Source: an uncultured Armatimonadetes bacterium
GTDB taxonomy: Bacteria; Armatimonadota; Fimbriimonadia; Fimbriimonadales; Fimbriimonadaceae
Assembly (NCBI GenBank): GCA_903927025.1
Contig: CAIYLG010000018.1
Span: 55,105 to 119,104 of the forward strand
Length of the DNA: 64,000 bases
Reading direction: 5' to 3'
In this document: in pieces, positions 1-64,000 of the stretch
Layout: the number at the start of each line of letters is the position of its first letter
Numbering within the stretch: position 1 is the stretch's first letter
Notes under the pieces: generated by a model
What the model saw: only the letters and a program-made list of their open reading frames with translations
What the model was told of the DNA's origin: nothing
Databases searched by the model: none
Position numbers and translations under genes: made by a program

Positions 1-189
1 GGTTGATCGCTGCACATCCAGAACCTGAACAAGATCGTTCCACTGTCGATCACTGACCCGGTTCTCCAGCAAGTACCACCTCAATTTGGCGATAACGATG
101 CTTTCAGAAGCATAGAACGAAACCGCGTTGCCAGCATGCGGAGCCAAGCTTCTTCCGACGTATCCATCAAGTCTGTCCGTCGCACCGGT
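1..189 (-). pseudogene. Fragment of a putative nucleotidyltransferase-like gene running off the left edge
   Basis: Minus frame reads ...SESIVIAKLRWYLLENRVSDRQWNDLVQVLDVQRST, resembling from memory the 'EDxIxxKLxWY...SxRQWxDV' C-terminal motif of a hypothetical NTase family. There is an in-frame TAG at 190-192 and no convincing start. Confidence 0.35.
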
Positions 190-282
190 CTATTCTACAA
201 CTGACTCAGTCCATCGCAAACGGCGTGAATTTGGGACCTAGGATCGGTAGTGTATCCATTCAAGCAGGTAGTTATCTTGCAG

Positions 283-501
283 TTACTTTCTCTGGATTCT
301 AGCCTTTGCCGCCAAAAACCTGATTAAGCCCATCCCTAAGCCGAACACCACAGCTGGAATGACGACGCCTTGGAACGTCGGAGTCCTGTGACCGACAAGG
401 GCAAACCCGATTTCAGCTACAACGACAATCGCAAATGTCGTGAGTGCCGCGCTTAGCGAAGATTTATTGAGTAGCCTGCTGATCATCGTTGTGCTGGCCA
501 T
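283..501 (-). CDS. Small two-TM membrane protein, unknown function (start may be the later ATG, MISRLL)
   Basis: 72-aa ORF with two hydrophobic segments and a basic C-terminus; fills an otherwise empty interval. Confidence 0.55.
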   Translation of the reverse strand: MASTTMISRLLNKSSLSAALTTFAIVVVAEIGFALVGHRTPTFQGVVIPAVVFGLGMGLIRFLAAKARIQRK

Positions 502-679
502 TCTACGCCGAGTGCCTAGTTATCGGGAAGTCCTGGCAATTCCTTGTGGTGGTTTTGAAGTTCCTGGACTCGAAGGGGCAGCTAACTCCGCTTCGGCCAA
601 GATGTACTCCAAACCGCAGCCCCAGCTTGCGGCGTGGTTGGCATAAGCGACTTACCGGAGCGGCCTTATAATGCAGATC

Positions 680-1126
680 ATGGAAGCCCCCGCCCCACCA
701 CCAGTCATGATCCCGTCGGATTTCAAATCGGACAAGATCATCGGCGTCATCATCATGGTTCTCGGTGGGCTCTCATTCCTTACGGGAGTTATTGCCTTGT
801 TCCTGGGCTCCATGATAGCTCCCGCCATGCATGATATGCGGGCGCAAATGGCGAAGGATGCCAAACATGACCCTTCGGCATCAATGCCACTGTTTCCCTT
901 TGACACCATGTTTAGTATCATGGGATGGCTTGCGATTGCAATCGCGGTTCTTCAGATTGCCAGCGGCGTTGGTGTCTTCAAGAGCAGTAAAAAGGGTTTG
1001 ATTTTCGCCTTAGCCGTCGCGGTGTTCAGCGTATTTGCCGGCGGCTTCGGAACCATTATCGGCGTTGCAATAGGGCTATACACTATCCTGCGCCTGTGGG
1101 GCAATGTCGGCCCGAGGCCAGCGTAG
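680..1126 (+). CDS. Integral membrane protein (about 4 TM), unknown function
   Basis: Hydrophobic helices and a Pro-rich N-terminus. TATAAT at 667-672 lies 7 nt before the in-frame ATG at 680. Confidence 0.75.
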   Translation: MEAPAPPPVMIPSDFKSDKIIGVIIMVLGGLSFLTGVIALFLGSMIAPAMHDMRAQMAKDAKHDPSASMPLFPFDTMFSIMGWLAIAIAVLQIASGVGVFKSSKKGLIFALAVAVFSVFAGGFGTIIGVAIGLYTILRLWGNVGPRPA

Positions 1127-1193
1127 CAGCAGCAGTCGGATGACCTCTTATCAAAAGCGATGGATTTGATCTACTCGGCTACTCAGCCCCCAC

Positions 1194-1685
1194 CTAGGAT
1201 TCAGCAGGTTTGCGAACCGTCTTCACAAGATCTGCTTCAATATCGTGATCCTTGAGCCAATCTTTGGCAAAGTCGATATACGTTTCTTCCTCAAACTTGA
1301 ACCACCTTTCTCGAACCGGGCCAACGTCAAGGAGAGCATCCTTAAATCTGCGGAACGGTTTCGAACCCTCTAAAGCACGGAACAGGACCTCTCGGTCAGC
1401 CGCCGACTCAAGCGATTCGACGAACTCCTCCATCACTCGGTAGGCGTTTCGAGAGTCGATGCCCTCAATCGGTTCATATCGAGGATCATCGAGGAATTCA
1501 TCGATGTCGAAGTCCTCTTCAACAGCCTCACCGTCCATCATCCCATCGGAGTACAGCTTGACTCTTCCGTCTTGGCGATCAAAAAAGAAGACCAGTTCGT
1601 ACGAGTGGTCTTGAAGCGCCGTGATCAAATCATCCGCGTCAACTTGCAATCTGCTGGCTGAACTTTCTTTGTCGGTCATCTCCAC
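1194..1685 (-). CDS. UPF0158 family protein
   Basis: Acidic 163-aa protein with YRVMEEFV...LFRALEGSKPFRRFKDAL...ERWFKFEEE, typical of UPF0158. TAAGAT lies 6 nt before the GTG. Confidence 0.8.
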   Translation of the reverse strand: MEMTDKESSASRLQVDADDLITALQDHSYELVFFFDRQDGRVKLYSDGMMDGEAVEEDFDIDEFLDDPRYEPIEGIDSRNAYRVMEEFVESLESAADREVLFRALEGSKPFRRFKDALLDVGPVRERWFKFEEETYIDFAKDWLKDHDIEADLVKTVRKPAES

Positions 1686-1790
1686 CCAATGATCTTAGGC
1701 CATACCGATTGGAGATGTCCATGTGCCGGCTCTTGAGGAATGCGCGGCCGATCAAAAAGTTTATTGAACCATCAAAGAAGCTTGCGCACC

Positions 1791-2345
1791 ATGTTAAGTG
1801 TGGATGATCGCATATGGATTGAAAAGGTCGCAGCAGGCGACCCCGAGGCGATTGCCCAATTCGTCGACCGGTTCTATCCGACAGTCTTTCGGTTTCTTTG
1901 GCATTCTTGCGGTTCCAAGGAGGACGCGGAAGACCTTGCCTCACAAGCGCTCCTCAAAGCTCGATTCGACATCAAGAGATTTCGCGCAGACGGTCCACTC
2001 GCAGCATGGATGTTCAGCATCGCCAGGCGTGAGTACCTTCAGTTTCGAAGACGAAAGGCTTTAGGTTCGCTGTTCGAAGCCAAACACAGATCGGAGCCAG
2101 ACCCGACATGTAACGACGATGTCATCGTCATTCAGCAGGCGCTTGCTCGCCTGAGCCCAAATCTGAGGACGGCTTTCCTGCTGACGGAGGTAGAAGGGCT
2201 CACTACTGAAGAAGCGTCCGCCGCAATCGGCATTCCAGCTGGGACGGTCAAATCTCGATGTCACCACGCCAAAAAACGCCTGAGGGAAATCCTTGGCCCC
2301 ACTTACCCGGAGGTTTCAAACTATGTCCAACCCATCCCAGACTGA
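1791..2345 (+). CDS. ECF sigma-70 factor
   Basis: Region 2 (DAEDLASQAL, AWMFSIARR) and region 4 (ALARLSPNLRTAFLL...EASAAIGIPAGTVKSRCHHA). In-frame ATG at 1791 preferred over 1740. Confidence 0.9.
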   Translation: MLSVDDRIWIEKVAAGDPEAIAQFVDRFYPTVFRFLWHSCGSKEDAEDLASQALLKARFDIKRFRADGPLAAWMFSIARREYLQFRRRKALGSLFEAKHRSEPDPTCNDDVIVIQQALARLSPNLRTAFLLTEVEGLTTEEASAAIGIPAGTVKSRCHHAKKRLREILGPTYPEVSNYVQPIPD

Positions 2346-3510
2346 AGAGTGGGTCGTTTCTACCCTGCGCGAGGTGGAAACGACACTACCGCCAGCTGAC
2401 CTAACCTGTCGCATCGTGAAGGCTCACGACCGATTTCGACTGATGCCATGGGTCGCAGCTTCAGCAGCTGCGTCGTTCGGCGCAATCCTCGTTGCCGCCG
2501 AAATTCTTCATCCGACCACCTCACTGGCGCAAGTTGCTACTGCTCAGGCTCGACAAACCGAGTACACGCTGATCAACACGATGATCAACGGCGACGGAAC
2601 CGAATACGTGTTCACCGAGTGCCGGGATGGTTCTCGTTGGAGCATCCACTCGAAGACCCTCGTGATTAAGAACGGTGTCGCCGTGGAACCCAAACGGTTC
2701 GTTGCCGGAGCGTTCGGGTCCACAGTGATGGACGGAACCAGAACCGTACACCTTCGCAAACTTCCGGGGCTGATCAACTTCGCGGAGATCGACGATCCAA
2801 AGCCTAGGGAAGACCAATACGAGTTTGATGTCAACAGGATTCTGAGCAGAAACCACGGGTCGGTGACCAGCAGCTCTGGGATTGAGTGGCACGGGCACAC
2901 CGTTGATCGCTTCCAAGTTCACTCCACTTACATCAGTGAGGGGAAAACGAGGACGGTGGACAGAACGGTCATTGCCGACACGGTTAGTCACCTACCCTTG
3001 AGAGTCGAAGAGTATCGGGATGGAAAGTCTTCAGGAAGCTCTTGGGACTACCAATATGGTCGCCCATCTGGTGATCAGTTCAAGGCGGACTTCGACGAAG
3101 AGACAACTGTGTTCGACCTTAGAAAGCAGCGGGCCGATCTTAATCGTCGACTAACGCAGGGAGTTGTTCTGGTCGAATACGGTCGAAGTGCAGAAGTGCT
3201 GTTCCCAGCTACCAACGGACGGGTACGTCTGGTCTTCCCCGTCAAGATCGTGGGAAGCACCGTAAAGATGCAGGCGACCCTAGTCGTTAAACCTGGCCTC
3301 GGAAAACCTCAGCCTCAGGTCTACGTCATCAACGGAAAGCGTTGGCAGGTCGCGACACTCGTTTGGCCACCGTTCAACGACTTCAATAGCTTTTCTCAGT
3401 TCCAAAAAGCAGAAGTGAGCCTCAACATTGGCGATGCGCATCTCACTCATGTGCCGGTAGCTCACGTTTCCACAGCGGCAAAGCTGCTTAGCCCGTTCTC
3501 GACAAGGTGA
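2323..3510 (+). CDS. Putative membrane-anchored anti-sigma factor with a periplasmic LolA/RseB-like domain
   Basis: Overlaps the 3' end of the sigma gene; short cytoplasmic N-terminus, one TM (WVAASAAASFGAILVAA), then a beta-rich extracytoplasmic domain. Confidence 0.7.
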   Translation: MSNPSQTEEWVVSTLREVETTLPPADLTCRIVKAHDRFRLMPWVAASAAASFGAILVAAEILHPTTSLAQVATAQARQTEYTLINTMINGDGTEYVFTECRDGSRWSIHSKTLVIKNGVAVEPKRFVAGAFGSTVMDGTRTVHLRKLPGLINFAEIDDPKPREDQYEFDVNRILSRNHGSVTSSSGIEWHGHTVDRFQVHSTYISEGKTRTVDRTVIADTVSHLPLRVEEYRDGKSSGSSWDYQYGRPSGDQFKADFDEETTVFDLRKQRADLNRRLTQGVVLVEYGRSAEVLFPATNGRVRLVFPVKIVGSTVKMQATLVVKPGLGKPQPQVYVINGKRWQVATLVWPPFNDFNSFSQFQKAEVSLNIGDAHLTHVPVAHVSTAAKLLSPFSTR

Positions 3511-3540
3511 GGCCACGAAGTGTTACGCGGCCCCAATGAA

Positions 3541-3963
3541 TCAGTTGCCTTTCTTCGTCGACTTGGTCTTGGAGGCCGGCTTCTCGGCCTTTGTGAAGTT
3601 GTCGTAGTCGTCTTGCGCCTTCGTCAGGTTCTCGTCCTTTGCCAGGCACTCGTTGACCTGATCCTGTTGGTAGGCAGGCATGCTGGCCGTGACAGGGCCA
3701 GAGCAGACTTTATTTGCCCCTTCTGTCACCGTGTCCAGACGGTACTTGTAATAGGTGGTGAAGGCAAACCGATAGGCCGGATAGGCTGCAAGGACAACCG
3801 CAGCAAAAATCCCGATCCTGATGATGTTATTGGCAGCGCCGGCCATGTTGGAACGCTTGGCATCGGCTCGATGTCGAGCCTGAAGGCTCAGCGCGACACC
3901 ACATTTGTTGCAGCGAGGCGTGTGTTCAGGGTTGTTCTCCCCGCAGTTGGTGCAAATGGGCAT
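3541..3963 (-). CDS. Zinc-ribbon domain membrane protein
   Basis: Starts MPICTNCG...RCNKCG (two CxxC), then one TM and a periplasmic C-x22-C pair. TACAAT lies 5 nt before the ATG at 3963. Confidence 0.8.
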   Translation of the reverse strand: MPICTNCGENNPEHTPRCNKCGVALSLQARHRADAKRSNMAGAANNIIRIGIFAAVVLAAYPAYRFAFTTYYKYRLDTVTEGANKVCSGPVTASMPAYQQDQVNECLAKDENLTKAQDDYDNFTKAEKPASKTKSTKKGN

Positions 3964-4184
3964 GGGCCATTGTACGTTAAGGGCTGGCAATCCAGACGGC
4001 AAAATGAGCAGATCCCCCAAAACAGCGCTTGATTGCTGACGATTCATCCCGACGGCGCGCGGCCAGAACGATCTGCGACAAAACCCCAGGAGTTGCGGTT
4101 TGCATGGCGATTTGTTGCAGACTTGCGCCTAGGGGCAACGTTTCGCTCGTCTTGTCCGCAATCCTCCCAACATCCGTGAATCTC

Positions 4185-6812
4185 ATGGCACTCAAAAGAC
4201 TCCTCGCAGTCAGCACCACAAGCCTGTCGACCGTGGCAATCCTCACACTCACTATGTTGGGATTGAGTCAGAGCGTCCGGGCCCAGTACAGCCCTCCACC
4301 CCTGTGGGCTTACAACGGAATTGATGGACCTACCAACAACGCCTACTCACCCGACGGCAAGTACTTTGCCATCGCCGGGAACGGAGGAGTCCAGGTTTTC
4401 AACACCGCCTCTAAGGCGCTCGTGGGAAGCTATCTCACGCTGACGATTGGCGTTCACGCCGTCACGTTCACTCCGGATGACAAAACCGTGATCGTCGGTG
4501 GCGAAAGCTACAACTCGTCGCAAAACGGCCTCGTCGAATTCTGGGATATCGCAACTGGAACCCTGAAAACCGAGTTGTCGACAGAAGCAAGCGTCTATTC
4601 CATTGCACTCTCTCCGGATGGCAAAAGCCTTGCGGCGGGTGGCTACGATTTCACTTTCTCGGCGAATTCCCCAACCGTTTCTCTCTGGAACGCCAAGACG
4701 CTAACCCTTGAGGGCACCCTCTCCAGCCCAGCCATTATTGTTCGCTCAATCGCATTCTCTCCAGACAGCAAATTTCTGGCCGCTGGTGGAGCCACTTCGG
4801 GGACTGGGCTAATCGAGCTGTGGAATGTGTCGACCAAAACCCTAGCTTCGACGCTTCCAACTCAATCCACCAGCGTTTACTCGATTGCATTTTCGCCGAG
4901 TGGCAAGTTACTGGCCGCCGGAGGCAGAGGTCCATCGGGCACAAGTCTTCTTGAAGTCTGGAATGTTTCGAAAGCAAAGCTCTCGGCGACGCTTCCCACC
5001 CAGGGAACCCTCGTCAATACCGCTGTCTTTTCTCACGACGGACTCTCCCTTTACGCCGGTACCACCGATCAGAACACCTATGGCGGAACGCTTGAAAAGT
5101 GGAACGTGGCCACGTCGGCGCGCACATCCATCCTCAACGCAGCAACCCAGGAAACAGTCGTCGGGCTCTCGATATCACCCGACGGGCAATCCCTTCTGGA
5201 ATGCGGACAAACCTTGTCGTCGCGGACCGCCGTCGCCCTCGGCGTAAGCCAAATATGGAACTTAGCCTCGGCACAGGTGACCTCAATAATCAACGCCGAC
5301 CTAGTCCACTATGCGCCGAGCTTCGCGTTTAGTCCAGACAGTAAGACTCTCATTTCAGGGGCTTCCAACTACAAACCCGGAACCTTGACAACAGAAGGAT
5401 GGCTCGGCTTTTGGAACTCCACAAAAGGCACCCTTCAGTCGGGAGTACCATGCGCGGACGGTATTGTCTCGATTGCTCTGTCTAGAGATGGAAAGGTGCT
5501 GGTCGACGCGGCGGCAAACGATACCGAATGTATTCTTGAACTCAGAGATGGATTGACCGGCAAGCTGAAGAGTACGCTGGTTTCGAAGCCAAACAACTAC
5601 ATTCTCAACGCCGTTGCCATCTCACCCGACGGGTCCATCGCCGCAGTCGCTGGGCAAATCTACAACGGGGGCGGATTCCTTCAGATTTGGAACTTAGCCA
5701 CCAAGAGCTTGGCATTCGACCTTAGCTCAACTGCTTTCACTTCAGTCAACACCGTCAGCTTTTCTCCAGACGGCAAGAAATTGGCGGTTGGACTCTCAAC
5801 GCTCGTCGGTGGCTCAAAAGCCGGTTACGTTCAGGTTTTGGACCCTGCCACAGGAAAGGTCGATCAGAACCTCTACCCAGATCAGTTCAACATCCAGCAG
5901 CTCTGCTTCTCGCCAGACGGCGGAAGCCTCGTCGTCTGCGGGCTCCAATACTTTCAAGGACAAAACTATTTGAGTGGCAAGAGCGAGATCTGGAATTTAT
6001 CGACCAGCACACTCACTACCCGCCTGCCAGACGCCCCGTACATAAGCTACTTCGGCCCAATTACATTTTCACCAGACGGAAAGCTCATTTACGTTAGCGA
6101 CTCCTCAGACATTCGAGTGTTTGATTCGTCGACCTACGTTTCGATAAGCGGCCTTAACGTAGGCGCTAATCATGGCGGAATGGCGATTTCGCCAGACGGC
6201 AAGCTGATCGGTTATTCAGGGGTTCCCACGATTGGAGTCCAGCAGAGCCCCGTCGGTTCCGTCAAGCTTTCGACCCTCACGGTAACGGGTGGAACTCCGG
6301 TCAAGGGCACCGTCACGCTTCTCCACCCCGCCCCAACTTATGGCGAAAATGTGCTTTTAGCAACCAGCAACGTCGCAGTGGCCACTCTTCCCGCTTCAGT
6401 CTATGTCCCGGCCGGTGCCACCAGTGCATCCTTTACGATCGAACCAACACCTGTGGCCATTTCCCAGTCGGTAGAGATCTCCGTAGAGTTGGGCGGATTC
6501 TCGGTGACTTCACAGCTGCTCGTTCAGGCACCAGCGATTCAATCCCTTACAATCAGCCCTTCCTCCCTTAAGGGTGGGAAGCCCGCAAAATGCACCGTCA
6601 CGCTCAATACTCCAGCGCCGGCCGGTGGGATATCGATCCCACTCAACTCGAGCAGTACCGCTGCCACAGTGCCTGCTGCTCTAGTGATTCCTCAGGGAGC
6701 GAAGTCGGCGGTGTTCACGGTCACGACAACAGCTGTGAAGAGCTCGGTCAGAGCCACGATTTCGGCAGGAACCGGTACTGGTTCCAAGTCGGTCACGCTA
6801 ACAGTTCAGTAG
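4185..6812 (+). CDS. Secreted WD40-repeat beta-propeller protein with two C-terminal Ig-like repeats
   Basis: Signal peptide MALKRLLAVST..., about 14 repeats of (A/S)FSPDG...(W/F)N, and two TVTGGxxxxGTVTL...PAP...VPAG-type repeats. Confidence 0.9.
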   Translation: MALKRLLAVSTTSLSTVAILTLTMLGLSQSVRAQYSPPPLWAYNGIDGPTNNAYSPDGKYFAIAGNGGVQVFNTASKALVGSYLTLTIGVHAVTFTPDDKTVIVGGESYNSSQNGLVEFWDIATGTLKTELSTEASVYSIALSPDGKSLAAGGYDFTFSANSPTVSLWNAKTLTLEGTLSSPAIIVRSIAFSPDSKFLAAGGATSGTGLIELWNVSTKTLASTLPTQSTSVYSIAFSPSGKLLAAGGRGPSGTSLLEVWNVSKAKLSATLPTQGTLVNTAVFSHDGLSLYAGTTDQNTYGGTLEKWNVATSARTSILNAATQETVVGLSISPDGQSLLECGQTLSSRTAVALGVSQIWNLASAQVTSIINADLVHYAPSFAFSPDSKTLISGASNYKPGTLTTEGWLGFWNSTKGTLQSGVPCADGIVSIALSRDGKVLVDAAANDTECILELRDGLTGKLKSTLVSKPNNYILNAVAISPDGSIAAVAGQIYNGGGFLQIWNLATKSLAFDLSSTAFTSVNTVSFSPDGKKLAVGLSTLVGGSKAGYVQVLDPATGKVDQNLYPDQFNIQQLCFSPDGGSLVVCGLQYFQGQNYLSGKSEIWNLSTSTLTTRLPDAPYISYFGPITFSPDGKLIYVSDSSDIRVFDSSTYVSISGLNVGANHGGMAISPDGKLIGYSGVPTIGVQQSPVGSVKLSTLTVTGGTPVKGTVTLLHPAPTYGENVLLATSNVAVATLPASVYVPAGATSASFTIEPTPVAISQSVEISVELGGFSVTSQLLVQAPAIQSLTISPSSLKGGKPAKCTVTLNTPAPAGGISIPLNSSSTAATVPAALVIPQGAKSAVFTVTTTAVKSSVRATISAGTGTGSKSVTLTVQ

Positions 6813-6985
6813 TGCATCTGTCATTGAACGTAGAGGTCTCTTCGATTCCAATTGGAGTGCGGCGCATGAATTCAGATTGCTCGAGCGCCAATCAACAAGA
6901 TTTACCAAGAGTCTCCTGCGAATCCCTTGTTTTCACCTCGTCTAGCGCATAGAGTCTTATGGACTCGTCCTGGGCCAATCTTTCT

Positions 6986-9094
6986 ATGCTAAACGCACTT
7001 CTCCTAACGGTTTCCCTTGTCTCAACTCGAAACGCTGATCGCCCAGACATTATCCTTGCCGATTTTGAAGGCAAGACCTACGCTCCCTGGACTGTAACAG
7101 GAACGGCATTCGGCGAGGGACCAGCCCACGGCACTCTTCCTAATCAGATGGCGGTATCCGGCTTTAAGGGTCATGGTCTCGCTAACTCCTATCATGGCGG
7201 CGATGATTCAACCGGCACGCTGGCGAGCCCTAGCTTTAAGGTTCAGCGGAAATATATCGACTTCCTCATCGGTGGGGGAAAGTTTGAGGGCAAAACCTGC
7301 ATCAACCTGCTGGTTGACGGAAGAGTTGTGCGGACCCAGACTGGTCCAAACGATCAGCCTGGAGGCTCGGAGGCCCTGGCATGGAAAGGGTGGGATGTAA
7401 GCGAATTTCAAGATAAAGTCGCCACCATACAGGTAGTGGATCTAGCCTCGGGTGGATGGGGTCATATCTGCGTAGATCAGATTATCGAGAGCGACAGAAA
7501 GAGAGAGGCCATTCGAGTGCAGCGCAGCATCAAGATTGATCAAAAGTATCTTCTTTTACCCGTCAAGAACGGAGCCCCGAAAGCGAGAATCAAATGCGAA
7601 ATCGATGGTGTGTGGCTCACTGAGTTCGCCATCGAACTGGCGCCTGAGAAACCAGACTTCTGGGTCTTCCTGGATACGGAACGACTTCAAGGCAAGACAC
7701 TGACGCTTTCATCGGAGTCCGACGGAGACAGCAATCCCCTGGCCACTCTGAAGCAATCGAAGGAAATCGATCATGCAGGCTCGCTTTATAAAGAGGCTCT
7801 GCGACCTCAGTTCCACTTCTCATCACGAGTCGGCTGGCTCAATGATCCCAACGGGCTGGTCTTTAATGACGGCGAGTACCACCTGTTCTACCAGCACAAT
7901 CCATATGGTTGGGCATGGGACAACATGCACTGGGGACATGCTGTCAGCAGCGACCTTATGCACTGGAAGGAGCTTCCAATCGCGATCTATCCACATAAGT
8001 GGGATGATTGGGTGTTCTCCGGCAGCGCTGTAATCGACCATCAGAACACCTCCGGGTTCAAGACTGGCACCAAGGATGTGATGGTCGCGGCGTACACCAG
8101 CACCGGCCGCGGAGAGTGCATTGCCTACAGTCAGGACGGCGGACGAACCTTTACAGACTATTCAGAAAATCCTGTTGTCAAGCATTCCGGACGGGACCCC
8201 AAAGTTTTCTGGTACGAGCCAGGGAAGCACTGGGTGATGGCGCTGTACGACGAACTGGACGGCAAGCAGTGGATCGAGTATCTCTCCTCTCCTGATCTCA
8301 AGCATTGGACGAGCGAGTCTCGTATCGAGGGATTCTTTGAGTGCCCTGAACTGTTCGAACTGCCTGTCGCAGGACATCCGGGAGAGTCTCAATGGGCCAC
8401 TTACGCCGCCAGCGGCGAGTACCGGCTCGGCAGCTTCGACGGAAAGACATTCACCCCTTCCACTGAGAAGATCCCGCTTCAGCATGGAAACATCTTCTAT
8501 GCGTCTCAAACCTACAACGACGCACCTGGAGCCCGGCGAATTCAGGTTGGATGGGGCCGCGCGGACAGCCCCGGGATGCCGTTCAACCAGTGCATGCTGT
8601 TCCCTTCCGAACTCACCCTTCACCACACTGCAGCTGGAAGCAGAATCTTCGTCAACCCCGCAAAGGAAATCCACGGACTCTATCAAAAGGAGCACTCCTG
8701 GAGCAGTGTGGATATCAAGTCTTCACCCATTTCCCTTGAGGCTGGGAAGGGAGGCTTGCTCGACATTCAGCTGGACCTCTCGCTAGAAGCTGGAAGCAAA
8801 CTTGCACTCAGTCTCTTTGGTAGCCCACTGACCTACGATGCGTCCAAGGCAGAGGTGGAGTTCCGAGGCTGTCACGGCCCTGTCAACCTACGAGACGGAA
8901 AACTACGCCTTCGCATCCTCACCGACCGCACAACCGTTGAGATCTATGCAAATGATGGTGAACTGTACATGCCCGTCGGAGGAACAAACCTCTCCAACCT
9001 TGCCGTATCCCTCTCGGCACTTTCTGGACAGGTGCGGCTGGACAGCGCCGTAATCCATGAGCTCAAGCCATCTATGATCCCTTCTGGTCGCTGA
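6986..9094 (+). CDS. Glycoside hydrolase family 32 (levanase/fructan beta-fructosidase-like) with N-terminal accessory domains
   Basis: GH32 motifs WLNDPNG, RDPKVFW and FFECP, plus a signal peptide. The start could be the ATG at 6959 or 6986. Confidence 0.93.
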   Translation: MLNALLLTVSLVSTRNADRPDIILADFEGKTYAPWTVTGTAFGEGPAHGTLPNQMAVSGFKGHGLANSYHGGDDSTGTLASPSFKVQRKYIDFLIGGGKFEGKTCINLLVDGRVVRTQTGPNDQPGGSEALAWKGWDVSEFQDKVATIQVVDLASGGWGHICVDQIIESDRKREAIRVQRSIKIDQKYLLLPVKNGAPKARIKCEIDGVWLTEFAIELAPEKPDFWVFLDTERLQGKTLTLSSESDGDSNPLATLKQSKEIDHAGSLYKEALRPQFHFSSRVGWLNDPNGLVFNDGEYHLFYQHNPYGWAWDNMHWGHAVSSDLMHWKELPIAIYPHKWDDWVFSGSAVIDHQNTSGFKTGTKDVMVAAYTSTGRGECIAYSQDGGRTFTDYSENPVVKHSGRDPKVFWYEPGKHWVMALYDELDGKQWIEYLSSPDLKHWTSESRIEGFFECPELFELPVAGHPGESQWATYAASGEYRLGSFDGKTFTPSTEKIPLQHGNIFYASQTYNDAPGARRIQVGWGRADSPGMPFNQCMLFPSELTLHHTAAGSRIFVNPAKEIHGLYQKEHSWSSVDIKSSPISLEAGKGGLLDIQLDLSLEAGSKLALSLFGSPLTYDASKAEVEFRGCHGPVNLRDGKLRLRILTDRTTVEIYANDGELYMPVGGTNLSNLAVSLSALSGQVRLDSAVIHELKPSMIPSGR

Positions 9095-11205
9095 TGAAAG
9101 ATTTCCTCCTAGATGATGCGTATGCCGAGGCGGTGTACGCAGGAGCACTCGGAAAGATCATCGGGGTGTACGCCGGCCGCCCGTTTGAGGGCTGGGCTCA
9201 CGAACAGATCACTGCCCGGTTCGGAGAGATCGATCGATATGTTGCGGCAGAGATGGGAGTGCCGCTGGTCGTTACCGACGACGACATCAGCGGGACGTTT
9301 ACTTTCCTAAGAGCTCTCGCCGACCAGCAGGACAATCCCGAACTGACTGCTGAGCAGATCGGACAATGTTGGCAGAACTACATCATCGAAGGTCGAACCA
9401 TTCTCTGGTGGGGCGGACTGGGAATGTCGACGGAGCACACTGCATTTCTTCGCATGCAGGAAGGAGTTCCCGCTCCTCGAAGCGGTTCGATTGAACTGAA
9501 TGGAAAGACCGTTGCCGAGCAGATTGGTGCCCAGATCTTCATCGATGGATGGGGACTGATTTGCCCCGGAGACCCAGTGCTCGCAGCAAGCTTCGCCAGA
9601 CGCGCGGCCAGTGTGAGTCATGATGGGGAGGCGATCTATGCTGCCCAGGTTGTGGCCGCGCTAGTGGCCAATGCATTTGTCGAGAAGAATATCGACAAAC
9701 TGCTTGACACGGCCACGTCGCTCATTCCCAGCGACAGCGTCATCGCGCAGGTGATCCGTGACGTCCGAAGTTGGCGTGACATCGGGCACGATTGGAAAGC
9801 GGCATTTCAGCTCCTAAAGACCAATCACGGCTACGAGCGCTACCCAAGCAACTGCCACGTGGTCCCCAATCACGGTGTCGTCATCCTTGCCTTGATCTAC
9901 GGCGAAGGGAACTTCGCCAAGTCCCTGATGATCGCCAATACGTGCGGCTGGGATACCGACTGCAATAGCGGAAACGTGTGCTGCATCGTCGGTGTCATAA
10001 GCGGTCTGAAGGGAATCAATGCGGACTATGACTGGCGAACGCCAATCCGCGACGAGCTCTACCTTCCAACTGCAGATGGAGGCAGATGCGTTTCTGACGC
10101 AGTGCAAGAATCACTTGAGATCGTGCGAATGGCAAATGCGATCCGCGGAAAGCCCGCCTCAACACCCAGAGAGCGCTTCAGTTTCTGCTTTCCAGGTTCT
10201 CAACAGGGTTTCCGAGCTGACGGTCTTGAACTTTCCAACCAGCACCGTCGACTCACGATGACACTGTTGGATCAGGAGGGATCGGCGATGACAGCAACCA
10301 TTCCACCAAAGGATCTTCGAGATTCAACCTTCTACAGTGCGATGTTCAGCCCAACGCTGTCTTCCGGGCAAACTGTTAAAGCACGGATCCACAGCAATCA
10401 GCGTGTGCGCGCCCAGTTGGTCGCAGAAATTCCGATAGAAGGTCAGGCGACAGAGCAGGTTGGATGCGAGTGGATCACTCTCGCTCCCGGACATGCCGAA
10501 GAAATCAGCTTCCAGATTCCGCAGATCGGGGGGCCGTGCATTTCCAGAATTGGATTGAATATCACCGGCATGCCGGGCGATCAGATTGAGATGGAATGGC
10601 TAACGTGGGACGGATGCCCTTCCGTTACGCTGAAGAAAACTCCTGGCGACCTGTGGCTGAAGTGTTGGGCTAATGGAGTCTCCAGTTTTGATGAGTATCG
10701 GAATGGGTATTCATTAATCCAGAACCACGGCACAGGGTTGGTGATCTACGGGTGTCGGGAGTGGACAGACTATGAAGCCGAGGCTGCGGTTACGATCTAC
10801 CTAGCCGATGCCGTTGGAATTGCGGTGCGAGTCCAGGGCATGAAGCGGTTTTATGCGCTGCTTATTACCTCTGAAAATAAACTGCAACTAATACGAGGTG
10901 GGTTCCCTGATAGGATCCTAGCGGAACGCTCGTTCTCCTTTATGCCAGACGATAAAGTCAAGCTTAGGCTCTCTGTGGAGGGCAACCGACTCAGTGGAAA
11001 GGTGAACGGAGAGATCGTGCTAGTGGCGGATGATTTCGACGCACCGCTTCTCAATGGAGCCGCTGGAATCGTTCTCACGAAGGGACGTTGCAGCTTTGAG
11101 GCCTTTGCGATTAAGCCCATCACAACGGATGGCACAGTAGCAGATCATGCGGACCCTAGCGAAATTACAGAGTCCAGTAATCAGTCATCATCTGGGATGA
11201 GTTAG
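9094..11205 (+). CDS. ADP-ribosylglycohydrolase-family protein with C-terminal beta-sandwich domains
   Basis: Metal-binding motifs VTDDD and WDTDCN, plus GKIIGVYAGRPFEGW. TGATG overlap with the GH32 stop. Confidence 0.88.
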   Translation: MKDFLLDDAYAEAVYAGALGKIIGVYAGRPFEGWAHEQITARFGEIDRYVAAEMGVPLVVTDDDISGTFTFLRALADQQDNPELTAEQIGQCWQNYIIEGRTILWWGGLGMSTEHTAFLRMQEGVPAPRSGSIELNGKTVAEQIGAQIFIDGWGLICPGDPVLAASFARRAASVSHDGEAIYAAQVVAALVANAFVEKNIDKLLDTATSLIPSDSVIAQVIRDVRSWRDIGHDWKAAFQLLKTNHGYERYPSNCHVVPNHGVVILALIYGEGNFAKSLMIANTCGWDTDCNSGNVCCIVGVISGLKGINADYDWRTPIRDELYLPTADGGRCVSDAVQESLEIVRMANAIRGKPASTPRERFSFCFPGSQQGFRADGLELSNQHRRLTMTLLDQEGSAMTATIPPKDLRDSTFYSAMFSPTLSSGQTVKARIHSNQRVRAQLVAEIPIEGQATEQVGCEWITLAPGHAEEISFQIPQIGGPCISRIGLNITGMPGDQIEMEWLTWDGCPSVTLKKTPGDLWLKCWANGVSSFDEYRNGYSLIQNHGTGLVIYGCREWTDYEAEAAVTIYLADAVGIAVRVQGMKRFYALLITSENKLQLIRGGFPDRILAERSFSFMPDDKVKLRLSVEGNRLSGKVNGEIVLVADDFDAPLLNGAAGIVLTKGRCSFEAFAIKPITTDGTVADHADPSEITESSNQSSSGMS

Positions 11206-11220
11206 GATTAGAGAGGGAAA

Positions 11221-13806
11221 ATGGATCGGATCAGAGTAAATGAGACCTACCTGCGCGGCGGTGGAATACCCGGCGTCGGTACGTTTTTGTTGCTCGTTGA
11301 ATCTGGTGTTCGCGCCCCGGGAGTTGATGTTGCCGTGGAGCAGTGTCTTAGGCACTTCTACGGGACCTTAGTCGCCAGCTCCGGCGGCTACACATTTCTT
11401 GCCTTTTCCAGGCCTTCCGAAGCGCTCCAAGCGGCAGTCCAGCTTGTTGGAAACTTAAAGACCCGTGTCCTCGCTTCTGTGATGATCAGTGAGGTCGATC
11501 CGAGCGCAGGCGGGTTCGATCCCGTCGAAGATCGACTGGTGGGAGCAGCCTCGAAGGCCGAATCTGGACAGATCGTCGTAAATTTAGCGATGCACGAGCT
11601 TGCCCGGGCTTCGTTAGATGCCGATTTTTCGTTCGATGAACTTGGGAGTTTTCAGATCGGCAGGGACGGCTACCAGGAGCGTCTCCTGCTCGTGCAGCAC
11701 CCCGACCTGCCCAATCGAGAAATCACGGTCACTCGAGGTCGCGCGGTCTATAGGACTTCGACCTTCATCGGACGCGATCGTGAGATCACTGCACTAAGAA
11801 GACAGCTTGATCTCTCCCGCACGGTAACCATTGTTGGCCCCGCCGGGATTGGAAAGACAGCGCTGATCCATCGACTCATCACGGATGTTGAGTCCGACTT
11901 CGCCGACGGAACCCATTACATCGACTTAGGTCCAGTCGCCAGAGAGAGCATGTTGCTGCCAAACATCAACCGCCTGCTCGGGGTTGGCAAGCTGCCGGGC
12001 GAGGATAACCTCGATGCTCTGGTAGCCGCTTTCAGAGAGAGGCGGGCCCTGCTGGTATTTGACAGTTGCGAGCACTTGGTTTCTGCCATTCGCAAGGTCA
12101 TCGACACTCTATTGGGCGAGTGCCCCAACATGGCAGTCTTGGCGGGAAGCCAAACGAGCCTTAAGACTCTTGGCGAAGACCGCTATCCGCTTAACGGTCT
12201 GGAGGTGCCTTCTCCTCTTGAGGATTGGCACAGCATTCGCGAGTACGAAGCAGTTGCGCTTTTCATCGATCGTGCCCAGCTGGCAAACAATCAGTTTGTA
12301 TTCGACGAGTCGATTTCTCAAGCGGTTGTCAACATCTGCAGACGCCTAGACGGCATTCCTCTCGCAATCGAGCTTGCGGCTACCAAGACGGCCATTCTGA
12401 GTCCACGGCAGATTGTGGACAGGCTGGATGATCGGTTCCTTCTTCTACAAAATCGCCAGCCAAACGCATCAGAAAAACATCAGACGCTTCGCGCCACCAT
12501 CGACTGGAGCTATGGGCTGCTGGACGGCCACGACAGAGCCCTCTTGCGCAGACTTGCTGTCTTCGCCGGCACGTTCTCAGTTGAACAGGCGGAACATGTT
12601 TGCGCATACGACGATGATCTGCGTCCCCGGGATGTGTTGGGAGCATTTGAAAAACTAGTCGATTGCTCGTTTCTGTCCAACTCATCGGTGAGGACCACCG
12701 ACAAGCGGTTCTTCCTTTCGGAAACGATGCGCTTATATGCCACAGAAAAGCTTCGTGAAGCCGAGGAGGAAAAGGTCCTCCTCAAGCGCCATCAGGCTTG
12801 GTGTAAGGAGTTCGCAGAAAGAGTCAATCAGGAGTTGCTGGGAGCAGATCAGCTTGCTTGGATTGAACGCATGGATGCCTCCTATGAAGACGTCCGGCTG
12901 GTTATCGAATCTGGATTCCAAAAGGGTGGCGATCCGCTTCTCTCCGTGGACACACTGATTTCGAGCAATCGCTTCTTCATCCTTCGCAACTATTACTCTG
13001 AGGGCTTAAGGCTTGCCGAAAAGGCAATCGCTTGCAAAGGCTGCGAAGCGAGCCCGAAGTTTGTTCGAGTGGTGAATCTCGCTGGCGTGCTCGCAACCTA
13101 TCTGGGCGACCGAGTTCGGGCGCGGCGATACGTGCTGCAGTGCTATACCGTGGCGATGCGTCGCGGAGACCTCGAAGTTGCCGCCTCTGCGATGGTCAAC
13201 CTCGCGATCAGCGTTCAGACCGGTGGCAATCTCAAAAAAGCCTGCCGCTACTACAACCGCGCCGCTCGCTCATTCCGCGCAATTAGGAACAATCAGAAGC
13301 TCTTCATTACGCTCGCCAACGTCGTTGGCGTTGAGGCAGACCTCCACTTGCTGGATCAGGCGCATGCTCACCTTGACGAGGCTCTTTCCCTTGAGGATGC
13401 CCTGGTCGACACTTCCACAATCGCGAAGCTCTATCAGAATGCGGGCCATCTCTGCCTAATGGAAGGGCTCCCGCTCCAAACGATCGACTACTCTGTGAAG
13501 TGCCTCCCCATTCTCGAAAAGCTGGGAGACTTTACTGCCGTCGCCACCACGTGGAGAACCGCCGCCCATGCTGCCGCTCAGCTTGGGAATTTTCAAGCGG
13601 CCTCCGTCTTTTGTGGTGCAGCTCGAAAACAGGCTGCCTCCATGGAAGGCCCATTGAAGTCAATGGACGTCGACATGCTGGACGACCTAAGCCAGCGCAT
13701 CATTGAAGAACTAGGCGAACATCTTTTCCGAAGCCATTCCCTCATTGGCTCTCTCATGAACATCGGACAGCTCACTCAAGAACTTGAGAGACTCCGGGCC
13801 AACTGA
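11221..13806 (+). CDS. STAND-class (NB-ARC-like) ATPase with a degenerate cyclase-like N-terminus and TPRs
   Basis: P-loop GPAGIGKT, Walker B LLVFDSCEH, RLDGIPLAIELAA, HQTLRATIDWSYGLL, and C-terminal helical repeats. Confidence 0.88.
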   Translation: MDRIRVNETYLRGGGIPGVGTFLLLVESGVRAPGVDVAVEQCLRHFYGTLVASSGGYTFLAFSRPSEALQAAVQLVGNLKTRVLASVMISEVDPSAGGFDPVEDRLVGAASKAESGQIVVNLAMHELARASLDADFSFDELGSFQIGRDGYQERLLLVQHPDLPNREITVTRGRAVYRTSTFIGRDREITALRRQLDLSRTVTIVGPAGIGKTALIHRLITDVESDFADGTHYIDLGPVARESMLLPNINRLLGVGKLPGEDNLDALVAAFRERRALLVFDSCEHLVSAIRKVIDTLLGECPNMAVLAGSQTSLKTLGEDRYPLNGLEVPSPLEDWHSIREYEAVALFIDRAQLANNQFVFDESISQAVVNICRRLDGIPLAIELAATKTAILSPRQIVDRLDDRFLLLQNRQPNASEKHQTLRATIDWSYGLLDGHDRALLRRLAVFAGTFSVEQAEHVCAYDDDLRPRDVLGAFEKLVDCSFLSNSSVRTTDKRFFLSETMRLYATEKLREAEEEKVLLKRHQAWCKEFAERVNQELLGADQLAWIERMDASYEDVRLVIESGFQKGGDPLLSVDTLISSNRFFILRNYYSEGLRLAEKAIACKGCEASPKFVRVVNLAGVLATYLGDRVRARRYVLQCYTVAMRRGDLEVAASAMVNLAISVQTGGNLKKACRYYNRAARSFRAIRNNQKLFITLANVVGVEADLHLLDQAHAHLDEALSLEDALVDTSTIAKLYQNAGHLCLMEGLPLQTIDYSVKCLPILEKLGDFTAVATTWRTAAHAAAQLGNFQAASVFCGAARKQAASMEGPLKSMDVDMLDDLSQRIIEELGEHLFRSHSLIGSLMNIGQLTQELERLRAN

Positions 13807-14034
13807 TCATCCACTCTGTTTAACCGAGGAAGCAGTTTCTCAATACGTGTCGTTATGCATTTTTATTTCTAAAAATATATACATTATATACTATAAGAAT
13901 TTACCGTTTAAATTAAGACGATGTACCGATCTTGGGCAATGAGAGGTCGCCTTAAATTATCTATTAGCATCAAAAATCCGAATTTTTATATTTGAGGTAC
14001 TAGATTTATTCACTTCTGTGGTCTATGATAAAGC

Positions 14035-14523
14035 GTGAATAAAACAACCCTCATCAAATTCTCTTTCGTCTTCGTTACCACCGCCACAATTCTGATGGCG
14101 GGCGTTCCTCAGTCCGCTATTGCGCGAGAAACAGCTACCGTACCTATCGTTAAGACCAACTCAGAAGCCAACCTCGGATCGGTAAAAGATTCGACGACAA
14201 TCCCCATCGTTGCCACTCCGACCCAGTCTGATGTCACCGCCAAGCCCGGTGGTGAGCCTTCCGACGACACCGTGACGGTAACCATCAGCGTCAACTCCGC
14301 GCCAACAACTGACACCGTCCTCACCATTGACACCAGCCACCACGACGCCCTGAGCTTCCCTGCGACTGTCACTATTCCTGCAGGCACCACTTCGATCACA
14401 ACCAGCGGTGTGATCGTGCCTGGAGATGGCAAGCACCACAAGAACGTGCGCATCTACGTGACAGGCAACGGCACCACCATCGAAACTAAGGTGAAGGTCC
14501 ACTACGTAAGCGAGCAGGACTAA
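14035..14523 (+). CDS. Small secreted protein with one Ig-like repeat
   Basis: Signal peptide, Thr-rich linker, and VTVTISVNSAP...FPATVTIPAGTTS. TATGAT lies 5 nt before the GTG. Confidence 0.8.
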   Translation: MNKTTLIKFSFVFVTTATILMAGVPQSAIARETATVPIVKTNSEANLGSVKDSTTIPIVATPTQSDVTAKPGGEPSDDTVTVTISVNSAPTTDTVLTIDTSHHDALSFPATVTIPAGTTSITTSGVIVPGDGKHHKNVRIYVTGNGTTIETKVKVHYVSEQD

Positions 14524-14554
14524 CCAACTCCAGAGAGTCTAAGATGAGGAGCAA

Positions 14555-14579
14555 GACTCCGGTCGAATAGGCCGGAGTC
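14555..14579. terminator. Intergenic stem-loop (possible terminator or stabiliser; no U-tract)
   Basis: GACTCCGGTC-GAATA-GGCCGGAGTC, a 10-bp stem with one G-U pair. Confidence 0.45.
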
Positions 14580-14593
14580 AGCTATACTCAAAC

Positions 14594-15493
14594 ATGACCC
14601 AGCGGTTGCCAGAGTGGCTAACAATCCGTCTGCCGCGCCCTGACACGATCAAAGAAGTTCAGGGAATGATGCGGGCTAAGAGCCTGCATACCGTTTGTGA
14701 AAGCGCGCGCTGTCCAAATTTGCCCGAATGCTGGAGCAAAAAGACCGCGACGTTTATGATTCTTGGAGATACCTGCACGCGAAGCTGCGGCTTCTGCGCA
14801 ATCAAAGTCGGAAAGGGACTTGAACTCAACCCTGATGAGCCGGCTGATATTGCTCAAGTAGCAACGGATCTTGGTCTTAAGCACATCGTTGTGACCTCAG
14901 TGGCACGAGACGACCTCGCTGACGAGGGCTCAACCCAGTTTGCAGAAACAATTCAAGCGCTCCACAAGTCAAACCCTTTAGCGATTGTCGAAGTTTTAAC
15001 ACCCGACTTCAAAGGGAAAAAATGGTGCATTAAAATAGTCACTGATGCCCATCCAGAAATTTACAACCACAATATTGAGACGATAGAGCGCCTCCACACT
15101 GTGGTGCGTCCCCAAGCCAAATATGAGCGCACCCTTAGTGTCCTCCGAACGGTGAAGGAGCTTGATCCGACGATCTACACCAAGTCGGGGATCATGCTTG
15201 GACTTGGAGAGACCGAAGCGGAAGTCATCAAGACGCTTAAAGACTTGCGCGACGTCGGTGTTGACGCTGTGACAATTGGCCAGTATCTGCGCCCAACAAT
15301 GCGTCACCTTCCGGTGAACGAGTTCATCCATCCGAGCGTATTCAAACAATACGAGCAGATCGGCGAGGAGTTGGGCTTTGCATTCGTTGCAAGCGGTCCG
15401 TTCATTCGAAGCTCCTACAACGCAATTGAATTCAGCAAGAAGGTCATGGCAGAGCGTGTGGCAAGTCTTGACGCTCAACAGACTTCAACCTAG
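14594..15493 (+). CDS. lipA: Lipoyl synthase
   Basis: CESARCPNLPEC (CX4CX5C), CTRSCGFC (radical SAM CX3CX2C) and C-terminal RSSY. TATACT lies 5 nt before the ATG. Confidence 0.97.
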   Translation: MTQRLPEWLTIRLPRPDTIKEVQGMMRAKSLHTVCESARCPNLPECWSKKTATFMILGDTCTRSCGFCAIKVGKGLELNPDEPADIAQVATDLGLKHIVVTSVARDDLADEGSTQFAETIQALHKSNPLAIVEVLTPDFKGKKWCIKIVTDAHPEIYNHNIETIERLHTVVRPQAKYERTLSVLRTVKELDPTIYTKSGIMLGLGETEAEVIKTLKDLRDVGVDAVTIGQYLRPTMRHLPVNEFIHPSVFKQYEQIGEELGFAFVASGPFIRSSYNAIEFSKKVMAERVASLDAQQTST

Positions 15494-15559
15494 GCACTCG
15501 ACATCGCTTAAACCAGGGAGGAACTCATTCGAGCGGATTCAGGAACGCTCAAGCTGGCT

Positions 15560-18500
15560 GTGGTTTTGGCCCCCCTCGCGATTGTCGCGTTCTGGGGCTC
15601 CTCTTACATGCTTGACTGCATCCGCACGATTGAGTCCCCTGGCGTCCCAATCGAGATCTGTCTTCACACCGATGCAGGGGACCTCACCCTAGCGGCAGCG
15701 TCCTATTCCATTTCACCGATGCGCGGGACGGTCTATGTCACAAGGCCCAAACTTATGGGACCTGGTGGTGGAATCCTGGCTCAGTTGGACACTCTTGAAG
15801 TTTCTGGCATTCGGTTGATGGACGGCGGGAGCCAGGCACTAAAGATCCGAGGTTCGAATCTGAGCGGTCGAGTCGAGCGCAAAAGCAACGGAAAGTTTGA
15901 TTTCGAGGCGTTCATTCCATCCCACGGTGGCTCACCCAGCGAAATCTCTTTTGATGTCGACATCAACCGTGCCCACATTGAATTTGTGGATCAGGGCCCA
16001 GAAGGTCCTTGGAACACCGTAATTGATTCCCCGCGCGTCGCGGTAGCGGGTCTTGGACAAGATTGGACCGCTTCAGGAAGGTTCATCGCTTCGGGCGTAG
16101 GTGGAGTGGACCTCGATATTCACAACAGCACTCAAGCCGGGTTCACGGTCTCCGGGTCGACCGAATCAGCTCAACTTGCTTCCGTCGGTTCCCATTTCCT
16201 TCAAAGTCCTCTCCTCTCCAAAATAGGCACGCTCAGGCAGGCCACCGCAACATCCTTAGTGGCATCAGGGCCCTTTCGGGTACACGTTCCGCACGACGCA
16301 CCGCCAACTGTTCAGGCAAATGTCTCAGTCACCGGTGTCGGATTAAAGTGGGAAAAATTTTCTGCCCAGCAAGCTCAATTTAAAGGGGAGATCACCGAAT
16401 TGGGGGTGAAGGGAGACCTGACACTTCTTGATGGCAAGACCACGGCAGCATTTACCGGCAGCACGACCTGGAAGCATGGTTTCGCTGCCGCAGGTCGAAC
16501 CACTCTGGCTGCCCCAAGCACATCGGCACTTCCCGCCTGGATCCGAGCATTTGTACCCGCGGCGGCTCAGTTTCAAAATGGAACGTTTGTGGGTTGGCTG
16601 TCCTATCACTCCGCGGCATCCTATCACGTTTCGGGCGAAATTACGGCCACGAATGCTGGCCACGATCAACTTTCTGTTTCTGGCATTAGGGCGAAACTCG
16701 AGGCCCAGGGTCGGCGAGTCGTCGTCGAATTAGAAGACGGCCAATTGGCACAGAAACCGATCACCGGAATCTTTGAAATCGACCCGCTCGAAAAACGAGT
16801 AAAGGGAACGCTCACGGCAGAGAAAGTGGACCTTGCCAGCCTCGGTGGCCAGTTCGGGTTTCATCAGGCCGCCGGAGACGCTCAGGTTGTGGTCATTATC
16901 AGCGGAACGACACAGAAACCTCGATTTGAGTTTCAGTCGTCGGGCCAGGGAATCGCCAGCTTCCCCGGGGACCACACCATCTCCCTTGGTCACTTCGACG
17001 TTTCGGGGGCATACGACACTGGCAACATTACACTGGACAGAGCTCTGTTCAATACACCGGAAGGAGTCGTACAGGCCCACGGCGGGATGAAGCCCTCGGG
17101 AGAGGTCAATGCGACCCTCGTCGCGAGGGGAATCCTCGCCGCGGCGTATGACCCACGGTTTAGCGGATCCATCAACGCGACGGCAACGCTGAGCGGCACT
17201 CTCAAGAACCCCTACGCATCAGGGAGGCTAGAAGGGTACGACCTGATGTATGGCACCAAAACAGTCCCCGCCATAGTGTCGGACTTCAAGGCTGATCGAA
17301 CCCAGCTCGAGCTTGACAACTTGGAGGCGGCTCGAGGAACAGCAAGCCTGGAGGGCTTTGGAAATCTACAATTTAAGGATAAAAGCCTACACGTTTCCGC
17401 AGCCGTCAGAGACGTTCAACTCGCCGAATGGCTTGGCGATGCTTTCGTCGGCTCTGTCGATATACCGTCCGTCGAGGTAAGCGGCACCTTGGCTCACCCG
17501 CTTGCGTCGGCAAATGTTGAGGGGTCTAGCGTCGTTGTTGATGGGGTGAAAATTGATACGGTCTCCGCATCAGTGAGCGCAACCGAGAAATCGATCCTAC
17601 TCAATCATGCAGTTTTCCTCGGTGCAGACGGTAAGACTTCCGCCTCAGGAAGCTATGACATCGAACGTGCATTCGGTTCAGTACAGATGAATGTGGAAGG
17701 ACTCTCCGTCGAACGAATCCTTCCTTCTTTCACGGACGCTGTGTTTGCCCATGGCACCGTGAATGGTTCGGGGTCGGTATCCATAAGGAATGGTCGTATT
17801 GCGGATGGCAGCGCTTCCGGAAACTTGAAGTCCATCGCCGTCAACGGTACACCGATTGGAGATGGCATCTGGGATTTAAGGTCAGCCAGTTCGGTCTTTC
17901 ACGGACAGATCAGCTTGGGTGACAGCGAGCGCTACATTCATGTCACAAATGCATCGTATGACCCTGACCGAAATCGTGCTGCCGCAGATGTAGCCGTAAA
18001 AAACATTCAGGCAACGAATTTTCTTGACTCGGCATCCAATATGCTCTCGAGCCTATCTGCCGAGTCTAGAGACATGTTGGACTCGTTTGATGGCTCGATT
18101 TCCCTTGATACGCACATCGAGGGAACGGTGCAGGATCCGACGGTCCAAACGAAGTCGCTGCAGCTGTCCAACTTAACGTTCCGGAAAGTGCCAATCGGGG
18201 AATTCAACTCCGCTTTCGAACTCAACCACCACCGCTGGACGATTGCGAATGCATCTCTTTCCAAGGGACCTGCCCTCGTATCTGTCCACGGAACCGTTGA
18301 TGCCAAGGGCGAGATGCACCTGGACGGAACGAACGACAACCGCTTTGATCTTGGCCAACTCTCCGCCCTAGATGCCAGATTCAGTCGGCTCACAGGCACT
18401 GCCAACCTTTGGTTCACTGCAGATGGACCGATCCAATCCCCGAAGGTCGTGGCCTCCCTCAACTTTGACAATCTGTTTGCACCGCCGGGCCTTGCCCCAA

Positions 18501-20062
18501 CCGTTGAACACGACGACCGTTACCTCCGCGTCGGATTTGATCGAATCGTTTTGGACCCAACGTCAGCGGGTGGCGAAGGCGCTCACGTAACTGGAGTGTA
18601 TTTCTACAAGGGATTTCAGGGCTCGATCACGGCGGATGCGCCCTTTGAATATCCATTCACGATTCCGGAGAAGAAGGCGCTCAGCGCTGAAGTTACTTTC
18701 GACCCGAGCGACCTTAAGGCAATCGCCCAGCTCCTTGGTGGAATTGATGGCTCTCGCACATCTGGCACCGCTCGCGGAAACCTGAAAGTAACCGGAACCG
18801 CAGACGCTCTGAGCGTGGGTGGAGGGGTCACACTCAATGCCGAGGCACTCGCCTTCACAGGAGTAGATGACATCCTCAAGAATGCAGATGCAACCCTATC
18901 CATTAAGGACTCGGGCATCCAGTTCACCGCCGGAGGCACTCCGATTCGAGGGGGATCGATCGCGGCGGCGCTTTCAATTCCATTCAACTCCCTTCAGGAA
19001 ATCGTAGCCATCGTTCAGAAGGGCGGAGCGGTGTCTCTGCTGGACCGCCCTATCTCGGGCGAAGTCAACTCAACCGCCGCACAATTCCGTCAGCGTGTCA
19101 TGAGCCAGTCTTTGGTTGCAGGCACGGCAAACACGGAGATTAAGATTTCGGGAACCGTAAAGCGTCCAGCGGTGACTGGCAGCGTAACTCTTGGGAACGG
19201 GGATGTTGTCCTAAAGGTTGTTCCAGAGCCAGAGAAGATTCCAAGTGAACTCGCGATTGATCCGGAATTTAATGTCGACTTGAGGCTCTCAGATCCCGCA
19301 AGACTACGATCATCAACCGCCGATATGTACCTTTCTGGAAGCGGAAAGTTATCCGGAAGAATTCAAAGACCAAAGGCTACTGCGGACCTCGTCGTCGAGA
19401 AAGGCACGGTACGCCTCCCTGCATCCCTACTGAGACTTGAGCAGGGTGGGACCGTTAATTTCACATATGGCGTCAATGGCAATGGCTCTGCGGCCGCAAT
19501 CGTGGATATGGAAGGCTCGACCTCCGTCACAGCAACACGATTTGCGGACACAGATGTTCAGCGCTATGACATCACTCTTGGGTTTAAAGGAGATCTGCTT
19601 CAAGACAATGGTCTGACACTGACAGCCACCAGCGATCCCGGCGATCTCTCTCAGGAGCGAATCCTCGCGATCCTAGGTCAGGTGGATCTGCTTACGACGC
19701 TTTCGAATGGCGGTAAAGAATCGTCAGCAATTCAGAATGCGATGCTCTCCAGAGTGCCAAGCCTGCTGGACCCCTATACCGGTCAGGTTGCCCGTGGACT
19801 TGGACTCGATTTTCTGAACGTCGAATATAACTCCTACGACTTTGCCTCAATCGCTTTTGGAAAAATCTTGGGCTCAGGTTTCAGCATCGAAGGTTCGCGA
19901 CAATTGTCGGAACCACCTGCGGGCTTCCAAACTCGTTATGACTACCGACTGATTTATCGCCCAAAACGGTTGTTTGGTGCGCTGAGTCGAATCCGGTTTT
20001 ATGTTGGATCTGATCAAGATAGACCATGGAAACTTGGACTTGAGTATGGAGTTCGATTCTAG
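15560..20062 (+). CDS. tamB: TamB/AsmA-family translocation and assembly module protein
   Basis: 1500 aa with an N-terminal TM and repeated beta-taco segments; C-terminal DUF490-like region (G.LxxPxxxGxLxVExG...); adjacent to an Omp85 gene. Start uncertain (frame open from 15512). Confidence 0.8.
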   Translation: MVLAPLAIVAFWGSSYMLDCIRTIESPGVPIEICLHTDAGDLTLAAASYSISPMRGTVYVTRPKLMGPGGGILAQLDTLEVSGIRLMDGGSQALKIRGSNLSGRVERKSNGKFDFEAFIPSHGGSPSEISFDVDINRAHIEFVDQGPEGPWNTVIDSPRVAVAGLGQDWTASGRFIASGVGGVDLDIHNSTQAGFTVSGSTESAQLASVGSHFLQSPLLSKIGTLRQATATSLVASGPFRVHVPHDAPPTVQANVSVTGVGLKWEKFSAQQAQFKGEITELGVKGDLTLLDGKTTAAFTGSTTWKHGFAAAGRTTLAAPSTSALPAWIRAFVPAAAQFQNGTFVGWLSYHSAASYHVSGEITATNAGHDQLSVSGIRAKLEAQGRRVVVELEDGQLAQKPITGIFEIDPLEKRVKGTLTAEKVDLASLGGQFGFHQAAGDAQVVVIISGTTQKPRFEFQSSGQGIASFPGDHTISLGHFDVSGAYDTGNITLDRALFNTPEGVVQAHGGMKPSGEVNATLVARGILAAAYDPRFSGSINATATLSGTLKNPYASGRLEGYDLMYGTKTVPAIVSDFKADRTQLELDNLEAARGTASLEGFGNLQFKDKSLHVSAAVRDVQLAEWLGDAFVGSVDIPSVEVSGTLAHPLASANVEGSSVVVDGVKIDTVSASVSATEKSILLNHAVFLGADGKTSASGSYDIERAFGSVQMNVEGLSVERILPSFTDAVFAHGTVNGSGSVSIRNGRIADGSASGNLKSIAVNGTPIGDGIWDLRSASSVFHGQISLGDSERYIHVTNASYDPDRNRAAADVAVKNIQATNFLDSASNMLSSLSAESRDMLDSFDGSISLDTHIEGTVQDPTVQTKSLQLSNLTFRKVPIGEFNSAFELNHHRWTIANASLSKGPALVSVHGTVDAKGEMHLDGTNDNRFDLGQLSALDARFSRLTGTANLWFTADGPIQSPKVVASLNFDNLFAPPGLAPTVEHDDRYLRVGFDRIVLDPTSAGGEGAHVTGVYFYKGFQGSITADAPFEYPFTIPEKKALSAEVTFDPSDLKAIAQLLGGIDGSRTSGTARGNLKVTGTADALSVGGGVTLNAEALAFTGVDDILKNADATLSIKDSGIQFTAGGTPIRGGSIAAALSIPFNSLQEIVAIVQKGGAVSLLDRPISGEVNSTAAQFRQRVMSQSLVAGTANTEIKISGTVKRPAVTGSVTLGNGDVVLKVVPEPEKIPSELAIDPEFNVDLRLSDPARLRSSTADMYLSGSGKLSGRIQRPKATADLVVEKGTVRLPASLLRLEQGGTVNFTYGVNGNGSAAAIVDMEGSTSVTATRFADTDVQRYDITLGFKGDLLQDNGLTLTATSDPGDLSQERILAILGQVDLLTTLSNGGKESSAIQNAMLSRVPSLLDPYTGQVARGLGLDFLNVEYNSYDFASIAFGKILGSGFSIEGSRQLSEPPAGFQTRYDYRLIYRPKRLFGALSRIRFYVGSDQDRPWKLGLEYGVRF

Positions 20063-20217
20063 CGAATGCGCCGATTCTCAATGCTGAAGTGCACGGATCC
20101 ATGCGTGTTTCAAGACAATGGGAACAAGAAGAACATCGGGGACGGTAGTCCCGGCGGGTAAAGTTCACGGGCGTCAAACCGCGAACAACCTTCGATTAAG
20201 GGCGGCAAGGAGAACGT

Positions 20218-22011
20218 TTGAAAGTAAAGAACTGCTGCATAGCAATGATTTGGGCACTCGCGGTTGCCGCGTCCGCCCAGCAGGCTGGCGTGGTCAAAGA
20301 GATCGTCATCAGGGGCAACCATCGTGTTTCAAAGGAGGCGATTCTCGCCGCCATGCGAACAAAGATTGGCAAGCCCTTGAACATGGAAGACTTGGGCAGA
20401 GATAAGCAGAGCCTTGAGGACCTTGGGTTCTTTTCTGCTGTAGACCCTCGCGCCTTTCCTGCCGAACTCAATAGCTACACCGTCACCGTTGATCTTCAGG
20501 AATGGCCAGCCATCAAAGAGTTCCGGATTACCGGAAACACAGTCATCACTACAGCCGAAATTCTAAAGGCTCTAACGATGAAGGTAGGCGACGTTTACAA
20601 CCTGAATGCACGAAAGACCAGTGGCGATGCCATCGTTAGCCTTTATACCAAGAAGGACTTTTTCGCTTCGGTTGACGATTTCTCGCCTCTTCCAGAGTCG
20701 CCTGGCACCATCAACGTGCACATCCTGGAGCTCAGGGTTGGGCAAGTGCTCGTCCGAGGCAACGTTCACACGAAAGACTGGGTGATGCGCCGCCTCATCA
20801 AGACTCGAGCAGGCGACGTATTCAGCGGTGAAAAGTGGAATAAGGATCTCACGCGACTCCACAACACCCAGTGGTTTGACAGCGTGCAGGGAAAGAGCGA
20901 TGACTCCTCAGTTGAAGCTGGGAAAGTCAACCTCATCGCAGACGTAAAAGAGGGACGAACAGGTCAGTTCAACGTTGGAGTCCAGTTGGATCCACAGTCC
21001 TCGTTGGCTGGTCTTATCAGGCTGTCCGAGACAAACCTCTATGGAACAGGCAAGACCGTCAACCTCAACTTTACGCAAGCGATCACTGGTGGCGGCCCCA
21101 GCGTCGATTTGGGCTACGTCAACCCATTCTACGACGCAAAGGATACGAGCTTCCAGGCTTCGGTCTACTCAAGGCTCACTTACCGATTCGGAACGTCGTT
21201 CCTTACCGGAACAGGTACGCCGCTCAACAACGGCACAACCTATAGCGAAAGGCACTCCGGAATCCAAGCTGGTTTCGTACGACCCATCTCCGGTCTATGG
21301 AGCGTTGGTCTCTCAGGCAAGGTAGAAAACGTCATCACGTCAAATACAGGTGCACTTCCTGTGAACAGCTTCATCCAGCAGGATGGCGACATTGGTGTTC
21401 TAAGCCTGTCTGGAATCCGAAACCGGCGAGACGTCGATATCGATGCGTCACGCGGCGACTATGTGAAACTCAGCATTGAGCCCGGTTACTCCGACATCAC
21501 CCGAGTCGGCGGAGCCACCTCAGACAATCACATCCTTGGTCGAAACACCTTCTTGCGAAATACAGCCGAGCTTAGAGAGTACTGGTCTCCTGGACAAAAG
21601 CCCAGAGGAACGGATTTTGAGGCGACGCGGAGAGTAGTTGCGGCTCGAATCAAGTATGGATGGATCGATGGACAGGTTCCCTATTTCGAGCAGTTCTTCG
21701 CGGGCGGACCAGATTCCCTGCGCGGCTACGACCCAGATCGATTCTGGGGAACAAAGACGATGCTGATGACTCTTGAATATCGGCATCCGATTCAGAAGGC
21801 GTTCAATATTATCGGGTTCGTCGACTATGGCGGTGCATGGGGCGGATATGGAGCGGTCAACTCCTACTCCCAGGACGCACGCTTCCGACTCCATCTCGGT
21901 TTCGGACCGGGTCTGAGCTTTAAGACTCAGTTTGGTCTAATCCGTGTCGACCTAGGATTCAACGAGCGAGGCAAGAGCCAGCCGGACTTCCTAATTGGAA
22001 ACAGCTTCTAA
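20218..22011 (+). CDS. bamA: Omp85/BamA-family outer-membrane assembly factor with 3 POTRA domains
   Basis: Three POTRA starts (VKEIVIRGN, IKEFRITGN, VGQVLVRGN), an SLRGY loop motif and a C-terminal IGNSF. SD-preceded TTG start. Confidence 0.87.
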   Translation: MKVKNCCIAMIWALAVAASAQQAGVVKEIVIRGNHRVSKEAILAAMRTKIGKPLNMEDLGRDKQSLEDLGFFSAVDPRAFPAELNSYTVTVDLQEWPAIKEFRITGNTVITTAEILKALTMKVGDVYNLNARKTSGDAIVSLYTKKDFFASVDDFSPLPESPGTINVHILELRVGQVLVRGNVHTKDWVMRRLIKTRAGDVFSGEKWNKDLTRLHNTQWFDSVQGKSDDSSVEAGKVNLIADVKEGRTGQFNVGVQLDPQSSLAGLIRLSETNLYGTGKTVNLNFTQAITGGGPSVDLGYVNPFYDAKDTSFQASVYSRLTYRFGTSFLTGTGTPLNNGTTYSERHSGIQAGFVRPISGLWSVGLSGKVENVITSNTGALPVNSFIQQDGDIGVLSLSGIRNRRDVDIDASRGDYVKLSIEPGYSDITRVGGATSDNHILGRNTFLRNTAELREYWSPGQKPRGTDFEATRRVVAARIKYGWIDGQVPYFEQFFAGGPDSLRGYDPDRFWGTKTMLMTLEYRHPIQKAFNIIGFVDYGGAWGGYGAVNSYSQDARFRLHLGFGPGLSFKTQFGLIRVDLGFNERGKSQPDFLIGNSF

Positions 22012-22017
22012 GGAGAA

Positions 22018-22653
22018 ATGAATATGAATATTGAGAGACTCGGCTGGGTAGCAGCGGCTGCGCTGGCTGGCGGAATGATTGGAATGGGCTTCAAGGCGCC
22101 GGGCGACAAAACCGGCACTGTCGATGTTGCCAAAGTCTTTAAGGACAGCGATTATGCGAAGCAGCAGACCGAGGGCCTTCGGAAGCAGGTTAAGGCTCGC
22201 CAGGACGTGATGGAGTACATTCGTGGCCATCGCAACATGAAGCCAGAAGATGCGACGTCGCTGCGCGACGTCAGCGTTAAGGAAGTTGCTTCTCCCGCCG
22301 ATACTGCCGTCATTACTCGGATCAAGGGAGACGCAGACGCTGCCGAAACCAAGGCTCGGGAACTCCAAACGGTGGATAAGCCGACTGCCGCTCAGCTCGC
22401 ACAGCTTGATGACTTCACCAAGCGCAAAGATGCCACCGGACAGCTCCTCGAAAAGTGGGGGCAAGAGTTCCAAACCGAGTTCCAGGCAAAGCAGGAAAAG
22501 ATGAGCGCCGACACTCTTCAAAGAGTCAAAGATGCCATCCAGCAGGTCGGTAAGGACCAAGGCTACTCCATTATCTTTTCAGCCGACATCGCCCCGTTCT
22601 GTCCAAATGACGCAACGACCGACGCGATGAACAAGATGAACGCTAAGAAATAG
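22018..22653 (+). CDS. skp: OmpH/Skp periplasmic chaperone, copy 1
   Basis: KTGTVDVAKVF, a long coiled coil, VGKDQGYSIIF...DAT; follows bamA. Confidence 0.8.
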   Translation: MNMNIERLGWVAAAALAGGMIGMGFKAPGDKTGTVDVAKVFKDSDYAKQQTEGLRKQVKARQDVMEYIRGHRNMKPEDATSLRDVSVKEVASPADTAVITRIKGDADAAETKARELQTVDKPTAAQLAQLDDFTKRKDATGQLLEKWGQEFQTEFQAKQEKMSADTLQRVKDAIQQVGKDQGYSIIFSADIAPFCPNDATTDAMNKMNAKK

Positions 22654-22672
22654 TCTCCGGAACCAATCGCAT

Positions 22673-22717
22673 GCGCCGCAGGGTTGTCTCCAACGAGACG
22701 CAACGACCCTGCGGCGC
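22673..22717. repeat. GC-rich nested hairpin between the two skp genes
   Basis: GCGCCGCAGGGT pairs with ACCCTGCGGCGC (12 bp) and encloses GTCTC-CAAC-GAGAC. Confidence 0.6.
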
Positions 22718-22752
22718 GTCATTTTAGACATACCGCATTTGAGATTCCAATC

Positions 22753-23391
22753 ATGCAGACAACACGCTTCCTTCAGTTCGGATGGGTTCTAGTCGCCGCC
22801 ATCGTCGGCGTAGCGCTGGCCGGCGGCTTCCAGAACAACGAGGTCAAGATTGGCACCGTGGACATTGTGCGGATGCTGGACCAAAGCGACTACGGCAAGG
22901 AAGGTCAAACGATCTTCAAGAAGATGAAGGGGACCCGAGAGGGAATCTTGGAATTCATCGATACCTATCGTGTTCTCACGACGGATCAAGCCCAGCGCAT
23001 TCGGGAGTTGAGTCTGAAAGAAACTCCGACCAAAGAAGAATCTGCAGAACTTGACCGAACAAAAGCGGACGTGATTGCCGCAAACAAGCGATCTGTCGAA
23101 CTGGCAACCAAGCCGAACATGACTCCGGAAGAGCGAACCCTCGTAGAGGAATATGCACGCCGCAGTCAAACCATGAACGACATCGCCCAAAGATGGTTTA
23201 GAGAGTTCAGCAATGAAATGAGCGACTTCGCCGATAAGCGCAAGCTTGCCGGCCTTCAAAAGGCAAGGACGGCAATCAACGAGGTCTCAAAGGCACAGGG
23301 ATACACGGTTGTGTTCGATCAGAGCACCGCACCCTACGGGGTCAACGACCTCACCGATGCCACCCTCGCTGCGATGAATGGTAAGAAATAG
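22753..23391 (+). CDS. skp: OmpH/Skp periplasmic chaperone, copy 2
   Basis: KIGTVDIVRML...VSKAQGYTVVFD...DLT; clear paralog of the upstream gene. ATG at 22753 preferred. Confidence 0.8.
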   Translation: MQTTRFLQFGWVLVAAIVGVALAGGFQNNEVKIGTVDIVRMLDQSDYGKEGQTIFKKMKGTREGILEFIDTYRVLTTDQAQRIRELSLKETPTKEESAELDRTKADVIAANKRSVELATKPNMTPEERTLVEEYARRSQTMNDIAQRWFREFSNEMSDFADKRKLAGLQKARTAINEVSKAQGYTVVFDQSTAPYGVNDLTDATLAAMNGKK

Positions 23392-24394
23392 GCTGGCGCT
23401 TGGGATTGTGGCTGCCCTGGCAGCCGCAGGCTGTAAATCCGCGAACACCACGGTGTTCGTTGACCTTAACGCCGTCCAAGCGCAGCTGCCGGAGTCGGTC
23501 ACTGCCAGCATCGAGACTCCGCAGCCTCCAGCCGCAAGGCCGGAAAGAATTTCAACCATTCCGCGAATACCGGCTATAGACGTCTCCGACCCAGCAAATG
23601 CCCCCCGCCAGACTGTCCAGGGGATGTTTGAAGCAGAACAGGCCAAAGCGTTTGCTGAGCTGCAGAGGCGCTTGAGACAGTTCTATGACAGCGAAATTAA
23701 GACCTTTCGCCTTCAGCAGGAAAGGTCGATCACTGGCGAAGAACAACTCGCATATGTCGCCACGAATGCCAAGATTCGTCCCATCTTCGAGAGATGGGCA
23801 AACGAGCGCGCTCCCATCTTCGCCCGACTGGCGCTGGTAGCGGGCTTTCCAGATCCAAACCCCGAGTCAATTCCGTCTGACCGCCAGCTCTCCGCTAATG
23901 CAAAGAGGCGTGCGGAGGAGGCCAAGCAACTTCGCATCGATTTGAAGCGCATCGACGCAGAATTCCAGGCTGCCAGCAAGACTCTGCTAGCAAGCCTCCT
24001 CGCCAAGTCCGCATCCGATCAAGCCGCGCTCAAACTTAGAATCGAGGAGTTCGCAAATATGCTGGATAAGCGCGCCCAGGAAGAGGCAAGGTCCCAAATT
24101 AGGCAGGCTGCTTCCCACCTTACATTCAAGCTCGCAGATCCAACTCCGCTCCACCTTCCTGAAATTGCACAGAAGCAGGTCACAATTCCTGCCGAGACGC
24201 CCCTGGAAAGGGCACCGGAGGTACCTTCTATGAGGAGCTCCGTAGTGAAGGCACAACGCCGACAAATGCTGGAGCAGGAGCTGAAGATCTGGCTGGCACT
24301 CAATCGGTACACCCTCGTACAAACGCCAAAAGGTCATCGCAACGCTACCAACGAATTCCTAACATGGAGACAACACCACGTACTTGGACGCTAG
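23378..24394 (+). CDS. Coiled-coil lipoprotein of unknown function
   Basis: Lipobox LAAAG-C; overlaps skp2 and lpxD, so it lies inside the operon. Confidence 0.75.
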   Translation: MVRNRLALGIVAALAAAGCKSANTTVFVDLNAVQAQLPESVTASIETPQPPAARPERISTIPRIPAIDVSDPANAPRQTVQGMFEAEQAKAFAELQRRLRQFYDSEIKTFRLQQERSITGEEQLAYVATNAKIRPIFERWANERAPIFARLALVAGFPDPNPESIPSDRQLSANAKRRAEEAKQLRIDLKRIDAEFQAASKTLLASLLAKSASDQAALKLRIEEFANMLDKRAQEEARSQIRQAASHLTFKLADPTPLHLPEIAQKQVTIPAETPLERAPEVPSMRSSVVKAQRRQMLEQELKIWLALNRYTLVQTPKGHRNATNEFLTWRQHHVLGR

Positions 24395-25416
24395 GAGAAA
24401 TCGCCAACCTATTAGGCGGCACCCTAAGTGGCTCCCCTGAGATCGTCATATCCCGTCCCGTACCCGCTGGATCAAATGACTCCCACGGGATTACCTTCGC
24501 GGAGACTTCGGAGTATCTCCAAAAGATAGAAACGACCTCGGTGGGTGCCGTGCTCGTCCCCCACGATGCGCCTAAGCTGATGCTTCCGACAATTTCCGTG
24601 GATCGACCAAGGGAAGCGTTCGGCAGACTTCTAGCGATGTTTCAGCGCCCGCTTCCAATTGAGCATGGAATACACCCAACGGCGGTTGTGAGTCCTCTCG
24701 CGGAGGTCGCCGCAACTGCAAGCATTGGGGCATACGCTGTGATCGAACAGGGAGCCGTCATTGGGGAAGGCACTCGTGTCTATCCCTTCGCCTATATCGG
24801 TGAGGATTGTGTTCTTGGTGCAGATGTCACGATCTTCCCTCACGCTGTCCTGTACCAATCCGTGCAGATCGGTGACCACAGCATTGTTCACGCCGGCGCT
24901 GTTTTGGGTGCAGATGGCTTCGGATTTGTTTGGGACAGTCCAAAGCGATCAAGGCGAATTAAGGTTCCTCAAGTTGGCGGCGTCGCAATCGGAGCGTATG
25001 CAGAAATAGGCGCACTCACCGCAGTAGATCGTGCGACAGCGGGAGACACTGTCCTCGAAACCGGCGTAAAACTGGACAACCTGGTCCAGATCGGCCACAA
25101 CTCCTCCATAGGCGAGCACACCGTGATCGCTGGTCAAACCGCAGTCGGAGGAAGCGCCACCGTTGGTAAGCGGAACGAGATCGGCGGCCAAGTTGCCGTT
25201 TCGGACCACGTCGTCATGGGGAACGACATCTACCTTGCAGGAAGAACCGGCGTTGCTAAAGACCTTATGGAGCCCGGCGTGTACTGGGGTGTCCCAGCAA
25301 CTCCAATTGTTACGGCAAAGCGAGTCAACTCGCTGACTTACAAGCTTCCAGACCTCAACCGTAGACTCCGAGAGCTTGAAGCGAAATTGGCAGATCTAGA
25401 GGGAAAGATCCAGTGA
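24364..25416 (+). CDS. lpxD: UDP-3-O-(3-hydroxyacyl)glucosamine N-acyltransferase
   Basis: Hexapeptide repeats, GADGFGF, IGALTAVDRA and KLDNLVQIGHN. Confidence 0.95.
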   Translation: METTPRTWTLGEIANLLGGTLSGSPEIVISRPVPAGSNDSHGITFAETSEYLQKIETTSVGAVLVPHDAPKLMLPTISVDRPREAFGRLLAMFQRPLPIEHGIHPTAVVSPLAEVAATASIGAYAVIEQGAVIGEGTRVYPFAYIGEDCVLGADVTIFPHAVLYQSVQIGDHSIVHAGAVLGADGFGFVWDSPKRSRRIKVPQVGGVAIGAYAEIGALTAVDRATAGDTVLETGVKLDNLVQIGHNSSIGEHTVIAGQTAVGGSATVGKRNEIGGQVAVSDHVVMGNDIYLAGRTGVAKDLMEPGVYWGVPATPIVTAKRVNSLTYKLPDLNRRLRELEAKLADLEGKIQ

Positions 25417-26213
25417 GCTTCAGTCGAAGAACTGTCGCCGAACGCGTTACTTTTAGCGGTAAGGGCCTGCACAGCGGTATCCCCGTCAAGATGACGATCC
25501 ATCCGGGCGAGGCAGGGATCTGGTTCCGATATGGTTCGGAACGCATTAAGGCGATTCCGGAAAACGTAAGCGACACCACCAGATGCACGCGCCTCGGCTC
25601 TATTTCGACGATTGAGCATCTTATGAGCGCATTCGCTGGATTGGAGATCACGGACGCGGAAGTTGAGCTGGATGCCGGGGAACTGCCCGGGATGGACGGG
25701 AGTGCCGCGGCGTACGTCGACACTTTGGCGAACGCTGGATTTGAGCACGTGGGGCTTGAAGCAAAGCCTCAGCTCTATCGCCGCGTCTTTCTGCAGGAGG
25801 GCGCCACGAAGATTGCCGTTGCAAAAGGCAGCGGTCACTGGCGCTACGTGTATGAGACCGGCGAGCGTTGGCCGGGTACCCAGAGCTTTGAGGTTCCAGA
25901 GATCGTGGTTGCCTATCGAGACGATATCGCGCCTGCTCGAACCTTTGCCCTGTCCGAGGAACTTCCGATGATCGCTAAGCTCGGATTGGGTCAAGGACTA
26001 GATGAAACCTCCGCGCTGATTCTTGGCACGGAAGGATATCAGAACAAGGCAAGATTCGCCGACGAGCCAGCACGGCACAAGCTGCTTGATGCCGCTGGCG
26101 ACCTGTACCTTGCAGGAATTCCACTCAGGCTCTTAAGCGTGGTAGCGGAGCGGAGTGGGCATACCGCAAATGTAAAGGCGGCGCTCATGCTCAAACAGGC
26201 GACAGCTCCCTAG
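25413..26213 (+). CDS. lpxC: UDP-3-O-acyl-N-acetylglucosamine deacetylase
   Basis: GKGLHSG, TIEHLMSA, APARTF, HKLLD and SGHxxN motifs; GTGA overlap with lpxD. Confidence 0.93.
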   Translation: MSFSRRTVAERVTFSGKGLHSGIPVKMTIHPGEAGIWFRYGSERIKAIPENVSDTTRCTRLGSISTIEHLMSAFAGLEITDAEVELDAGELPGMDGSAAAYVDTLANAGFEHVGLEAKPQLYRRVFLQEGATKIAVAKGSGHWRYVYETGERWPGTQSFEVPEIVVAYRDDIAPARTFALSEELPMIAKLGLGQGLDETSALILGTEGYQNKARFADEPARHKLLDAAGDLYLAGIPLRLLSVVAERSGHTANVKAALMLKQATAP

Positions 26214-26491
26214 AGAACCAGCACGACCGTCACCGGTCCGCATGCCCCTGGAAGCTTGGAGGGGTGATAGTAGGCAAGGTGCCGATATTCGTGGGTCGAT
26301 TTCGAGATTCGACCTGCGGATTGCAGAAAAACTGAAGGCGAATGCTCCTCCGGCACGACTGGCACCAGCCCTGGCAAGATCAACAGATAGCAAAGCGCCT
26401 CGCTGTGATCATGCCAAAAGCAATCCTCCTGACACCGGTCAACTTGGTCAAGCGGGGGAAATATCTTCATGGTCTCTTCAGAACTAATCGG

Positions 26492-26547
26492 AAAAAGCCG
26501 GGGCCGAGGTTGGGGTTTCTGTTTTGGGGAGAAGACTCGGCTCCCGG
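26492..26547 (-). terminator. Probable intrinsic terminator for the minus-strand ATPase transcript (large loop)
   Basis: On the minus strand CCGGGAGCCGAG...CTCGGCCCCGG is followed by CTTTTT. Confidence 0.5.
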
Positions 26548-26550
26548 AGG

Positions 26551-26567
26551 GCATTCAATGTGAATGC
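26551..26567. promoter_or_regulatory. Perfect 7-3-7 inverted repeat (candidate operator or hairpin)
   Basis: GCATTCA-ATG-TGAATGC. Confidence 0.4.
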
Positions 26568-26708
26568 AATGACGTATTAGTTGTATCCCGCCCTTGTTCG
26601 ACTCACAAGATCAAGAAACGATCATTTTTCGCTCATTTCATTTGCCACGATTGGACGCCTTCCCGATAGTGAGGGCGAATACAGCACAGGAAGTTCCAAG
26701 AATGGGTC

Positions 26709-28790
26709 TTATAGGCCGGTTTCTTGTTGCCAAAGCAGATCGGAAACTCGCGCCATTCCCGATTTCAAGTGCCTTCGTATTGTCGCAATAGAAACGTCGA
26801 TCTTCTCGGCGGCGACCTCCTGTGAGCGCATTGGATGCAGGTAGCAGGCATCCAATGCCATGAAGAGCTTATCGTCCTTGGAGTTGGCAGACAGCGTATT
26901 CGCCGCATCGGAAATCAACTCTCGCAGCTTCGCGACTCGCTCCTTCGTATCGGCATCCGCACTGACGCGATCCAAAACCAAGCGCGAACGCAAGAGCGGA
27001 TTTTTGGCAAGACGTGCGACATTGGTGAAGGCCTTAAGGGCCTCAGCAACGCTGTCAGCAAACCCTTCCCGAGACAGCACAACCATGTCTCCGCCAACCC
27101 TTTGCTTCTCTGCGGGAGCCTTAATGGGAACTTCCCTTTCGCTGAGGACGGCAAGCCACGGCTTAGGCTTCAAAACTCGCCAATCCACAAAGTAGATCCC
27201 GTATGGCTTCGAGCCCAACTCAAAGCAAAGCTCGTCCGGCAGCGAGTGGAGGGCGTACTCGAACATCGGCGCCCAAAATGCAGGATCAGAACACGGAAGG
27301 AACGTTGCCCCAAGGCTTGACTCGGTGACGTAGTGCTGCACAATCGCCACAAAGATCATGCTTTGGACTGGGCTCACCGCCTGGTAGGCGTCATCTGCCA
27401 TCCAGAACCGGAAATAGGTGGCGCGCTCTCCGTCGCGAAGGGGTCCGCGAGCGGCAAGGTACTCCAAAGCTTTTCGAGTGGCAGGGTCTGCCTGTGCCTC
27501 AACGGGCGACTTCGTGAGGTTGAGCATCACCAACAAGCCTCGCAGGCGAGTTGGATTGACAGAATCTCGCATCACGAGGAAGGCTTCTGGCTGCACGTTA
27601 AACCACGCGGCGGCATATTGCGCTGCCTCCTGCCCTTCGTGGGACTCCACCATTTCGAGAATTTGGGATCGGTCTTCGGACCGCGCTCCATCTGAAAATG
27701 CAGGAGGCTGTGAATGCCATTGGAAAAATGGCGCCATCACCGGGTTGTCGCGATGAAGGTAGATGTAGTCAAAAAGGATAAGCTGCTGCGCCGGCCCCTG
27801 AGCTCGATCCAGCCGATCAGAATAGTAGGCTCTGGCGCGGTGGTGCAGCTCAGAATAGCGATCCGGATTCCTCCACCTCAATTCAGAGGCGATGGCATCG
27901 CGAGCCAAATCATGAGGCATGAGGCCAAATGGAGTCATCTCTATGAACGAGAGCGACTTTAGCCAAGCAAAAAGCTCCTGGGCTCGATCTGCATCCAAAG
28001 CCTCGGCAATGACCGCCTCCGTGGTCATACGAATCAGCGAGCAGAGCTCAAGCAGATCTCGATAGAGGGGATCATCGACTCCCTCAACAAACCGGTCCAG
28101 CAACACGGTGACGAGGTCAAGAGACGGATCCTGACCGAGCCCGATGCTGCCAGTTTGGGCGTAGTTCTCCGCAACCAGTGTGAGAGCTAACGGATAGCCG
28201 TGGGTGAGGCTCAGGATCTGCTCATAAGCTTCGCTGGGAACGGTCTGGGAGGCGAGAAACTTCTTTGAATCGGCATCACTGAGGTTTCTAAGCGGCGCGA
28301 TGCGACAGAGGTTCTGCCATACGTCGGACCGCCAGTTAGCCGCTGGCCTTTTTCGGCCCAAAACGACCACAAGAACATTTTCAGGCAAATCCGGGATAAA
28401 CGTGTCTCTCAGCCAGCCATCCAAACCCTCTATTGCTTCGTAGGTATCCACGAACAGCACACCGCGCTTCACGGCCCCCAACCACGCCATGGCATCAGAA
28501 ACGGACGTGGTGCCGGTAGCCATGCAGAGCGAGCCTAGAAAGAAGTCCGGAGTGGGCTGGAGGTATCGGCCGTCAAGGGTAACCGACCTGGCTCCTGCTG
28601 CCTGGGAAATGAATTCAAGCTGTCTCAGGAGGGTCGTTTTCCCAACTCCACCTGGACCATGGACGTACCACACGACGACGGGAAGTTCTTCGGGAGCGAG
28701 AAAGGACGCAAACAAGTCCTTTTCCTCTAATCGCCCCACAAACTGCCTGCTTCTCTCCGCACGAATCCTATCGGATAGCTTTCCTGGCAC
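26709..28790 (-). CDS. STAND/AAA-type ATPase with C-terminal HTH (probable transcriptional regulator)
   Basis: P-loop GPGGVGKT, Walker B LFVDTYE, GYPLAL, PHDLAR; C-terminal SQEVAAEKIDVSIATIRRHL helix-turn-helix. Confidence 0.82.
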   Translation of the reverse strand: MPGKLSDRIRAERSRQFVGRLEEKDLFASFLAPEELPVVVWYVHGPGGVGKTTLLRQLEFISQAAGARSVTLDGRYLQPTPDFFLGSLCMATGTTSVSDAMAWLGAVKRGVLFVDTYEAIEGLDGWLRDTFIPDLPENVLVVVLGRKRPAANWRSDVWQNLCRIAPLRNLSDADSKKFLASQTVPSEAYEQILSLTHGYPLALTLVAENYAQTGSIGLGQDPSLDLVTVLLDRFVEGVDDPLYRDLLELCSLIRMTTEAVIAEALDADRAQELFAWLKSLSFIEMTPFGLMPHDLARDAIASELRWRNPDRYSELHHRARAYYSDRLDRAQGPAQQLILFDYIYLHRDNPVMAPFFQWHSQPPAFSDGARSEDRSQILEMVESHEGQEAAQYAAAWFNVQPEAFLVMRDSVNPTRLRGLLVMLNLTKSPVEAQADPATRKALEYLAARGPLRDGERATYFRFWMADDAYQAVSPVQSMIFVAIVQHYVTESSLGATFLPCSDPAFWAPMFEYALHSLPDELCFELGSKPYGIYFVDWRVLKPKPWLAVLSEREVPIKAPAEKQRVGGDMVVLSREGFADSVAEALKAFTNVARLAKNPLLRSRLVLDRVSADADTKERVAKLRELISDAANTLSANSKDDKLFMALDACYLHPMRSQEVAAEKIDVSIATIRRHLKSGMARVSDLLWQQETGL

Positions 28791-28881
28791 CCATCGCCCC
28801 CTGTCAGCGAATCTACGACTCGCGGTTTAGCAATGATAGCCAGTATCGGCAAATGTCACCTGTGAAACCTTAAGGATTATT

Positions 28882-28897
28882 TGGAATGATCGTTCCA
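28882..28897. promoter_or_regulatory. TetR operator, copy 1
   Basis: TGGAATGATCGTTCCA, a near-perfect palindrome just upstream of the TAGAAT -10 box of tetR. Confidence 0.75.
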
Positions 28898-28919
28898 CTA
28901 ACCGAGTAGAATCGTTTCG

Positions 28920-29516
28920 GTGGGAAGGCACAAGCAATTCAACGAGGATGAGGTTTTACGCGCGGCGACACGCGTCTTCGTGGAGAAAGGGTTTGAAGCC
29001 ACTTCGATTCAAGACCTCATCGATGCGATGGGAATCAATCGGGCCAGCCTCTACGACACCTTTGGTGACAAGGAGACCCTGTTTTTGGCTGTTCTCGATC
29101 GATATGATGATGCCGCCTACGCCGATCTGGCAGAGTGCCTTGCCTGTTATCCATCCAAGTTGGATGGAATTCGGGCGTGGTTTTACAGGGTGGTTGAGCA
29201 AGGCTCAATCTACAAACACCCGGGATGCCTGATGGTGAATTCAACGGTCGAGCGAGCCATGCGCGATGAAGACTGTGCCGCCCGCTCCTCGCGAAACTTC
29301 CGAAGAAGTGAGGAAGCGTACTACGGAGCTCTCCTTGACGCTCAGCAGAATGGAGAGCTTTCTGCGGACCGAAACCTGCGTGCCCTCGCCCGGTTTCTGG
29401 CAGGTGCCATTCGCGGGATCCGCGTTTCTGCCAAAGCCACCGGGGACTACCAGACGCTCAAGGACATTGCTGATATTGCTTTAAGCCAGCTCGATTGCCG
29501 ACATGATAATAAGTAG
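28920..29516 (+). CDS. TetR/AcrR family regulator (NemR/ComR-like)
   Basis: GRHKQFNEDEVL...F.EKGFEATSIQDL...GINRASLYDTFGDK, and GCLMVNS. TAGAAT lies 7 nt before the GTG. Confidence 0.93.
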   Translation: MGRHKQFNEDEVLRAATRVFVEKGFEATSIQDLIDAMGINRASLYDTFGDKETLFLAVLDRYDDAAYADLAECLACYPSKLDGIRAWFYRVVEQGSIYKHPGCLMVNSTVERAMRDEDCAARSSRNFRRSEEAYYGALLDAQQNGELSADRNLRALARFLAGAIRGIRVSAKATGDYQTLKDIADIALSQLDCRHDNK

Positions 29517-29529
29517 AATGACCGTTCCA
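29514..29529. promoter_or_regulatory. TetR operator, copy 2 (upstream of the RND operon)
   Basis: TAGAATGACCGTTCCA, 14/16 identical to copy 1; overlaps the tetR stop codon. Confidence 0.7.
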
Positions 29530-29631
29530 GAACTGTGCTGTTCGGGAACAGATAAGACAGAAGCTCTGCAACATTCCCTAAGTGCGAACCAGCGTGGGTT
29601 CCCGCAGATCGCTCGGAGGAACCTCAACTAG

Positions 29632-32600
29632 ATGTGGATCGTTAGGCTCGCGCTACGCCGCCAGTACACCTTCATCGTAATGGCCGTGCTCATCTTATTG
29701 ATGGGTGTTACCACCATCATCAAGACGCCGACAGACGTCTTCCCGCCCATCAACATTCCCGTCGTCAGCGTCATTTGGTCGTACAACGGCTTTACGCCGG
29801 ACGACATGGAAAAGCGCATCTGCACGATCAGCGAGCGCGCTGCGACGACGACCGTCTCTGACATTGAGCACATTGAATCTCAGTCGATGCCGGGTCTGGC
29901 CGTCATCAAGTTTTACTTTCAGCCTGGTGCAAAAGTTGAAGCCGGAGTCGCACAGCTCACATCGATCATGCAGACGCTTTTGAGAGCGTTTCCCGTAGGA
30001 ACCACGCCACCGCTCATTATTCAGTCCAGTGCCTCCAGCGTCCCTATCCTTCAGTTGGGACTAGGTGGCAAAGGGATGTCGGAGACACAGATCTTTGATG
30101 CGGGCACCAACTTTGTCCGGACCCAGCTTGCCGTTATTCAGGGCGCTGCGATCCCGTTGCCTTACGGTGGAAAGCCACGACAGATCATGGTGGACCTCGA
30201 TGTCCAGGCGCTTCAGGCAAAGGGTCTGTCGCCAAACGATGTCAACAACTCTATCGGACTTCAGAATCTGGTTCTCCCTTCTGGAACCACCAAAATTGGC
30301 TCGCGCGAGTACAACGTCTTCCTAAACGGCAGTCCGGATGCGGTTGAGATGCTCAACAACATGCCGATCAAAACCGTGAACGGCGCAATGGTGTACATCC
30401 GGGACGTCGCCCATGTGCGGGACGGATTTGCCGTGCAGACCAACATCGTTCGCAACAACGGCGTCCGGTCTGCACTGCTCACGGTTCTCAAGAGTGGAGA
30501 CGCGTCGACCCTCAGCGTCGTGGATCGGGTGAAAAAGACCCTTCCAAAAATCATGACGACGCTGCCTCCGAACATGGAGGTCAAGCCACTCTTCGACCAG
30601 TCCATCTTCGTGCGCAACTCCATCGACGGAGTGGTTAAGGAAGCGATCGTGGCCGCTTGTCTGACTGCCGCGATGATCCTTATCTTCTTGGGAAGCTGGC
30701 GAAGCACGCTCATCGTTGCGGTCTCCATTCCGCTGGCGATTCTCACCTCGATCATCTGTCTCGGCTTCCTCGGTCAAACGATTAACACGATGACCCTAGG
30801 CGGACTCGCTTTGGCGGTTGGAATTCTCGTTGACGACGCAACCGTTGAGATCGAAAACATCCACCGAAACATGAGCATGGGCAAGGGACTCGTCAAGTCA
30901 ATTCTTGATGGAGCTCAGCAGATTGCCAGTCCAACGTTCGTTGCCACGACGTCGATATGTATCGTTTTCGTCTCCGTTGTCTTTCTGACCGGTCCTGCCA
31001 AGTACCTCTTCACCCCACTCGCCCTGGCGGTGGTATTCGCCATGATGGCGTCCTACCTTCTCTCCAGAACTCTTGTGCCGGTGATGGTCAAGCTGATGCT
31101 CCACAAAGAGCTTCACCTTTACCAAGAGGACCACGACGCACCAGCCGTACCAAGCAAGGATCCCATTTGGAGAGCCCACCAGCGGTTCAACGTTCGATTC
31201 AACCGTTTCCGCGACAGCTACGTGGCGCTTCTCAACAACGCCCTGCATCACCGAGGAAAGACGGTGCTGATCTTCGGCACCCTGTTCGTTGCTTCCGCAG
31301 CACTGATTCCATTCGTCGGCCAGGACTTCTTCCCGAACGTAGACGCTGGTCAATTCCGACTCCACGTCCGTGCCCCATCGGGTACTCGAATCGAGGAGAC
31401 GGCTCGAGTCTTCCAGTCTGTTGAGGACACGATTCGTGAGACCATTCCAGCCAAGGAACTCGACCTAACGCTGGACAACATCGGCATCCCGGTTGGAGGC
31501 GTCAACCTCGCTTTCTCCGACAGTGCAACGATAGGATCTGCCGATGGCGAAATCCTGGTTTCGCTGAAGGAGAATCATGGGTCGACTCCGGAGTACATGG
31601 CGAAGCTGAGGAAAGTGTTCCGACACAAGTATCCAGACCTCGTCTTCTTCTTCCAGCCGTCGGACATCGTCAACCAAATTCTCAACTTCGGATTGCCGGC
31701 ACCTATTGACATCCAGGTCGTTGGAAGGTCACCCAAAAACTACGATGTCGCACGGGCGATCTGTGAGGACGTCAAGCATGTTCGAGGAGCCGTAGATGTC
31801 CACGTTCACCAAGTTCGAGATACGCCCGCGCTGAATATCAACGTGGATCGGGAACGAGCTGAGGATATGGGCCTAACAGAGCGAGACGTTGCCAACAACC
31901 TCCTTGTTTCGCTCGCATCCAGTGGACAGGCGACACCAAACTTCTGGCTCGATCCAAAGAACGGTGTCAGCTACCTGATTGCAGTGCAGACCCCGCAGTA
32001 TAAGGTGGACTCGATAGGCGCTCTGAAGAACACGCCTCTCAACTCAGCCACAAGTACCCACAGCGAATTGCTCAGCAACGTGGCTGACATCAAGCGAAGC
32101 GTCAGCACTCAGAACATCAACCACTACAACGTGCAGCCAGTGTTCGACGTCTACGCCAACGTGCAGGGTCGAGATCTTGGAAGCGTCTCCCGCGACATCA
32201 ACAAGATTCTTGCGAAGTACGAGAAGAACCTTCCGCGAGGATCCAGCCTCATCGTTCGCGGGCAGGTTCAGAGCATGAATGACTCCTTTGTCGGCCTCGG
32301 CATCGGAATCGCCTTTGCGATCCTTCTGGTGTATCTGCTCCTCGTCGTCAACTTCCAAAGTTGGGTCGATCCGTTCATCATCATCATGGCCCTCCCTGGT
32401 GCGTTGAGCGGAATCCTCTGGACTCTCTTCGGAACTCACACCACGTTCAGTGTCCCCTCACTGATGGGCACGATCATGTGCATCGGTGTCGCCACCGCAA
32501 ACAGCATCCTCATGGTGACGTTTGCCAACGACCGACGCCATGAAGGGGACAACGCGATGCAGGCTGCGCTTGCCGCTGGCCACACCCGGCTGAGACCCGT

Positions 32601-32832
32601 GCTCATGACGGCTCTCGCCATGATCGTCGGAATGCTTCCGATGGCTCTGGGCCTGGGTGAAGGCGGCGAGCAGAACGCTCCTCTCGGCCGCGCCGTCATA
32701 GGCGGACTCGCGGTGGCGACCTTTACGACGCTTGTCTTCGTTCCGGTGGTTTACAGCCGGCTGAGAGCCAAGCACGACGAATCGATGACTGATGAAGACC
32801 ACGCTCTGCTCGCAGAGACGGCACACGCATAA
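29632..32832 (+). CDS. RND efflux permease subunit
   Basis: 1066 aa with MWIVRLALRR, DVFPPINIPVV, GILVDDATVEIENI and RLRPVLMT. Confidence 0.95.
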   Translation: MWIVRLALRRQYTFIVMAVLILLMGVTTIIKTPTDVFPPINIPVVSVIWSYNGFTPDDMEKRICTISERAATTTVSDIEHIESQSMPGLAVIKFYFQPGAKVEAGVAQLTSIMQTLLRAFPVGTTPPLIIQSSASSVPILQLGLGGKGMSETQIFDAGTNFVRTQLAVIQGAAIPLPYGGKPRQIMVDLDVQALQAKGLSPNDVNNSIGLQNLVLPSGTTKIGSREYNVFLNGSPDAVEMLNNMPIKTVNGAMVYIRDVAHVRDGFAVQTNIVRNNGVRSALLTVLKSGDASTLSVVDRVKKTLPKIMTTLPPNMEVKPLFDQSIFVRNSIDGVVKEAIVAACLTAAMILIFLGSWRSTLIVAVSIPLAILTSIICLGFLGQTINTMTLGGLALAVGILVDDATVEIENIHRNMSMGKGLVKSILDGAQQIASPTFVATTSICIVFVSVVFLTGPAKYLFTPLALAVVFAMMASYLLSRTLVPVMVKLMLHKELHLYQEDHDAPAVPSKDPIWRAHQRFNVRFNRFRDSYVALLNNALHHRGKTVLIFGTLFVASAALIPFVGQDFFPNVDAGQFRLHVRAPSGTRIEETARVFQSVEDTIRETIPAKELDLTLDNIGIPVGGVNLAFSDSATIGSADGEILVSLKENHGSTPEYMAKLRKVFRHKYPDLVFFFQPSDIVNQILNFGLPAPIDIQVVGRSPKNYDVARAICEDVKHVRGAVDVHVHQVRDTPALNINVDRERAEDMGLTERDVANNLLVSLASSGQATPNFWLDPKNGVSYLIAVQTPQYKVDSIGALKNTPLNSATSTHSELLSNVADIKRSVSTQNINHYNVQPVFDVYANVQGRDLGSVSRDINKILAKYEKNLPRGSSLIVRGQVQSMNDSFVGLGIGIAFAILLVYLLLVVNFQSWVDPFIIIMALPGALSGILWTLFGTHTTFSVPSLMGTIMCIGVATANSILMVTFANDRRHEGDNAMQAALAAGHTRLRPVLMTALAMIVGMLPMALGLGEGGEQNAPLGRAVIGGLAVATFTTLVFVPVVYSRLRAKHDESMTDEDHALLAETAHA

Positions 32833-32844
32833 ACAGGAAATCCT

Positions 32845-34491
32845 ATGGAAACACCATCTCCCAATCACGGACCCACTCCTAGCGCGAAGTCGCCGGGCCG
32901 CATCATCGCGGCCATCGGCATTCTCGCTCTGGGCGGACTGCTGGTCGGTGGCATCATGCCCCGGATGAAGCAGGAAAAGACCCTGTCTGAAGATTCGGCA
33001 GACGTTAACTCCTCCGTTAAGGAAGTCAACGTCGTACCACCACACCTAGCGAAGTCAGAAGGGCTGTCGCTGCCAGGAAGTATTCGAGCACTGGAAGAGA
33101 CTCAAATCTACGCGCGAACCAGCGGCTATCTCATCAAGCGATATGTCGACATCGGTTCCCACGTCAAGCAGGGTGATCTCCTTGCCGAGATCTCTTCGCC
33201 GGACGTGGATCAACAGCAGTTCCAGGCGATTGCCGACCAGGCAAAGGCAACCGCAACGGTTGGCCAGTCTCGCGCAGACGTGCAAAACAAGCAGGCCACC
33301 GTCGAAGAGATGCGGGCTGAAGCGGCGAAATCCACGGCTGGCATTGAGCAGGCCAAGGCCGCCGTCGCCAGCAGCAATTCTAAGCTCGCTCAGGCCAAAG
33401 CCAACCTCTCCTCTTCCATTGCCAAGGTAGCCCAGGCGAAGCAGGCCCTGGAAACCCAGAACGCCAGTCTCAAGCAGGCCCAGGCCCAGCACGATCTCGC
33501 AGAGACAACGGCCAAGCGATACCGAAGCCTGCTGGCCCAGGGATTTGTGGCCCAACAGGATGCGGATCAGGCTGAGGCAAACGTAAAGACGACCTCTGCT
33601 TCCGTCGACTCTGCCAAAGCCCAAATTGGAGCGGCCAAGGCTCAGGTTGATGCTGCTGTACAAGATGTGGAATCCAGCAAGGCGATGGTGGCCTCGGCAG
33701 AAGCCGACGTGCGATCCAGCCAGGAAAGTGTTCGCGCGGCCCGTGCGGGACTCTCCAGTTCGATTGCCAACATCTCAGCCGCACAGGCAAATGTTGGAGC
33801 AAGCCAGGCAAACGTGGTCGCATCGGCGGCACAGGTTCAGTCGAACAAGGCCAACACGGACCGATTCAGCGTCCTGAAGAACTTCTCACGAATCACCGCC
33901 CCGTTCGACGGAGTCATCACGCTTCGCAATGCGGACGTTGGATCCTTGATCAACCCTGGTGATGCGAGCAACCCCAAACTCGCGCTGTTCAGCATCGCAA
34001 GAGTGGACACTCTGCGGATTCAAGTGAGCGTGCCTCAGACGTACTTCCAAGCCGTCCGACCTGGCACGAAGGCATCCATCATCGTGAAGGAAATGCACGG
34101 CAAGGAGTTTCCTGCTGAGGTCTTCCAAAACGCAGGAGCAATTGATCCAACTTCCCGAACCTTGCTCACCGAAGTTCGAATTCCTAATGCTCAGAACGCG
34201 CTGATTCCAGGAATGTACGCGCAGGTCAAATTTGGCGTGGGTGGCTCTGTGAAGTCCCTGCGGATTCCATCCAATACCCTTATGGTCGATGCGACGGGAA
34301 CCCATGTGGCCATCGTTCAAGACGGCAAACTGAAGTTCGTACCCATCGTCATTTCAAGAGACTTTGGGACAGAAATCGAAATCGCCAGCGGACTCAACGG
34401 AGATGAGCAGGTGGTCACGAACCCAACTGACGACCTGAAACCGGGCCAAAGCGTCAAGATACTTCCCACTGAAGGAGGCAAGACAAAGTGA
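32845..34491 (+). CDS. RND periplasmic adaptor (MFP) with extended alpha-hairpin
   Basis: Lipoyl halves VDIGSHVKQGDLLA and ITAPFDGVIT...VGSLI flank about 200 aa of Ala/Gln/Ser heptads. Confidence 0.92.
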   Translation: METPSPNHGPTPSAKSPGRIIAAIGILALGGLLVGGIMPRMKQEKTLSEDSADVNSSVKEVNVVPPHLAKSEGLSLPGSIRALEETQIYARTSGYLIKRYVDIGSHVKQGDLLAEISSPDVDQQQFQAIADQAKATATVGQSRADVQNKQATVEEMRAEAAKSTAGIEQAKAAVASSNSKLAQAKANLSSSIAKVAQAKQALETQNASLKQAQAQHDLAETTAKRYRSLLAQGFVAQQDADQAEANVKTTSASVDSAKAQIGAAKAQVDAAVQDVESSKAMVASAEADVRSSQESVRAARAGLSSSIANISAAQANVGASQANVVASAAQVQSNKANTDRFSVLKNFSRITAPFDGVITLRNADVGSLINPGDASNPKLALFSIARVDTLRIQVSVPQTYFQAVRPGTKASIIVKEMHGKEFPAEVFQNAGAIDPTSRTLLTEVRIPNAQNALIPGMYAQVKFGVGGSVKSLRIPSNTLMVDATGTHVAIVQDGKLKFVPIVISRDFGTEIEIASGLNGDEQVVTNPTDDLKPGQSVKILPTEGGKTK

Positions 34492-35846
34492 GGTCTTGGG
34501 GACTTATCGCCGCAATCGCAGCCGTCTCGGTAGCGGGAGCCCAGCAAAAGGCACCGCCCCCTAAGGCGCAGGACATTGCCGTCCCCACCCGAACCACGAC
34601 TCCTGCTTCCCAAAAGGATGCTTCAAAACTGGGTGGACCCCTAACCGCTCAGCAGGCGGTCGCCATCGCGCTATCGAACCAACCAACCCTGGAGTCGGTT
34701 CGGCAGGCTGTCATCGCGGCTGATGGTCGAACAAAGCAGCTGAGGGCCAGACTCCTGCCTCAGCTCGGGGTTGGAAGCACCTATTACACTTCTCGATTTG
34801 CGGGCAATGAACCGAACCGGCTGCAGACCAACGTTCCCAAGGGATACGGAAGCTCCGCAAGCCTTACCCAGCTCATCTTTGATGGAAGTCATTCGTCGGA
34901 TCTCGTCCAACAGGCGAAGTCACTTCGACTTGTCGCTGAGATGGACCTCAACCGGGCCAAGGAAGATCTTGCACTCCAGACGTTGAGCGGCTATTTCATC
35001 ACGCAGGAAGCGTCCCACCTCGTTGCCGTCAACGAGCGAAATGTCGCCAACCGCGACTCGCAGCTTCAGCTCGCCCAGTCGCGATTCAACTCGGGGTTAG
35101 GTGGCGCCGATGATGTTCTCACGGCGCAAACCGCAAAAGGAGACGCGGTTATCTCTCTGATCCAAGCAAGGAGCAACGCGGACGCCGCCAAGATCTCCCT
35201 TTTGCAGACGATGGGGCTCGATCCTCAAACGCCGATCACCCTTACGGATGACACTTTAGAAGCGGTCCCAGTCGATGCGTTCGACTCTTTCGTTTCCCAG
35301 TCACTTAGCCGCAGACCGGAAGTTTTGAGAGCCAAGGCATCAGTCGATGCCGCAAAGTTTGGAGCACGCGCCGCAAAAACGACTAGCGCTCCCACTCTCT
35401 CAAGTACGGTCAGCTTCTCCACCTCAGACCCGGGCTTTCCGGCGGGCGGTGCGGGTTATGGATTGGGGCTCATCCTCAGCGTTCCACTCTTTGACGGCAA
35501 CCTTCAGGCGGGCGTTGTCCAACAGGCAAACGCGGCGCTAAAATCCGCGCAGTCGGACCTTCTAACCGCCCAGCTTCAGGTGCGAACGGATGTCTCGCAG
35601 GCATACATCGCATCTCGGGGGGCCGAGCAGCAGGACTCTGCAGCCCAAACGAACCTTGCCAACGCCAAAGAGTCACTCCGCATCGCCGAGGGCCGGTACA
35701 AGGCGGGAATTGGCCTGTTCCTTGACATCATCAATGCCCAAGCGGCGCTGCTGGCAGCCGAGACCAGCGCGGCCACCGCGAGTGCCGAGGTGTTCATTCA
35801 GAGAGCCGCCCTCAAGCGAGCGGGCGGACTGCTTACCGAGAAGTGA
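34488..35846 (+). CDS. TolC-family outer-membrane efflux protein
   Basis: Signal peptide, two OEP repeats (LLPQLGV; SVPLFDG; AEGRYKAG); GTGA overlap with the adaptor gene. Confidence 0.9.
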   Translation: MRSWGLIAAIAAVSVAGAQQKAPPPKAQDIAVPTRTTTPASQKDASKLGGPLTAQQAVAIALSNQPTLESVRQAVIAADGRTKQLRARLLPQLGVGSTYYTSRFAGNEPNRLQTNVPKGYGSSASLTQLIFDGSHSSDLVQQAKSLRLVAEMDLNRAKEDLALQTLSGYFITQEASHLVAVNERNVANRDSQLQLAQSRFNSGLGGADDVLTAQTAKGDAVISLIQARSNADAAKISLLQTMGLDPQTPITLTDDTLEAVPVDAFDSFVSQSLSRRPEVLRAKASVDAAKFGARAAKTTSAPTLSSTVSFSTSDPGFPAGGAGYGLGLILSVPLFDGNLQAGVVQQANAALKSAQSDLLTAQLQVRTDVSQAYIASRGAEQQDSAAQTNLANAKESLRIAEGRYKAGIGLFLDIINAQAALLAAETSAATASAEVFIQRAALKRAGGLLTEK

Positions 35847-35896
35847 TAGACCCCTCCCGAGAGGGGCTCTGTCGAATCAGGGTGTAATAGAGCCCG

Positions 35897-38692
35897 ATGC
35901 GTGCGTTCCTTGATCTAGATCCAGAAGGCTATGGCCTATCCGAAGCCCTCGGCAGAGATGTCGTGCTATTGGACAAGCAACTTGGGAAGGTGCTGAACTC
36001 CCAGGAGGACGCGCGCCTGATTGACCTGGCCCGGCACTTGATGTCTGGGGACCCAGGAACGCCTGCAGAGCTCTTTGACAGGTACCCAGAACTCAAGGAC
36101 CCGGCGGCGATCCGACAGCTTGCCCGCGCCTTCACCGTCCTGTTTCAACTTATCAATACGGCAGAGCAGAAGGAGATCGTCCGAGTCAACCGCGGCAGAG
36201 GCGGTACCCGGCGCGAATCCATCCGAGATGCGGTGGTTCAGCTGAAGGCATCAAAGCTCTCAGCAGAGGACGTCCAGTCACTGCTCAATCGGATTGAAAT
36301 CACTCCGACGATTACCGCCCACCCCACAGAGGCAAAGCGCAAAGCGGTGCTGGACAAGCTTCAGAGTATCGCCCTACTGCTTGCCGAGCGAGAAACCGCT
36401 CCCTCTCTCACTGGCCCACTCGATACCAAGGATCTGGCCATCGATGAAATCGGCCGAACCCTTACCGAGCTTTGGCAGACTGACGAAATGCGCATCCGAA
36501 GCCTAACCGTTTCGGAAGAAGTGCGCAACGCCCTCTACTTCTTCGAGAGAACGATTATGGAGGTGGTGCCCTGGCTCCACGCCGACCTCGAGGAGGCGCT
36601 CGCCGAGTCGTATCCCGATCACACGTTCGAAATCCCGACAATCCTCAGCTACCGTTCTTGGGTAGGTGGAGACAGGGACGGAAACCCAAATGTCACGCCA
36701 GAAGAGACCTGGAAAGCACTTCTTGAGCATCGAATTCTCGCGCTTGAGGTGTATCTGGATCGCACCGCTGTTCTCCGAAAGGAGCTTACGCAGAGTACAA
36801 AGCTCGTTGGCGTCAGCACTGAGCTTCTAGATTCGGTGGAGCAAGATCAACAGGAGCTGTCCTACCGGCAGCGCGATCTTCAGCGCTACTCTCAGGAGCC
36901 CTATGTGATGAAGCTTCTCGGCGTGGAAGAGCGGCTTCGGCAATCCCTCGCGAAAGCTCAGGCGATGAGTGCAAAGGAAGATGCGCCCTCCCTTCCTCAT
37001 GCCTATCCAAACGCTGGTGAGCTTCTATCTGACCTCCGCATGGTGCGCCGAAGCCTTGCCGCCAATTGCGCCCCCGACGTAGCCCACTCTGGCCGATTGC
37101 CCCACCTGATTCGTCAGGTTGAGGCGTTTGGTTTCCATCTTGCAACACTGGACGTACGCCAGCACAGTGAAGAGCACGCCAAGGCGCTCGACGAAATCCT
37201 CGGTGCGGCTGGCGTTTTGCCGAAGGGCCGATCCTACCGAGATCTTGACGAGGATGAGAAGATCGCGCTCCTTAGCCGAGAGCTAGAGAACCCGCGACCC
37301 CTGTTGCCGGTTGGGTTCAAGGGCTCCGCCTCCTGCCGCAACGTTCTGGACGTGTTCTACGTGATCCGCCGCGCCAGAACAGAGCTTTCTGAACTAACGA
37401 TCAGCGCCTACGTCATCTCGATGACACACGGCATCAGCGACGTGCTGGAAGTTCTCCTCCTCTGCAAGGAAGCTGGGTTGCTTCGGGTAACTGCAGATGG
37501 CATGGAGAGCGACTTGGACGTTGTCCCGCTTTTCGAGACCATTCAGGACCTCAACAGCTGCGGTGAACTGATGTTCACCCTCATCCAAAATCCGCAGTAT
37601 CGCAATCACCTGAAGGCAAGGCACGACCTCCAAGAGGTCATGTTGGGCTACAGCGACTCCAGCAAAGACGGAGGGTTCCTGGCTGCCAACTGGGCGCTTC
37701 AGAGCACCCTATCGAATCTTGCCGCGACCAGCAAGCGCACAGGCATCCCGATGCGGCTGTTTCATGGCCGTGGTGGGACCGTCGGTCGCGGAGGCGGACG
37801 TGCGAATAAAGCCATCCTTTCGCAGCCAGCAGGCTCCTTTATGGGCCGAATTAGATTTACCGAGCAGGGCGAAGTCGTCTCCTTCCGATACTCGCTTCCC
37901 CCTATCGCCCACCGCCATCTTGAGCAGATTGTCAACGCGGTGCTCCTCGCCGCAAGCGGCATTGGTGTTCCCGATGCCGAAGCCCGCTACGGCGAGGTGA
38001 TGGCAGAGCTAGAAGAGGAATCGCGAGCGGCCTATAGAAGCCTTGTTTACGATGACCCAGAATTCTGGGCGTTCTACACACAGGCGACTCCAATCGAGCA
38101 CATCAGCCTTCTTCCAATCGCTTCACGACCTGTGTATCGGCCCGGAAATGCACTTGCCGGGATTGAAGGGCTTCGAGCGATTCCATGGAATTTCGCATGG
38201 GTGCAGAGCCGAACCACGCTCGTCGGCTGGTATGGCATTGGCACCGCACTTGAAAAGTACGTGGGAACCGATGCCGATCGACTTGCCACCCTGCAGACGA
38301 TGTACCGCAACTGGCCGTTCTTCCAAACGATTATCGATAATGCCCAGCTTGAATTGACCCGCTCCCATCTTCCGACCGCCCAAATGTACGCGGCAAGGGT
38401 GCAGCCAAAGAGCCTTTCTGATCGAATTGAGAAGACGATCGAAGCGGAACTGGCAAGGTCCCGGGCAATGGTGCTCAAGATAACCGGTCAGACTGGGCTC
38501 ATGGAGAAAGCGCGAGTGGTGCGAAATACGGTGGAATTCCGTAACCCAGCCGTGATGCCACTCAGCATCCTCCAAGTGGCACTCATGGATCGCTGGCCCA
38601 GCCTTTCTGATGAAGAAAGGGCGGGAGTTTGGCGCGAGGCGATGCTGCAGACCATCGCCGGAATCGCCGCCGCGATGCAAAGTACCGGTTAA
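35897..38692 (+). CDS. ppc: Phosphoenolpyruvate carboxylase
   Basis: TAHPTE, WVGGDRDGNP, MLGYSDSSKDGG, FHGRGGTVGRGGG, LRAIPW and C-terminal MQSTG. Confidence 0.97.
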   Translation: MRAFLDLDPEGYGLSEALGRDVVLLDKQLGKVLNSQEDARLIDLARHLMSGDPGTPAELFDRYPELKDPAAIRQLARAFTVLFQLINTAEQKEIVRVNRGRGGTRRESIRDAVVQLKASKLSAEDVQSLLNRIEITPTITAHPTEAKRKAVLDKLQSIALLLAERETAPSLTGPLDTKDLAIDEIGRTLTELWQTDEMRIRSLTVSEEVRNALYFFERTIMEVVPWLHADLEEALAESYPDHTFEIPTILSYRSWVGGDRDGNPNVTPEETWKALLEHRILALEVYLDRTAVLRKELTQSTKLVGVSTELLDSVEQDQQELSYRQRDLQRYSQEPYVMKLLGVEERLRQSLAKAQAMSAKEDAPSLPHAYPNAGELLSDLRMVRRSLAANCAPDVAHSGRLPHLIRQVEAFGFHLATLDVRQHSEEHAKALDEILGAAGVLPKGRSYRDLDEDEKIALLSRELENPRPLLPVGFKGSASCRNVLDVFYVIRRARTELSELTISAYVISMTHGISDVLEVLLLCKEAGLLRVTADGMESDLDVVPLFETIQDLNSCGELMFTLIQNPQYRNHLKARHDLQEVMLGYSDSSKDGGFLAANWALQSTLSNLAATSKRTGIPMRLFHGRGGTVGRGGGRANKAILSQPAGSFMGRIRFTEQGEVVSFRYSLPPIAHRHLEQIVNAVLLAASGIGVPDAEARYGEVMAELEEESRAAYRSLVYDDPEFWAFYTQATPIEHISLLPIASRPVYRPGNALAGIEGLRAIPWNFAWVQSRTTLVGWYGIGTALEKYVGTDADRLATLQTMYRNWPFFQTIIDNAQLELTRSHLPTAQMYAARVQPKSLSDRIEKTIEAELARSRAMVLKITGQTGLMEKARVVRNTVEFRNPAVMPLSILQVALMDRWPSLSDEERAGVWREAMLQTIAGIAAAMQSTG

Positions 38693-38753
38693 AACTCCGT
38701 ATGCAAGTGACATCCGTGCTCAATCAGGGGGGCAGAGATGATAATATGCGCCC

Positions 38754-39782
38754 ATGCGTGTTGGGTATGCACTTCTAGTTATTTCGTTGGCTGGCCTCTG
38801 TGGGGCTGCGGCAATTCCTGCCAAACAGGATGAGCCAAAGGCGGTGGATATGTTCCGAAACATCACCGTCATGAAAGAGGACAAGGCCAAGGACATCATC
38901 CCCTCGATGCAGTTCATGTGCGCTTCACTCAAAGTGGACTGTGAGTTCTGTCACACCGGAGACCGCTCCAGTGATGAGAAGAAGGCCAAAGTTACCACCC
39001 GTGAAATGATCGTGATGCAGCGTGAGATCAACGCAAAGAACTTCAACGGTCGCAACCAGGTCACTTGCGCAACCTGTCACGGAGGCCGCGTTCGCCCCGT
39101 AAACCTTCCGCCCGTCGAGGGTGTCGAGGTTCGGGCACGCCGAAGCCCCGATGTGAAGCCAGATGCAGTACTTGCCGCATACGGCAAGGCCGTTGGTGCA
39201 GATCCTGCCCATCCAATTGTCGCGATCACGTACAAGGGGACGTCTGGAGCGGCAAAGACCCCAGTCGAGACCGTTTACTCCGGGACGAAGTTTGTCGTAA
39301 CCACCAAGGTAGGCACCGGCGAAATGAAGCAGGGCTTCAACGGCTCCTCCGCTTGGTTCACCAGGGAGAAGGGCATCCAACACATTCCGATGCAGTTTGC
39401 GGCGTCCTTCATCAACCAGAAGCAGATCTTCCTGGGTCCAGACACCTTGCCGAAGCTGACCAATCTCGGTGGAGCAACCGCCAAGGTGAACGGAAAGGAC
39501 ATGCTGGTAGTGAACGGCACCCTTGCTGATGCATCCCGAGCAAGCCTCTACTTTGATAAGGAGACCGGACTGCTGAGCCGCGTGACGATGAGCTACCCAA
39601 CCGTACTCGGCAACATCGCGCAGATCAACGACTACTCCGACTACAAGAAGGTCAAGGGTGTGATGCTGCCGATGACGATCGCCAACCACTCCTCCGAGGG
39701 CAATGATCTCTTCCACTATCGATCCGTCAAGATCGAAGAGAAGATCGCCCCGACGGCATTCGATCCTCCTGCCAGTAAGTAA
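38754..39782 (+). CDS. Secreted diheme c-type cytochrome (PufC/RC-cytochrome-like N-domain) fused to a LolA-like beta domain
   Basis: Signal peptide; CEFCH and CATCH; Met-containing helices SMQFM and REMIVM precede the hemes. TAATAT lies 6 nt before the ATG. Confidence 0.8.
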   Translation: MRVGYALLVISLAGLCGAAAIPAKQDEPKAVDMFRNITVMKEDKAKDIIPSMQFMCASLKVDCEFCHTGDRSSDEKKAKVTTREMIVMQREINAKNFNGRNQVTCATCHGGRVRPVNLPPVEGVEVRARRSPDVKPDAVLAAYGKAVGADPAHPIVAITYKGTSGAAKTPVETVYSGTKFVVTTKVGTGEMKQGFNGSSAWFTREKGIQHIPMQFAASFINQKQIFLGPDTLPKLTNLGGATAKVNGKDMLVVNGTLADASRASLYFDKETGLLSRVTMSYPTVLGNIAQINDYSDYKKVKGVMLPMTIANHSSEGNDLFHYRSVKIEEKIAPTAFDPPASK

Positions 39783-39795
39783 GGCGAGAACGACG

Positions 39796-39829
39796 GCCCG
39801 GAGAGGCTTCAACCTCTTCGGGCTTTTTT
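39796..39829 (+). terminator. Intrinsic terminator
   Basis: GCCCGGAGAGG-CTTCAA-CCTCTTCGGGC followed by TTTTTT. Confidence 0.88.
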
Positions 39830-39839
39830 GTGCCTGGCA

Positions 39840-40436
39840 CTACTCCACGAGGATCCCAAAGCATCGGGCGAAGTGCACCGCCTGCTTGAGATCGATATGG
39901 GCTCCCTTGAGATCCGCCGTTTTCAGGTCGACCTGTTCGAGGCTCGCGCCGAGCAGGTTGACCTTGCGAAGCTTTGCGTTCTGCACGGAAGCGCCATCCA
40001 AAATGCACCTTCGAAGATCCGCCCCATCCAACGTCGCTCCGGCAAAGTCAGCACCCTTGAACCGAATATCGGCCAACTGGAGACCTTTCAGCAACTGAAA
40101 GCGAAGGTTCACAAACGACCAATCCCCCGACTTCACGTCGATGCCGGTGAGGTTGCATCCTTCAAACGAGGATCCGATCATCCGACAGTTTTCGAACTCG
40201 GATGCAAACAGGTCCGCGTTCTCAAAGGTGCAGTTCAGAAACGCACTCGATTTATGGGCAGAGGAACCTAGCCGGGCACCGGTGAAATCACAGTCCTCAA
40301 ACTCGCAGGATTTGGTTCGCAGTTCCACCAATGTGGCCCCGCGAAAATCGCAACCGACAAAACGGCACTGTTCCCATGGCACATCCAAACTCCAATTGGA
40401 GTCTGCCGTACACGCCTCGAATGTTTGCTCCTGCAC
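39840..40436 (-). CDS. Pentapeptide repeat protein
   Basis: Continuous [A/C][D/N][F/L]xx repeats (CDFRG, CDFTG, ADFAG, ADLRR). TAACCT lies 6 nt before the GTG. Confidence 0.93.
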   Translation of the reverse strand: MQEQTFEACTADSNWSLDVPWEQCRFVGCDFRGATLVELRTKSCEFEDCDFTGARLGSSAHKSSAFLNCTFENADLFASEFENCRMIGSSFEGCNLTGIDVKSGDWSFVNLRFQLLKGLQLADIRFKGADFAGATLDGADLRRCILDGASVQNAKLRKVNLLGASLEQVDLKTADLKGAHIDLKQAVHFARCFGILVE

Positions 40437-40465
40437 TGCAGAAGGTTACTCTTAGGCCCGGGCTG

Positions 40466-41176
40466 CTAGTGGATCTGGTGAAGATGCGACTCGGCGATTT
40501 GTCGAATCTTCTCTGCTGAAGAACGCAGTTCCTTGAGTGTTGATGCCTCTTCTGGCGCTGGGTTTGAGACAGGTTGCCTTAGGTCCAGCTTTCCCATAAT
40601 ACGATCCACCTGGAAGTTGTCGTCCAGGCCGAGGACGTGACCAAGTTCGTGCTCAATCTCCTGTCGGACCGGATCAAAGGGAAGGCTTGTCCGGTCCAGC
40701 CACCTGGAACGCACGCTGATGTCCGCCCGATAGACGGCGGATTGAACCCGGGTCCCATCAGTGTGCAGCTTTCGGGACCAGGAGGTTAGGCCGGCGACAG
40801 CCTCTCTTCCCAGTCGGACATCCGGTCGAAACACAAATCTTAGATCAGCCAGATTCGGCTCATCGACCACATGAAATCGGACGTGACCATCCAGCGCTTG
40901 CGACCAAGCTTCGCAAGCCGCTTGGAGAGCCTCTCGACTGGTCTCCTCCTCTTCTCGTCTCAGGCGATCTCCTCGAATCGAGACGCCGAAGTCATGTGCA
41001 ATCAGCACGAGGCCAGCATGGGCGGATGCAAGGTCCCACAAACCTTGGTCAAGGAAATTTTGAGCTTGCGCCATATGGCGGACAACCTGCGGCAACAAAG
41101 GCACGTGATGCTGATTTCCCCCCGGATGGGAGGCTTGGAGCACAAACACTATGGAAGCGGAGGCAAGAGTAATCAA
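40466..41176 (-). CDS. Matrixin-like (metzincin) secreted metalloprotease
   Basis: HELGHVLGLDD zinc motif followed by a Met-turn-like RIMG; preceded by ACEAWS and ADLRFVF segments typical of M10-like proteases. Confidence 0.72.
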   Translation of the reverse strand: MITLASASIVFVLQASHPGGNQHHVPLLPQVVRHMAQAQNFLDQGLWDLASAHAGLVLIAHDFGVSIRGDRLRREEEETSREALQAACEAWSQALDGHVRFHVVDEPNLADLRFVFRPDVRLGREAVAGLTSWSRKLHTDGTRVQSAVYRADISVRSRWLDRTSLPFDPVRQEIEHELGHVLGLDDNFQVDRIMGKLDLRQPVSNPAPEEASTLKELRSSAEKIRQIAESHLHQIH

Positions 41177-41307
41177 TTTGGAAAAGCTGCCCAGGAGGGC
41201 TTAGAGCATCATTACGGTCAATTCACTTCGCCTGTTCGATTCCTGCGGTAAACATAAGATTCACATTTTCTAGCGATCGCTATGGATCGCTTCGGAGGAG
41301 AGCCGAA

Positions 41308-41952
41308 TTGAATTCTGAATCAACCCGCGATGACTCACCCGTAATTGTATTTGACCTAGGAGGAGTGATGGCGGAAATCAGCCACACATGGGAAGGGGCC
41401 GCCGCCTGTGCAGGAGTTTCCTGCAGCGAGCTGGGAGGCGGGTCGACTCGGCTGAACGCACTGCCCGAGTTCGATCAGTACCAAGGCGGCAAGATCAGCC
41501 TGCCTGACTACCTTCGAGCCCTTGCCGCGTTTGTGGGCTGTAAGCAAGAAGAGGCTCTAGCTGTGCACAACGGCATTCTTGTGGTCGAGTATCCCGGCAT
41601 CGCAGATTTGGTGAAGGAGATCCATCAGCGCAAGGTTCGCACCGGCTGTCTCTCCAATACGAACGAGCCCCATTGGGAGTGCCTCGCCCTAAACGGCGAC
41701 TACCCGTCAATTCATTCGCTGGACATGAAAATGGCCTCGCACCTAGTCGGCCTCAGCAAGCCCTCGCATGAGATCTATCAGGCTTACAGCACGGCGTTTG
41801 GGCTCGATCCAGAGTCAATCATCTTCTTTGATGACTACCAGGTAAACGTCAATGCGGCGGCCGAATGCGGCTGGAAGGCGCGGTGGATCGACTCTTCCGG
41901 CGATACACCAGCGCAGATGCGCGCGTATCTTAGCGAATTAGGGGTGATCTAG
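41308..41952 (+). CDS. HAD-superfamily phosphatase (YihX-like)
   Basis: VFDLGGV, CLSNTN, KP..EIY and FFDD motifs; GGAGGAG SD before the TTG. Confidence 0.9.
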   Translation: MNSESTRDDSPVIVFDLGGVMAEISHTWEGAAACAGVSCSELGGGSTRLNALPEFDQYQGGKISLPDYLRALAAFVGCKQEEALAVHNGILVVEYPGIADLVKEIHQRKVRTGCLSNTNEPHWECLALNGDYPSIHSLDMKMASHLVGLSKPSHEIYQAYSTAFGLDPESIIFFDDYQVNVNAAAECGWKARWIDSSGDTPAQMRAYLSELGVI

Positions 41953-42006
41953 GTGAACGCGATAGCGTAACATCGCTCAGGATTTTCGACAGAGAGGTTG
42001 TTATTG

Positions 42007-42990
42007 ATGGATAAGGTCAGAGTTGCGATGATTGGATGCGGTGGCTTTCAGCGCTACCGTCTTGGAAACCTTCAGCAGGTTGCGGAAGCAGAGGTAGTGG
42101 CGCTGTGCGACCCAACCCCGGAGCAGATTACGCTCACAAAAACGGCACACCCCAAGTTGGCCGATCTGCCTGAGTACAGCGATCACCTGAAGCTGCTGAA
42201 CGAAATTAAGCCGGATGCGATCATGATCGCCACCCCACACACTCAGCACGTGGATCAGATCATGGACGGCCTCGGCGCCGGCTGCCACGTTTGTTGCGAG
42301 AAGCCGCTTGTGACCACGGTGGCAGACGCCCACAAGATCATCAAAGAGCGGGACCGCGTCGGAAAGATTGGCATGGTCAGCTACCAGCGCCACTTCCAGC
42401 CTGAGTTCCGATACATCAAGGCGAAGATTGATTCCGGCGAAGCCGGAGCCGTGCAGTACATCACCGTTCTGCAGAGCCAAGAGTGGCTCCGCGCCACCAA
42501 GGGTACTTGGAGGCAGCTCGCTTCCCTCTCAGGCGGCGGTCAGTTGAACGACTCCGGAAGCCACGTGCTCGACATCATTCTCTGGTCCACCAGCCAGAGC
42601 GTGGACACTGTAGCCGCATTCATGGACAACAAGGGCACCGAGGTCGACATCAACTCGTCGCTCTCCCTGATGTTCAAGGGCGGAGCAATGGGCAGCATCG
42701 CGATCATCGGCGATGGCATGGGCTGGCATGAGGAAATCACCATTTGGTGCGACAACATGGCGTTCTTCGTCCGAGACGGCAAGCTGACGATCGTGGATCG
42801 AGCTCAGAACAAGCTTAAGGCTGAAAACCTCACCGGCGGAAGCACCCCGGACAAGAACTTCATCCACTCCATCCTTGGAAAAGTGGAATGCGAGTCCCCA
42901 TTCGAGTGCGGCCTCGAAGTCATCCGACTCACCGAAGCAGCCTGGACCTCCGGCTACAACGGCGGCGTGCCGACCAAAGTTACGGGCTAA
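42007..42990 (+). CDS. Gfo/Idh/MocA family oxidoreductase
   Basis: IGCGG Rossmann motif, IATPHTQH, CEKPL and GGGQLNDSGSHVLD. Confidence 0.93.
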   Translation: MDKVRVAMIGCGGFQRYRLGNLQQVAEAEVVALCDPTPEQITLTKTAHPKLADLPEYSDHLKLLNEIKPDAIMIATPHTQHVDQIMDGLGAGCHVCCEKPLVTTVADAHKIIKERDRVGKIGMVSYQRHFQPEFRYIKAKIDSGEAGAVQYITVLQSQEWLRATKGTWRQLASLSGGGQLNDSGSHVLDIILWSTSQSVDTVAAFMDNKGTEVDINSSLSLMFKGGAMGSIAIIGDGMGWHEEITIWCDNMAFFVRDGKLTIVDRAQNKLKAENLTGGSTPDKNFIHSILGKVECESPFECGLEVIRLTEAAWTSGYNGGVPTKVTG

Positions 42991-43001
42991 GCGACATCAC
43001 T

Positions 43002-43036
43002 CACGGGGATTGGCCCATTTGGGGCCATTCCCCGTG
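43002..43036. terminator. Hairpin between convergent genes (probable terminator)
   Basis: CACGGGGA-TTGGCCC-ATTT-GGGGCCA-TTCCCCGTG. Confidence 0.55.
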
Positions 43037-43141
43037 CTACAAGGGCACTGCTTCAAGTACCACCTGGCTGAAACGGTGCGGGTTTTAACGCGCTTGTGGC
43101 TTGGATTACAGTCGGGGTTTCGTCTCAGTAATCTCGAATCG

Positions 43142-44143
43142 CTACTTCACGCTCTTCCCTTGAAGAGCAGCCTCAAGATCCAAGATTGATGCGGGGCCCA
43201 TAAGCTTGCCGTGCGGGTCAATCAACAATGTCGTCGGATAACTTTCGATTCCCCAAGCGCGAATCGTCTTGCCAGTTTCATCGAAAAGGAGGGGGAAGGG
43301 TAACGGCTTGCCATGCCAATACTCCTTTTCGAACTTGACCAAGGACTCCTTGAGACTTGCGGAGCTCTTGCCGTCTGGGCTGTGAATCGCCAGAATCTCA
43401 AAGCTCTTGCGTTGCGTCTGGTGGGCGCGGTAGAAATCTGCAATCCCCTGTAACTCAACCACGCAAGGCTGACACCAGACTGCCCAAAAGTCGACTAAGA
43501 CCCACTTCCCTCGGAGCCGCCTCAAGTCGAATGAACCCACCATATTTGACGTGCTTGTTGGCTTGATCTCAGGTGCCAGCTTTCCAAGATGTTCTGCCCA
43601 AGAAGTCGGCCTCAACTGGATCGCTAATGTGGATGTGCTCCCGGTCTTTACAGTCATAAGGCGGCATTGCGGGTTGCTGACCATCACCTCAATCTTCCCT
43701 TGCGGAATCTGAAACGCCTGGGTGCCCCACGTGCCGACCGCGTACCCAAGCACGCCACCGGTGGATTCGAAGTCCAGCGAACACACCGAGTCCTTCACTT
43801 GGCCAGAGTGCTTCAGTTCAAGATTCAAACTCCGTGTAGGGTGGAGCTCAATTTTGACCACGGTATCTGCCTTATCAATGGCGGCGTAGCCAACGTTTCC
43901 ATCCTGATCTACAGCGACGACTCGTCGAGAGTAAAGCTCATTCTCGTCAATCTCAAATTTGCCATCCTGATCGGTGGCAAGTCCCGGCTTGCCATATCCA
44001 ATTTGGGATTTGGGGGCTTTCGCAGAGATCACCAGCGACGTTCCAACCCATGCATGAGCGGGCTTTCCATCTATACCAATGACCACGCCGTGAACCTGAT
44101 GAGACTCGAGGAGGCAGACAGCAGCACAGACGAGAGCGACCAT
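43142..44143 (-). CDS. Secreted TlpA-like thioredoxin-fold protein with N-terminal beta-sandwich domain
   Basis: LVDFWAVWCQPC...WGIESYPTTLLIDPHG; TAATG overlap with the upstream gene. Confidence 0.85.
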   Translation of the reverse strand: MVALVCAAVCLLESHQVHGVVIGIDGKPAHAWVGTSLVISAKAPKSQIGYGKPGLATDQDGKFEIDENELYSRRVVAVDQDGNVGYAAIDKADTVVKIELHPTRSLNLELKHSGQVKDSVCSLDFESTGGVLGYAVGTWGTQAFQIPQGKIEVMVSNPQCRLMTVKTGSTSTLAIQLRPTSWAEHLGKLAPEIKPTSTSNMVGSFDLRRLRGKWVLVDFWAVWCQPCVVELQGIADFYRAHQTQRKSFEILAIHSPDGKSSASLKESLVKFEKEYWHGKPLPFPLLFDETGKTIRAWGIESYPTTLLIDPHGKLMGPASILDLEAALQGKSVK

Positions 44144-45939
44144 TACTTTGAGCCCCCCTTCGATACATAGATGGGCATTCCTCGCTTCAAGACCCTAGTC
44201 GGTCGCAGCAATACTGCTCGATTTCGCAAGGGATCCTCTGGAAGGATCACCCAATCTGCTTCGTAACCTTCTCGGATTTCACCAACAGACCTCCAAGGGA
44301 AGATCGATTGGGGCGTATCTTTGCTGAGGGACGTCAGCACCTGAAGCGGAGTCTGTCCAAGCTGAAACCAGGCTTGAACCTCACCTGCGGTGGTTGAGCC
44401 GTATGAATCGGAGCCCACTATCGGCACCGCACCCGCTCGGCGCATCTCTCTAATATTCTCAGCCTGTAAGGTTTGAGTGTGCTTCAGATTCTTCTCCGCG
44501 TATCCGGCTGCCAACCCCGCCGTGAGTTGGACATAGTGACCTGAGGCGAGCTTGGCTAGTTCTGGTGTCAACTTGACGGTGTCCTCTGACCCTTCGTTGA
44601 ATCCGTAGCCAGGCATATGTGCCAAGCCATCGACTCCTGACTCAAGAGCAAGCTTATAATCCACCGCGGTATCGACGTGAGCGTAAACTCGAAGACCGGC
44701 TTTGTGGGCACGACCCACCACGAGCGGCAAAATGACGGGATCCAGCCCAAAGGATCCCATGAAACCATCCTTATTCTTATCTCGATTTGCGGTGTCCACC
44801 AAGAACACCTTGACGAGATCAGGATCACCGGCAAGGAACTTTGGCCAAGCCTTTTCAAGCTCCCTGGCTGTGTCAACAATCCAATAGGCGTCTCCATCTT
44901 GAGTGCGCCGACCCTTTAGGCGATCGGACCTCTGCTGCGGTGTTAGATCTTTTGGCAAGTTCGAGGCCAGAGACTCATAAGTAAAGGTGGGGTGGGCGTT
45001 CGTCGCTGTGAATCCAGCATCTGCAAACGCGACATCCATAGAGTCGGCCTGATTCACGACCTTGTTCGCCGCTGCTTTCATCGATAGGTGCTCCGTCATC
45101 GTTTGGGCAAAGAGGGTCCCTTCTGGGAGGTACTTGCCAACCATCAACTTGGAAAAGTAGTCACCTTCGAAGTGATGGGTATGGGCATCCCCGTAAGCCG
45201 GAGCAACAAATGCTCCCTTGAGATCCTCAACCTGCACTGCCACGGGAGGAGCATGGTGGGCGATTAGCCCGTCCACGACGTACCAGTCTTGTGAGACAAA
45301 TCGGTGGCCGTTGAAAAACTTTCCGTTGGTGAAGTGTTTCGGCGGAGCCGTCGCGGTGATGGAGATGTCTCCGTTATAGGTCTCCAAGTGAACAGGCGAC
45401 GTCGGCTCTGTGCTCAATAGGACGTCTGACTGGAGCTTTCCATTCCGAGTCGAAGCGAACAACTTCAGCGGCTTGCCCGACTGCGCTTGGTAGGCGATGC
45501 GGCCGTTGTACGTTTTTAGGAACGCAGCGCCCGAAACACCCTCAACCTTGATGTCTGAGTTATAGGTGTCAATCGAAAGAACAGCCTCATGCGGAACGGA
45601 AAGGGTGAGGTCCACCACAGGAGGAGAGTAGTTCTCATACCCGGTCTTGGGTGTCTCAGATTCCTTAAAGGCATCCATCTGGCGGAAGTAAAGATCCTTC
45701 CCGACACGTTCTATTTTCTCTACAGTTTCGGTTAGCTTGGAGGGCGAATCGGCACGAATCAGAGTCTTCACGTCTACCTGCCGTTCCTTTCCGTAGCGAA
45801 TAACGATTCGTCCGTTTGTCGCCTTAATTTTGACCTTGATGGGTCCCTGATCTACGGAAAGAGCTTGCTCAGACCTTGCTGCGTACGCGAAGCTTGGCCC
45901 CTTAGCTGGGAGGGTGAACATCCATAGAGCTAGGATCAA
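44143..45939 (-). CDS. Fusion of a DUF4097/adhesin-like beta-repeat domain and a metal-dependent amidohydrolase
   Basis: Repeats DTYNSDI/KTYNGRI/STRNGKL/ETYNGDI, then DAHTH, YAHVD, GLAHMP, GSDS and GYEADWVIL. TTG start at 45939 with GAGGTG SD overlaps the padR stop. Confidence 0.82.
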   Translation of the reverse strand: MILALWMFTLPAKGPSFAYAARSEQALSVDQGPIKVKIKATNGRIVIRYGKERQVDVKTLIRADSPSKLTETVEKIERVGKDLYFRQMDAFKESETPKTGYENYSPPVVDLTLSVPHEAVLSIDTYNSDIKVEGVSGAAFLKTYNGRIAYQAQSGKPLKLFASTRNGKLQSDVLLSTEPTSPVHLETYNGDISITATAPPKHFTNGKFFNGHRFVSQDWYVVDGLIAHHAPPVAVQVEDLKGAFVAPAYGDAHTHHFEGDYFSKLMVGKYLPEGTLFAQTMTEHLSMKAAANKVVNQADSMDVAFADAGFTATNAHPTFTYESLASNLPKDLTPQQRSDRLKGRRTQDGDAYWIVDTARELEKAWPKFLAGDPDLVKVFLVDTANRDKNKDGFMGSFGLDPVILPLVVGRAHKAGLRVYAHVDTAVDYKLALESGVDGLAHMPGYGFNEGSEDTVKLTPELAKLASGHYVQLTAGLAAGYAEKNLKHTQTLQAENIREMRRAGAVPIVGSDSYGSTTAGEVQAWFQLGQTPLQVLTSLSKDTPQSIFPWRSVGEIREGYEADWVILPEDPLRNRAVLLRPTRVLKRGMPIYVSKGGSK

Positions 45940-46562
45940 TTTTCCACCTCTGAAAGCACAGGGGATGTCGGCCATGCCCCAATTTCATTGATCAGCTTAA
46001 GAGTCCAAGCATGCTCAAATTCTAGGCGGCCAAGTCCGTGGTAGACGCTGGCGGCAATCCAAGGATGCTCTCGCTTCAGGCGTCGATACTCGACCCATTC
46101 CTCGCGGTCGTCAGATTCACACGTCTCGTAACCCTGGTGAAACTCTCGAAGCTGGTTCAGCCGCTCCGCAACAGGAGCAAGCCTCTGGTTGAGTCGATCA
46201 ACCCGAATTTCGGGTGAAACCAGACAGGCAAAGGCCAATGCCATGTCCACCTCTCTCCCCTCAAAGTTGAGAGAGGACAATCCGTACTCCACATAACCTC
46301 TGGCCAGTGCCCGACCGGAAGCCGTGATCTGCCAAACCTGCCGCTCTGGCCGATTGCCTGGCTTCTCCACTTTGACCTGGACCACATGCCCCTCTTTGGC
46401 AAGCTTTCCAAGAGAGTGGTAGATGCTTCCAATAGAGATCCCACCCCAACGATGCACCGCCCAGCGCTCTGCGACCGCAACGATTTCATATCCGTAGCGA
46501 GGTCTTGAATCGAGTAGCCCGAGGATAAAGAGCCGAACCAGCGAGAAGTCTGTCGTCACCAT
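45936..46562 (-). CDS. PadR family transcriptional regulator
   Basis: LFILGLL...YGYEI...SIGSIYHSLGKL.KEG...RQVWQITASGR. ATG at 46562 preferred. Confidence 0.9.
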   Translation of the reverse strand: MVTTDFSLVRLFILGLLDSRPRYGYEIVAVAERWAVHRWGGISIGSIYHSLGKLAKEGHVVQVKVEKPGNRPERQVWQITASGRALARGYVEYGLSSLNFEGREVDMALAFACLVSPEIRVDRLNQRLAPVAERLNQLREFHQGYETCESDDREEWVEYRRLKREHPWIAASVYHGLGRLEFEHAWTLKLINEIGAWPTSPVLSEVEN

Positions 46563-46584
46563 AATATTTTGTACCAAATATTAT
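46561..46584. promoter_or_regulatory. Candidate PadR autoregulatory operator
   Basis: Perfect 9-6-9 inverted repeat ATAATATTT-TGTACC-AAATATTAT abutting the padR start codon. Confidence 0.65.
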
Positions 46585-46647
46585 ATACAGAATTAAGCGG
46601 AATGTTTGAAGCCCTTTGAATCTCATGCCTGGATTAAGGCTGCGAAG

Positions 46648-46696
46648 AGGATCCACCTCAGTCCAGAATGCCCGATTCCGGACTGAGGTGGATCCT
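46648..46696. repeat. Long perfect inverted repeat (17-bp stem)
   Basis: AGGATCCACCTCAGTCC-N15-GGACTGAGGTGGATCCT, directly after the SDR stop codon. Confidence 0.8.
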
Positions 46697-46701
46697 TCAA
46701 G

Positions 46702-47595
46702 CTATGCTTCGCCCGGAACCACGAGATTCCGAAGATCCTCGATCAGCGTTGGACCCGTCGGCTCCCAGCCGAGTCGTTCTCGTGTCTTGGCGTTTGAGGT
46801 GGGCGAATCAAGGTTTGCGAAGTGACTCAGGAATCCGAAATAGCCTGGGGCTTCTTCTGGAGTCAGGGAGACGACGGGCAGATTCAACCGATCACCAAGC
46901 GCCTCCGCGATGTCCTTGGCCGCAACTCCCTGTTCGCCAACCGCATGCCACTTTGAACCACCTTCGGCCTTTTCAAGCGCGAGACGATACAGCCTTGCGG
47001 TGTCCGTGACATGAGCCGCGGCCCAACGGCTGCTTCCATCCCCGACGTAGGCCACTGCCCTCTTCTCCAAAGCAATCTGGATGAGGAGGCTCACCAGCCC
47101 TTGGCGATAAGGGTCGTGAATCTGTGAGAGCCGCATCACAATTCCTCTCACTCCCTGATCGATTGTCGCCAGAGTAGCCTCTTCCGAGACTCGCGGAAAT
47201 CCACCAACGGGCTTGGCGTCGTCTTCATCAAACGGGACGCCGGGAGCCGGATTGTCCACCAATACGCCTGCGGTTCCAATGAATGGCCGGCCCGATCCGG
47301 CAAGCACTTCGCCCATTGCCTCGATGGCTCGACGATCGTCTTCGCAGTTAGTTTGGAAACGAGAAAAGTCGTGGTTGAACGCCAAGTGGATGACGGCATC
47401 TGTCTGAGCCGCGCCGGCTTTAAGGCTATCCAGATCTTCAAGAGTGCCGTAATGCACCTCTGCCCCAGCTTTCGTCAGTTTCTCCGCACCTTCCTCCGTC
47501 CTCGTCATTCCCAAAACTTGGTGACCTGACTGAATCAGTTCTGGAACCAGCGCCGAACCGATAAACCCGGTTGCTCCTGTCACAAATACTCTCAT
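46702..47595 (-). CDS. NAD(P)-dependent epimerase/SDR-family oxidoreductase
   Basis: MRVFVTGATGFIGS, VIHLAFNHDF, WAAAHVTDTARLY; AAGGAAG SD before the ATG at 47595. Confidence 0.9.
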   Translation of the reverse strand: MRVFVTGATGFIGSALVPELIQSGHQVLGMTRTEEGAEKLTKAGAEVHYGTLEDLDSLKAGAAQTDAVIHLAFNHDFSRFQTNCEDDRRAIEAMGEVLAGSGRPFIGTAGVLVDNPAPGVPFDEDDAKPVGGFPRVSEEATLATIDQGVRGIVMRLSQIHDPYRQGLVSLLIQIALEKRAVAYVGDGSSRWAAAHVTDTARLYRLALEKAEGGSKWHAVGEQGVAAKDIAEALGDRLNLPVVSLTPEEAPGYFGFLSHFANLDSPTSNAKTRERLGWEPTGPTLIEDLRNLVVPGEA

Positions 47596-47669
47596 TTTTC
47601 TTCCTTGACCGTCATCCATCTCCGATTCGCCTGCGGCCTGTTGGATTCAGGCCGTGCGATTGGTAAAAT

Positions 47670-47713
47670 GGAGACAGTCTCCTCTTATTATCTTAACGGA
47701 GACTCTATCCGTT
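47670..47713. promoter_or_regulatory. Two tandem palindromic TetR operators in a divergent promoter
   Basis: GGAGAC-A-GTCTCC (47670-47682) and AACGGA-GACTCTA-TCCGTT (47695-47713), sharing the GGAGAC half-site. Confidence 0.65.
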
Positions 47714-47741
47714 TATCTACGCTGCCTATGTTCTTTGACAC

Positions 47742-48338
47742 ATGAGAGCCGAAAATTCCTCGAAATCCACGGAAAAGCCAACATCCACTCGCAAGCCGAG
47801 GGCAGATGGTCAGCGCAACCGAGAATTGATTGTTCAAGTCGCCAAAGCAGCGTTTACGGAGAGTGGTGCCAATGCGAGCCTAGATGAGATCGCCAAAACG
47901 GCCGGAGTTGGCGCCGGAACCCTGTACCGGCATTTCCCCTCCCGTGAAGCGCTCCTAGAGGCCGTCTATCGAGCTGAAGTTGAAAAGCTAGCGGAAGCTG
48001 CCGAGGAGTTCGGCCGAGAGCTGCCCCCACTCGAGGCACTTAAGACTTGGCTGCTGCTCTTCATTGATCACCTTGCTACCAAGAAGATCATCGCGGCTGC
48101 TCTGAACGGGCTTGTGGGAAGCAGTCCCGTGTTTGAAGAGAACATGTCAAAGGTTCGGGGTGCGGTCGCCCTCATCTATCAGCGCGCGATGAAATCTGGC
48201 GACATTCGACCCGATATCAACCCTGTCGACCACGTCCTTGCCATCGTCGGCGTCACGTTCTTCGGAAGCAGCGAAGACTGGAAAGAGAGCGCCGTTCGTC
48301 TCGTGGATATCCTGATCGCAGGTTCACGCCCGCTTTAA
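47742..48338 (+). CDS. TetR/AcrR family regulator
   Basis: RADGQRNRE...ASLDEIAKTAGVGAGTLYRHFPSREALL. Confidence 0.93.
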   Translation: MRAENSSKSTEKPTSTRKPRADGQRNRELIVQVAKAAFTESGANASLDEIAKTAGVGAGTLYRHFPSREALLEAVYRAEVEKLAEAAEEFGRELPPLEALKTWLLLFIDHLATKKIIAAALNGLVGSSPVFEENMSKVRGAVALIYQRAMKSGDIRPDINPVDHVLAIVGVTFFGSSEDWKESAVRLVDILIAGSRPL

Positions 48339-48464
48339 AGTTTGAACTTCTCCGAAAGTGTCCTGAGTTGGACCGCAGCAAAACGTCTGGACTCCTGACT
48401 TACCCATCTACGGTCTAGGTTCAGCGCATGGGTCACACACTGCGAGGCGTGTCAACATCATGCT

Positions 48465-49160
48465 ATGCCTCTAACAAACCATGTCGAGTCGCACTTTACT
48501 GCAGGTGACACCGCGCGTGACGTCGTCATCGGGATGGCGGATGGCCTCACCGTTCCGTTTGCATTGGCGGCGGGGCTATCCGGTGCCATCAGTTCAACTT
48601 CAATCGTCGTCACAGCAGGAATCGCTGAGATTGCCGCAGGTTCAATCGCGATGGGGTTAGGAGGCTATCTGGCCGCACGGAGCGACACAGAGCACTATCA
48701 AAGCGAGCTTAGGCGCGAGCACGAAGAGATTAAAACTAAACCCGATGCCGAAAAGGCTGAGGTTGAGGAGGTGCTGCTCGACTTTGGACTCACCTCGGAG
48801 CAGGCGGCCCCGATCGTCGAATCCTTAAGTAAGAATCCTGAAGCTTGGGTCCGCTTTATGATGCGATTTGAGCTGGGGCTTGAAGAACCTGACCCCAAGC
48901 GAGCTCCTAGAAGTGCGGGCACAATCGCTCTCGCATACATCGTAGGCGGACTGATCCCACTCTCCCCCTACTTCTTTTTTGCGAAGGCCGCAGAGGCATT
49001 GCCTTGGTCTGTAGGCGTTACCTTGACGGCCCTTGCAGCATTTGGCGCGGTCAAAGGACGCTTCACAGGCGTCTCTCCCATCAAAGCGGGACTTCAGACA
49101 GTGTGTGTCGGAGGAATTGCCGCCGCGGCAGCGTTCCAAATTGCGAAATGGGTCGGCTGA
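48465..49160 (+). CDS. VIT1/CCC1-family Fe/Mn transporter
   Basis: DVVIGMADGLTVPFAL, AGSIAMGLGGYL, FMMRFELGL, YIVGGLIPL. Confidence 0.92.
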   Translation: MPLTNHVESHFTAGDTARDVVIGMADGLTVPFALAAGLSGAISSTSIVVTAGIAEIAAGSIAMGLGGYLAARSDTEHYQSELRREHEEIKTKPDAEKAEVEEVLLDFGLTSEQAAPIVESLSKNPEAWVRFMMRFELGLEEPDPKRAPRSAGTIALAYIVGGLIPLSPYFFFAKAAEALPWSVGVTLTALAAFGAVKGRFTGVSPIKAGLQTVCVGGIAAAAAFQIAKWVG

Positions 49161-49232
49161 TCCGAATCCGTGTCGGAATTCGTGTTCAGGTGCATCCAGC
49201 TTCTTTAGCAACTTGAACTGGGCGGGGTCCGT

Positions 49233-49652
49233 CTAGCCGCCCATCATTCCCTTCATCATTGGGCACTGCATTTTGCCGGACTTCATCGGCATTTTCATGT
49301 GCGCCATCATGTGGTCCATCATCTTCGCGTCCATCTTCGCCTTCATTGAACGCATCATTTTCCGCTGAGAGATGAGCTCGGTTACCACTGCGGACATTGC
49401 GTTGACCTTGGCGTCACCCGACGCGGAATCCATCGTGCGGACAAGCCCATCGAGCTTTGCATCCATGTCCTTCATGTGCGATTTCTCCATCGCCATGTCA
49501 GCCATCATCTGCTTGCACATGGCCATCGGAGCCATCTTTGCCTGTGCAGTTGAGCCCATGTGGTGGACGTTATGGTTGATATCTTGGGCAAAGGCGGAGT
49601 AGCCGCTTGCCATCAAAAAAGCCGCTGCCAGCGTCGCTAGACGTGTTTTCAT
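49233..49652 (-). CDS. Secreted Met-rich helical protein (candidate Cu(I)/Ag(I) binder)
   Basis: Signal peptide to AFA-Q; 30 Met in 139 aa by hand count; AAGGA SD before the ATG at 49652. Confidence 0.8.
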   Translation of the reverse strand: MKTRLATLAAAFLMASGYSAFAQDINHNVHHMGSTAQAKMAPMAMCKQMMADMAMEKSHMKDMDAKLDGLVRTMDSASGDAKVNAMSAVVTELISQRKMMRSMKAKMDAKMMDHMMAHMKMPMKSGKMQCPMMKGMMGG

Positions 49653-49825
49653 TGTTCGCATCCTTGTGTGGCTCTGTCGTTTGGTTAGCCCAGTCAAATA
49701 GATGATTGGGATTCGGAGTGCGAATGCGACGAGCGCAACACCACTTCACAGCATGGGCCTCAAAACAGGGATGCGTCCAGTCTGCTCTTTCGTGTCCGTG
49801 CATCCATCACAGTGGCAACCTCACG

Positions 49826-50692
49826 CTAACCTAATGCTTGCACCACGGACTTAATGTCTGGGCTGTCTCCTTCGCTTCGCCGGAAGCAAAGGTATCGTCG
49901 CTCAGCTTGGATCTTAGAGTCAACACCCCAAATTTCCTTAGCCCGGCCCGAAGCAAGCGACTCGCGAGCCAGGTATCGGGGAACGATGCTCAGCCCAATA
50001 CCAAGTTCCACCGCCGCAACTACCGCGTGTAGATCTGGGGCGACCAGGGCCGATTTCGCCGAGAACTTCGACCCGAGTGACTGTTGCCAAAAGCGCCGGG
50101 TGATGGGCCGCTCCTCGCTATAGCTCACCCATGGCTGTGAATTCAGCCAATTAGCCAACTCTGTAAGCGAGACGTTTTCAGGTGGCAGCTCAGTCTCTAG
50201 GGAGCCGATCAGAACATAAGGTTCTTCAGGCAAGCTTTGGAACTGAAGGGAACTTGCCGTGGGCTGAGTGGTCACGCAGGCAACATCAAGCGCACCCGTT
50301 TTAAGACCATCGAACATCGCTCGGTCTGATCCAAGCGTTACCGCGAGATTCAATCCGAGCGAACCCAGCTTCGGCAAGGCTGCCCAGTGGAAATACTCCG
50401 GCGATGAACCAAACCGAAGGACTCGGCGAGCCGTCGGGATCAGGATGCTTCGACTGACGCGATCGAGGCAGTCGATCGCCTCGAATACCTCTCTGTAGAG
50501 CCCCGCTCCCCGCTCGGTGGCAACCATCCCCCTGACCGTACGTTCAAACAGCGGCACCCCAACAGCCCGTTCGAGGGAAGCTAGCTGCTGGCTCAGGGCA
50601 GATTGGCTAACTCGACGCTCCCGAGCCGCCTCCGAGACGCTCCCAGATCGATAGATCGACGCAAAGGTGCTCAGCCATTCGAGGGAGATCAT
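49826..50692 (-). CDS. LysR family regulator
   Basis: GSVSEAARERRVSQSALSQQLASLERAVGVPLFERT...T.RG; V..GIGLSIVP. Confidence 0.93.
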   Translation of the reverse strand: MISLEWLSTFASIYRSGSVSEAARERRVSQSALSQQLASLERAVGVPLFERTVRGMVATERGAGLYREVFEAIDCLDRVSRSILIPTARRVLRFGSSPEYFHWAALPKLGSLGLNLAVTLGSDRAMFDGLKTGALDVACVTTQPTASSLQFQSLPEEPYVLIGSLETELPPENVSLTELANWLNSQPWVSYSEERPITRRFWQQSLGSKFSAKSALVAPDLHAVVAAVELGIGLSIVPRYLARESLASGRAKEIWGVDSKIQAERRYLCFRRSEGDSPDIKSVVQALG

Positions 50693-50763
50693 AAGTTTTA
50701 CTTCTATTTAGCATAACTATTATGAATATTTTGCTAGCTTTCAATGCACGTAGAATGCACGGT

Positions 50764-51525
50764 GTGAAGCCAAATTCCAGTCAAGAACAGTTCGACCGGC
50801 AGTCCAAGCTCTATGCCGAGAGCCAAATCCATCTCAAAGGGCCCAGCCTCCCCGTATTGGTGGAATATGCGATGCCGCAACACACGGACCTGGTGTTAGA
50901 CATCGCCACAGGTACCGGGAGCACCGCCCTGGTGGTCGCGCCTCATGTCGATCGAGTAGTGGGAATAGATATAGCGGAGCAGATGCTTGCACAAGCTCGA
51001 ACCCTCGCGGCTGATGCCAATCTTTCCAACATCGAGTTTCAGACGGGTTCTGCTGAGCAGATTCCGTTTTCCGATCACAGGTTCGACTTGGTCACGTCGA
51101 GACACGCCCCCCATCACTTCCTGAATGTCGCAGCGTTTTTGGCCGAAGTCAGAAGAGTGCTTAAGCCAGGTGGGAGGTTTGTGATGGTCGACCAGATCTC
51201 TCCAAACCCCGAAGTCCAGAGGTGGACAAACACGTGGGAACGAACGCGAGACCCATCTCACTTTTATCAGCGCACCGTAGAGGAGTGGATGGACCTTGCC
51301 GAAAATGCCGGATTGTCATGGGTTCGGCACACGCAGGTTCCTTACCGCATGGAGTTTGCCTGGTGGGTACGACAAGCAGGTGTCAGCGCTGAAGGGATTG
51401 AGGCACTTAAAGCCCATGCTCGGAATGCTTCGCAGGAGGAAAAGAATGCAGCGCTCCTAGAGTTTGAGGATGGTGAGGTGACCGCCTTTACCGACCAGAT
51501 GCTTGTCGTAAGAATGGAACCTTAG
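50764..51525 (+). CDS. Class I SAM-dependent methyltransferase (YcgJ/YafE-like)
   Basis: VLDIATGTG, GSAEQIPF, FDLVTSRHAPHHF, RVLKPGG. TAGAAT lies 7 nt before the in-frame GTG at 50764. Confidence 0.9.
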   Translation: MKPNSSQEQFDRQSKLYAESQIHLKGPSLPVLVEYAMPQHTDLVLDIATGTGSTALVVAPHVDRVVGIDIAEQMLAQARTLAADANLSNIEFQTGSAEQIPFSDHRFDLVTSRHAPHHFLNVAAFLAEVRRVLKPGGRFVMVDQISPNPEVQRWTNTWERTRDPSHFYQRTVEEWMDLAENAGLSWVRHTQVPYRMEFAWWVRQAGVSAEGIEALKAHARNASQEEKNAALLEFEDGEVTAFTDQMLVVRMEP

Positions 51526-51584
51526 CCCGGGAAAGCGGTTGCTGGACCCCGATAGGTATTGTTCGATTGCAATCGGGGCCCTTC

Positions 51585-52382
51585 ATGCATCCAGTGATCC
51601 TTATCAGCATCGACGGCTTAAGACCGGACGCAATTGAAGCGGCTGGGTGTATCCACATTCCGAAGCTCGCCGAGCACGGATCGTACACCTATGAGGCGAG
51701 AACGGTCATGCCTTCGGTGACGCTCCCATGCCACACGTCGATGTTTCGTGGCGTGGACGTCGAGCGGCATGGGATCACCACCAACACCTTCATTCCGCTT
51801 GCTCGCCCTGTTCCAAGCATCCTCGACGTCGCCAACACTGCCGGGCTGAACTGCGGAATGTTTTACAACTGGGGTCCTCTTCGAGATCTTGCCGATCCAG
51901 AGAGCTTACGGGCATCCTTCTTCGAGCGAGATGCTCATCGTCCGGAAGGAGATCGCCGGGTGATGACCTATGCGGCCCAGGTTATTCCTGAGCTTAAGTT
52001 GGACTTTTCATTCGTCTATTTCGGATGGGTGGACGAGTGCGGCCACATGCACGGGTGGATGAGTCCAGAGTATCTGGCGGCGGTGAAGCACGCGGATGAA
52101 TGCGTCGGTGAGCTTCTGTCACAGATCCACCGCCAGGGCATGGAACCGCGAGTCCTACTTCTCAGCGACCATGGCGGACACGGCCGGTCCCACGGGACGG
52201 ATTCCGATGAGGACATGACTATTCCATGGATATTATCGGGGCCTGGCATCCGCCGCCAAAAGATCGAAACACCGGTACGGATCTTCGATACCTGCCCTAC
52301 TCTCGCGGAGCTGCTCGGCCTGAAGCGGCATCACTATTGGGAAGGGAAATCGCTGGCAGGATACTGCTCATCAACTGAGTAA
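51585..52382 (+). CDS. Alkaline phosphatase superfamily (NPP/type I phosphodiesterase-like) protein
   Basis: ISIDGLRPD, PSVTLPCHTSMF (Thr nucleophile), DECGH and LSDHGG...HG. Confidence 0.88.
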   Translation: MHPVILISIDGLRPDAIEAAGCIHIPKLAEHGSYTYEARTVMPSVTLPCHTSMFRGVDVERHGITTNTFIPLARPVPSILDVANTAGLNCGMFYNWGPLRDLADPESLRASFFERDAHRPEGDRRVMTYAAQVIPELKLDFSFVYFGWVDECGHMHGWMSPEYLAAVKHADECVGELLSQIHRQGMEPRVLLLSDHGGHGRSHGTDSDEDMTIPWILSGPGIRRQKIETPVRIFDTCPTLAELLGLKRHHYWEGKSLAGYCSSTE

Positions 52383-52450
52383 AGCGTGACGCCAAGCGCG
52401 TCCACGCGATGTCCGAGCGCCTCTCCTGCGAACTCACTCGTTAAAGAAGG

Positions 52451-53128
52451 CTATTTCTTTACGAGTGGTTTGAGATACGCCCCGGGGTTCTTCTTGACCG
52501 TGCCAATGCATCCTGGGCAACAAAAGTATATCGTTCGTCCGTCAATCACTGCAGAGACCGATTCCACAATGGGTTCTCCAGTCACTGGGCACGTCTTGAT
52601 TCCATCACCCTTGCCGACGAATTTGCTCAAGTTCGACACTGACTGGTTCGGAATAGCGTGCATTTTGTGCATCCCCGCCATCCCGTCTTTGACAAAGCCA
52701 TTGACCGCAATTGCGTGGGCTTGAATGAGTGCGACCACTTGAGCGTCTTGGGAGGTCTCGGTGACAACGACCCCATTTTTGGTGTTAGCAATGATCAGCT
52801 TCACTTTATCGTGATGCTCAAAGACGGCAGCAAAGAGGGGGTCCCACTCGCGTATCGGTCTGCCATCTTTAAGCCGCATCTGCATGGCGGCGACATGCTC
52901 TTTGATCAGCTTTGCCACATAAGAATCCGTGCTCTCAGTTACAGAGATGATGCCATTCTTCGTGTTCTTCGTCGTTCGCTTGACCTTGGACGAATCACCC
53001 AGCAAGGCATGGATTTTCGCCATATCCGCGGCATGCCCAGTGTCCATGTCGGCCTGCATGCCTTGCGAAATTGTAAGCGCCGCTACGGAAAAGACGAGGC
53101 CAGATGCAAGAACGCGCTGAAGAAACAT
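52451..53128 (-). CDS. Secreted protein with a duplicated His-bearing repeat and a C-terminal YHS/TRASH domain
   Basis: Signal peptide; NTKNG.....S.D..V..LI..H occurs twice; CPVTGE...IYFCCPGC. Confidence 0.8.
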   Translation of the reverse strand: MFLQRVLASGLVFSVAALTISQGMQADMDTGHAADMAKIHALLGDSSKVKRTTKNTKNGIISVTESTDSYVAKLIKEHVAAMQMRLKDGRPIREWDPLFAAVFEHHDKVKLIIANTKNGVVVTETSQDAQVVALIQAHAIAVNGFVKDGMAGMHKMHAIPNQSVSNLSKFVGKGDGIKTCPVTGEPIVESVSAVIDGRTIYFCCPGCIGTVKKNPGAYLKPLVKK

Positions 53129-53153
53129 GACTTGGCCGCAGGTTACCTGGAGG

Positions 53154-54884
53154 CTATTTTTCTACTGGAATCGATAAGCTTCGTTGCGTCCAGGGCAGAA
53201 CCACCACATGGTTGCTCAGTGCCAGTACTTCGCGAATCGGACCAGACTCTTTAGAGGCCTTTGTGGCAAGAATTGGCTCTTGAACTCCGGAAAGTGTCAG
53301 GGAGCGGTTGACTATCCAACCAAATGGCTCGATGCCTGCGCGTCTTAAATCCTCCTGCAATTTTTGCGCCTCATGAACGGGCGTCGGTTCGGGAAGGGCG
53401 ACGAGAACCACTGTTGTAAAGTTCGGATCACGAAGACGTGGCAACAGCTGATTGACAGCCTCCGGCGCATCGCTTTGGGTGCGGGTGACTTCTCGGTGGT
53501 ACGCCTCAGTGGCGTCCATGAGCAGAATGGTGTGCCCCGTTGGAGCCGTGTCGATCACTACAAACCGATCAGTTCCTTGGGCGACCGTATCCGCGAACGC
53601 ACGAAACACCGCAATCTCTTCTGTACATGGTGAGCGAAGGTCTTCCTGAAGGAGGGCAAGTGCCTCGCTGTCCATGAAGTCAGCCGCCTTTTGAAGAACG
53701 CTGGCGGTGTACCTCGCCACTTCCGTTGCCGGGTCGATGCAGGCAATTTCCAAATTGCTGGGCAAATTCCCCACAAGATCCAACACGTTTCCGGCCGGGT
53801 CCGTGGTTGTCAGGAGTACGTGATGACCGCTATTTGCAAGTTGGTGGGCAATTTGGGCGGCGACCGTCGTTTTGCCGACTCCTCCCTTTCCCATCGTCAT
53901 GACAACACCGTGTCCGGCACGAGCGAGCTCTTCTACGAACTGGGCAAACTTCATATTCAAGGACGGAAACGAGAGTTCCGATTCTGGAGCGCAAGCCACA
54001 TCGGTATCGTCGAGAATCGACCTAAGTGCCTCTATCCCAACAACGTTGCCGGCCAGCATCGGCACAAGGGATACGGGAAGACTCTTCAGAGTGCTCGGCA
54101 TCGATTGAAGCCCATCCTCCATGACGCCTGCAAAGGCTTGAGCTACCGGATCCGTCGTCGGACCAGGGCGAAAAACAGCATTGACGATCATCCGCAAATT
54201 TCGAATCCCAAGGTCAGCCAGCTCCACTTGCGTGCGAGCGGCTTCCTTAAGACTCGGCCTCTCTGCCCTAGCCACCAGGACAACCGTTGTCTCACTCGGA
54301 CTCGCGAGCCGGTCCAGAGCATTCTTGTAGAGGATGCGCTGGTCTTTCAGACCAGCAAGTGGTCCAAGACAGCTCGCTTCGGCGGTCGTCGTGTTCAAGT
54401 ATCCGCTCCAAGCACTCGGCAAACTTAGGAGTCGCAGAGTGTGGCCGGTTGGGGCCGTGTCGAAAACGATGTGGTCAAACGACTCCGTTGCTTCGGGGCT
54501 AGCCATCAGCCTTACGAATTCATCGAACGCCGCGATTTCAGTGGTGCAGGCTCCTGAGAATTGCTCTTCCATGTTTCGGATGACAGCATCGGGCAGCTTT
54601 CCACGATAAGGCCCTACTACCTTTTCGCGGTAACCCGCTGCGGCAGCTTCCGGATCGAGATTCGCTCCGAAAAGACCTGGAACCTGCGGTATCGGCGTTG
54701 GCTGGGTTCCCAGCGAAACCCCAAACACTTCGTCGAGATTGCTTGCGGGGTCGGTACTGACAATGAGGGTCTTCTTTCCCGACTCGGCCAGCCTCAGAGC
54801 CGTGGCGCACGCAAGCGAAGTCTTGCCAACTCCACCCTTGCCGGTAAAGAAGAGGTTTCTCGTCCTCAGCCCGTCAGTCCACAT
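53154..54884 (-). CDS. arsA: Arsenical pump-driving ATPase
   Basis: Two GKGGVGKT and two DTAPTGH motifs; metalloid-site Cys in SGACTTEI, ASCLGP and SPCTEEI. ATG at 54884 follows the arsD stop. Confidence 0.95.
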   Translation of the reverse strand: MWTDGLRTRNLFFTGKGGVGKTSLACATALRLAESGKKTLIVSTDPASNLDEVFGVSLGTQPTPIPQVPGLFGANLDPEAAAAGYREKVVGPYRGKLPDAVIRNMEEQFSGACTTEIAAFDEFVRLMASPEATESFDHIVFDTAPTGHTLRLLSLPSAWSGYLNTTTAEASCLGPLAGLKDQRILYKNALDRLASPSETTVVLVARAERPSLKEAARTQVELADLGIRNLRMIVNAVFRPGPTTDPVAQAFAGVMEDGLQSMPSTLKSLPVSLVPMLAGNVVGIEALRSILDDTDVACAPESELSFPSLNMKFAQFVEELARAGHGVVMTMGKGGVGKTTVAAQIAHQLANSGHHVLLTTTDPAGNVLDLVGNLPSNLEIACIDPATEVARYTASVLQKAADFMDSEALALLQEDLRSPCTEEIAVFRAFADTVAQGTDRFVVIDTAPTGHTILLMDATEAYHREVTRTQSDAPEAVNQLLPRLRDPNFTTVVLVALPEPTPVHEAQKLQEDLRRAGIEPFGWIVNRSLTLSGVQEPILATKASKESGPIREVLALSNHVVVLPWTQRSLSIPVEK

Positions 54885-54885
54885 T

Positions 54886-55272
54886 TCAACAGCACCCTTC
54901 TTCCTCGGAGTCGCAACACTTGGAGCTAGCCATTTTGAGTGTAGTTCGTGGCTTGTCGGATGCAGTTTCAGCCTGAATTCCAAACCAAGACGCGAGTTCA
55001 AGACGTGATGGGTAGCTGGCCTTCGCTTTGATTTCGCCATCAAGGATAAAAATGGGAAGGTTCTCCGCCTCTGAGCCCATCTCGGACAGGATTTGCGGGT
55101 TCGCAGTAAAGGCCTCTGGCTGATGTCCAAGGTTGAAACGCTCCACTGAAACACCTCGGCTCTTCAGGAAGGCGACATCGGCGGCGAGCTTCACCAGTTT
55201 TGGGTCAACGCTCGGGCCGCAGACACCGCTGGAGCAGCACATAGCAGGGTCGTAAATCTTGAGTGTTTTCAT
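54886..55272 (-). CDS. arsD: Arsenite metallochaperone
   Basis: IYDPAMCCSSGVCGPSVDP.L, VERFNL; C-terminal CC..CC; ATGA overlap with arsR. Confidence 0.95.
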   Translation of the reverse strand: MKTLKIYDPAMCCSSGVCGPSVDPKLVKLAADVAFLKSRGVSVERFNLGHQPEAFTANPQILSEMGSEAENLPIFILDGEIKAKASYPSRLELASWFGIQAETASDKPRTTLKMASSKCCDSEEEGCC

Positions 55273-55646
55273 TTCTTGCCTCCGATGGGATCGAGACTTT
55301 GAGCTTCGACGCATGTTCCAAGAACCGCATCGGATTGGGCCTGGAGATAGTCACGCATGACCTGAATGGCTTCGCGCCGAACGGAACACACCATAAACTT
55401 GCCGTTCTTTTCGGCATTGATCAGCCCAGCCAGTCGCAACTCTTTGAGATGGAACGACACCGTCGAGCTGAATTGCTCACTACCGGTCACGTGGCAACAG
55501 ACTGCCCCAACCGTAACTCCCTGCACAGGTCGAACGTCTCCCAGGTCATCGAGGGCAACGGGGCAGCAATTTGAGCAAAGGAATTCGAAGATGCGTGCCC
55601 TCGTCGGGTCTCCCAGTGCTTTAAACATCAGGACGGGCGATTCCAT
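55269..55646 (-). CDS. arsR: ArsR/SmtB family repressor
   Basis: FKALGDPTRARI, STVSFHLKELRLAGLI; CSNCC and VCCH. TATGCT lies 6 nt before the ATG. Confidence 0.88.
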   Translation of the reverse strand: MESPVLMFKALGDPTRARIFEFLCSNCCPVALDDLGDVRPVQGVTVGAVCCHVTGSEQFSSTVSFHLKELRLAGLINAEKNGKFMVCSVRREAIQVMRDYLQAQSDAVLGTCVEAQSLDPIGGKK

Positions 55647-55659
55647 ACCTGGAGCATAC

Positions 55660-55691
55660 CACTACATATCGAGATATCTAGATATATAGTG
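55660..55691. promoter_or_regulatory. ArsR operator
   Basis: 32-bp imperfect palindrome CACTACATATCGAGATATCTAGATATATAGTG (28/32 symmetric); core ATCGA-N6-TAGAT resembles the ArsR/SmtB ATCAA-N6-TTGAT box; abuts the -10 box. Confidence 0.8.
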
Positions 55692-55776
55692 GAGATTCGG
55701 GGTGCATTACCTTTGCTGGTTGTCAGTAGAAAGCAAAGTCGCCAATTCTACGCACAGAGCGTGATATGATTCGCGC

Positions 55777-56046
55777 GTGAACAAGACGTTTTCTGCGACC
55801 CTCCTGAAGGACAAGGATAAAGAAAAGGGTGGTTGGACCTACATCATCTGGTCTGATTCAGCAGCGTTCTTCGGAACAAAGAAGCCTGTTAAGGTGAAGG
55901 GAACGATCGACGGGGTCGAGTTCCAAACCACATTTCTTCCTGTGGGAGATGGAACTCACCTGTTGCCGGTTAAGGCTGCCATCCTGGCAGCAGTCAAGAA
56001 GCAACAAGGGGATGAAGTTGTTGTGTGCCTGACGGACCGATTGTAG
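55777..56046 (+). CDS. DUF1905 family protein
   Basis: GGWTYI, VKVKGTIDGVEFQTTFLPVGDGTHLLPVKAAI. TATGAT lies 6 nt before the GTG. Confidence 0.85.
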   Translation: MNKTFSATLLKDKDKEKGGWTYIIWSDSAAFFGTKKPVKVKGTIDGVEFQTTFLPVGDGTHLLPVKAAILAAVKKQQGDEVVVCLTDRL

Positions 56047-56135
56047 CCAAATGACTTCCCCCACGAAAACTGTTGCGCGACTTGACTGATCAGTCGCGTC
56101 ATCGATTCCAGGCGAAACGGTTAGAGCAAGTCGGT

Positions 56136-56678
56136 CTAAACCGTTTGCAGCCGTTCATGCGGCTCCGGAGGCAACTGGACTGTAATGAGGTCACCCGCCC
56201 TCACGATTCCCCCAACAAGGACGATCGACATGATCCCAGCCTTGCGGATCATTTCTCCGTTCTCATCCTTGTCCAAGGTCGCCGCCATCAATCCCTTCTG
56301 GAACTTGTCGATCTGGCTGCATGGATTTCTTAGGCCGGTAACTTCCAGGACTGCTTCCTCTCCAACCCGAAGGAGTGTCCCCTTCGGCAAGACAAGGAGA
56401 TCTATTCCGACCGTAGTGATGTTCTCTCCCATATTGCCAGGGCGAACCTCAAAGCCTTGCTTCGCAACTTCTCCAAAAAGCTCGCTGTGAATCAGGTGCA
56501 CTTGCCTGAGGTTCGGCATGTCAGGAAACTTTGCCGCACGAGAGCGGTGCTTCACCGCCTGTCCACAGTGGGCATCCCCTTGGACCCCCAGCCCCTTAAG
56601 CAACACGATTTCCGAAACCGTCTCTTTGCTGAACGAGTGGGTGGGGCTCGCGCTAACCGCCAAAACTTTGGGCTGCAT
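56136..56678 (-). CDS. MOSC domain protein (YiiM-like)
   Basis: GLGVQGDAH, RQVHLI, PGNMGENITT, LEVTGLRNPCSQI, G.VRAGD. TATATT lies 7 nt before the ATG at 56678. Confidence 0.9.
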   Translation of the reverse strand: MQPKVLAVSASPTHSFSKETVSEIVLLKGLGVQGDAHCGQAVKHRSRAAKFPDMPNLRQVHLIHSELFGEVAKQGFEVRPGNMGENITTVGIDLLVLPKGTLLRVGEEAVLEVTGLRNPCSQIDKFQKGLMAATLDKDENGEMIRKAGIMSIVLVGGIVRAGDLITVQLPPEPHERLQTV

Positions 56679-56865
56679 CAAATGGAATATATCCAACGAC
56701 GAACCTTGGCGGAACCCATGAATGACTTGGCCCTAGTCATATTTCGCGTATTGCAACTGACGGTCTCAACTACTTCCGCTTAGCTATTAGAATTATCAGG
56801 TGGCGGCAGGCATCTGTTGTGAAGGCCACAACTTGGCAATGCTTCGATGTACCGGTAACAAGAGA

Positions 56866-57420
56866 ATGCTTGACCTTCAACACCTTCATGATCTGCTGCA
56901 GCCGATTGTTGGCGAACCGCTGAGCGACATATATCGTTCGGTTGGGCAGGTCTTCGAGTTCGGAGAGCAGCGTCCAGATACAAACAAGCGTGGAGAAGCG
57001 ATTACACGAGGCGACTTCACGCTCAAGCTCATTGCCGCCGATTGGAGAATCGTTCAAGCAGGCAGGGTCATCCTTGGCTCCTCCGACCGTACCAACAACG
57101 AAAGCTTCTTCCACGATGATGAACCCTCGGATCTTCCATTCGATGCGGAAGCGTGGCGTCTTGGACGGGAATTCCTCGGGTCTGTCGAGGAGGCCAACTT
57201 AGTTGTCGAAGCAATCGAGGTTGGGCCCTTTGCGGACGTCGCGATCCAGCTCTCCAACGGTTTCAAGATGGAGAGCTTCGGGAGTTCGGGCCAAGATTTT
57301 GACCTTTGGTGGTTCCACAATCGGCGCACGGACGTGAGCTGTCTTGTCAGCCCGTCTGGGCCATATATTGGGAAACACTCTGAACGTGAAGCGCCAAAAA
57401 TTCAGCCGCATGAAGAGTGA
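56866..57420 (+). CDS. Hypothetical acidic protein
   Basis: Long open frame with coding-like composition (FEFG, WRIVQ.G, DVAIQLSNG..ME.F); no motif recognised. Start is 56800 or 56866. Confidence 0.65.
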   Translation: MLDLQHLHDLLQPIVGEPLSDIYRSVGQVFEFGEQRPDTNKRGEAITRGDFTLKLIAADWRIVQAGRVILGSSDRTNNESFFHDDEPSDLPFDAEAWRLGREFLGSVEEANLVVEAIEVGPFADVAIQLSNGFKMESFGSSGQDFDLWWFHNRRTDVSCLVSPSGPYIGKHSEREAPKIQPHEE

Positions 57421-57429
57421 AGTTCGAAA

Positions 57430-59730
57430 CTATATTCCTACTTGAAGCCGAACCGGGGCAGTGAGCGCTGGGTCGCCGGTGGCGGCGAGTCCGTCAACGT
57501 AGGTTGAGAGCGAGGGTTTCACTTTGAATTCAGTTCGCTTGCCATCCCGGATCACGATCACTGGCTTCTTGTAGTCAACCAGCGTGGGTGACAGCCACAA
57601 GGCAATCTCTCCCTGATTGGCCGTGGTTATCGTGATCGTGTTCTTCTCAACTTTCGCGTCGATGCGCCCCTTCGCTTGAGGGGTGAGGGATTCCAGCCAG
57701 TAGAAGCGGTGGAGCACCGAGTCTGTCTGGGCCCAGATCACCCGGGTTAGCTCTGCATTTCGGGTGTATTTAAGGAACTCAGCCGTCTTGTTGGCTTCAA
57801 AGTCATTGATCAGATGGCTATGCCCGGGAACGACCTCTACGCCGCCATCAAAGCCACCAAATTCGGATTTCCACTTATCCCATTCTTTTTGGAAGGCGCG
57901 ACACCGGTCCACTCGCCCGTAGTCATTGTCTCGCTCGCCCACCGACCAGGTGAACCTCACATTTCGCAGGTTGATCCCTTCAGTTTCACCGTCTGTTCCA
58001 GCGGAAGCGGCGGGATGAAGGGCGGCAAACCGATAGGGGATTTTTGGCCCGATCACGAACGTTCCGTATCCGCCATGGGATGCGCCACACGCGTAGACTC
58101 GGCTCGGATCCACCTCGGCAAACTTGACGAACTGAAGGATGAGGCGCTCGATCAACGGACAAATCGCATCGTCGTAGAATCCGTTCCAGGCGTCGTTCGG
58201 AGCACGCAGAGCCAGGTAGACATAGCCGCCGGCTTCGGGGTGATCCTTGTAGTACGTGCTAAACATGTACTGCCACTCGCCATCGTTCACCTCCTTTGGC
58301 GCCCCACCGCCGCCGTGCATGGCGATGACCAATCCCCAACCGTTCTTGGGCTTTGTTCCTACCGTTCGCCAGAGGTAAGGGCTGGTTCGGTCGGTCGTGC
58401 TGACGGTTTTGGCGTCGAACTCCTTTTTGAGCTCGGGATTGGGGGCTGACTTGAACGCCTCCCAAGCGGCCTGGACGCTGCCGTCTGTGAACGGCAGTCC
58501 CGCGATCAGCTTTGACGCCGCATCCTGCTTTGCTTTATCGGTGCCGAACCTATCTGCGAACAGCGAAGCGAGGGCAGATTCGGACACCTTATCAAGATCG
58601 ATCCGAACAACCGTGTCGGCGTCCACCTTGGCGAGTGCGGTTGCCGTCTTGCCGTTGTAATCGGCGGACACGAAGTACTCGCCCCCTTTGGGGACAGGAG
58701 CGCTGAGGTGGAGGTTGATGTCCGCCTGAGGGCCTTTGCTTTGGCCCATTAGACACTGATCGCCCGTCGCAGCATTGAAGGCGATGACATCCGCGATGAC
58801 CCGCTCGCCCCCCTTCTTCACCTCGACCATAAGCCGCGGAGATAGATCCAGAAGCCGCTTGTTGTAGCGCTTGGTCACGTTCTCAGCTGGCACTTTTTGT
58901 TCTGGAGCCCAGACCATAGGGAAATAGGAGCCCTGATTGCGATAAGTGACCGCCCAAATCGAATTCTCTGGTTTATCCGCCTCTGCACGTCCAGCCTCAT
59001 CTGCAAACCAAGAATGATCGAGTCCAGCATCGTCCGGCTCGGCCGCGCCCACGAAATGCCAGGCACCCTTGTCCCAAACTTCAACCCAGGTATGGTTGCC
59101 GCCCCGACCTGGCCAAGAGTGAATGCCCGCCACTCTCGATGGCACACCAACGGCGCGCAACGCATCCACAAGCATGATGGAGAGCCCGGTGCAGGTTGCC
59201 ATCCCCTGGGAGATCGTTTCCGGCGGACTTTGATCTGTCCGCAATCGTCGGGTGTTGTACGTAACTTTGTAGTCTTTGAAAAGCGCCCGATTGATGGCCA
59301 TAGCCGCCTCACCAGGCGATTTAGAGTTGGCAACTAACGGTAGGTAACGGCTCTGAAACTCAGCCCGCATTGATTGCCGAGGTTCAGTCACGCTCGCGTA
59401 GGGGAGGACAGAATCCAAGAAGATATCCTGCGGAATTGCACGTGCCCAACTCATCTTTCTTCGCACGTCATAGGAGAGATGAATCGACTCGCGCAGTTTG
59501 TCGGTTGACAGTGACTCAAGATCGCTAAGAGGCATGTAGGTGAGCAGGTACTCGGCCCCCTTATGCTCGTCAGCCGGCAGAGTCTTCAAGAACTTCTCCC
59601 ACTCCTTGATTCGACTTGGAGCACGGTTCAGAGATGATTGCAGACTCAGTTTCTGATCAGGCACTGGCCGGATCCCATTCGAAGTTCCTAGCGTCAAGGC
59701 AATTAGCAACAGGGAACTTACAGGCAACAT
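57430..59730 (-). CDS. Secreted transglutaminase-like domain + alpha/beta-hydrolase fusion
   Basis: TGase triad ATCTGLS / NHTWVEVWD; hydrolase motifs IAMHGGG, GASHGG and VPGHSH. Confidence 0.85.
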   Translation of the reverse strand: MLPVSSLLLIALTLGTSNGIRPVPDQKLSLQSSLNRAPSRIKEWEKFLKTLPADEHKGAEYLLTYMPLSDLESLSTDKLRESIHLSYDVRRKMSWARAIPQDIFLDSVLPYASVTEPRQSMRAEFQSRYLPLVANSKSPGEAAMAINRALFKDYKVTYNTRRLRTDQSPPETISQGMATCTGLSIMLVDALRAVGVPSRVAGIHSWPGRGGNHTWVEVWDKGAWHFVGAAEPDDAGLDHSWFADEAGRAEADKPENSIWAVTYRNQGSYFPMVWAPEQKVPAENVTKRYNKRLLDLSPRLMVEVKKGGERVIADVIAFNAATGDQCLMGQSKGPQADINLHLSAPVPKGGEYFVSADYNGKTATALAKVDADTVVRIDLDKVSESALASLFADRFGTDKAKQDAASKLIAGLPFTDGSVQAAWEAFKSAPNPELKKEFDAKTVSTTDRTSPYLWRTVGTKPKNGWGLVIAMHGGGGAPKEVNDGEWQYMFSTYYKDHPEAGGYVYLALRAPNDAWNGFYDDAICPLIERLILQFVKFAEVDPSRVYACGASHGGYGTFVIGPKIPYRFAALHPAASAGTDGETEGINLRNVRFTWSVGERDNDYGRVDRCRAFQKEWDKWKSEFGGFDGGVEVVPGHSHLINDFEANKTAEFLKYTRNAELTRVIWAQTDSVLHRFYWLESLTPQAKGRIDAKVEKNTITITTANQGEIALWLSPTLVDYKKPVIVIRDGKRTEFKVKPSLSTYVDGLAATGDPALTAPVRLQVGI

Positions 59731-59805
59731 CGTACAGCGAATATTACCGTCGCCAATGCCTGGAGAACGGAAGAGGCTGTCGTGTCCGGGCTCCCGATTC
59801 CCAAG

Positions 59806-60036
59806 CTACGCGTTGCTAATAGCGGTCAGAACTCGCTCCTCGAGGTCTTTGGGTATGTCGGTATCTAGGAGGGTGCGACCAAGTTTGCGCAGCACCAAGG
59901 CTTCGAACTCAAACTCCTCGGCACAAATTCCACAACCAATCAGATGCTCCGTTACGAGGGCCATTTCAATCGCTGAGAGTTCGCGATCGAGATAGTCCTG
60001 CATCCGCTGGTAGGTTTCTTCACAGTTAAGATTCAT
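59806..60036 (-). CDS. Soluble zinc-binding anti-sigma factor (ZAS, zf-HC2; RsrA/RshA-like)
   Basis: 76 aa with N-terminal Cys (NCEE), YLDREL and HLIGCGIC (HX3CX2C), no TM; ATGA overlap with the sigma stop. Confidence 0.85.
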   Translation of the reverse strand: MNLNCEETYQRMQDYLDRELSAIEMALVTEHLIGCGICAEEFEFEALVLRKLGRTLLDTDIPKDLEERVLTAISNA

Positions 60037-60638
60037 ATTGACTCCTGGGTTGGGAAATATCCGCGCTGTTCTGCGATCTCCCACAGAGAAACCTGAAGCA
60101 TCCGTCTTGCGCGATGAAGACGAGAACGTACGGTGCCTATCGGAACCTCTAATGTTTCCGCGCATTCTGCGTATGACATCTCGGTAATAAAGTGGAGGAC
60201 CGCAACCTCTTGGTATTCAAGAGGCAGTCGGCCCATCGCATCGGAAACCATCTGGTAATCGGCTTGGCCCAAAATGACCGCCACCGGATCGCCATTCATC
60301 GTCAGGCCAAGTCTCCTGGCCTGACGATAGAGATAAGACTCGGGAGCATCAACCAGTGCGACAGAGGGCTGTCGCGCTTCACGCTGTTTGGTTCTATAGA
60401 ACCGATGCAACAGAATTTTGAAAAACCAAGCCTTGAAGTTTGAGTCACGCGCAAACATGTGAAACGAGCGAAACGCGATGACGCTTGCGTCCTGCACAAG
60501 ATCCGTCCCAGCATCACGGTCCTTTGTAAGCCGGACCGCATAGCGGAATGCCAGCGGAAGAATCGGCCGGAGAAGAGCCTCGAAGTCGCTACGGTCAGTG
60601 ACGGCCAGGCTAACCGTGGGGCCAATCTCCGACCTCAT
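60033..60638 (-). CDS. ECF sigma-70 factor (SigR/SigH-like)
   Basis: DLVQDASVIAF, NFKAWFFKIL, LPLEYQEV, SYAECAETLEVPIGTVRSRLHRAR. Confidence 0.92.
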   Translation of the reverse strand: MRSEIGPTVSLAVTDRSDFEALLRPILPLAFRYAVRLTKDRDAGTDLVQDASVIAFRSFHMFARDSNFKAWFFKILLHRFYRTKQREARQPSVALVDAPESYLYRQARRLGLTMNGDPVAVILGQADYQMVSDAMGRLPLEYQEVAVLHFITEMSYAECAETLEVPIGTVRSRLHRARRMLQVSLWEIAEQRGYFPTQESI

Positions 60639-61195
60639 TTTTCTGCAAGTAGTTCGTCTAGAACCTCTGCAGTTTTCTTTTCACCACCAGCCCCCTGCCA
60701 ATTCAGTTCACCGAACCAATGGTAGCGAACGATGCCGTTGCGATCAAGGATATAGAGTGAGGGCCACATGTTTACATGCCACCTTTTCCAATTAGCGCTG
60801 TCATTATCGACGAGAACCGGATAATCGATGTTGTCTTCCTTTACGTGCTTGGCGACCTCGTCCACTTCACGTTCGATCTTCATTTCCGGCGTGTGAACCG
60901 AGATCATCTCGACTCCATGGGCTCGATACTTCTTCAGAAGTCGTTGGTACGCAGCAAAATTGTGCTGGCAGTTTTCACACGCAAAGGTCCAAAACGCCAC
61001 GAGCGTTGGCTTGCCTCGCCGAGACTCTAGACTCATCGGCTTGCCATCCGTAGTGTTGATCCATGGCCCTCCGGTCAATTCAGGTGCCTGATTTGGATCC
61101 TTCTTCGTCTGCAGCGAACGAGCGCTGGCAATCCCGTAGGCCGTCGCCAGAACAAGAATCGACCCTACAGCCAGTGTTAAAAGCTTTTGTTTCAT
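60635..61195 (-). CDS. Exported thioredoxin-like redoxin (DipZ C-terminal/TlpA-like)
   Basis: Signal/anchor; APELTGGPWIN, FWTFACENC, VHTPE, WPSLYILD, WFGE; ATGA overlap with the sigma gene. Confidence 0.88.
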   Translation of the reverse strand: MKQKLLTLAVGSILVLATAYGIASARSLQTKKDPNQAPELTGGPWINTTDGKPMSLESRRGKPTLVAFWTFACENCQHNFAAYQRLLKKYRAHGVEMISVHTPEMKIEREVDEVAKHVKEDNIDYPVLVDNDSANWKRWHVNMWPSLYILDRNGIVRYHWFGELNWQGAGGEKKTAEVLDELLAEK

Positions 61196-61215
61196 GGTTG
61201 GTGTTGGATGTAAAG

Positions 61216-61239
61216 GACCGCATGGCCGCTTAAGGTTCC
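61216..61239 (-). promoter_or_regulatory. Candidate ECF promoter for the redoxin-sigma-anti-sigma operon
   Basis: Minus strand reads GGAAC-N16-GTC, ending 20 nt upstream of the redoxin ATG; this matches the common ECF -35/-10 layout. Confidence 0.5.
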
Positions 61240-61418
61240 CAGAGATTTGTGGCCTCAAGCATTTTCTTCCGACTTCGCTGATGCTGATGGTTTCCTCAAA
61301 CGATCAGAAGGCAATTCGGGCTACTCCGGAGGTCAATACGACCTCTCGTCTGAAAGACTTGGATTGGCCCCTGAATCCATCAAAGAATTTAGTCAGAGTC
61401 TGGTTCAGGAGCGCCACT

Positions 61419-62345
61419 TTAATGTGCCATGGCGACGCTCACCTGCTTTCTATAGGTGCCAGGCCGACAATTGAATATTCGCTTAAAGGTAGCGCTGAAC
61501 GCGCTTTCGGATTCGTAGCCGACCGCGCTAGCGACATCGGCCACGTTCAGCTGGTCGGACCTCAGCAGTTCGGTTGCCATCTGCATTCTCCAGTTCGTGA
61601 GGTACTCCAGCGGTGTCACGCCCACGTTAGTCTTGAACGCCAGGCAGAATCCGGAGCGAGACATGGAGCAGACGTTCGCCAACTCCTCGATTGACCACGG
61701 ATATTGATATCGAAAATGCATCGCTTCTAAAGCTTTTGCGAGCTTGGGATCCGAGAGGGCAGTCGCCCAATTTTTGTCGTTCTTAGCTGTCCCTAAATAG
61801 ACTCGCAACGCCTGTGAGAGCATGATTGGGGCCAGGTTTCGCAGGATCAGCGTACGCCCGGGCCCAGTTCCTGCAAATTCAGATCGAAACTGTTCGATGG
61901 ACCAACGCATAACGCTGGCCTCCTGGATCTCCTTTTGGAGATGAATAAGGGGAGGCATCTGGTTAAAGACGATTTGCGGCAAGTGACTGCTGACCTCGAA
62001 ATGAACGCCGATCAAGAGCAGATCTCCGCCACCATTTTGCTCAATGGATCCTCCCGACTTTGCGTACTGCGAAGCGAGCGAAGCATAAGGAATCGGCAAA
62101 ACAGACAGGTCGGTTCCCATGACAAATGGCTCCCCTTTCGTCATCAGAGTGCAGTCTCCCGCTTTTAAATGGTGAGTTGTTCCAGAAGCGGTCATTCGGA
62201 TCCAGCATTCACCGTTTAGGATCAATTGGAGTTTAAAGCCCTGGTACGCGGGGAACGAAACGGCCCAATTCCCGCCGACGTCGGTCACCCCAGAGACGAA
62301 TGAAATCACCTTCATTTGTTCAAGCGCACTCGATAGGACATCCAC
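61419..62345 (-). CDS. AraC family regulator with cupin sensor domain
   Basis: WSIEELANVCSMSRSGF, PLEYLTNWRM, VGYESESAFSATFKR. TATATT lies 6 nt before the GTG at 62345 (MDVLSSAL). Confidence 0.9.
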   Translation of the reverse strand: MDVLSSALEQMKVISFVSGVTDVGGNWAVSFPAYQGFKLQLILNGECWIRMTASGTTHHLKAGDCTLMTKGEPFVMGTDLSVLPIPYASLASQYAKSGGSIEQNGGGDLLLIGVHFEVSSHLPQIVFNQMPPLIHLQKEIQEASVMRWSIEQFRSEFAGTGPGRTLILRNLAPIMLSQALRVYLGTAKNDKNWATALSDPKLAKALEAMHFRYQYPWSIEELANVCSMSRSGFCLAFKTNVGVTPLEYLTNWRMQMATELLRSDQLNVADVASAVGYESESAFSATFKRIFNCRPGTYRKQVSVAMAH

Positions 62346-62480
62346 TACTGGAATATACAGCATAAACAGTGGACTTTTCAGCATTAAGAGTCCAAAAATT
62401 TCCTTGTACAGTATTGCCATGGATGCAACAAGGCTGATACGGCCTCCATCCAGCAAGCAAATCAGAACGAGGAAATCACC

Positions 62481-63434
62481 ATGAAAATATTTGTCACAGG
62501 GGCTACGGGATTCGTCGGATCGGCAGTCGTCAAAGAGTTGTTGAATGAGGGACATGAAGTCTCGGGATTAGCCCGAAGCGATGCGTCGGCTGCGTCGCTC
62601 ATGAAAATCGGCGCCAAGGTCGTAAGAGGAGATTTGGAAAACCTCGATGCACTGCGTCGCGGTGCATCCGAATCCGACGGTGTGGTCCACACCGCCTTTA
62701 TTCACGGTCTCCCTCAGCTCTCCAACTCGATGAAGGTGCGCCTATTTGCAGGCTTTATCAACGGTGGCCCCGTGAAGAGTTTCACGAGGATCCTTGAGAC
62801 AACTGAAACACGGGCAATCCATGCCATGGGATCTGCTCTCGTTGGCAGCGGCCGTCCTCTCGTGGTTACCTCCGGGATTCTAGCTCTGCCTCAAAGTAGG
62901 ATTTCAAAGGAAACGGACATCCACGTCAAGGGTCTGATGAGTCGAGCATTTTCGGAAGCAGCAACTCTCGCGTTTGTCTCCCAAGGGGTCAAAGCCTCGA
63001 TAGTTCGCCTGTCGCCAACGGTACACGGGCCGGGAGACCATGGGTTTGTGCCCCAATTGATTCAGGCAGCTAAGAAGAAGAACGCTTCTCCCTATGTTGA
63101 GGACGGCTCTAATCGGTGGACAGCGGTGAACCGCCTTGACGCGGCGCGACTATTTCGTCTCGCCGTCGAGCAAGGAATGCCGGGAGCGATCTATCACGCC
63201 GTGGACGAGACTTCCATACCCTTTCGCGAGATCGCAGAGTTCATTGGCAAGAAGCTGAATGTTCCGGCAGTCAGCATCGCAAGGAACCAGACCGCGAAGC
63301 ACTTTGGTTTTCTGTCTCCGTTCGTGGGACTAGACAATCCATCTTCAAGCGAATGGACTCGACACTCCCTCGGGTGGAAGCCCGACCAGTCCCGCCTGTT
63401 CCAAGACTTGGAGAGTGCCGGTTACTTCTCTTGA
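62481..63434 (+). CDS. NAD(P)-dependent epimerase/SDR-family oxidoreductase
   Basis: MKIFVTGATGFVGS, VVHTAFIH, VRLSPTVHG, WTAVNRLDAARLF; GAGG SD. Confidence 0.9.
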   Translation: MKIFVTGATGFVGSAVVKELLNEGHEVSGLARSDASAASLMKIGAKVVRGDLENLDALRRGASESDGVVHTAFIHGLPQLSNSMKVRLFAGFINGGPVKSFTRILETTETRAIHAMGSALVGSGRPLVVTSGILALPQSRISKETDIHVKGLMSRAFSEAATLAFVSQGVKASIVRLSPTVHGPGDHGFVPQLIQAAKKKNASPYVEDGSNRWTAVNRLDAARLFRLAVEQGMPGAIYHAVDETSIPFREIAEFIGKKLNVPAVSIARNQTAKHFGFLSPFVGLDNPSSSEWTRHSLGWKPDQSRLFQDLESAGYFS

Positions 63435-63487
63435 CGGCTAGGTGTCGCCTTTGCGAAATCACTGGCACCGAGTTTTGGAAATTGAAG

Positions 63488-63864
63488 CTAGACCCGAGCA
63501 ATATACTCCGGGACATCTTCAACCGAGAACGCTCCGATGAACGTGCATTGACCACCAACTTCCTTTTGTCTCCCTTCAGCGGGACTCAAAAATCGCTTCG
63601 AAGGTGACAATGGCCAGGGATCAAACACTCCAATGTTGATGACTTCACCTGGAATGTAGTCAACCGCTGTGATGACCATGCAGTGAGTCAAATTGCATAC
63701 CAGGAGAGGTCTACCATTTCTCAGCTCATTCGCGATGAGGTTTTTGTCGATTGCCAATACGCCAGCCCTGCTCTCGTACGCTCCGGTAAGCGTTGCCGGA
63801 ATTTCTTGCCGTTGTCGTCGGTCCACTCCTTGTTGAGCTGAGTGAAATTGGACTCATTGCGGAC
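63488..63864 (-). pseudogene. Truncated, frameshifted remnant of a papain-like (C39/C70-like) cysteine peptidase gene
   Basis: QLNKEWTDDNGKKFR in one frame continues as ATLTGAY...NELRNGRPLL...THCMVITAVDY...VFDPWP after a 1-nt deletion near 63797. There is an upstream stop at 63865-63867 and no catalytic-Cys segment is visible. Confidence 0.55.
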
Positions 63865-64000
63865 TCAGCTCCGATGAGAGTGGCGTTTGGGCAGTCTCCC
63901 TCTTTAGGTCCTATGATCGCAGCTATTGTGGGTATGTGAGTAGCCAGCTTGTTGATTTCGGTGTCGCTTGATAGAATTTACGGACTATGAAGCGGATCAC

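Follow-up and report, generated by a model that had tools for sequence, protein, structure and literature searches.

In Deinococcota (D. radiodurans, D. deserti, and T. thermophilus), leaderless genes with a "−10-motif adjacent to ORFs" are described (PMC12340547; de Groot et al. 2014 as cited there). The genome studied here resembles these bacteria: TANNNT lies a few base pairs before the start codon, an SD-type GGAG precedes other genes, the −35 element appears dispensable, and the pattern serves to correct start annotations (PMC12340547). The proportion of such genes is of the same order, about one-third in Deinococcota (PMC12340547) and ∼23% here. The two cases differ in phylum (Armatimonadota, class Fimbriimonadia, here), in the GG directly 5′ of our box and its A/C preference at hexamer position 5, and in overall SD use, which is much weaker here; moreover, the Deinococcus case was experimentally validated, whereas that of Fimbriimonadia is predicted from sequence.

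GeneMarkS-2 places bacterial leaderless transcription in its group C, which includes Actinobacteria (90%), Deinococcus-Thermus (97%), and a few Proteobacteria and Firmicutes (PMC6028130). As in our genome, group C has a Pribnow-like motif 6 to 8 nt from first-in-operon starts and an RBS before other genes; 25 to 50% of its operons are predicted to be leaderless, compared to ∼29% of non-operon-internal genes here. Armatimonadetes are not named in the text of that paper. Zheng et al. (2011) surveyed 953 bacterial genomes and reported that genes with a "TA-like signal" abound in Actinobacteria and Deinococcus-Thermus (PMC3160421); we use the same criterion, a TA-rich, −10-like signal ∼10 nt upstream of the translation start, as a proxy for leaderless genes.

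We put the probability at roughly 85% that the organism studied here uses leaderless or near-leaderless transcription of the Deinococcota/Actinobacteria type, via −10 boxes at start codons. This reading is supported by an enrichment that is position specific and restricted to ATG/GTG starts and non-operon-internal genes, by conservation, and by occurrence of the box before tRNA genes.

Boxed start codons in the window

The window is a 64,000-nt stretch of one contig from an uncultured member of the Fimbriimonadaceae (order Fimbriimonadales). A sequence-only reading had listed 13 TAnnnT hexamers in it, each 5 to 7 nt before an ATG or GTG with no SD between, and a sequence check found every hexamer and start codon in place:

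667 to 682, + strand: TATAAT-N7-ATG at 680, candidate start of a DUF4064-like membrane protein
1683 to 1697, − strand: TAAGAT-N6-GTG at 1685, UPF0158 protein, first start in ORF
3961 to 3974, − strand: TACAAT-N5-ATG at 3963, small zinc-ribbon-like protein (MPICTNC...)
14024 to 14037, + strand: TATGAT-N5-GTG at 14035, secreted or membrane protein, first start in ORF
14583 to 14596, + strand: gcTATACT-N5-ATG at 14594, lipoyl synthase LipA (Pfam Radical_SAM and LIAS_N)
28907 to 28922, + strand: TAGAAT-N7-GTG at 28920, TetR-family regulator
38742 to 38756, + strand: TAATAT-N6-ATG at 38754, multihaem cytochrome c, posterior 0.87
40434 to 40448, − strand: TAACCT-N6-GTG at 40436, pentapeptide-repeat protein
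50751 to 50766, + strand: TAGAAT-N7-GTG at 50764, candidate start of a SAM methyltransferase
55644 to 55660, − strand: ggTATGCT-N6-ATG at 55646, ArsR-type repressor heading an ars operon
55765 to 55779, + strand: TATGAT-N6-GTG at 55777, DUF1905 protein, first start in ORF, posterior 0.91
56676 to 56691, − strand: TATATT-N7-ATG at 56678, MOSC-domain protein, posterior 0.83
62343 to 62357, − strand: tgTATATT-N6-GTG at 62345, AraC-family regulator with a Cupin_6 domain

The spacer between box and start codon is 5 nt at 3963, 14035, and 14594; 6 nt at 1685, 38754, 40436, 55646, 55777, and 62345; and 7 nt at 680, 28920, 50764, and 56678. ATG is the start codon at seven sites and GTG at six, and GGAG, GAGG, and AGGA are absent from all 13 spacers, so that no SD intervenes. 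Among the 51 first-in-ORF ATG/GTG codons of the window, 11 have TAnnnT 5 to 7 nt upstream (−13 to −11), compared to ∼1.4 expected by chance (genome control rate at shifted offsets, 2.8%; P = 1.3e-7). The earlier observation of boxes at this distance is confirmed as real, and its list was incomplete, omitting at least one site (56800) as well as three short-leader candidates:

56788 to 56802, + strand: TAGAAT-N6-GTG at 56800, first ATG/GTG in ORF, posterior 0.86; gene divergent from that at 56678
53126 to 53147, − strand: ggTAACCT-N11-ATG at 53128, short-leader candidate, posterior 0.73; the 11-nt spacer implies a leader of ∼4 to 5 nt
59728 to 59748, − strand: ggTAATAT-N10-ATG at 59730, transglutaminase-like protein, short-leader candidate, posterior 0.82
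63972 to 63989, + strand: TAGAAT-N9-ATG at 63987, short-leader candidate, posterior 0.93

Four of the 13 listed starts (680, 3963, 50764, and 62345) are preceded by another ATG/GTG in their ORF. Because genome-wide enrichment of TAnnnT is almost nil at second or later candidate starts, these four need other support, which is present at 3963 and 62345 and absent at 680 and 50764. The start at 3963 is favored over 4047, where the longer ORF begins, because orthologues share both the MPIC start and a box (TACAAT-N5-ATG in G121 and TAGACT-N8-ATG in G122). Similarly, 62345 is favored over the long-ORF ATG at 62555, since the Pfam Cupin_6 alignment covers residues 2 to 184 (model positions 1 to 182 of 183) and TATAAT-N7-ATG lies two codons farther upstream in the G124 orthologue. 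The start corrections proposed in the sequence-only reading are thus supported at these two genes; that at 50764 is ambiguous, because a rival ATG at 50722 has its own TAGCAT-N7 box (50709 to 50714). The position weight matrix (PWM) posterior is 0.92 for 50764, the second candidate in its ORF, versus 0.38 for 50722, and paralogues in relatives have GGTAnnCT-N6-ATG. The site at 680, also a second candidate (posterior 0.87), is plausible; an in-frame alternative ATG at 671 sits within its box, and a search of six relatives found no homologue of its protein.

The 1685 site (posterior 0.90; Pfam UPF0158 alignment from residue 14) corresponds to TAACGT-N6-ATG in G121 and to a poor or displaced box in L113. 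At 14035 (posterior 0.45), the box reads TATAGT, TATACT, or TATATT in three orthologues, each time 6 nt before GTG, so that all four members of the group start with GTG. The TetR gene at 28920 (posterior 0.95; TetR_N alignment from residue 13) has a palindrome, TGGAATGATCGTTCCA, just upstream; relatives retain the palindrome, and their box lies 9 to 10 nt before ATG or GTG. Orthologues of the 40436 gene have GGTATTGT-N6-GTG (L003/L105), GGTAACTT-N6-GTG (L002/L109), TAAACT-N7-ATG (L097), or only a weak box (G121). The arsR site at 55646 (posterior 0.97) has an operator-like palindrome upstream and is divergent from the 55777 gene, whose product matches Pfam DUF1905 over residues 5 to 83 (model positions 1 to 79 of 81) and has no homologue among six relatives. 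The 56678 ATG is the first ATG/GTG of its ORF, with a TTG further upstream at 56696; its G121 orthologue begins at the same residue, behind a weaker tgCAGAAT-N7 box.

Genome-wide position and conservation of the box

The genome comprises 5.25 Mb and ∼4040 genes, which we called ourselves by taking the first ATG/GTG in dicodon-scored ORFs. A genome-wide search for TAnnnT against controls, set in the sequence-only reading as the test of its claim, gave strong and position-specific enrichment. The hexamer start peaks at −12 (6.6% of first ATG/GTG codons), with a shoulder over −15 to −11, against a background of ∼1% per position upstream and 0.2 to 0.6% before internal in-frame ATG/GTG codons. By start codon, the peak is 7.0% for ATG and 9.9% for GTG; we looked for a peak at TTG starts genome-wide and found none. 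Counting without gene calls gave 67 and 65 occurrences of GGTANNNT at N6 and N7 before ATG, compared to 20 to 35 at most other spacings between 0 and 20 nt; the counts at N8 and N9 were 54 and 51. A de novo scan returned GGTA at −14 as the top upstream positional 4-mer (z = 25), with GGAG at −12 at z = 9.

In a mixture model (ZOOPS EM), the motif nGGTAnaMTn was found in ∼29% (λ = 0.288) of 3133 non-operon-internal genes, versus λ = 0.016 for operon-internal genes (<10 nt from the upstream gene) and 0.000 to 0.003 in shifted windows. Its position prior places 35% at TA = −12 and ∼75% over −12 to −15 (0.35 + 0.16 + 0.11 + 0.13). Boxed genes number ∼830 to 930 of ∼4040, or roughly a fifth (∼23%) of all genes, and most of the 13 listed sites are among them. 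Strong boxes at TA offsets −16 to −11 are overwhelmingly in sense orientation (83 versus 4 antisense); their excess across −150 to −17 is ∼100 matches, and roughly 40 to 45% lie at the leaderless position.

Gene context matters: the box precedes 15 to 16% of divergent or 10- to 99-nt-spaced genes, compared to 3 to 4% at control offsets, and 3.4% of genes <10 nt from the upstream gene. The earlier proposal that most internal operon genes use an SD or overlapping stop and start codons holds for about half of them (27% with an SD core and 26% with 4-nt or 1-nt overlaps). SD sequences are weakly used, even though five same-family genomes retain an intact anti-SD (CCTCC) in their 16S rRNA; the weak use agrees with one survey's figure of 25% SD-led genes for Fimbriimonadia (PMC10783764).

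The distance from box to start is kept in close relatives while the flanks diverge, and orthologues swap ATG and GTG with the distance unchanged. In an alignment of lipA from seven genomes, GCTATAnT forms the only invariant upstream columns and the box is kept in all seven; the spacer differs among them, as does all sequence farther 5′. The cytochrome c gene and its four orthologous loci (5/5 genomes) have TG-n-TAAGAT or TAACCT at N6 to N7 before ATG amid unrelated flanks, and nine arsR-homologous loci in relatives have (GG)TAnnnT 5 to 7 nt before ATG or GTG. Orthologous N termini are also conserved (MPIC..., MTQRLPEW, and MR..Y).

These data bear on a first alternative, that the promoters are real but give short-leadered transcripts, with transcription starting a few nucleotides upstream or translation starting further downstream, which would make the apparent N terminus part of the 5′ UTR. 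Boxes are indeed also enriched at distances of 8 to 11 nt (TA offsets −14 to −17, as in the N8 and N9 counts above), the TetR relatives have 9- to 10-nt spacers, and start site choice can vary by 1 to 2 nt. However, the most frequent spacer is exactly 6 nt, the canonical −10-to-+1 distance; in lipA, protein-level conservation with synonymous third-position variation begins right at the conserved, boxed ATG; and Pfam domains begin within residues 1 to 13 of several boxed starts. We consider this alternative unlikely. The shoulder nevertheless implies that some mRNAs would carry 1- to 5-nt leaders and not be strictly leaderless; since such a leader is too short for an SD, their translation would still be of leaderless type.

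Promoter identity of the box

In the EM-derived PWM, A has a frequency of 0.93 at hexamer position 2 and T of 0.88 at position 6, the invariants of the σ70 −10 element. With the dominant 6-nt spacer, the purine that opens the start codon falls at the canonical +1. The two bases abutting the box on its 5′ side are each G in 49% of cases, compared to 26 to 30% for control hexamers, and A or C is preferred at position 5, yielding a local consensus of nGG-TA-n-a-(A/C)-T with G at −14/−13. The box also occurs before tRNA and tmRNA genes: TAnnnT lies at −22 to −15 from the mature 5′ end in 31 of 48 (control-window mean, 2; P ∼3e-31), preceded by GG in 23 of the 31. GG-TAnnnT is thus the general promoter −10 element rather than a translation signal.

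We detected no enrichment of a −35 element, as best matches to TTGACA are distributed identically for boxes and control hexamers; tRNA promoters match it at ≤4 of 6 positions, and a classical −35/−10 two-hexamer scan did not call the lipA and 14035 sites. The promoters look −35 independent. Since no −35 is enriched and the classical scan does not pick up these sites, both the strength of the promoters and what the GG does are assumed. In the E. coli extended −10 element (TGn) and the Corynebacterium motif gnTAnnnTng, a G at −14 makes up for a −35 that is poor or absent. Our sites likewise have a G at −14, close to the hexamer; unlike the extended −10, they prefer GG at −14/−13 abutting TA instead of T(−15)G(−14)n. 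Only 12.9% of boxes, versus 7.7% of controls, have TG two bases upstream, and TGn is present at some individual sites, such as the cytochrome c orthologues.

It is quite improbable that the hexamer is instead a translation initiation signal in leadered mRNA, a non-SD, A/U-rich element bound by the ribosome or S1 like the group B motifs of Bacteroidetes. Low SD use means that some non-SD mechanism must exist, and the region from −11 to −4 is slightly A-rich across all genes. Such a signal, however, does not fit the near absence of the box before operon-internal genes and its absence before TTG starts, its occurrence before untranslated tRNA and tmRNA genes, or its strand specificity and σ70-like invariants. 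In addition, just 8 nt separate the lipA box of G121 from the end of an upstream intrinsic terminator, leaving no other place for a promoter.

Lineage distribution and the preferred reading

The signature is class-wide in Fimbriimonadia: it is found in 65 of 71 genomes of the class, compared to 8 of 110 genomes from other Armatimonadota classes, in which the enrichment ratio is ∼0.9. With the same pipeline, a genome from a different family of the same order has 20 GGTANNNT at −15 to −12, and a same-GC Armatimonadota genome of another class has none at −20 to −9. That chance and selection produced the pattern, via a loose TAnnnT, choice among starts, and in-frame TAA/TAG inflating the count, is highly improbable and effectively refuted: roughly half the boxes at −12 start with TAA or TAG, which also close the ORF, 4 of 13 listed sites are among the almost unenriched later starts, and the expected rate is ∼3% per gene, but stop-free TA[CT]NNT is enriched 5.7-fold at −12 (98 versus 17 background) and the control TGANNT shows no genome-wide peak (21 versus 18), so the peak is not an artifact of in-frame stops, and the gene-call-free maximum at N6 to N7, the other-class genomes, the same-GC control, the window statistics, and conservation in relatives point the same way.

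The sequence-only reading had suggested that such a pattern may be poorly documented in this lineage; our literature search found no paper tying Fimbriimonadia to leaderless genes. To our knowledge, the 953-genome survey mentioned above predates any Armatimonadota genome. The mechanism is a known one, in a lineage for which it is apparently unreported.

In the leaderless or near-leaderless reading, the TAnnnT hexamers would be −10 elements of housekeeping, σ70-type promoters with no detectable −35 requirement. Judging from promoter geometry, RNA polymerase would start at, or within ∼3 nt of, the A or G of ATG/GTG. The resulting mRNAs would have no room for an SD sequence, and their translation would have to follow the leaderless route, in which a 5′-terminal AUG or GUG is probably recognized by the ribosome together with initiator tRNA. 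About 20 to 30% of the organism's non-operon-internal genes, including 13 to 17 of the 51 genes in the window, would be of this leaderless type.

Enrichment of the TAnnnT box before start codons

The sequence-only reading had claimed that 13 genes of the window, C18:55105-119104 of this genome, carry a TAnnnT hexamer just before the start codon; all 13 hexamers and start codons were found where it had placed them, separated by spacers of 5, 6, or 7 nt. ATG is used at seven sites and GTG at six. In nine cases no other ATG/GTG lies between the upstream in-frame stop and the start codon, and the others (680, 3963, 50764, and 62345; sites are named by start-codon position) are later candidates; 50764 has a rival start, 50722, with its own TAGCAT-N7 box (N7 denoting a 7-nt spacer). 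When first starts in the window are counted, 11 of 51 have the box, vs 1.4 expected (P = 1.3e-7). Further sites had been missed:

56800: TAGAAT-N6-GTG
53128: short-leader candidate
59730: short-leader candidate
63987: short-leader candidate

Two divergent back-to-back gene pairs have boxes on both partners: 55646/55777 (130 nt apart) and 56678/56800 (121 nt).

We called ∼4050 genes across the whole genome (5.25 Mb, 66 contigs, 55.5% GC) by dicodon score, taking the first ATG/GTG of each ORF as the start; choosing starts by coding potential gave a weaker peak at −12 (5.3% vs 6.6%), and that rule was dropped. The positional enrichment proposed from the window proved to be genome-wide. TAnnnT is sharply peaked before the first ATG/GTG of ORFs, reaching 6.6% at −12 (the position of the T of TA, corresponding to a 6-nt spacer) and showing a shoulder over −15 to −11; the rate is ∼1% per position farther upstream and 0.2 to 0.6% before internal in-frame ATG/GTG codons. 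The peak is limited to the first start candidate of each ORF and is found with both ATG (7.0%) and GTG (9.9%), while TTG starts showed no TAnnnT peak genome-wide. A box at −12 is in frame and often begins with TAA or TAG, so that stop codons bounding the ORFs might have created the peak; however, the non-stop form TA[CT]NNT occurs 98 times at −12 over a background of 17, and the TGANNT control was not enriched there (21 vs 18), which rules out ORF boundaries as its source.

Counts made independently of gene calls agree in position: GGTANNNT-N(s)-ATG occurs 67, 65, 54, and 51 times at s = 6, 7, 8, and 9; other spacings mostly give 20 to 35 occurrences, rising to as many as 39 for s between 10 and 15. 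The same pipeline found 20 GGTANNNT at −15 to −12 in 400 kb from another family within the same order, and none at −20 to −9 in 400 kb of an Armatimonadota genome of another class with equal GC content.

Identity of the box as a promoter element

TAnnnT also precedes genes that are not translated: it lies 15 to 22 nt before the mature 5′ end of 31 of 48 tRNA/tmRNA genes, vs ∼2 in control windows (P ∼ 3e-31), and 23 of these 31 boxes have the GG described below. This is the decisive point, because a box before untranslated genes must be a promoter element rather than a ribosome signal. The tRNA/tmRNA boxes (for example, at C2:204977-205050 and C14:197446-197521, on two contigs of this genome) imply very short 5′ leaders for RNase P, of ∼4 to 10 nt, and the −35 regions of these genes are weak, with at most four of six matches to TTGACA.

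The hexamers in the peak before ORFs are A-rich at positions 3 and 4 and have A or C at position 5; at each of the two positions 5′ of them, G makes up 49%, vs 26 to 30% for control hexamers. Neither a −35 element upstream of the peak hexamers nor a TGn extended −10 at them was enriched. In a de novo 4-mer scan, GGTA at −14 (z = 25) outranked all Shine-Dalgarno (SD) words (GGAG at −12, z = 9). A secondary in-frame GGTA peak at −17 (z = 12.5) corresponds genome-wide to a box with a 9-nt spacer before ATG (TA offset, −15), and may reflect 3-nt leaders or a noncanonical start one codon upstream.

ZOOPS EM, run on −26 to −3 of 3,133 non-operon-internal genes, converged on nGGTAnaMTn with λ (the share of genes with the motif) of 0.288. 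λ fell to 0.000 and 0.003 when the sequence window was shifted by −40 and −25, respectively, and was 0.016 for genes <10 nt behind their upstream neighbor. The posterior exceeded 0.5 for ∼930 of 4,042 genes, with ATG (24%) and GTG (21%) starts equally represented. Where the intergenic DNA upstream of a gene reaches at least 150 nt, strong boxes at TA offsets −16 to −11 number 83 in the sense and 4 in the antisense orientation; a further ∼100 excess sense boxes are spread across −150 to −17. Thus, ∼4 in 10 recognizable promoters are in the leaderless position.

Conservation at individual sites and across the phylum

The PEP carboxylase of the window (35897-38692) is 76 to 66% identical to those of MAGs labeled Armatimonadetes or Fimbriimonadales; the latter are placed by NCBI taxonomy in Armatimonadota, class Fimbriimonadia, kingdom Bacillati. 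For orthologue comparisons, we searched six close genomes (holding loci L001 to L005 and L032) with a chimera of the 13 N termini and then read the upstream DNA. These genomes were used in preference to the more distant G009 and G052, nominally of the same genus, whose PEP carboxylases are only 51 to 52% identical to that of the window (71 to 76% for the MAGs behind L001 to L003); judging from sequence identity, the genus would be very broad, unless this gene has had a history of its own.

Upstream of lipA (14594), GCTATAnT comprises the only invariant columns in an alignment of seven genomes (A1); the 5- to 6-nt spacer and all DNA 5′ of the box vary, as do third codon positions after the ATG. 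The cytochrome c gene (38754) has the box at N6-7 in five of five genomes, and in nine arsR (55646) homologues the ATG or GTG is preceded by (GG)TAnnnT at N5-7. At 14035, where the window has N5, all three orthologues have the box at N6 before GTG. The MPIC start of 3963 is kept in orthologues, and G121, one of the relatives, has TACAAT-N5. For the pentapeptide-repeat gene at 40436, two relatives have GGTAnnnT-N6-GTG and a third has TAAACT-N7-ATG. At 62345 (AraC family), Pfam Cupin_6 begins at residue 2, and the relative G124 has TATAAT-N7-ATG two codons upstream. One of two orthologues agrees at 1685, the box of the 56678 orthologue is weak, and the proteins at 680 and 55777 had no homologues in the six close genomes. 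At 28920 (TetR family), the relatives' box lies 9 to 10 nt from the start, beside a conserved TetR-type palindrome. Between orthologues, ATG and GTG are exchanged while the box distance is kept.

Other elements adjoin three of these boxes in the window:

14546-14582, + strand: 8-bp GC-rich hairpin GACTCCGG(n9)CCGGAGTC without a T-run, upstream of lipA
28880-28906, + strand: palindrome TGGAATGATCGTTCCA directly 5′ of the −10 box that serves the TetR-family gene 28920
55660-55700, − strand: AT-rich palindrome ATATCTAGATAT shortly before the arsR −10 box

The lipA hairpin ends at 14581, 2 nt before the −10 hexamer, abutting the "gc" of gcTATACT; in the G121 orthologue, that position is taken by a classical terminator whose T-run hairpin ends 8 nt before the box. 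The 28920 palindrome, which has related GGAACGATCATTCC versions in two relatives, is probably a TetR operator that mediates autoregulation from the −35 position and serves a divergent or adjacent AcrB-type efflux operon. The arsR palindromes, which read TCTAGAAGTATAGAAATG or CTACATTTATAGAAATG in relatives (among L089 to L103), look like ArsR operators overlapping the putative leaderless promoter.

Across Armatimonadota, we used the count ratio of GGTANNNT-N{6,7}-ATG to GGTANNNT-N{16,17}-ATG; the latter spacing control replaced a reversed-pattern control, which was unsuitable (132 vs 128 in this genome). This genome has a ratio of 3.2. For the 71 genomes of its class (a single order, four families), the median is 2.62 and 65 exceed 1.5; for 110 genomes of other classes, the median is 0.91 and 8 exceed 1.5. 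Six of those eight belong to two families outside the class, f13 (G012, G026, and G040) and f29 (G066, G103, and G112), which have the same GGTANNNT-N6/7-ATG excess, in some genomes beyond that seen here (473 vs 107 in G026; 213 vs 50 in G103). Within the family of this genome, 60 of 62 members have the spacing signal; G165 and G167, reduced 1.5-Mb genomes of genus g102, lack it (ratios, 0.75 and 0.89), which may be due to secondary loss. The signal is near-universal in the class, absent from most other classes, recurrent in the unrelated f13 and f29, and missing in two reduced genomes, so that gains and losses within the phylum would form a natural series.

Translation signals and proposed leaderless initiation

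SD words are weakly enriched: an SD core precedes 27% of operon-internal genes (vs 11% in a shifted control) and 18% of first genes (vs 8%), and 26% of internal genes overlap their neighbor by 4 or 1 nt. Such weak SD use leaves many genes with neither signal. In about half of the genes that lead a transcription unit, both a leaderless-type box and an SD core are lacking despite the intact anti-SD of the family, and the −11 to −4 region is mildly A-enriched genome-wide. Since a search of the assembly itself found no 16S gene, we consulted five same-family genomes instead; their 16S 3′ ends read GGATCACCTCCTTA, and the anti-SD is thus intact. In a published survey, SD genes made up 25% in Fimbriimonadia vs 70% in Chthonomonadetes (PMC10783764).

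A 6-nt spacer is the canonical distance from a −10 element to +1. Housekeeping −10 elements would accordingly be sited so that +1 falls on the purine of the start codon, giving mRNAs with leaders of 0 to 3 nt that would need leaderless-type initiation; the exact TSS and the initiation mode we infer from this geometry, while the motif itself, with its spacing, genomic context, conservation, and identity as a promoter, is shown by these analyses. The leaderless-type promoters proposed by the sequence-only reading are thus supported by the genome-wide, tRNA, class-wide, and orthologue tests, and homologues of TamB and AcrB encoded in the window fit its remark on a diderm envelope.

This arrangement, predicted here from DNA sequence, matches the experimentally validated "−10-motif adjacent to ORFs" of Deinococcota; in that phylum, TANNNT precedes about one-third of genes and the −35 is dispensable (PMC12340547). 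It also matches GeneMarkS-2 group C, comprising Actinobacteria, Deinococcus-Thermus, and some others, in which 25 to 50% of operons are leaderless (PMC6028130). In the parts of the literature that our search covered, leaderless genes and Fimbriimonas were not mentioned jointly, and the co-mentions with Armatimonadetes/Armatimonadota that were examined appeared incidental (e.g., PMC10783764). The mechanism is one known from elsewhere, and in this lineage it seems to have been undescribed, save perhaps for an implicit classification in group C: an established phenomenon is extended to a new lineage, with no new principle. We consider it rather probable (roughly 0.6) that Fimbriimonadia are a further, not yet described leaderless-rich lineage beside Actinomycetota and Deinococcota, in which one-fifth to one-fourth of genes use −35-independent GG-TAnnnT promoters abutting the start, GUG serves as freely as AUG, and SD use is low with the anti-SD intact.

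For Fimbriimonadia MAGs, this means that gene starts will be miscalled by tools expecting an SD (in the window, the 3963 and 62345 starts lie 28 and 70 codons inside the longest ORF) and that the GG-TAnnnT box can serve throughout the class as a model of promoters and start sites. If the reading is true, a Gram-negative-type (LPS/TamB-bearing) Bacillati lineage joins the leaderless-rich bacteria, and the series of gains and losses would be useful for studying how leaderless initiation evolves. The sharp boundary within the phylum would make it possible to compare what is altered as lineages shift toward or away from leaderless initiation, candidate components being σ factor region 2.5/3.0, IF2/IF3, and S1.

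Follow-up and report, generated by a model that had tools for sequence, protein, structure and literature searches.

In an uncultured Armatimonadetes bacterium, the arsenic-response genes arsR, arsD and arsA appear to form a canonical cassette that lacks acr3, in which ArsD and ArsA serve a carrier of an unrecognised kind and to which the gene directly downstream, encoding a YHS-like protein, is unrelated; we consider this reading, taken as a whole, moderately probable. The DNA analysed here, which we call the window, is a 64,000-nt stretch (GCA_903927025.1 CAIYLG010000018.1:55105-119104) of a metagenome bin comprising 66 contigs, with a completeness of 98.4%. The sequencing runs listed for it, all labelled as DNA and in some cases so labelled by guess, are lake and freshwater metagenomes. 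On its minus strand the window carries arsR, arsD and arsA in this order, followed 25 bp on by the YHS-like gene. An earlier note, made from this DNA alone, had reported these four genes, and their strand and coordinates hold; reading frames, family scores and key residues show that the arsR-arsD-arsA unit is intact, and the window contains no carrier gene.

An intact arsR-arsD-arsA unit

The promoter and putative operator of arsR occupy positions 55647–55690 on the minus strand, as read from the sequence and from a genome-wide operator scan. This region holds a 20-bp imperfect palindrome, CTATATATCTAGATATCTCG, at 55689–55670, and a −10-like hexamer, TATGCT, at 55658–55653. Its end lies 6 nt upstream of the arsR start codon, a layout that suggests a leaderless or near-leaderless start. 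When the genome was scanned with the consensus CGATATTTCTAGAAATATCG, the best three sites were exactly the three arsR promoters (1, 3 and 4 mismatches), each with a −10-like hexamer 6 nt 5' of the ATG, and the scan revealed no further regulon member in the genome, in particular no transporter. The palindrome and the hexamer, in a layout repeated at the two arsR paralogues, fit the operator, leaderless-type promoter and repressor that had been described here.

The arsR gene (55269–55646, minus strand, 125 aa) encodes a probable ArsR/SmtB-family metalloregulator, assigned through its homologues and through scores just below the family cut-offs: 52.3 bits against NF033788 (cut-off 55), 25.4 against Pfam HTH_20 (cut-off 27) and a match to HTH_5 that likewise falls just short. 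Two paralogues elsewhere in the genome, heading a second ars cluster on contig C33, are 65% and 57% identical to it, the former scoring 56 against the cut-off of 55. The protein has Cys pairs at 26–27 and 50–51. An arsR homologue precedes arsD in all 15 other arsRDA loci, making it the first gene in 16 of 16; its place at the operon head, behind an inverted repeat that may act as operator, is the layout of a gene predicted to regulate itself.

The start of arsD (54886–55272, minus strand, 128 aa) overlaps the arsR stop codon (ATGA). Its product is identified as an As(III) metallochaperone by PF06953 (E 3.6e-41) and NF033727 (112.9 bits, cut-off 90), and Cys12/13/18 are kept, with MCCSSGVCG aligning to MCCSTGVCG of the solved ArsD 3mwh. 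The two-domain As(III)-stimulated ATPase encoded by arsA (53154–54884, minus strand, 576 aa) scores 754.3 bits against TIGR04291 (cut-off 650), covering profile positions 3–563 of 565, and Pfam ArsA_ATPase matches both halves, each of which contains GKGGVGKT and DTAPTGHT. Against the solved ArsA structures 9nbl and 1f48 it scores 580 and 536 bits, and alignment to both shows that the blocks around the three metalloid cysteines (Cys113, Cys172 and Cys422 in R773 numbering) are conserved as GACTTEIAAFDEF, EASCLGPLAGL and SPCTEEIAVF. The intact CC..C site of ArsD and the three metalloid cysteines of a two-domain ArsA, both previously reported, are therefore upheld by alignment to solved structures. 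A Shine-Dalgarno sequence stands before arsD (GGAGG) and before arsA, unlike the YHS-like gene.

No recognised carrier in the genome

ArsA is the textbook case of an ATPase that makes a primary pump out of a secondary carrier, and to our knowledge all of its demonstrated functions depend on ArsB or Acr3. Neither Acr3 (TIGR00832) nor ArsB (PF02040) was matched at E ≤ 0.001 anywhere in the assembly, ArsP (PF03773) is absent from the genome, and Grx-type ArsC was found neither in the window nor in the whole assembly. A complete ArsA-Acr3 or ArsAB pump, with the carrier encoded anywhere in the genome, was thus not found. The earlier note had seen no permease or reductase in the window and taken the missing carrier for a puzzle; the puzzle is real, and Acr3, ArsB, ArsP and ArsC were not found genome-wide either. 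Two further candidates were set aside: the only LMWPc protein of the genome, considered as ArsC, is Wzb-like, and a 267-aa methyltransferase near the locus (50722–51525), considered as ArsM, is 35% identical over 127 residues only to the true ArsM, which is encoded on C33.

The closest relative of the locus, in genome G034, reads arsR-arsD-arsA-acr3, its ArsA being 81% and its ArsR 85% identical to those of the window. DNA homology between the two spans 53189–55687 only, and since the G034 locus continues from arsA into acr3, it is the carrier gene that is missing from the window locus. As part of the same moderately probable reading, we regard the locus as a canonical arsenite-response cassette that was moved horizontally and now abuts an unrelated, resident YHS gene.

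ArsA without Acr3 or ArsB in related genomes

Acr3 and ArsB are both absent from nine of the 16 ArsA-bearing genomes of the phylum, which we call pump-less in this sense, the carrier search in the eight other than the window genome having covered these two families. Clustering of arsA neighbours across the 16 genomes revealed no membrane protein common to the pump-less loci; the only recurrent neighbours are arsR, arsD and a YfcE-type phosphoesterase.

In this pump-less setting, arsA is under purifying selection. Between the window genome and a related strain with the same pump-less gene order, in which the YHS protein is 98% identical, arsA has a dN/dS of 0.16, with 18 synonymous and 9 non-synonymous changes (binomial p 6e-6). 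For G084 and G172, congeners that are both pump-less, the value is 0.08, with synonymous sites near saturation.

A second ars cluster with an aquaporin

The cluster on contig C33 has the order arsR-arsM-arsR-phosphoesterase-NIP-like aquaporin (MIP). Its ArsM scores 350 bits against NF008823. The channel matches TIGR00861 (E 1.2e-47), has two NPA boxes (NPAVT and NPARS) and is closest, among solved structures, to rice NIP2;1. It is the sole membrane protein of this ArsR-headed cluster, as in AqpS-type, MIP-only systems, and its orthologues adjoin arsR, arsM or arsC in G006, G017 and G376; a tblastn search of plasmids with the NIP-like channel returned nothing at 1e-30. That a partner of ArsA might act in trans had been proposed in the earlier note. 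A second cluster with similar operators does exist elsewhere in the genome, but what it offers is a channel and neither Acr3 nor ArsB.

The YHS-like neighbour

The YHS/TRASH-like gene (52451–53128, minus strand, 225 aa) encodes a predicted exported protein, described here from the conservation of its family, for which 207 homologues were found. It comprises a leader (MFLQR, the hydrophobic run VLASGLVFSVAALTI, then SQG), two internal helix-hairpin-helix repeats in which His and Met are conserved, and, at the C terminus, a Cys4 module, C-x22-CC-x2-C, whose C180, C203, C204 and C207 are invariant in the family. Homologues have similar leaders, and residues 1–27 are unstructured in the AlphaFold model. 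With the domain models PF04945 and PF24273, the window protein alone gives only a weak TRASH match below cut-off (E 0.006), while Pfam YHS matches 18 of 25 family members (best E 9.4e-6). A profile search of PDB sequences returned the YHS region of phenol hydroxylase as the best hit, at a marginal E of 0.38, and a PDB fold search with the AlphaFold model (pLDDT 86) gave no match at E ≤ 0.001.

The 25-bp spacer between arsA and this gene (53129–53153, minus strand), read from the sequence, contains neither a Shine-Dalgarno sequence nor a terminator, and TAACCT stands 11 nt before the YHS ATG. In close relatives a −10-like hexamer stands shortly before the ATG, which fits a start of the gene's own. 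A scan of 52200–56000 for sigma-70 promoters and terminators reported nothing in the gap and performed no better than on shuffled sequences. The related strain keeps the arsA-YHS order with an identical spacer, and the YHS gene has a dN/dS of 0.20 between the two strains. Independent contigs of three studies cross the junction, which rules out a misassembly. The position 25 bp downstream on the same strand, the hydrophobic leader and the Cys module all agree with the previous description.

What finds no support is the role that had been offered for the protein, as a partner for hand-off or sequestration of the metalloid. The arsRDA-YHS arrangement does not recur: the YHS family stands beside ars genes in none of the 15 other arsRDA loci of the phylum, and a real ArsA in none of 80 YHS-family loci. 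The family is instead tied to tripartite efflux: in 25 of 45 loci its gene immediately follows the RND permease gene of an OMP-MFP-RND operon, and its usual partners are tripartite efflux genes of the RND or ABC kind, DUF302 and thioredoxin. Its members come mainly from Acidobacteriota in our sample, its gene contexts vary within the phylum, and the window copy stands alone, with no RND system beside it. Moreover, transfer from a cytoplasmic ATPase to an exported protein would be impossible without a membrane carrier. Judged by the company its family keeps, the YHS protein adjoins the ars genes without being an ars component; because the family normally follows an RND permease, its most likely role is that of a metal-binding accessory to envelope efflux in the periplasm. 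The short same-strand gap, the lack of a terminator and the order kept in the second strain mean, all the same, that the gene may be co-transcribed and may have some arsenic-linked role.

Discussion

Our analysis suggests a model in which ArsR would repress from the 20-bp palindrome, which overlaps the leaderless-type promoter, until released by As(III). ArsD would then capture As(III) through Cys12/13/18 and hand it over to the three-cysteine site of ArsA, and the two proteins would still be in use, feeding As(III) to some membrane carrier other than a recognisable Acr3 or ArsB. That ArsD and ArsA probably serve such a carrier is argued by the recurrence of the pump-less state, by the purifying selection on arsA and by an arsD-arsA-arsC-aquaporin operon in G376; since we identified no membrane partner of ArsA, this central step has no candidate protein. 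Arsenic handling may be split with the C33 cluster, in which ArsM would methylate and the NIP-like aquaporin would give As(OH)3 or methylarsenite a downhill exit, a division of labour that shares the moderate probability of the model as a whole. The YHS gene would at most be passively read through.

The aquaporin itself, or ArsM, could be what ArsD and ArsA work with, by docking on or gating the channel, by concentrating As(III) at its mouth or by chaperoning As(III) to ArsM. The operon in G376, a genome without Acr3 or ArsB, is tight (gaps of 24 and 39 bp), G000 and G017 likewise combine arsRDA and ars-linked MIPs without either carrier (in the arsR-arsC-MIP units of G017 the MIP is the only ars-linked membrane protein), arsM lies directly 5' of arsD-arsA in G278 and G333, and similar operators precede the window arsR and both C33 arsR genes. 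A MIP is also present in all nine pump-less genomes and missing from four of the seven Acr3-bearing ones, but this pattern is confounded by phylogeny; in six of the pump-less genomes the only MIP is a distant one (34–40% identity) that lies more than 1.5 kb from any ars gene, and the G376 assembly is 89% complete in about 1060 contigs. No known mechanism energises a channel, and the literature consulted on ars systems contained no physical ArsA-MIP or ArsD-ArsM interaction, so that we think this arrangement unlikely. We are more doubtful still that a conventional carrier exists outside the bin. Binning frequently drops accessory islands, and, with a metagenome bin of 66 contigs, acr3 or arsB could lie on an unbinned island or plasmid and act in trans, as it may in G006, G274 and G278, where acr3 is on a different contig from arsRDA. 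Against this stand the completeness of the bin, a tblastn search of the genome with the G034 Acr3 that gave a best E of 1.5 and no fragments, and the pump-less relatives G349, G325 and G172, assembled in only 2, 4 and 6 contigs.

Two other explanations are improbable. The locus could be a functionless remnant that has not yet decayed after loss of acr3, given that acr3 directly follows arsA in the sister locus and that the genome offers no known partner. Such a remnant is already disfavoured by three intact reading frames with all key residues, by the selection on arsA both within the pump-less lineage and between the two other pump-less genomes, and by the recurrence of the pump-less state in more than half of the genomes. 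Least probable of all, to our mind, is that the YHS protein is expressed from the ars promoter and, in this lineage specifically, sequesters or relays arsenite in the periplasm through its Cys and His residues. The 25-bp same-strand gap without a terminator, the gene order shared with the second strain, the four conserved Cys with several conserved His and Met, and the constraint on the gene would all suit such a role. However, the pairing is absent from the other arsRDA and YHS-family loci, the normal partners of the family are efflux genes, DUF302 and thioredoxin, the missing Shine-Dalgarno sequence and the hexamer of close relatives fit a separate start, an exported protein would need a carrier to receive As(III) from cytoplasmic ArsA, and stoichiometric binding would give little protection.

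Set against known systems, the window locus shares with E. coli R773 arsRDABC and with arsRDA-acr3 operons the gene order arsR-arsD-arsA, a probable ArsR with a putative palindromic operator, Cys12/13/18 of ArsD and, in ArsA, both P-loops, both DTAPTGH motifs and the three metalloid cysteines. It differs in that its genome lacks ArsB, Acr3, ArsP and ArsC, in an ArsR with an insertion and the CC pairs at 26–27 and 50–51, and in an apparently leaderless promoter. We take arsADRC on pNRC100 of Halobacterium sp. NRC-1 to be another ArsA without a recognisable adjacent carrier. A few true ArsA proteins without any known carrier have been recorded, in 2 of 24 genomes of one survey (Castillo and Saier 2010, PMC2963123). 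The plasmid and those carrier-less cluster-1 cases resemble the window locus in combining true ArsA, ArsD and ArsR without an adjacent carrier gene. What sets the present case apart is that the state was found in 9 of the 16 ArsA-bearing genomes of a single bacterial phylum, together with measured purifying selection. Operons with a MIP as sole transporter are also on record (PMC4435449), and the C33 cluster resembles Sinorhizobium meliloti arsR-aqpS-arsC-arsH and other MIP-only operons (PMC4435449, PMC6205960) in that a MIP is its only ars-linked membrane protein. Its channel, in contrast, is NIP-like and paired with ArsM rather than ArsC, and the genome keeps ArsD and ArsA, for which AqpS systems have no known requirement. 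The YHS family, for its part, recalls CusF of CusCFBA, being small, exported, equipped with conserved Met, His and Cys and encoded within OMP-MFP-RND operons or at their end, but has no sequence or fold similarity to it, and its repeat domain has no match in the PDB.

In this lineage more than half of the ArsA-bearing genomes, among them several that are close to being closed, have neither carrier and yet keep arsD and arsA intact under strong purifying selection. They offer a concrete and testable way into the long-standing puzzle of carrier-less ArsA. We propose only tentatively, and with less than even confidence, that in Fimbriimonadaceae-like Armatimonadota ArsD and ArsA may be a selected, working module without Acr3 or ArsB, coupled either to the aquaporin and ArsM arm, as in the gene orders of G376, G278 and G333, or to a carrier of an unrecognised kind. 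If true, such coupling would add a mode to the known action of ArsA. For metagenomic surveys of arsenic cycling, the presence of arsA should not be read as the presence of ATP-driven arsenite efflux. The YHS family, for its part, emerges as an accessory of RND efflux operons that is uncharacterised and has no structural match.

Results

The minus strand of the window carries a collinear set of four genes: arsR (55646-55269), of ArsR/SmtB type; arsD (55272-54886), which begins within an ATGA shared with the end of arsR; arsA (54884-53154); and, 25 bp past arsA, the gene for a 225-aa, putatively exported YHS/TRASH-like protein (53128-52451). With the equivalog model TIGR04291, ArsA reaches 754 bits (cut-off 650), and ArsD reaches 113 bits with NF033727 (cut-off 90); ArsR scores 52.3 with the generic ArsR/SmtB model, slightly below its cut-off of 55. 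In alignment with solved structures (9nbl, 1f48), the two P-loops and two DTAPTGH motifs of ArsA are conserved, as are its three blocks with metalloid cysteines; Cys12/13/18 are retained in ArsD. The genome derives from lake-water metagenomes (5.25 Mb, 66 contigs, estimated completeness 98.4%). Since independent contigs from three studies cover the arsA/YHS junction, they confirm, together with the gene evidence, the four-gene arrangement described in the earlier note.

The distribution of ArsA is sporadic: 4 of 61 close relatives have it, as do 13 of the 401 genomes sampled from the phylum. The sister locus, in genome G034, has acr3 as its fourth gene (arsR-arsD-arsA-acr3), and the ArsA proteins of the two loci share 81% identity and group together (support 98/95). 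DNA homology between the two is confined to 53189-55687, starting at the operator and stopping close to the arsA end, and the flanks differ; we conclude that arsRDA moved as a cassette, with acr3 either lost or never received.

Upstream of arsR, a 20-bp imperfect palindrome can be read from the sequence (55689-55670), and a -10-like TATGCT (55653-55658) ends 6 nt before the ATG. The three best genome-wide matches to the consensus CGATATTTCTAGAAATATCG are precisely the three arsR promoters of this genome, two of which lie on contig C33 (one upstream of 42229, the other upstream of about 40900); the regulon thus predicted appears to comprise arsRDA and an arm with arsM and a channel, without a further transporter. 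All three arsR genes have -10-like hexamers exactly 6 nt before the ATG (TATGCT, TAGAAT, TATCCT), and none is preceded by a Shine-Dalgarno sequence; the promoters suggest leaderless arsR transcripts in this lineage.

Whole-genome profile searches revealed no Acr3, ArsB, ArsP or glutaredoxin-type ArsC in this genome, and a congener's Acr3 used as tblastn query found nothing. The single LMWPc protein was ruled out as ArsC, being Wzb-like. By way of a phosphoesterase match, we reached a second arsenic cluster outside the window (C33:37189-42229), with the order arsR-arsM-arsR-YfcE-type metallophosphoesterase-NIP-like aquaporin-family (MIP) channel. Its ArsM scores 350 bits against NF008823 (cut-off 263), its two ArsR proteins share 65% and 57% identity with the window ArsR, and the best solved relative of the channel is rice NIP2;1, ahead of AqpZ. 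A 627-aa P1B-type ATPase, with a TPCP motif in the transmembrane region and no N-terminal metal-binding domain, converges on the cluster, and is not kept beside the orthologous cluster of another Armatimonadota genome, G006. The suggestion that a partner acts in trans therefore holds insofar as a second cluster exists elsewhere in the genome, but instead of a pump that cluster offers a methyltransferase and a channel. Operons for arsenic handling with MIP as the sole transporter are already documented (PMC4435449, PMC6205960).

Of the 16 genomes with ArsA, 8 have a YfcE-family metallophosphoesterase gene (product ~250 aa, 63-78% identity between genomes) inside an ars cluster, where it immediately follows arsA, acr3 or arsC (C33:39790-40554 here; extracted loci L018, L019, L127, L130, L132, L135 and L136 elsewhere). 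We know of no arsenic-handling role for this family.

A hydrophobic leader opens the YHS protein; two internal repeats follow, and a C-x22-CC-x2-C module forms the C-terminal part. By itself it gives a weak TRASH match only, and Pfam YHS is matched by 18 of 25 aligned relatives. Its AlphaFold model is confident (pLDDT 86), and the repeat domain has no fold match in the PDB. The 207 homologues belong mostly to Acidobacteriota (Blastocatellia) and Armatimonadota. Among full-length copies, the gene lies on the same strand within 300 bp downstream of an RND permease in 25 of 45 loci. These operons, mainly from Acidobacteriota (family loci L029-L078 were covered; L004:1359-8747 is an example), are ordered OMP-MFP-RND-YHS, the YHS gene directly following the permease, often with a 318-aa protein without NCBIfam matches and an MBL-rhodanese protein behind it. 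DUF302, thioredoxin, OsmC, MBL-rhodanese proteins and ArsR-family regulators also recur as neighbours of the family. Contexts in Armatimonadota vary. In G006 the gene accompanies a MacAB-like system, in a Chthonomonadaceae genome MerR and CDF genes, and in a Fimbriimonadaceae genome sugar hydrolases together with the same phosphodiesterase gene as in the window.

That the YHS protein is the true partner of ArsD/ArsA, receiving the metalloid by hand-off, which the earlier note had raised as one option, is highly improbable. ArsA, ArsD and Acr3 are absent from 80 genome loci with the family (one apparent ArsA match was rejected, as it spans only 96 residues of one ATPase half), and the arsRDA-YHS synteny is not repeated at any of the 15 further arsRDA loci of the phylum. 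To our knowledge, a cytoplasmic ATPase needs a carrier to deliver As(III) to an exported protein. Given this need, the RND-type contexts and the lack of a recurrent ArsA link, we conclude that the YHS gene is a resident neighbour of the ars unit. The likeliest role of its product is to bind metal in the periplasm as an accessory of envelope efflux, and the family appears to be a so far undescribed periplasmic efflux-system accessory. Read-through from arsA may occur, as the 25-bp gap holds no terminator; in contrast to the gaps before arsD and arsA, it has no Shine-Dalgarno sequence, and a -10-like hexamer adjoins the ATG of the YHS gene in close relatives.

Elsewhere in the window, a 154-aa exported Met/His-rich protein (49233-49697, minus strand) with MxxM-type runs, ending in MKMPMKSGKMQCPMMKGMMGG and without a Pfam match, adjoins a LysR regulator and a VIT1-family iron/manganese transporter (48465-49160). 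A role as a periplasmic binder of the Cu(I)/Ag(I) type is conceivable.

Discussion

Both Acr3 and ArsB are missing from nine of the 16 genomes with ArsA (G000, the genome studied here, and G017, G084, G172, G325, G344, G349, G379 and G376). A carrier that exists and is absent from the bin would be an unlikely explanation; three of the nine are 99% complete assemblies of 2, 4 and 6 contigs. True ArsA in genomes without any known carrier was previously noted in 2 of 24 cases by Castillo and Saier (PMC2963123). The arsA neighbourhoods of these pump-less genomes share no common membrane protein. In G349, arsR-arsD-arsA is immediately preceded, on its own strand, by genes for a MacB-like ABC permease (804 aa), the associated ATPase and a fusion-type protein of 594 aa (L129:11882-16799), a set not seen in the other loci.

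A second strain, its YHS protein 98% identical, has the same order MOSC-DUF1905-arsRDA-YHS-phosphodiesterase. Its arsA differs from that of the window at 18 synonymous and 9 non-synonymous positions (dN/dS 0.16, binomial p 6e-6), and between the pump-less congeners G084 and G172 dN/dS is 0.08, with synonymous sites near saturation. Pump-less arsA is thus kept by selection, and decay of arsRDA as a functionless remnant is improbable.

Coupling of ArsD/ArsA to the aquaporin and ArsM arm is a doubtful alternative that draws on several arrangements. An ars-type NIP-like channel is present in three pump-less genomes, in G376 within a tight arsD-arsA-arsC-MIP operon, and arsM directly precedes arsD-arsA in the arsR-arsM-arsD-arsA loci of G278 (L134:7885-9180) and G333 (L135:12767-11490), where a simple ORF caller reads arsM and arsD as one merged frame of 444-460 aa, fused or merely abutting. 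However, in the other six pump-less genomes the MIP is only a distant one, and no ars gene lies closer than 1.5 kb to it; we therefore regard the channel link as a lead rather than a result.

We therefore somewhat favour a canonical ArsR/ArsD/ArsA cassette that would have inserted next to an unrelated YHS gene and would remain in use, its ArsD and ArsA probably feeding a carrier that current models fail to recognise. What is unusual here is that carrier-less ArsD/ArsA is both recurrent and under selection.
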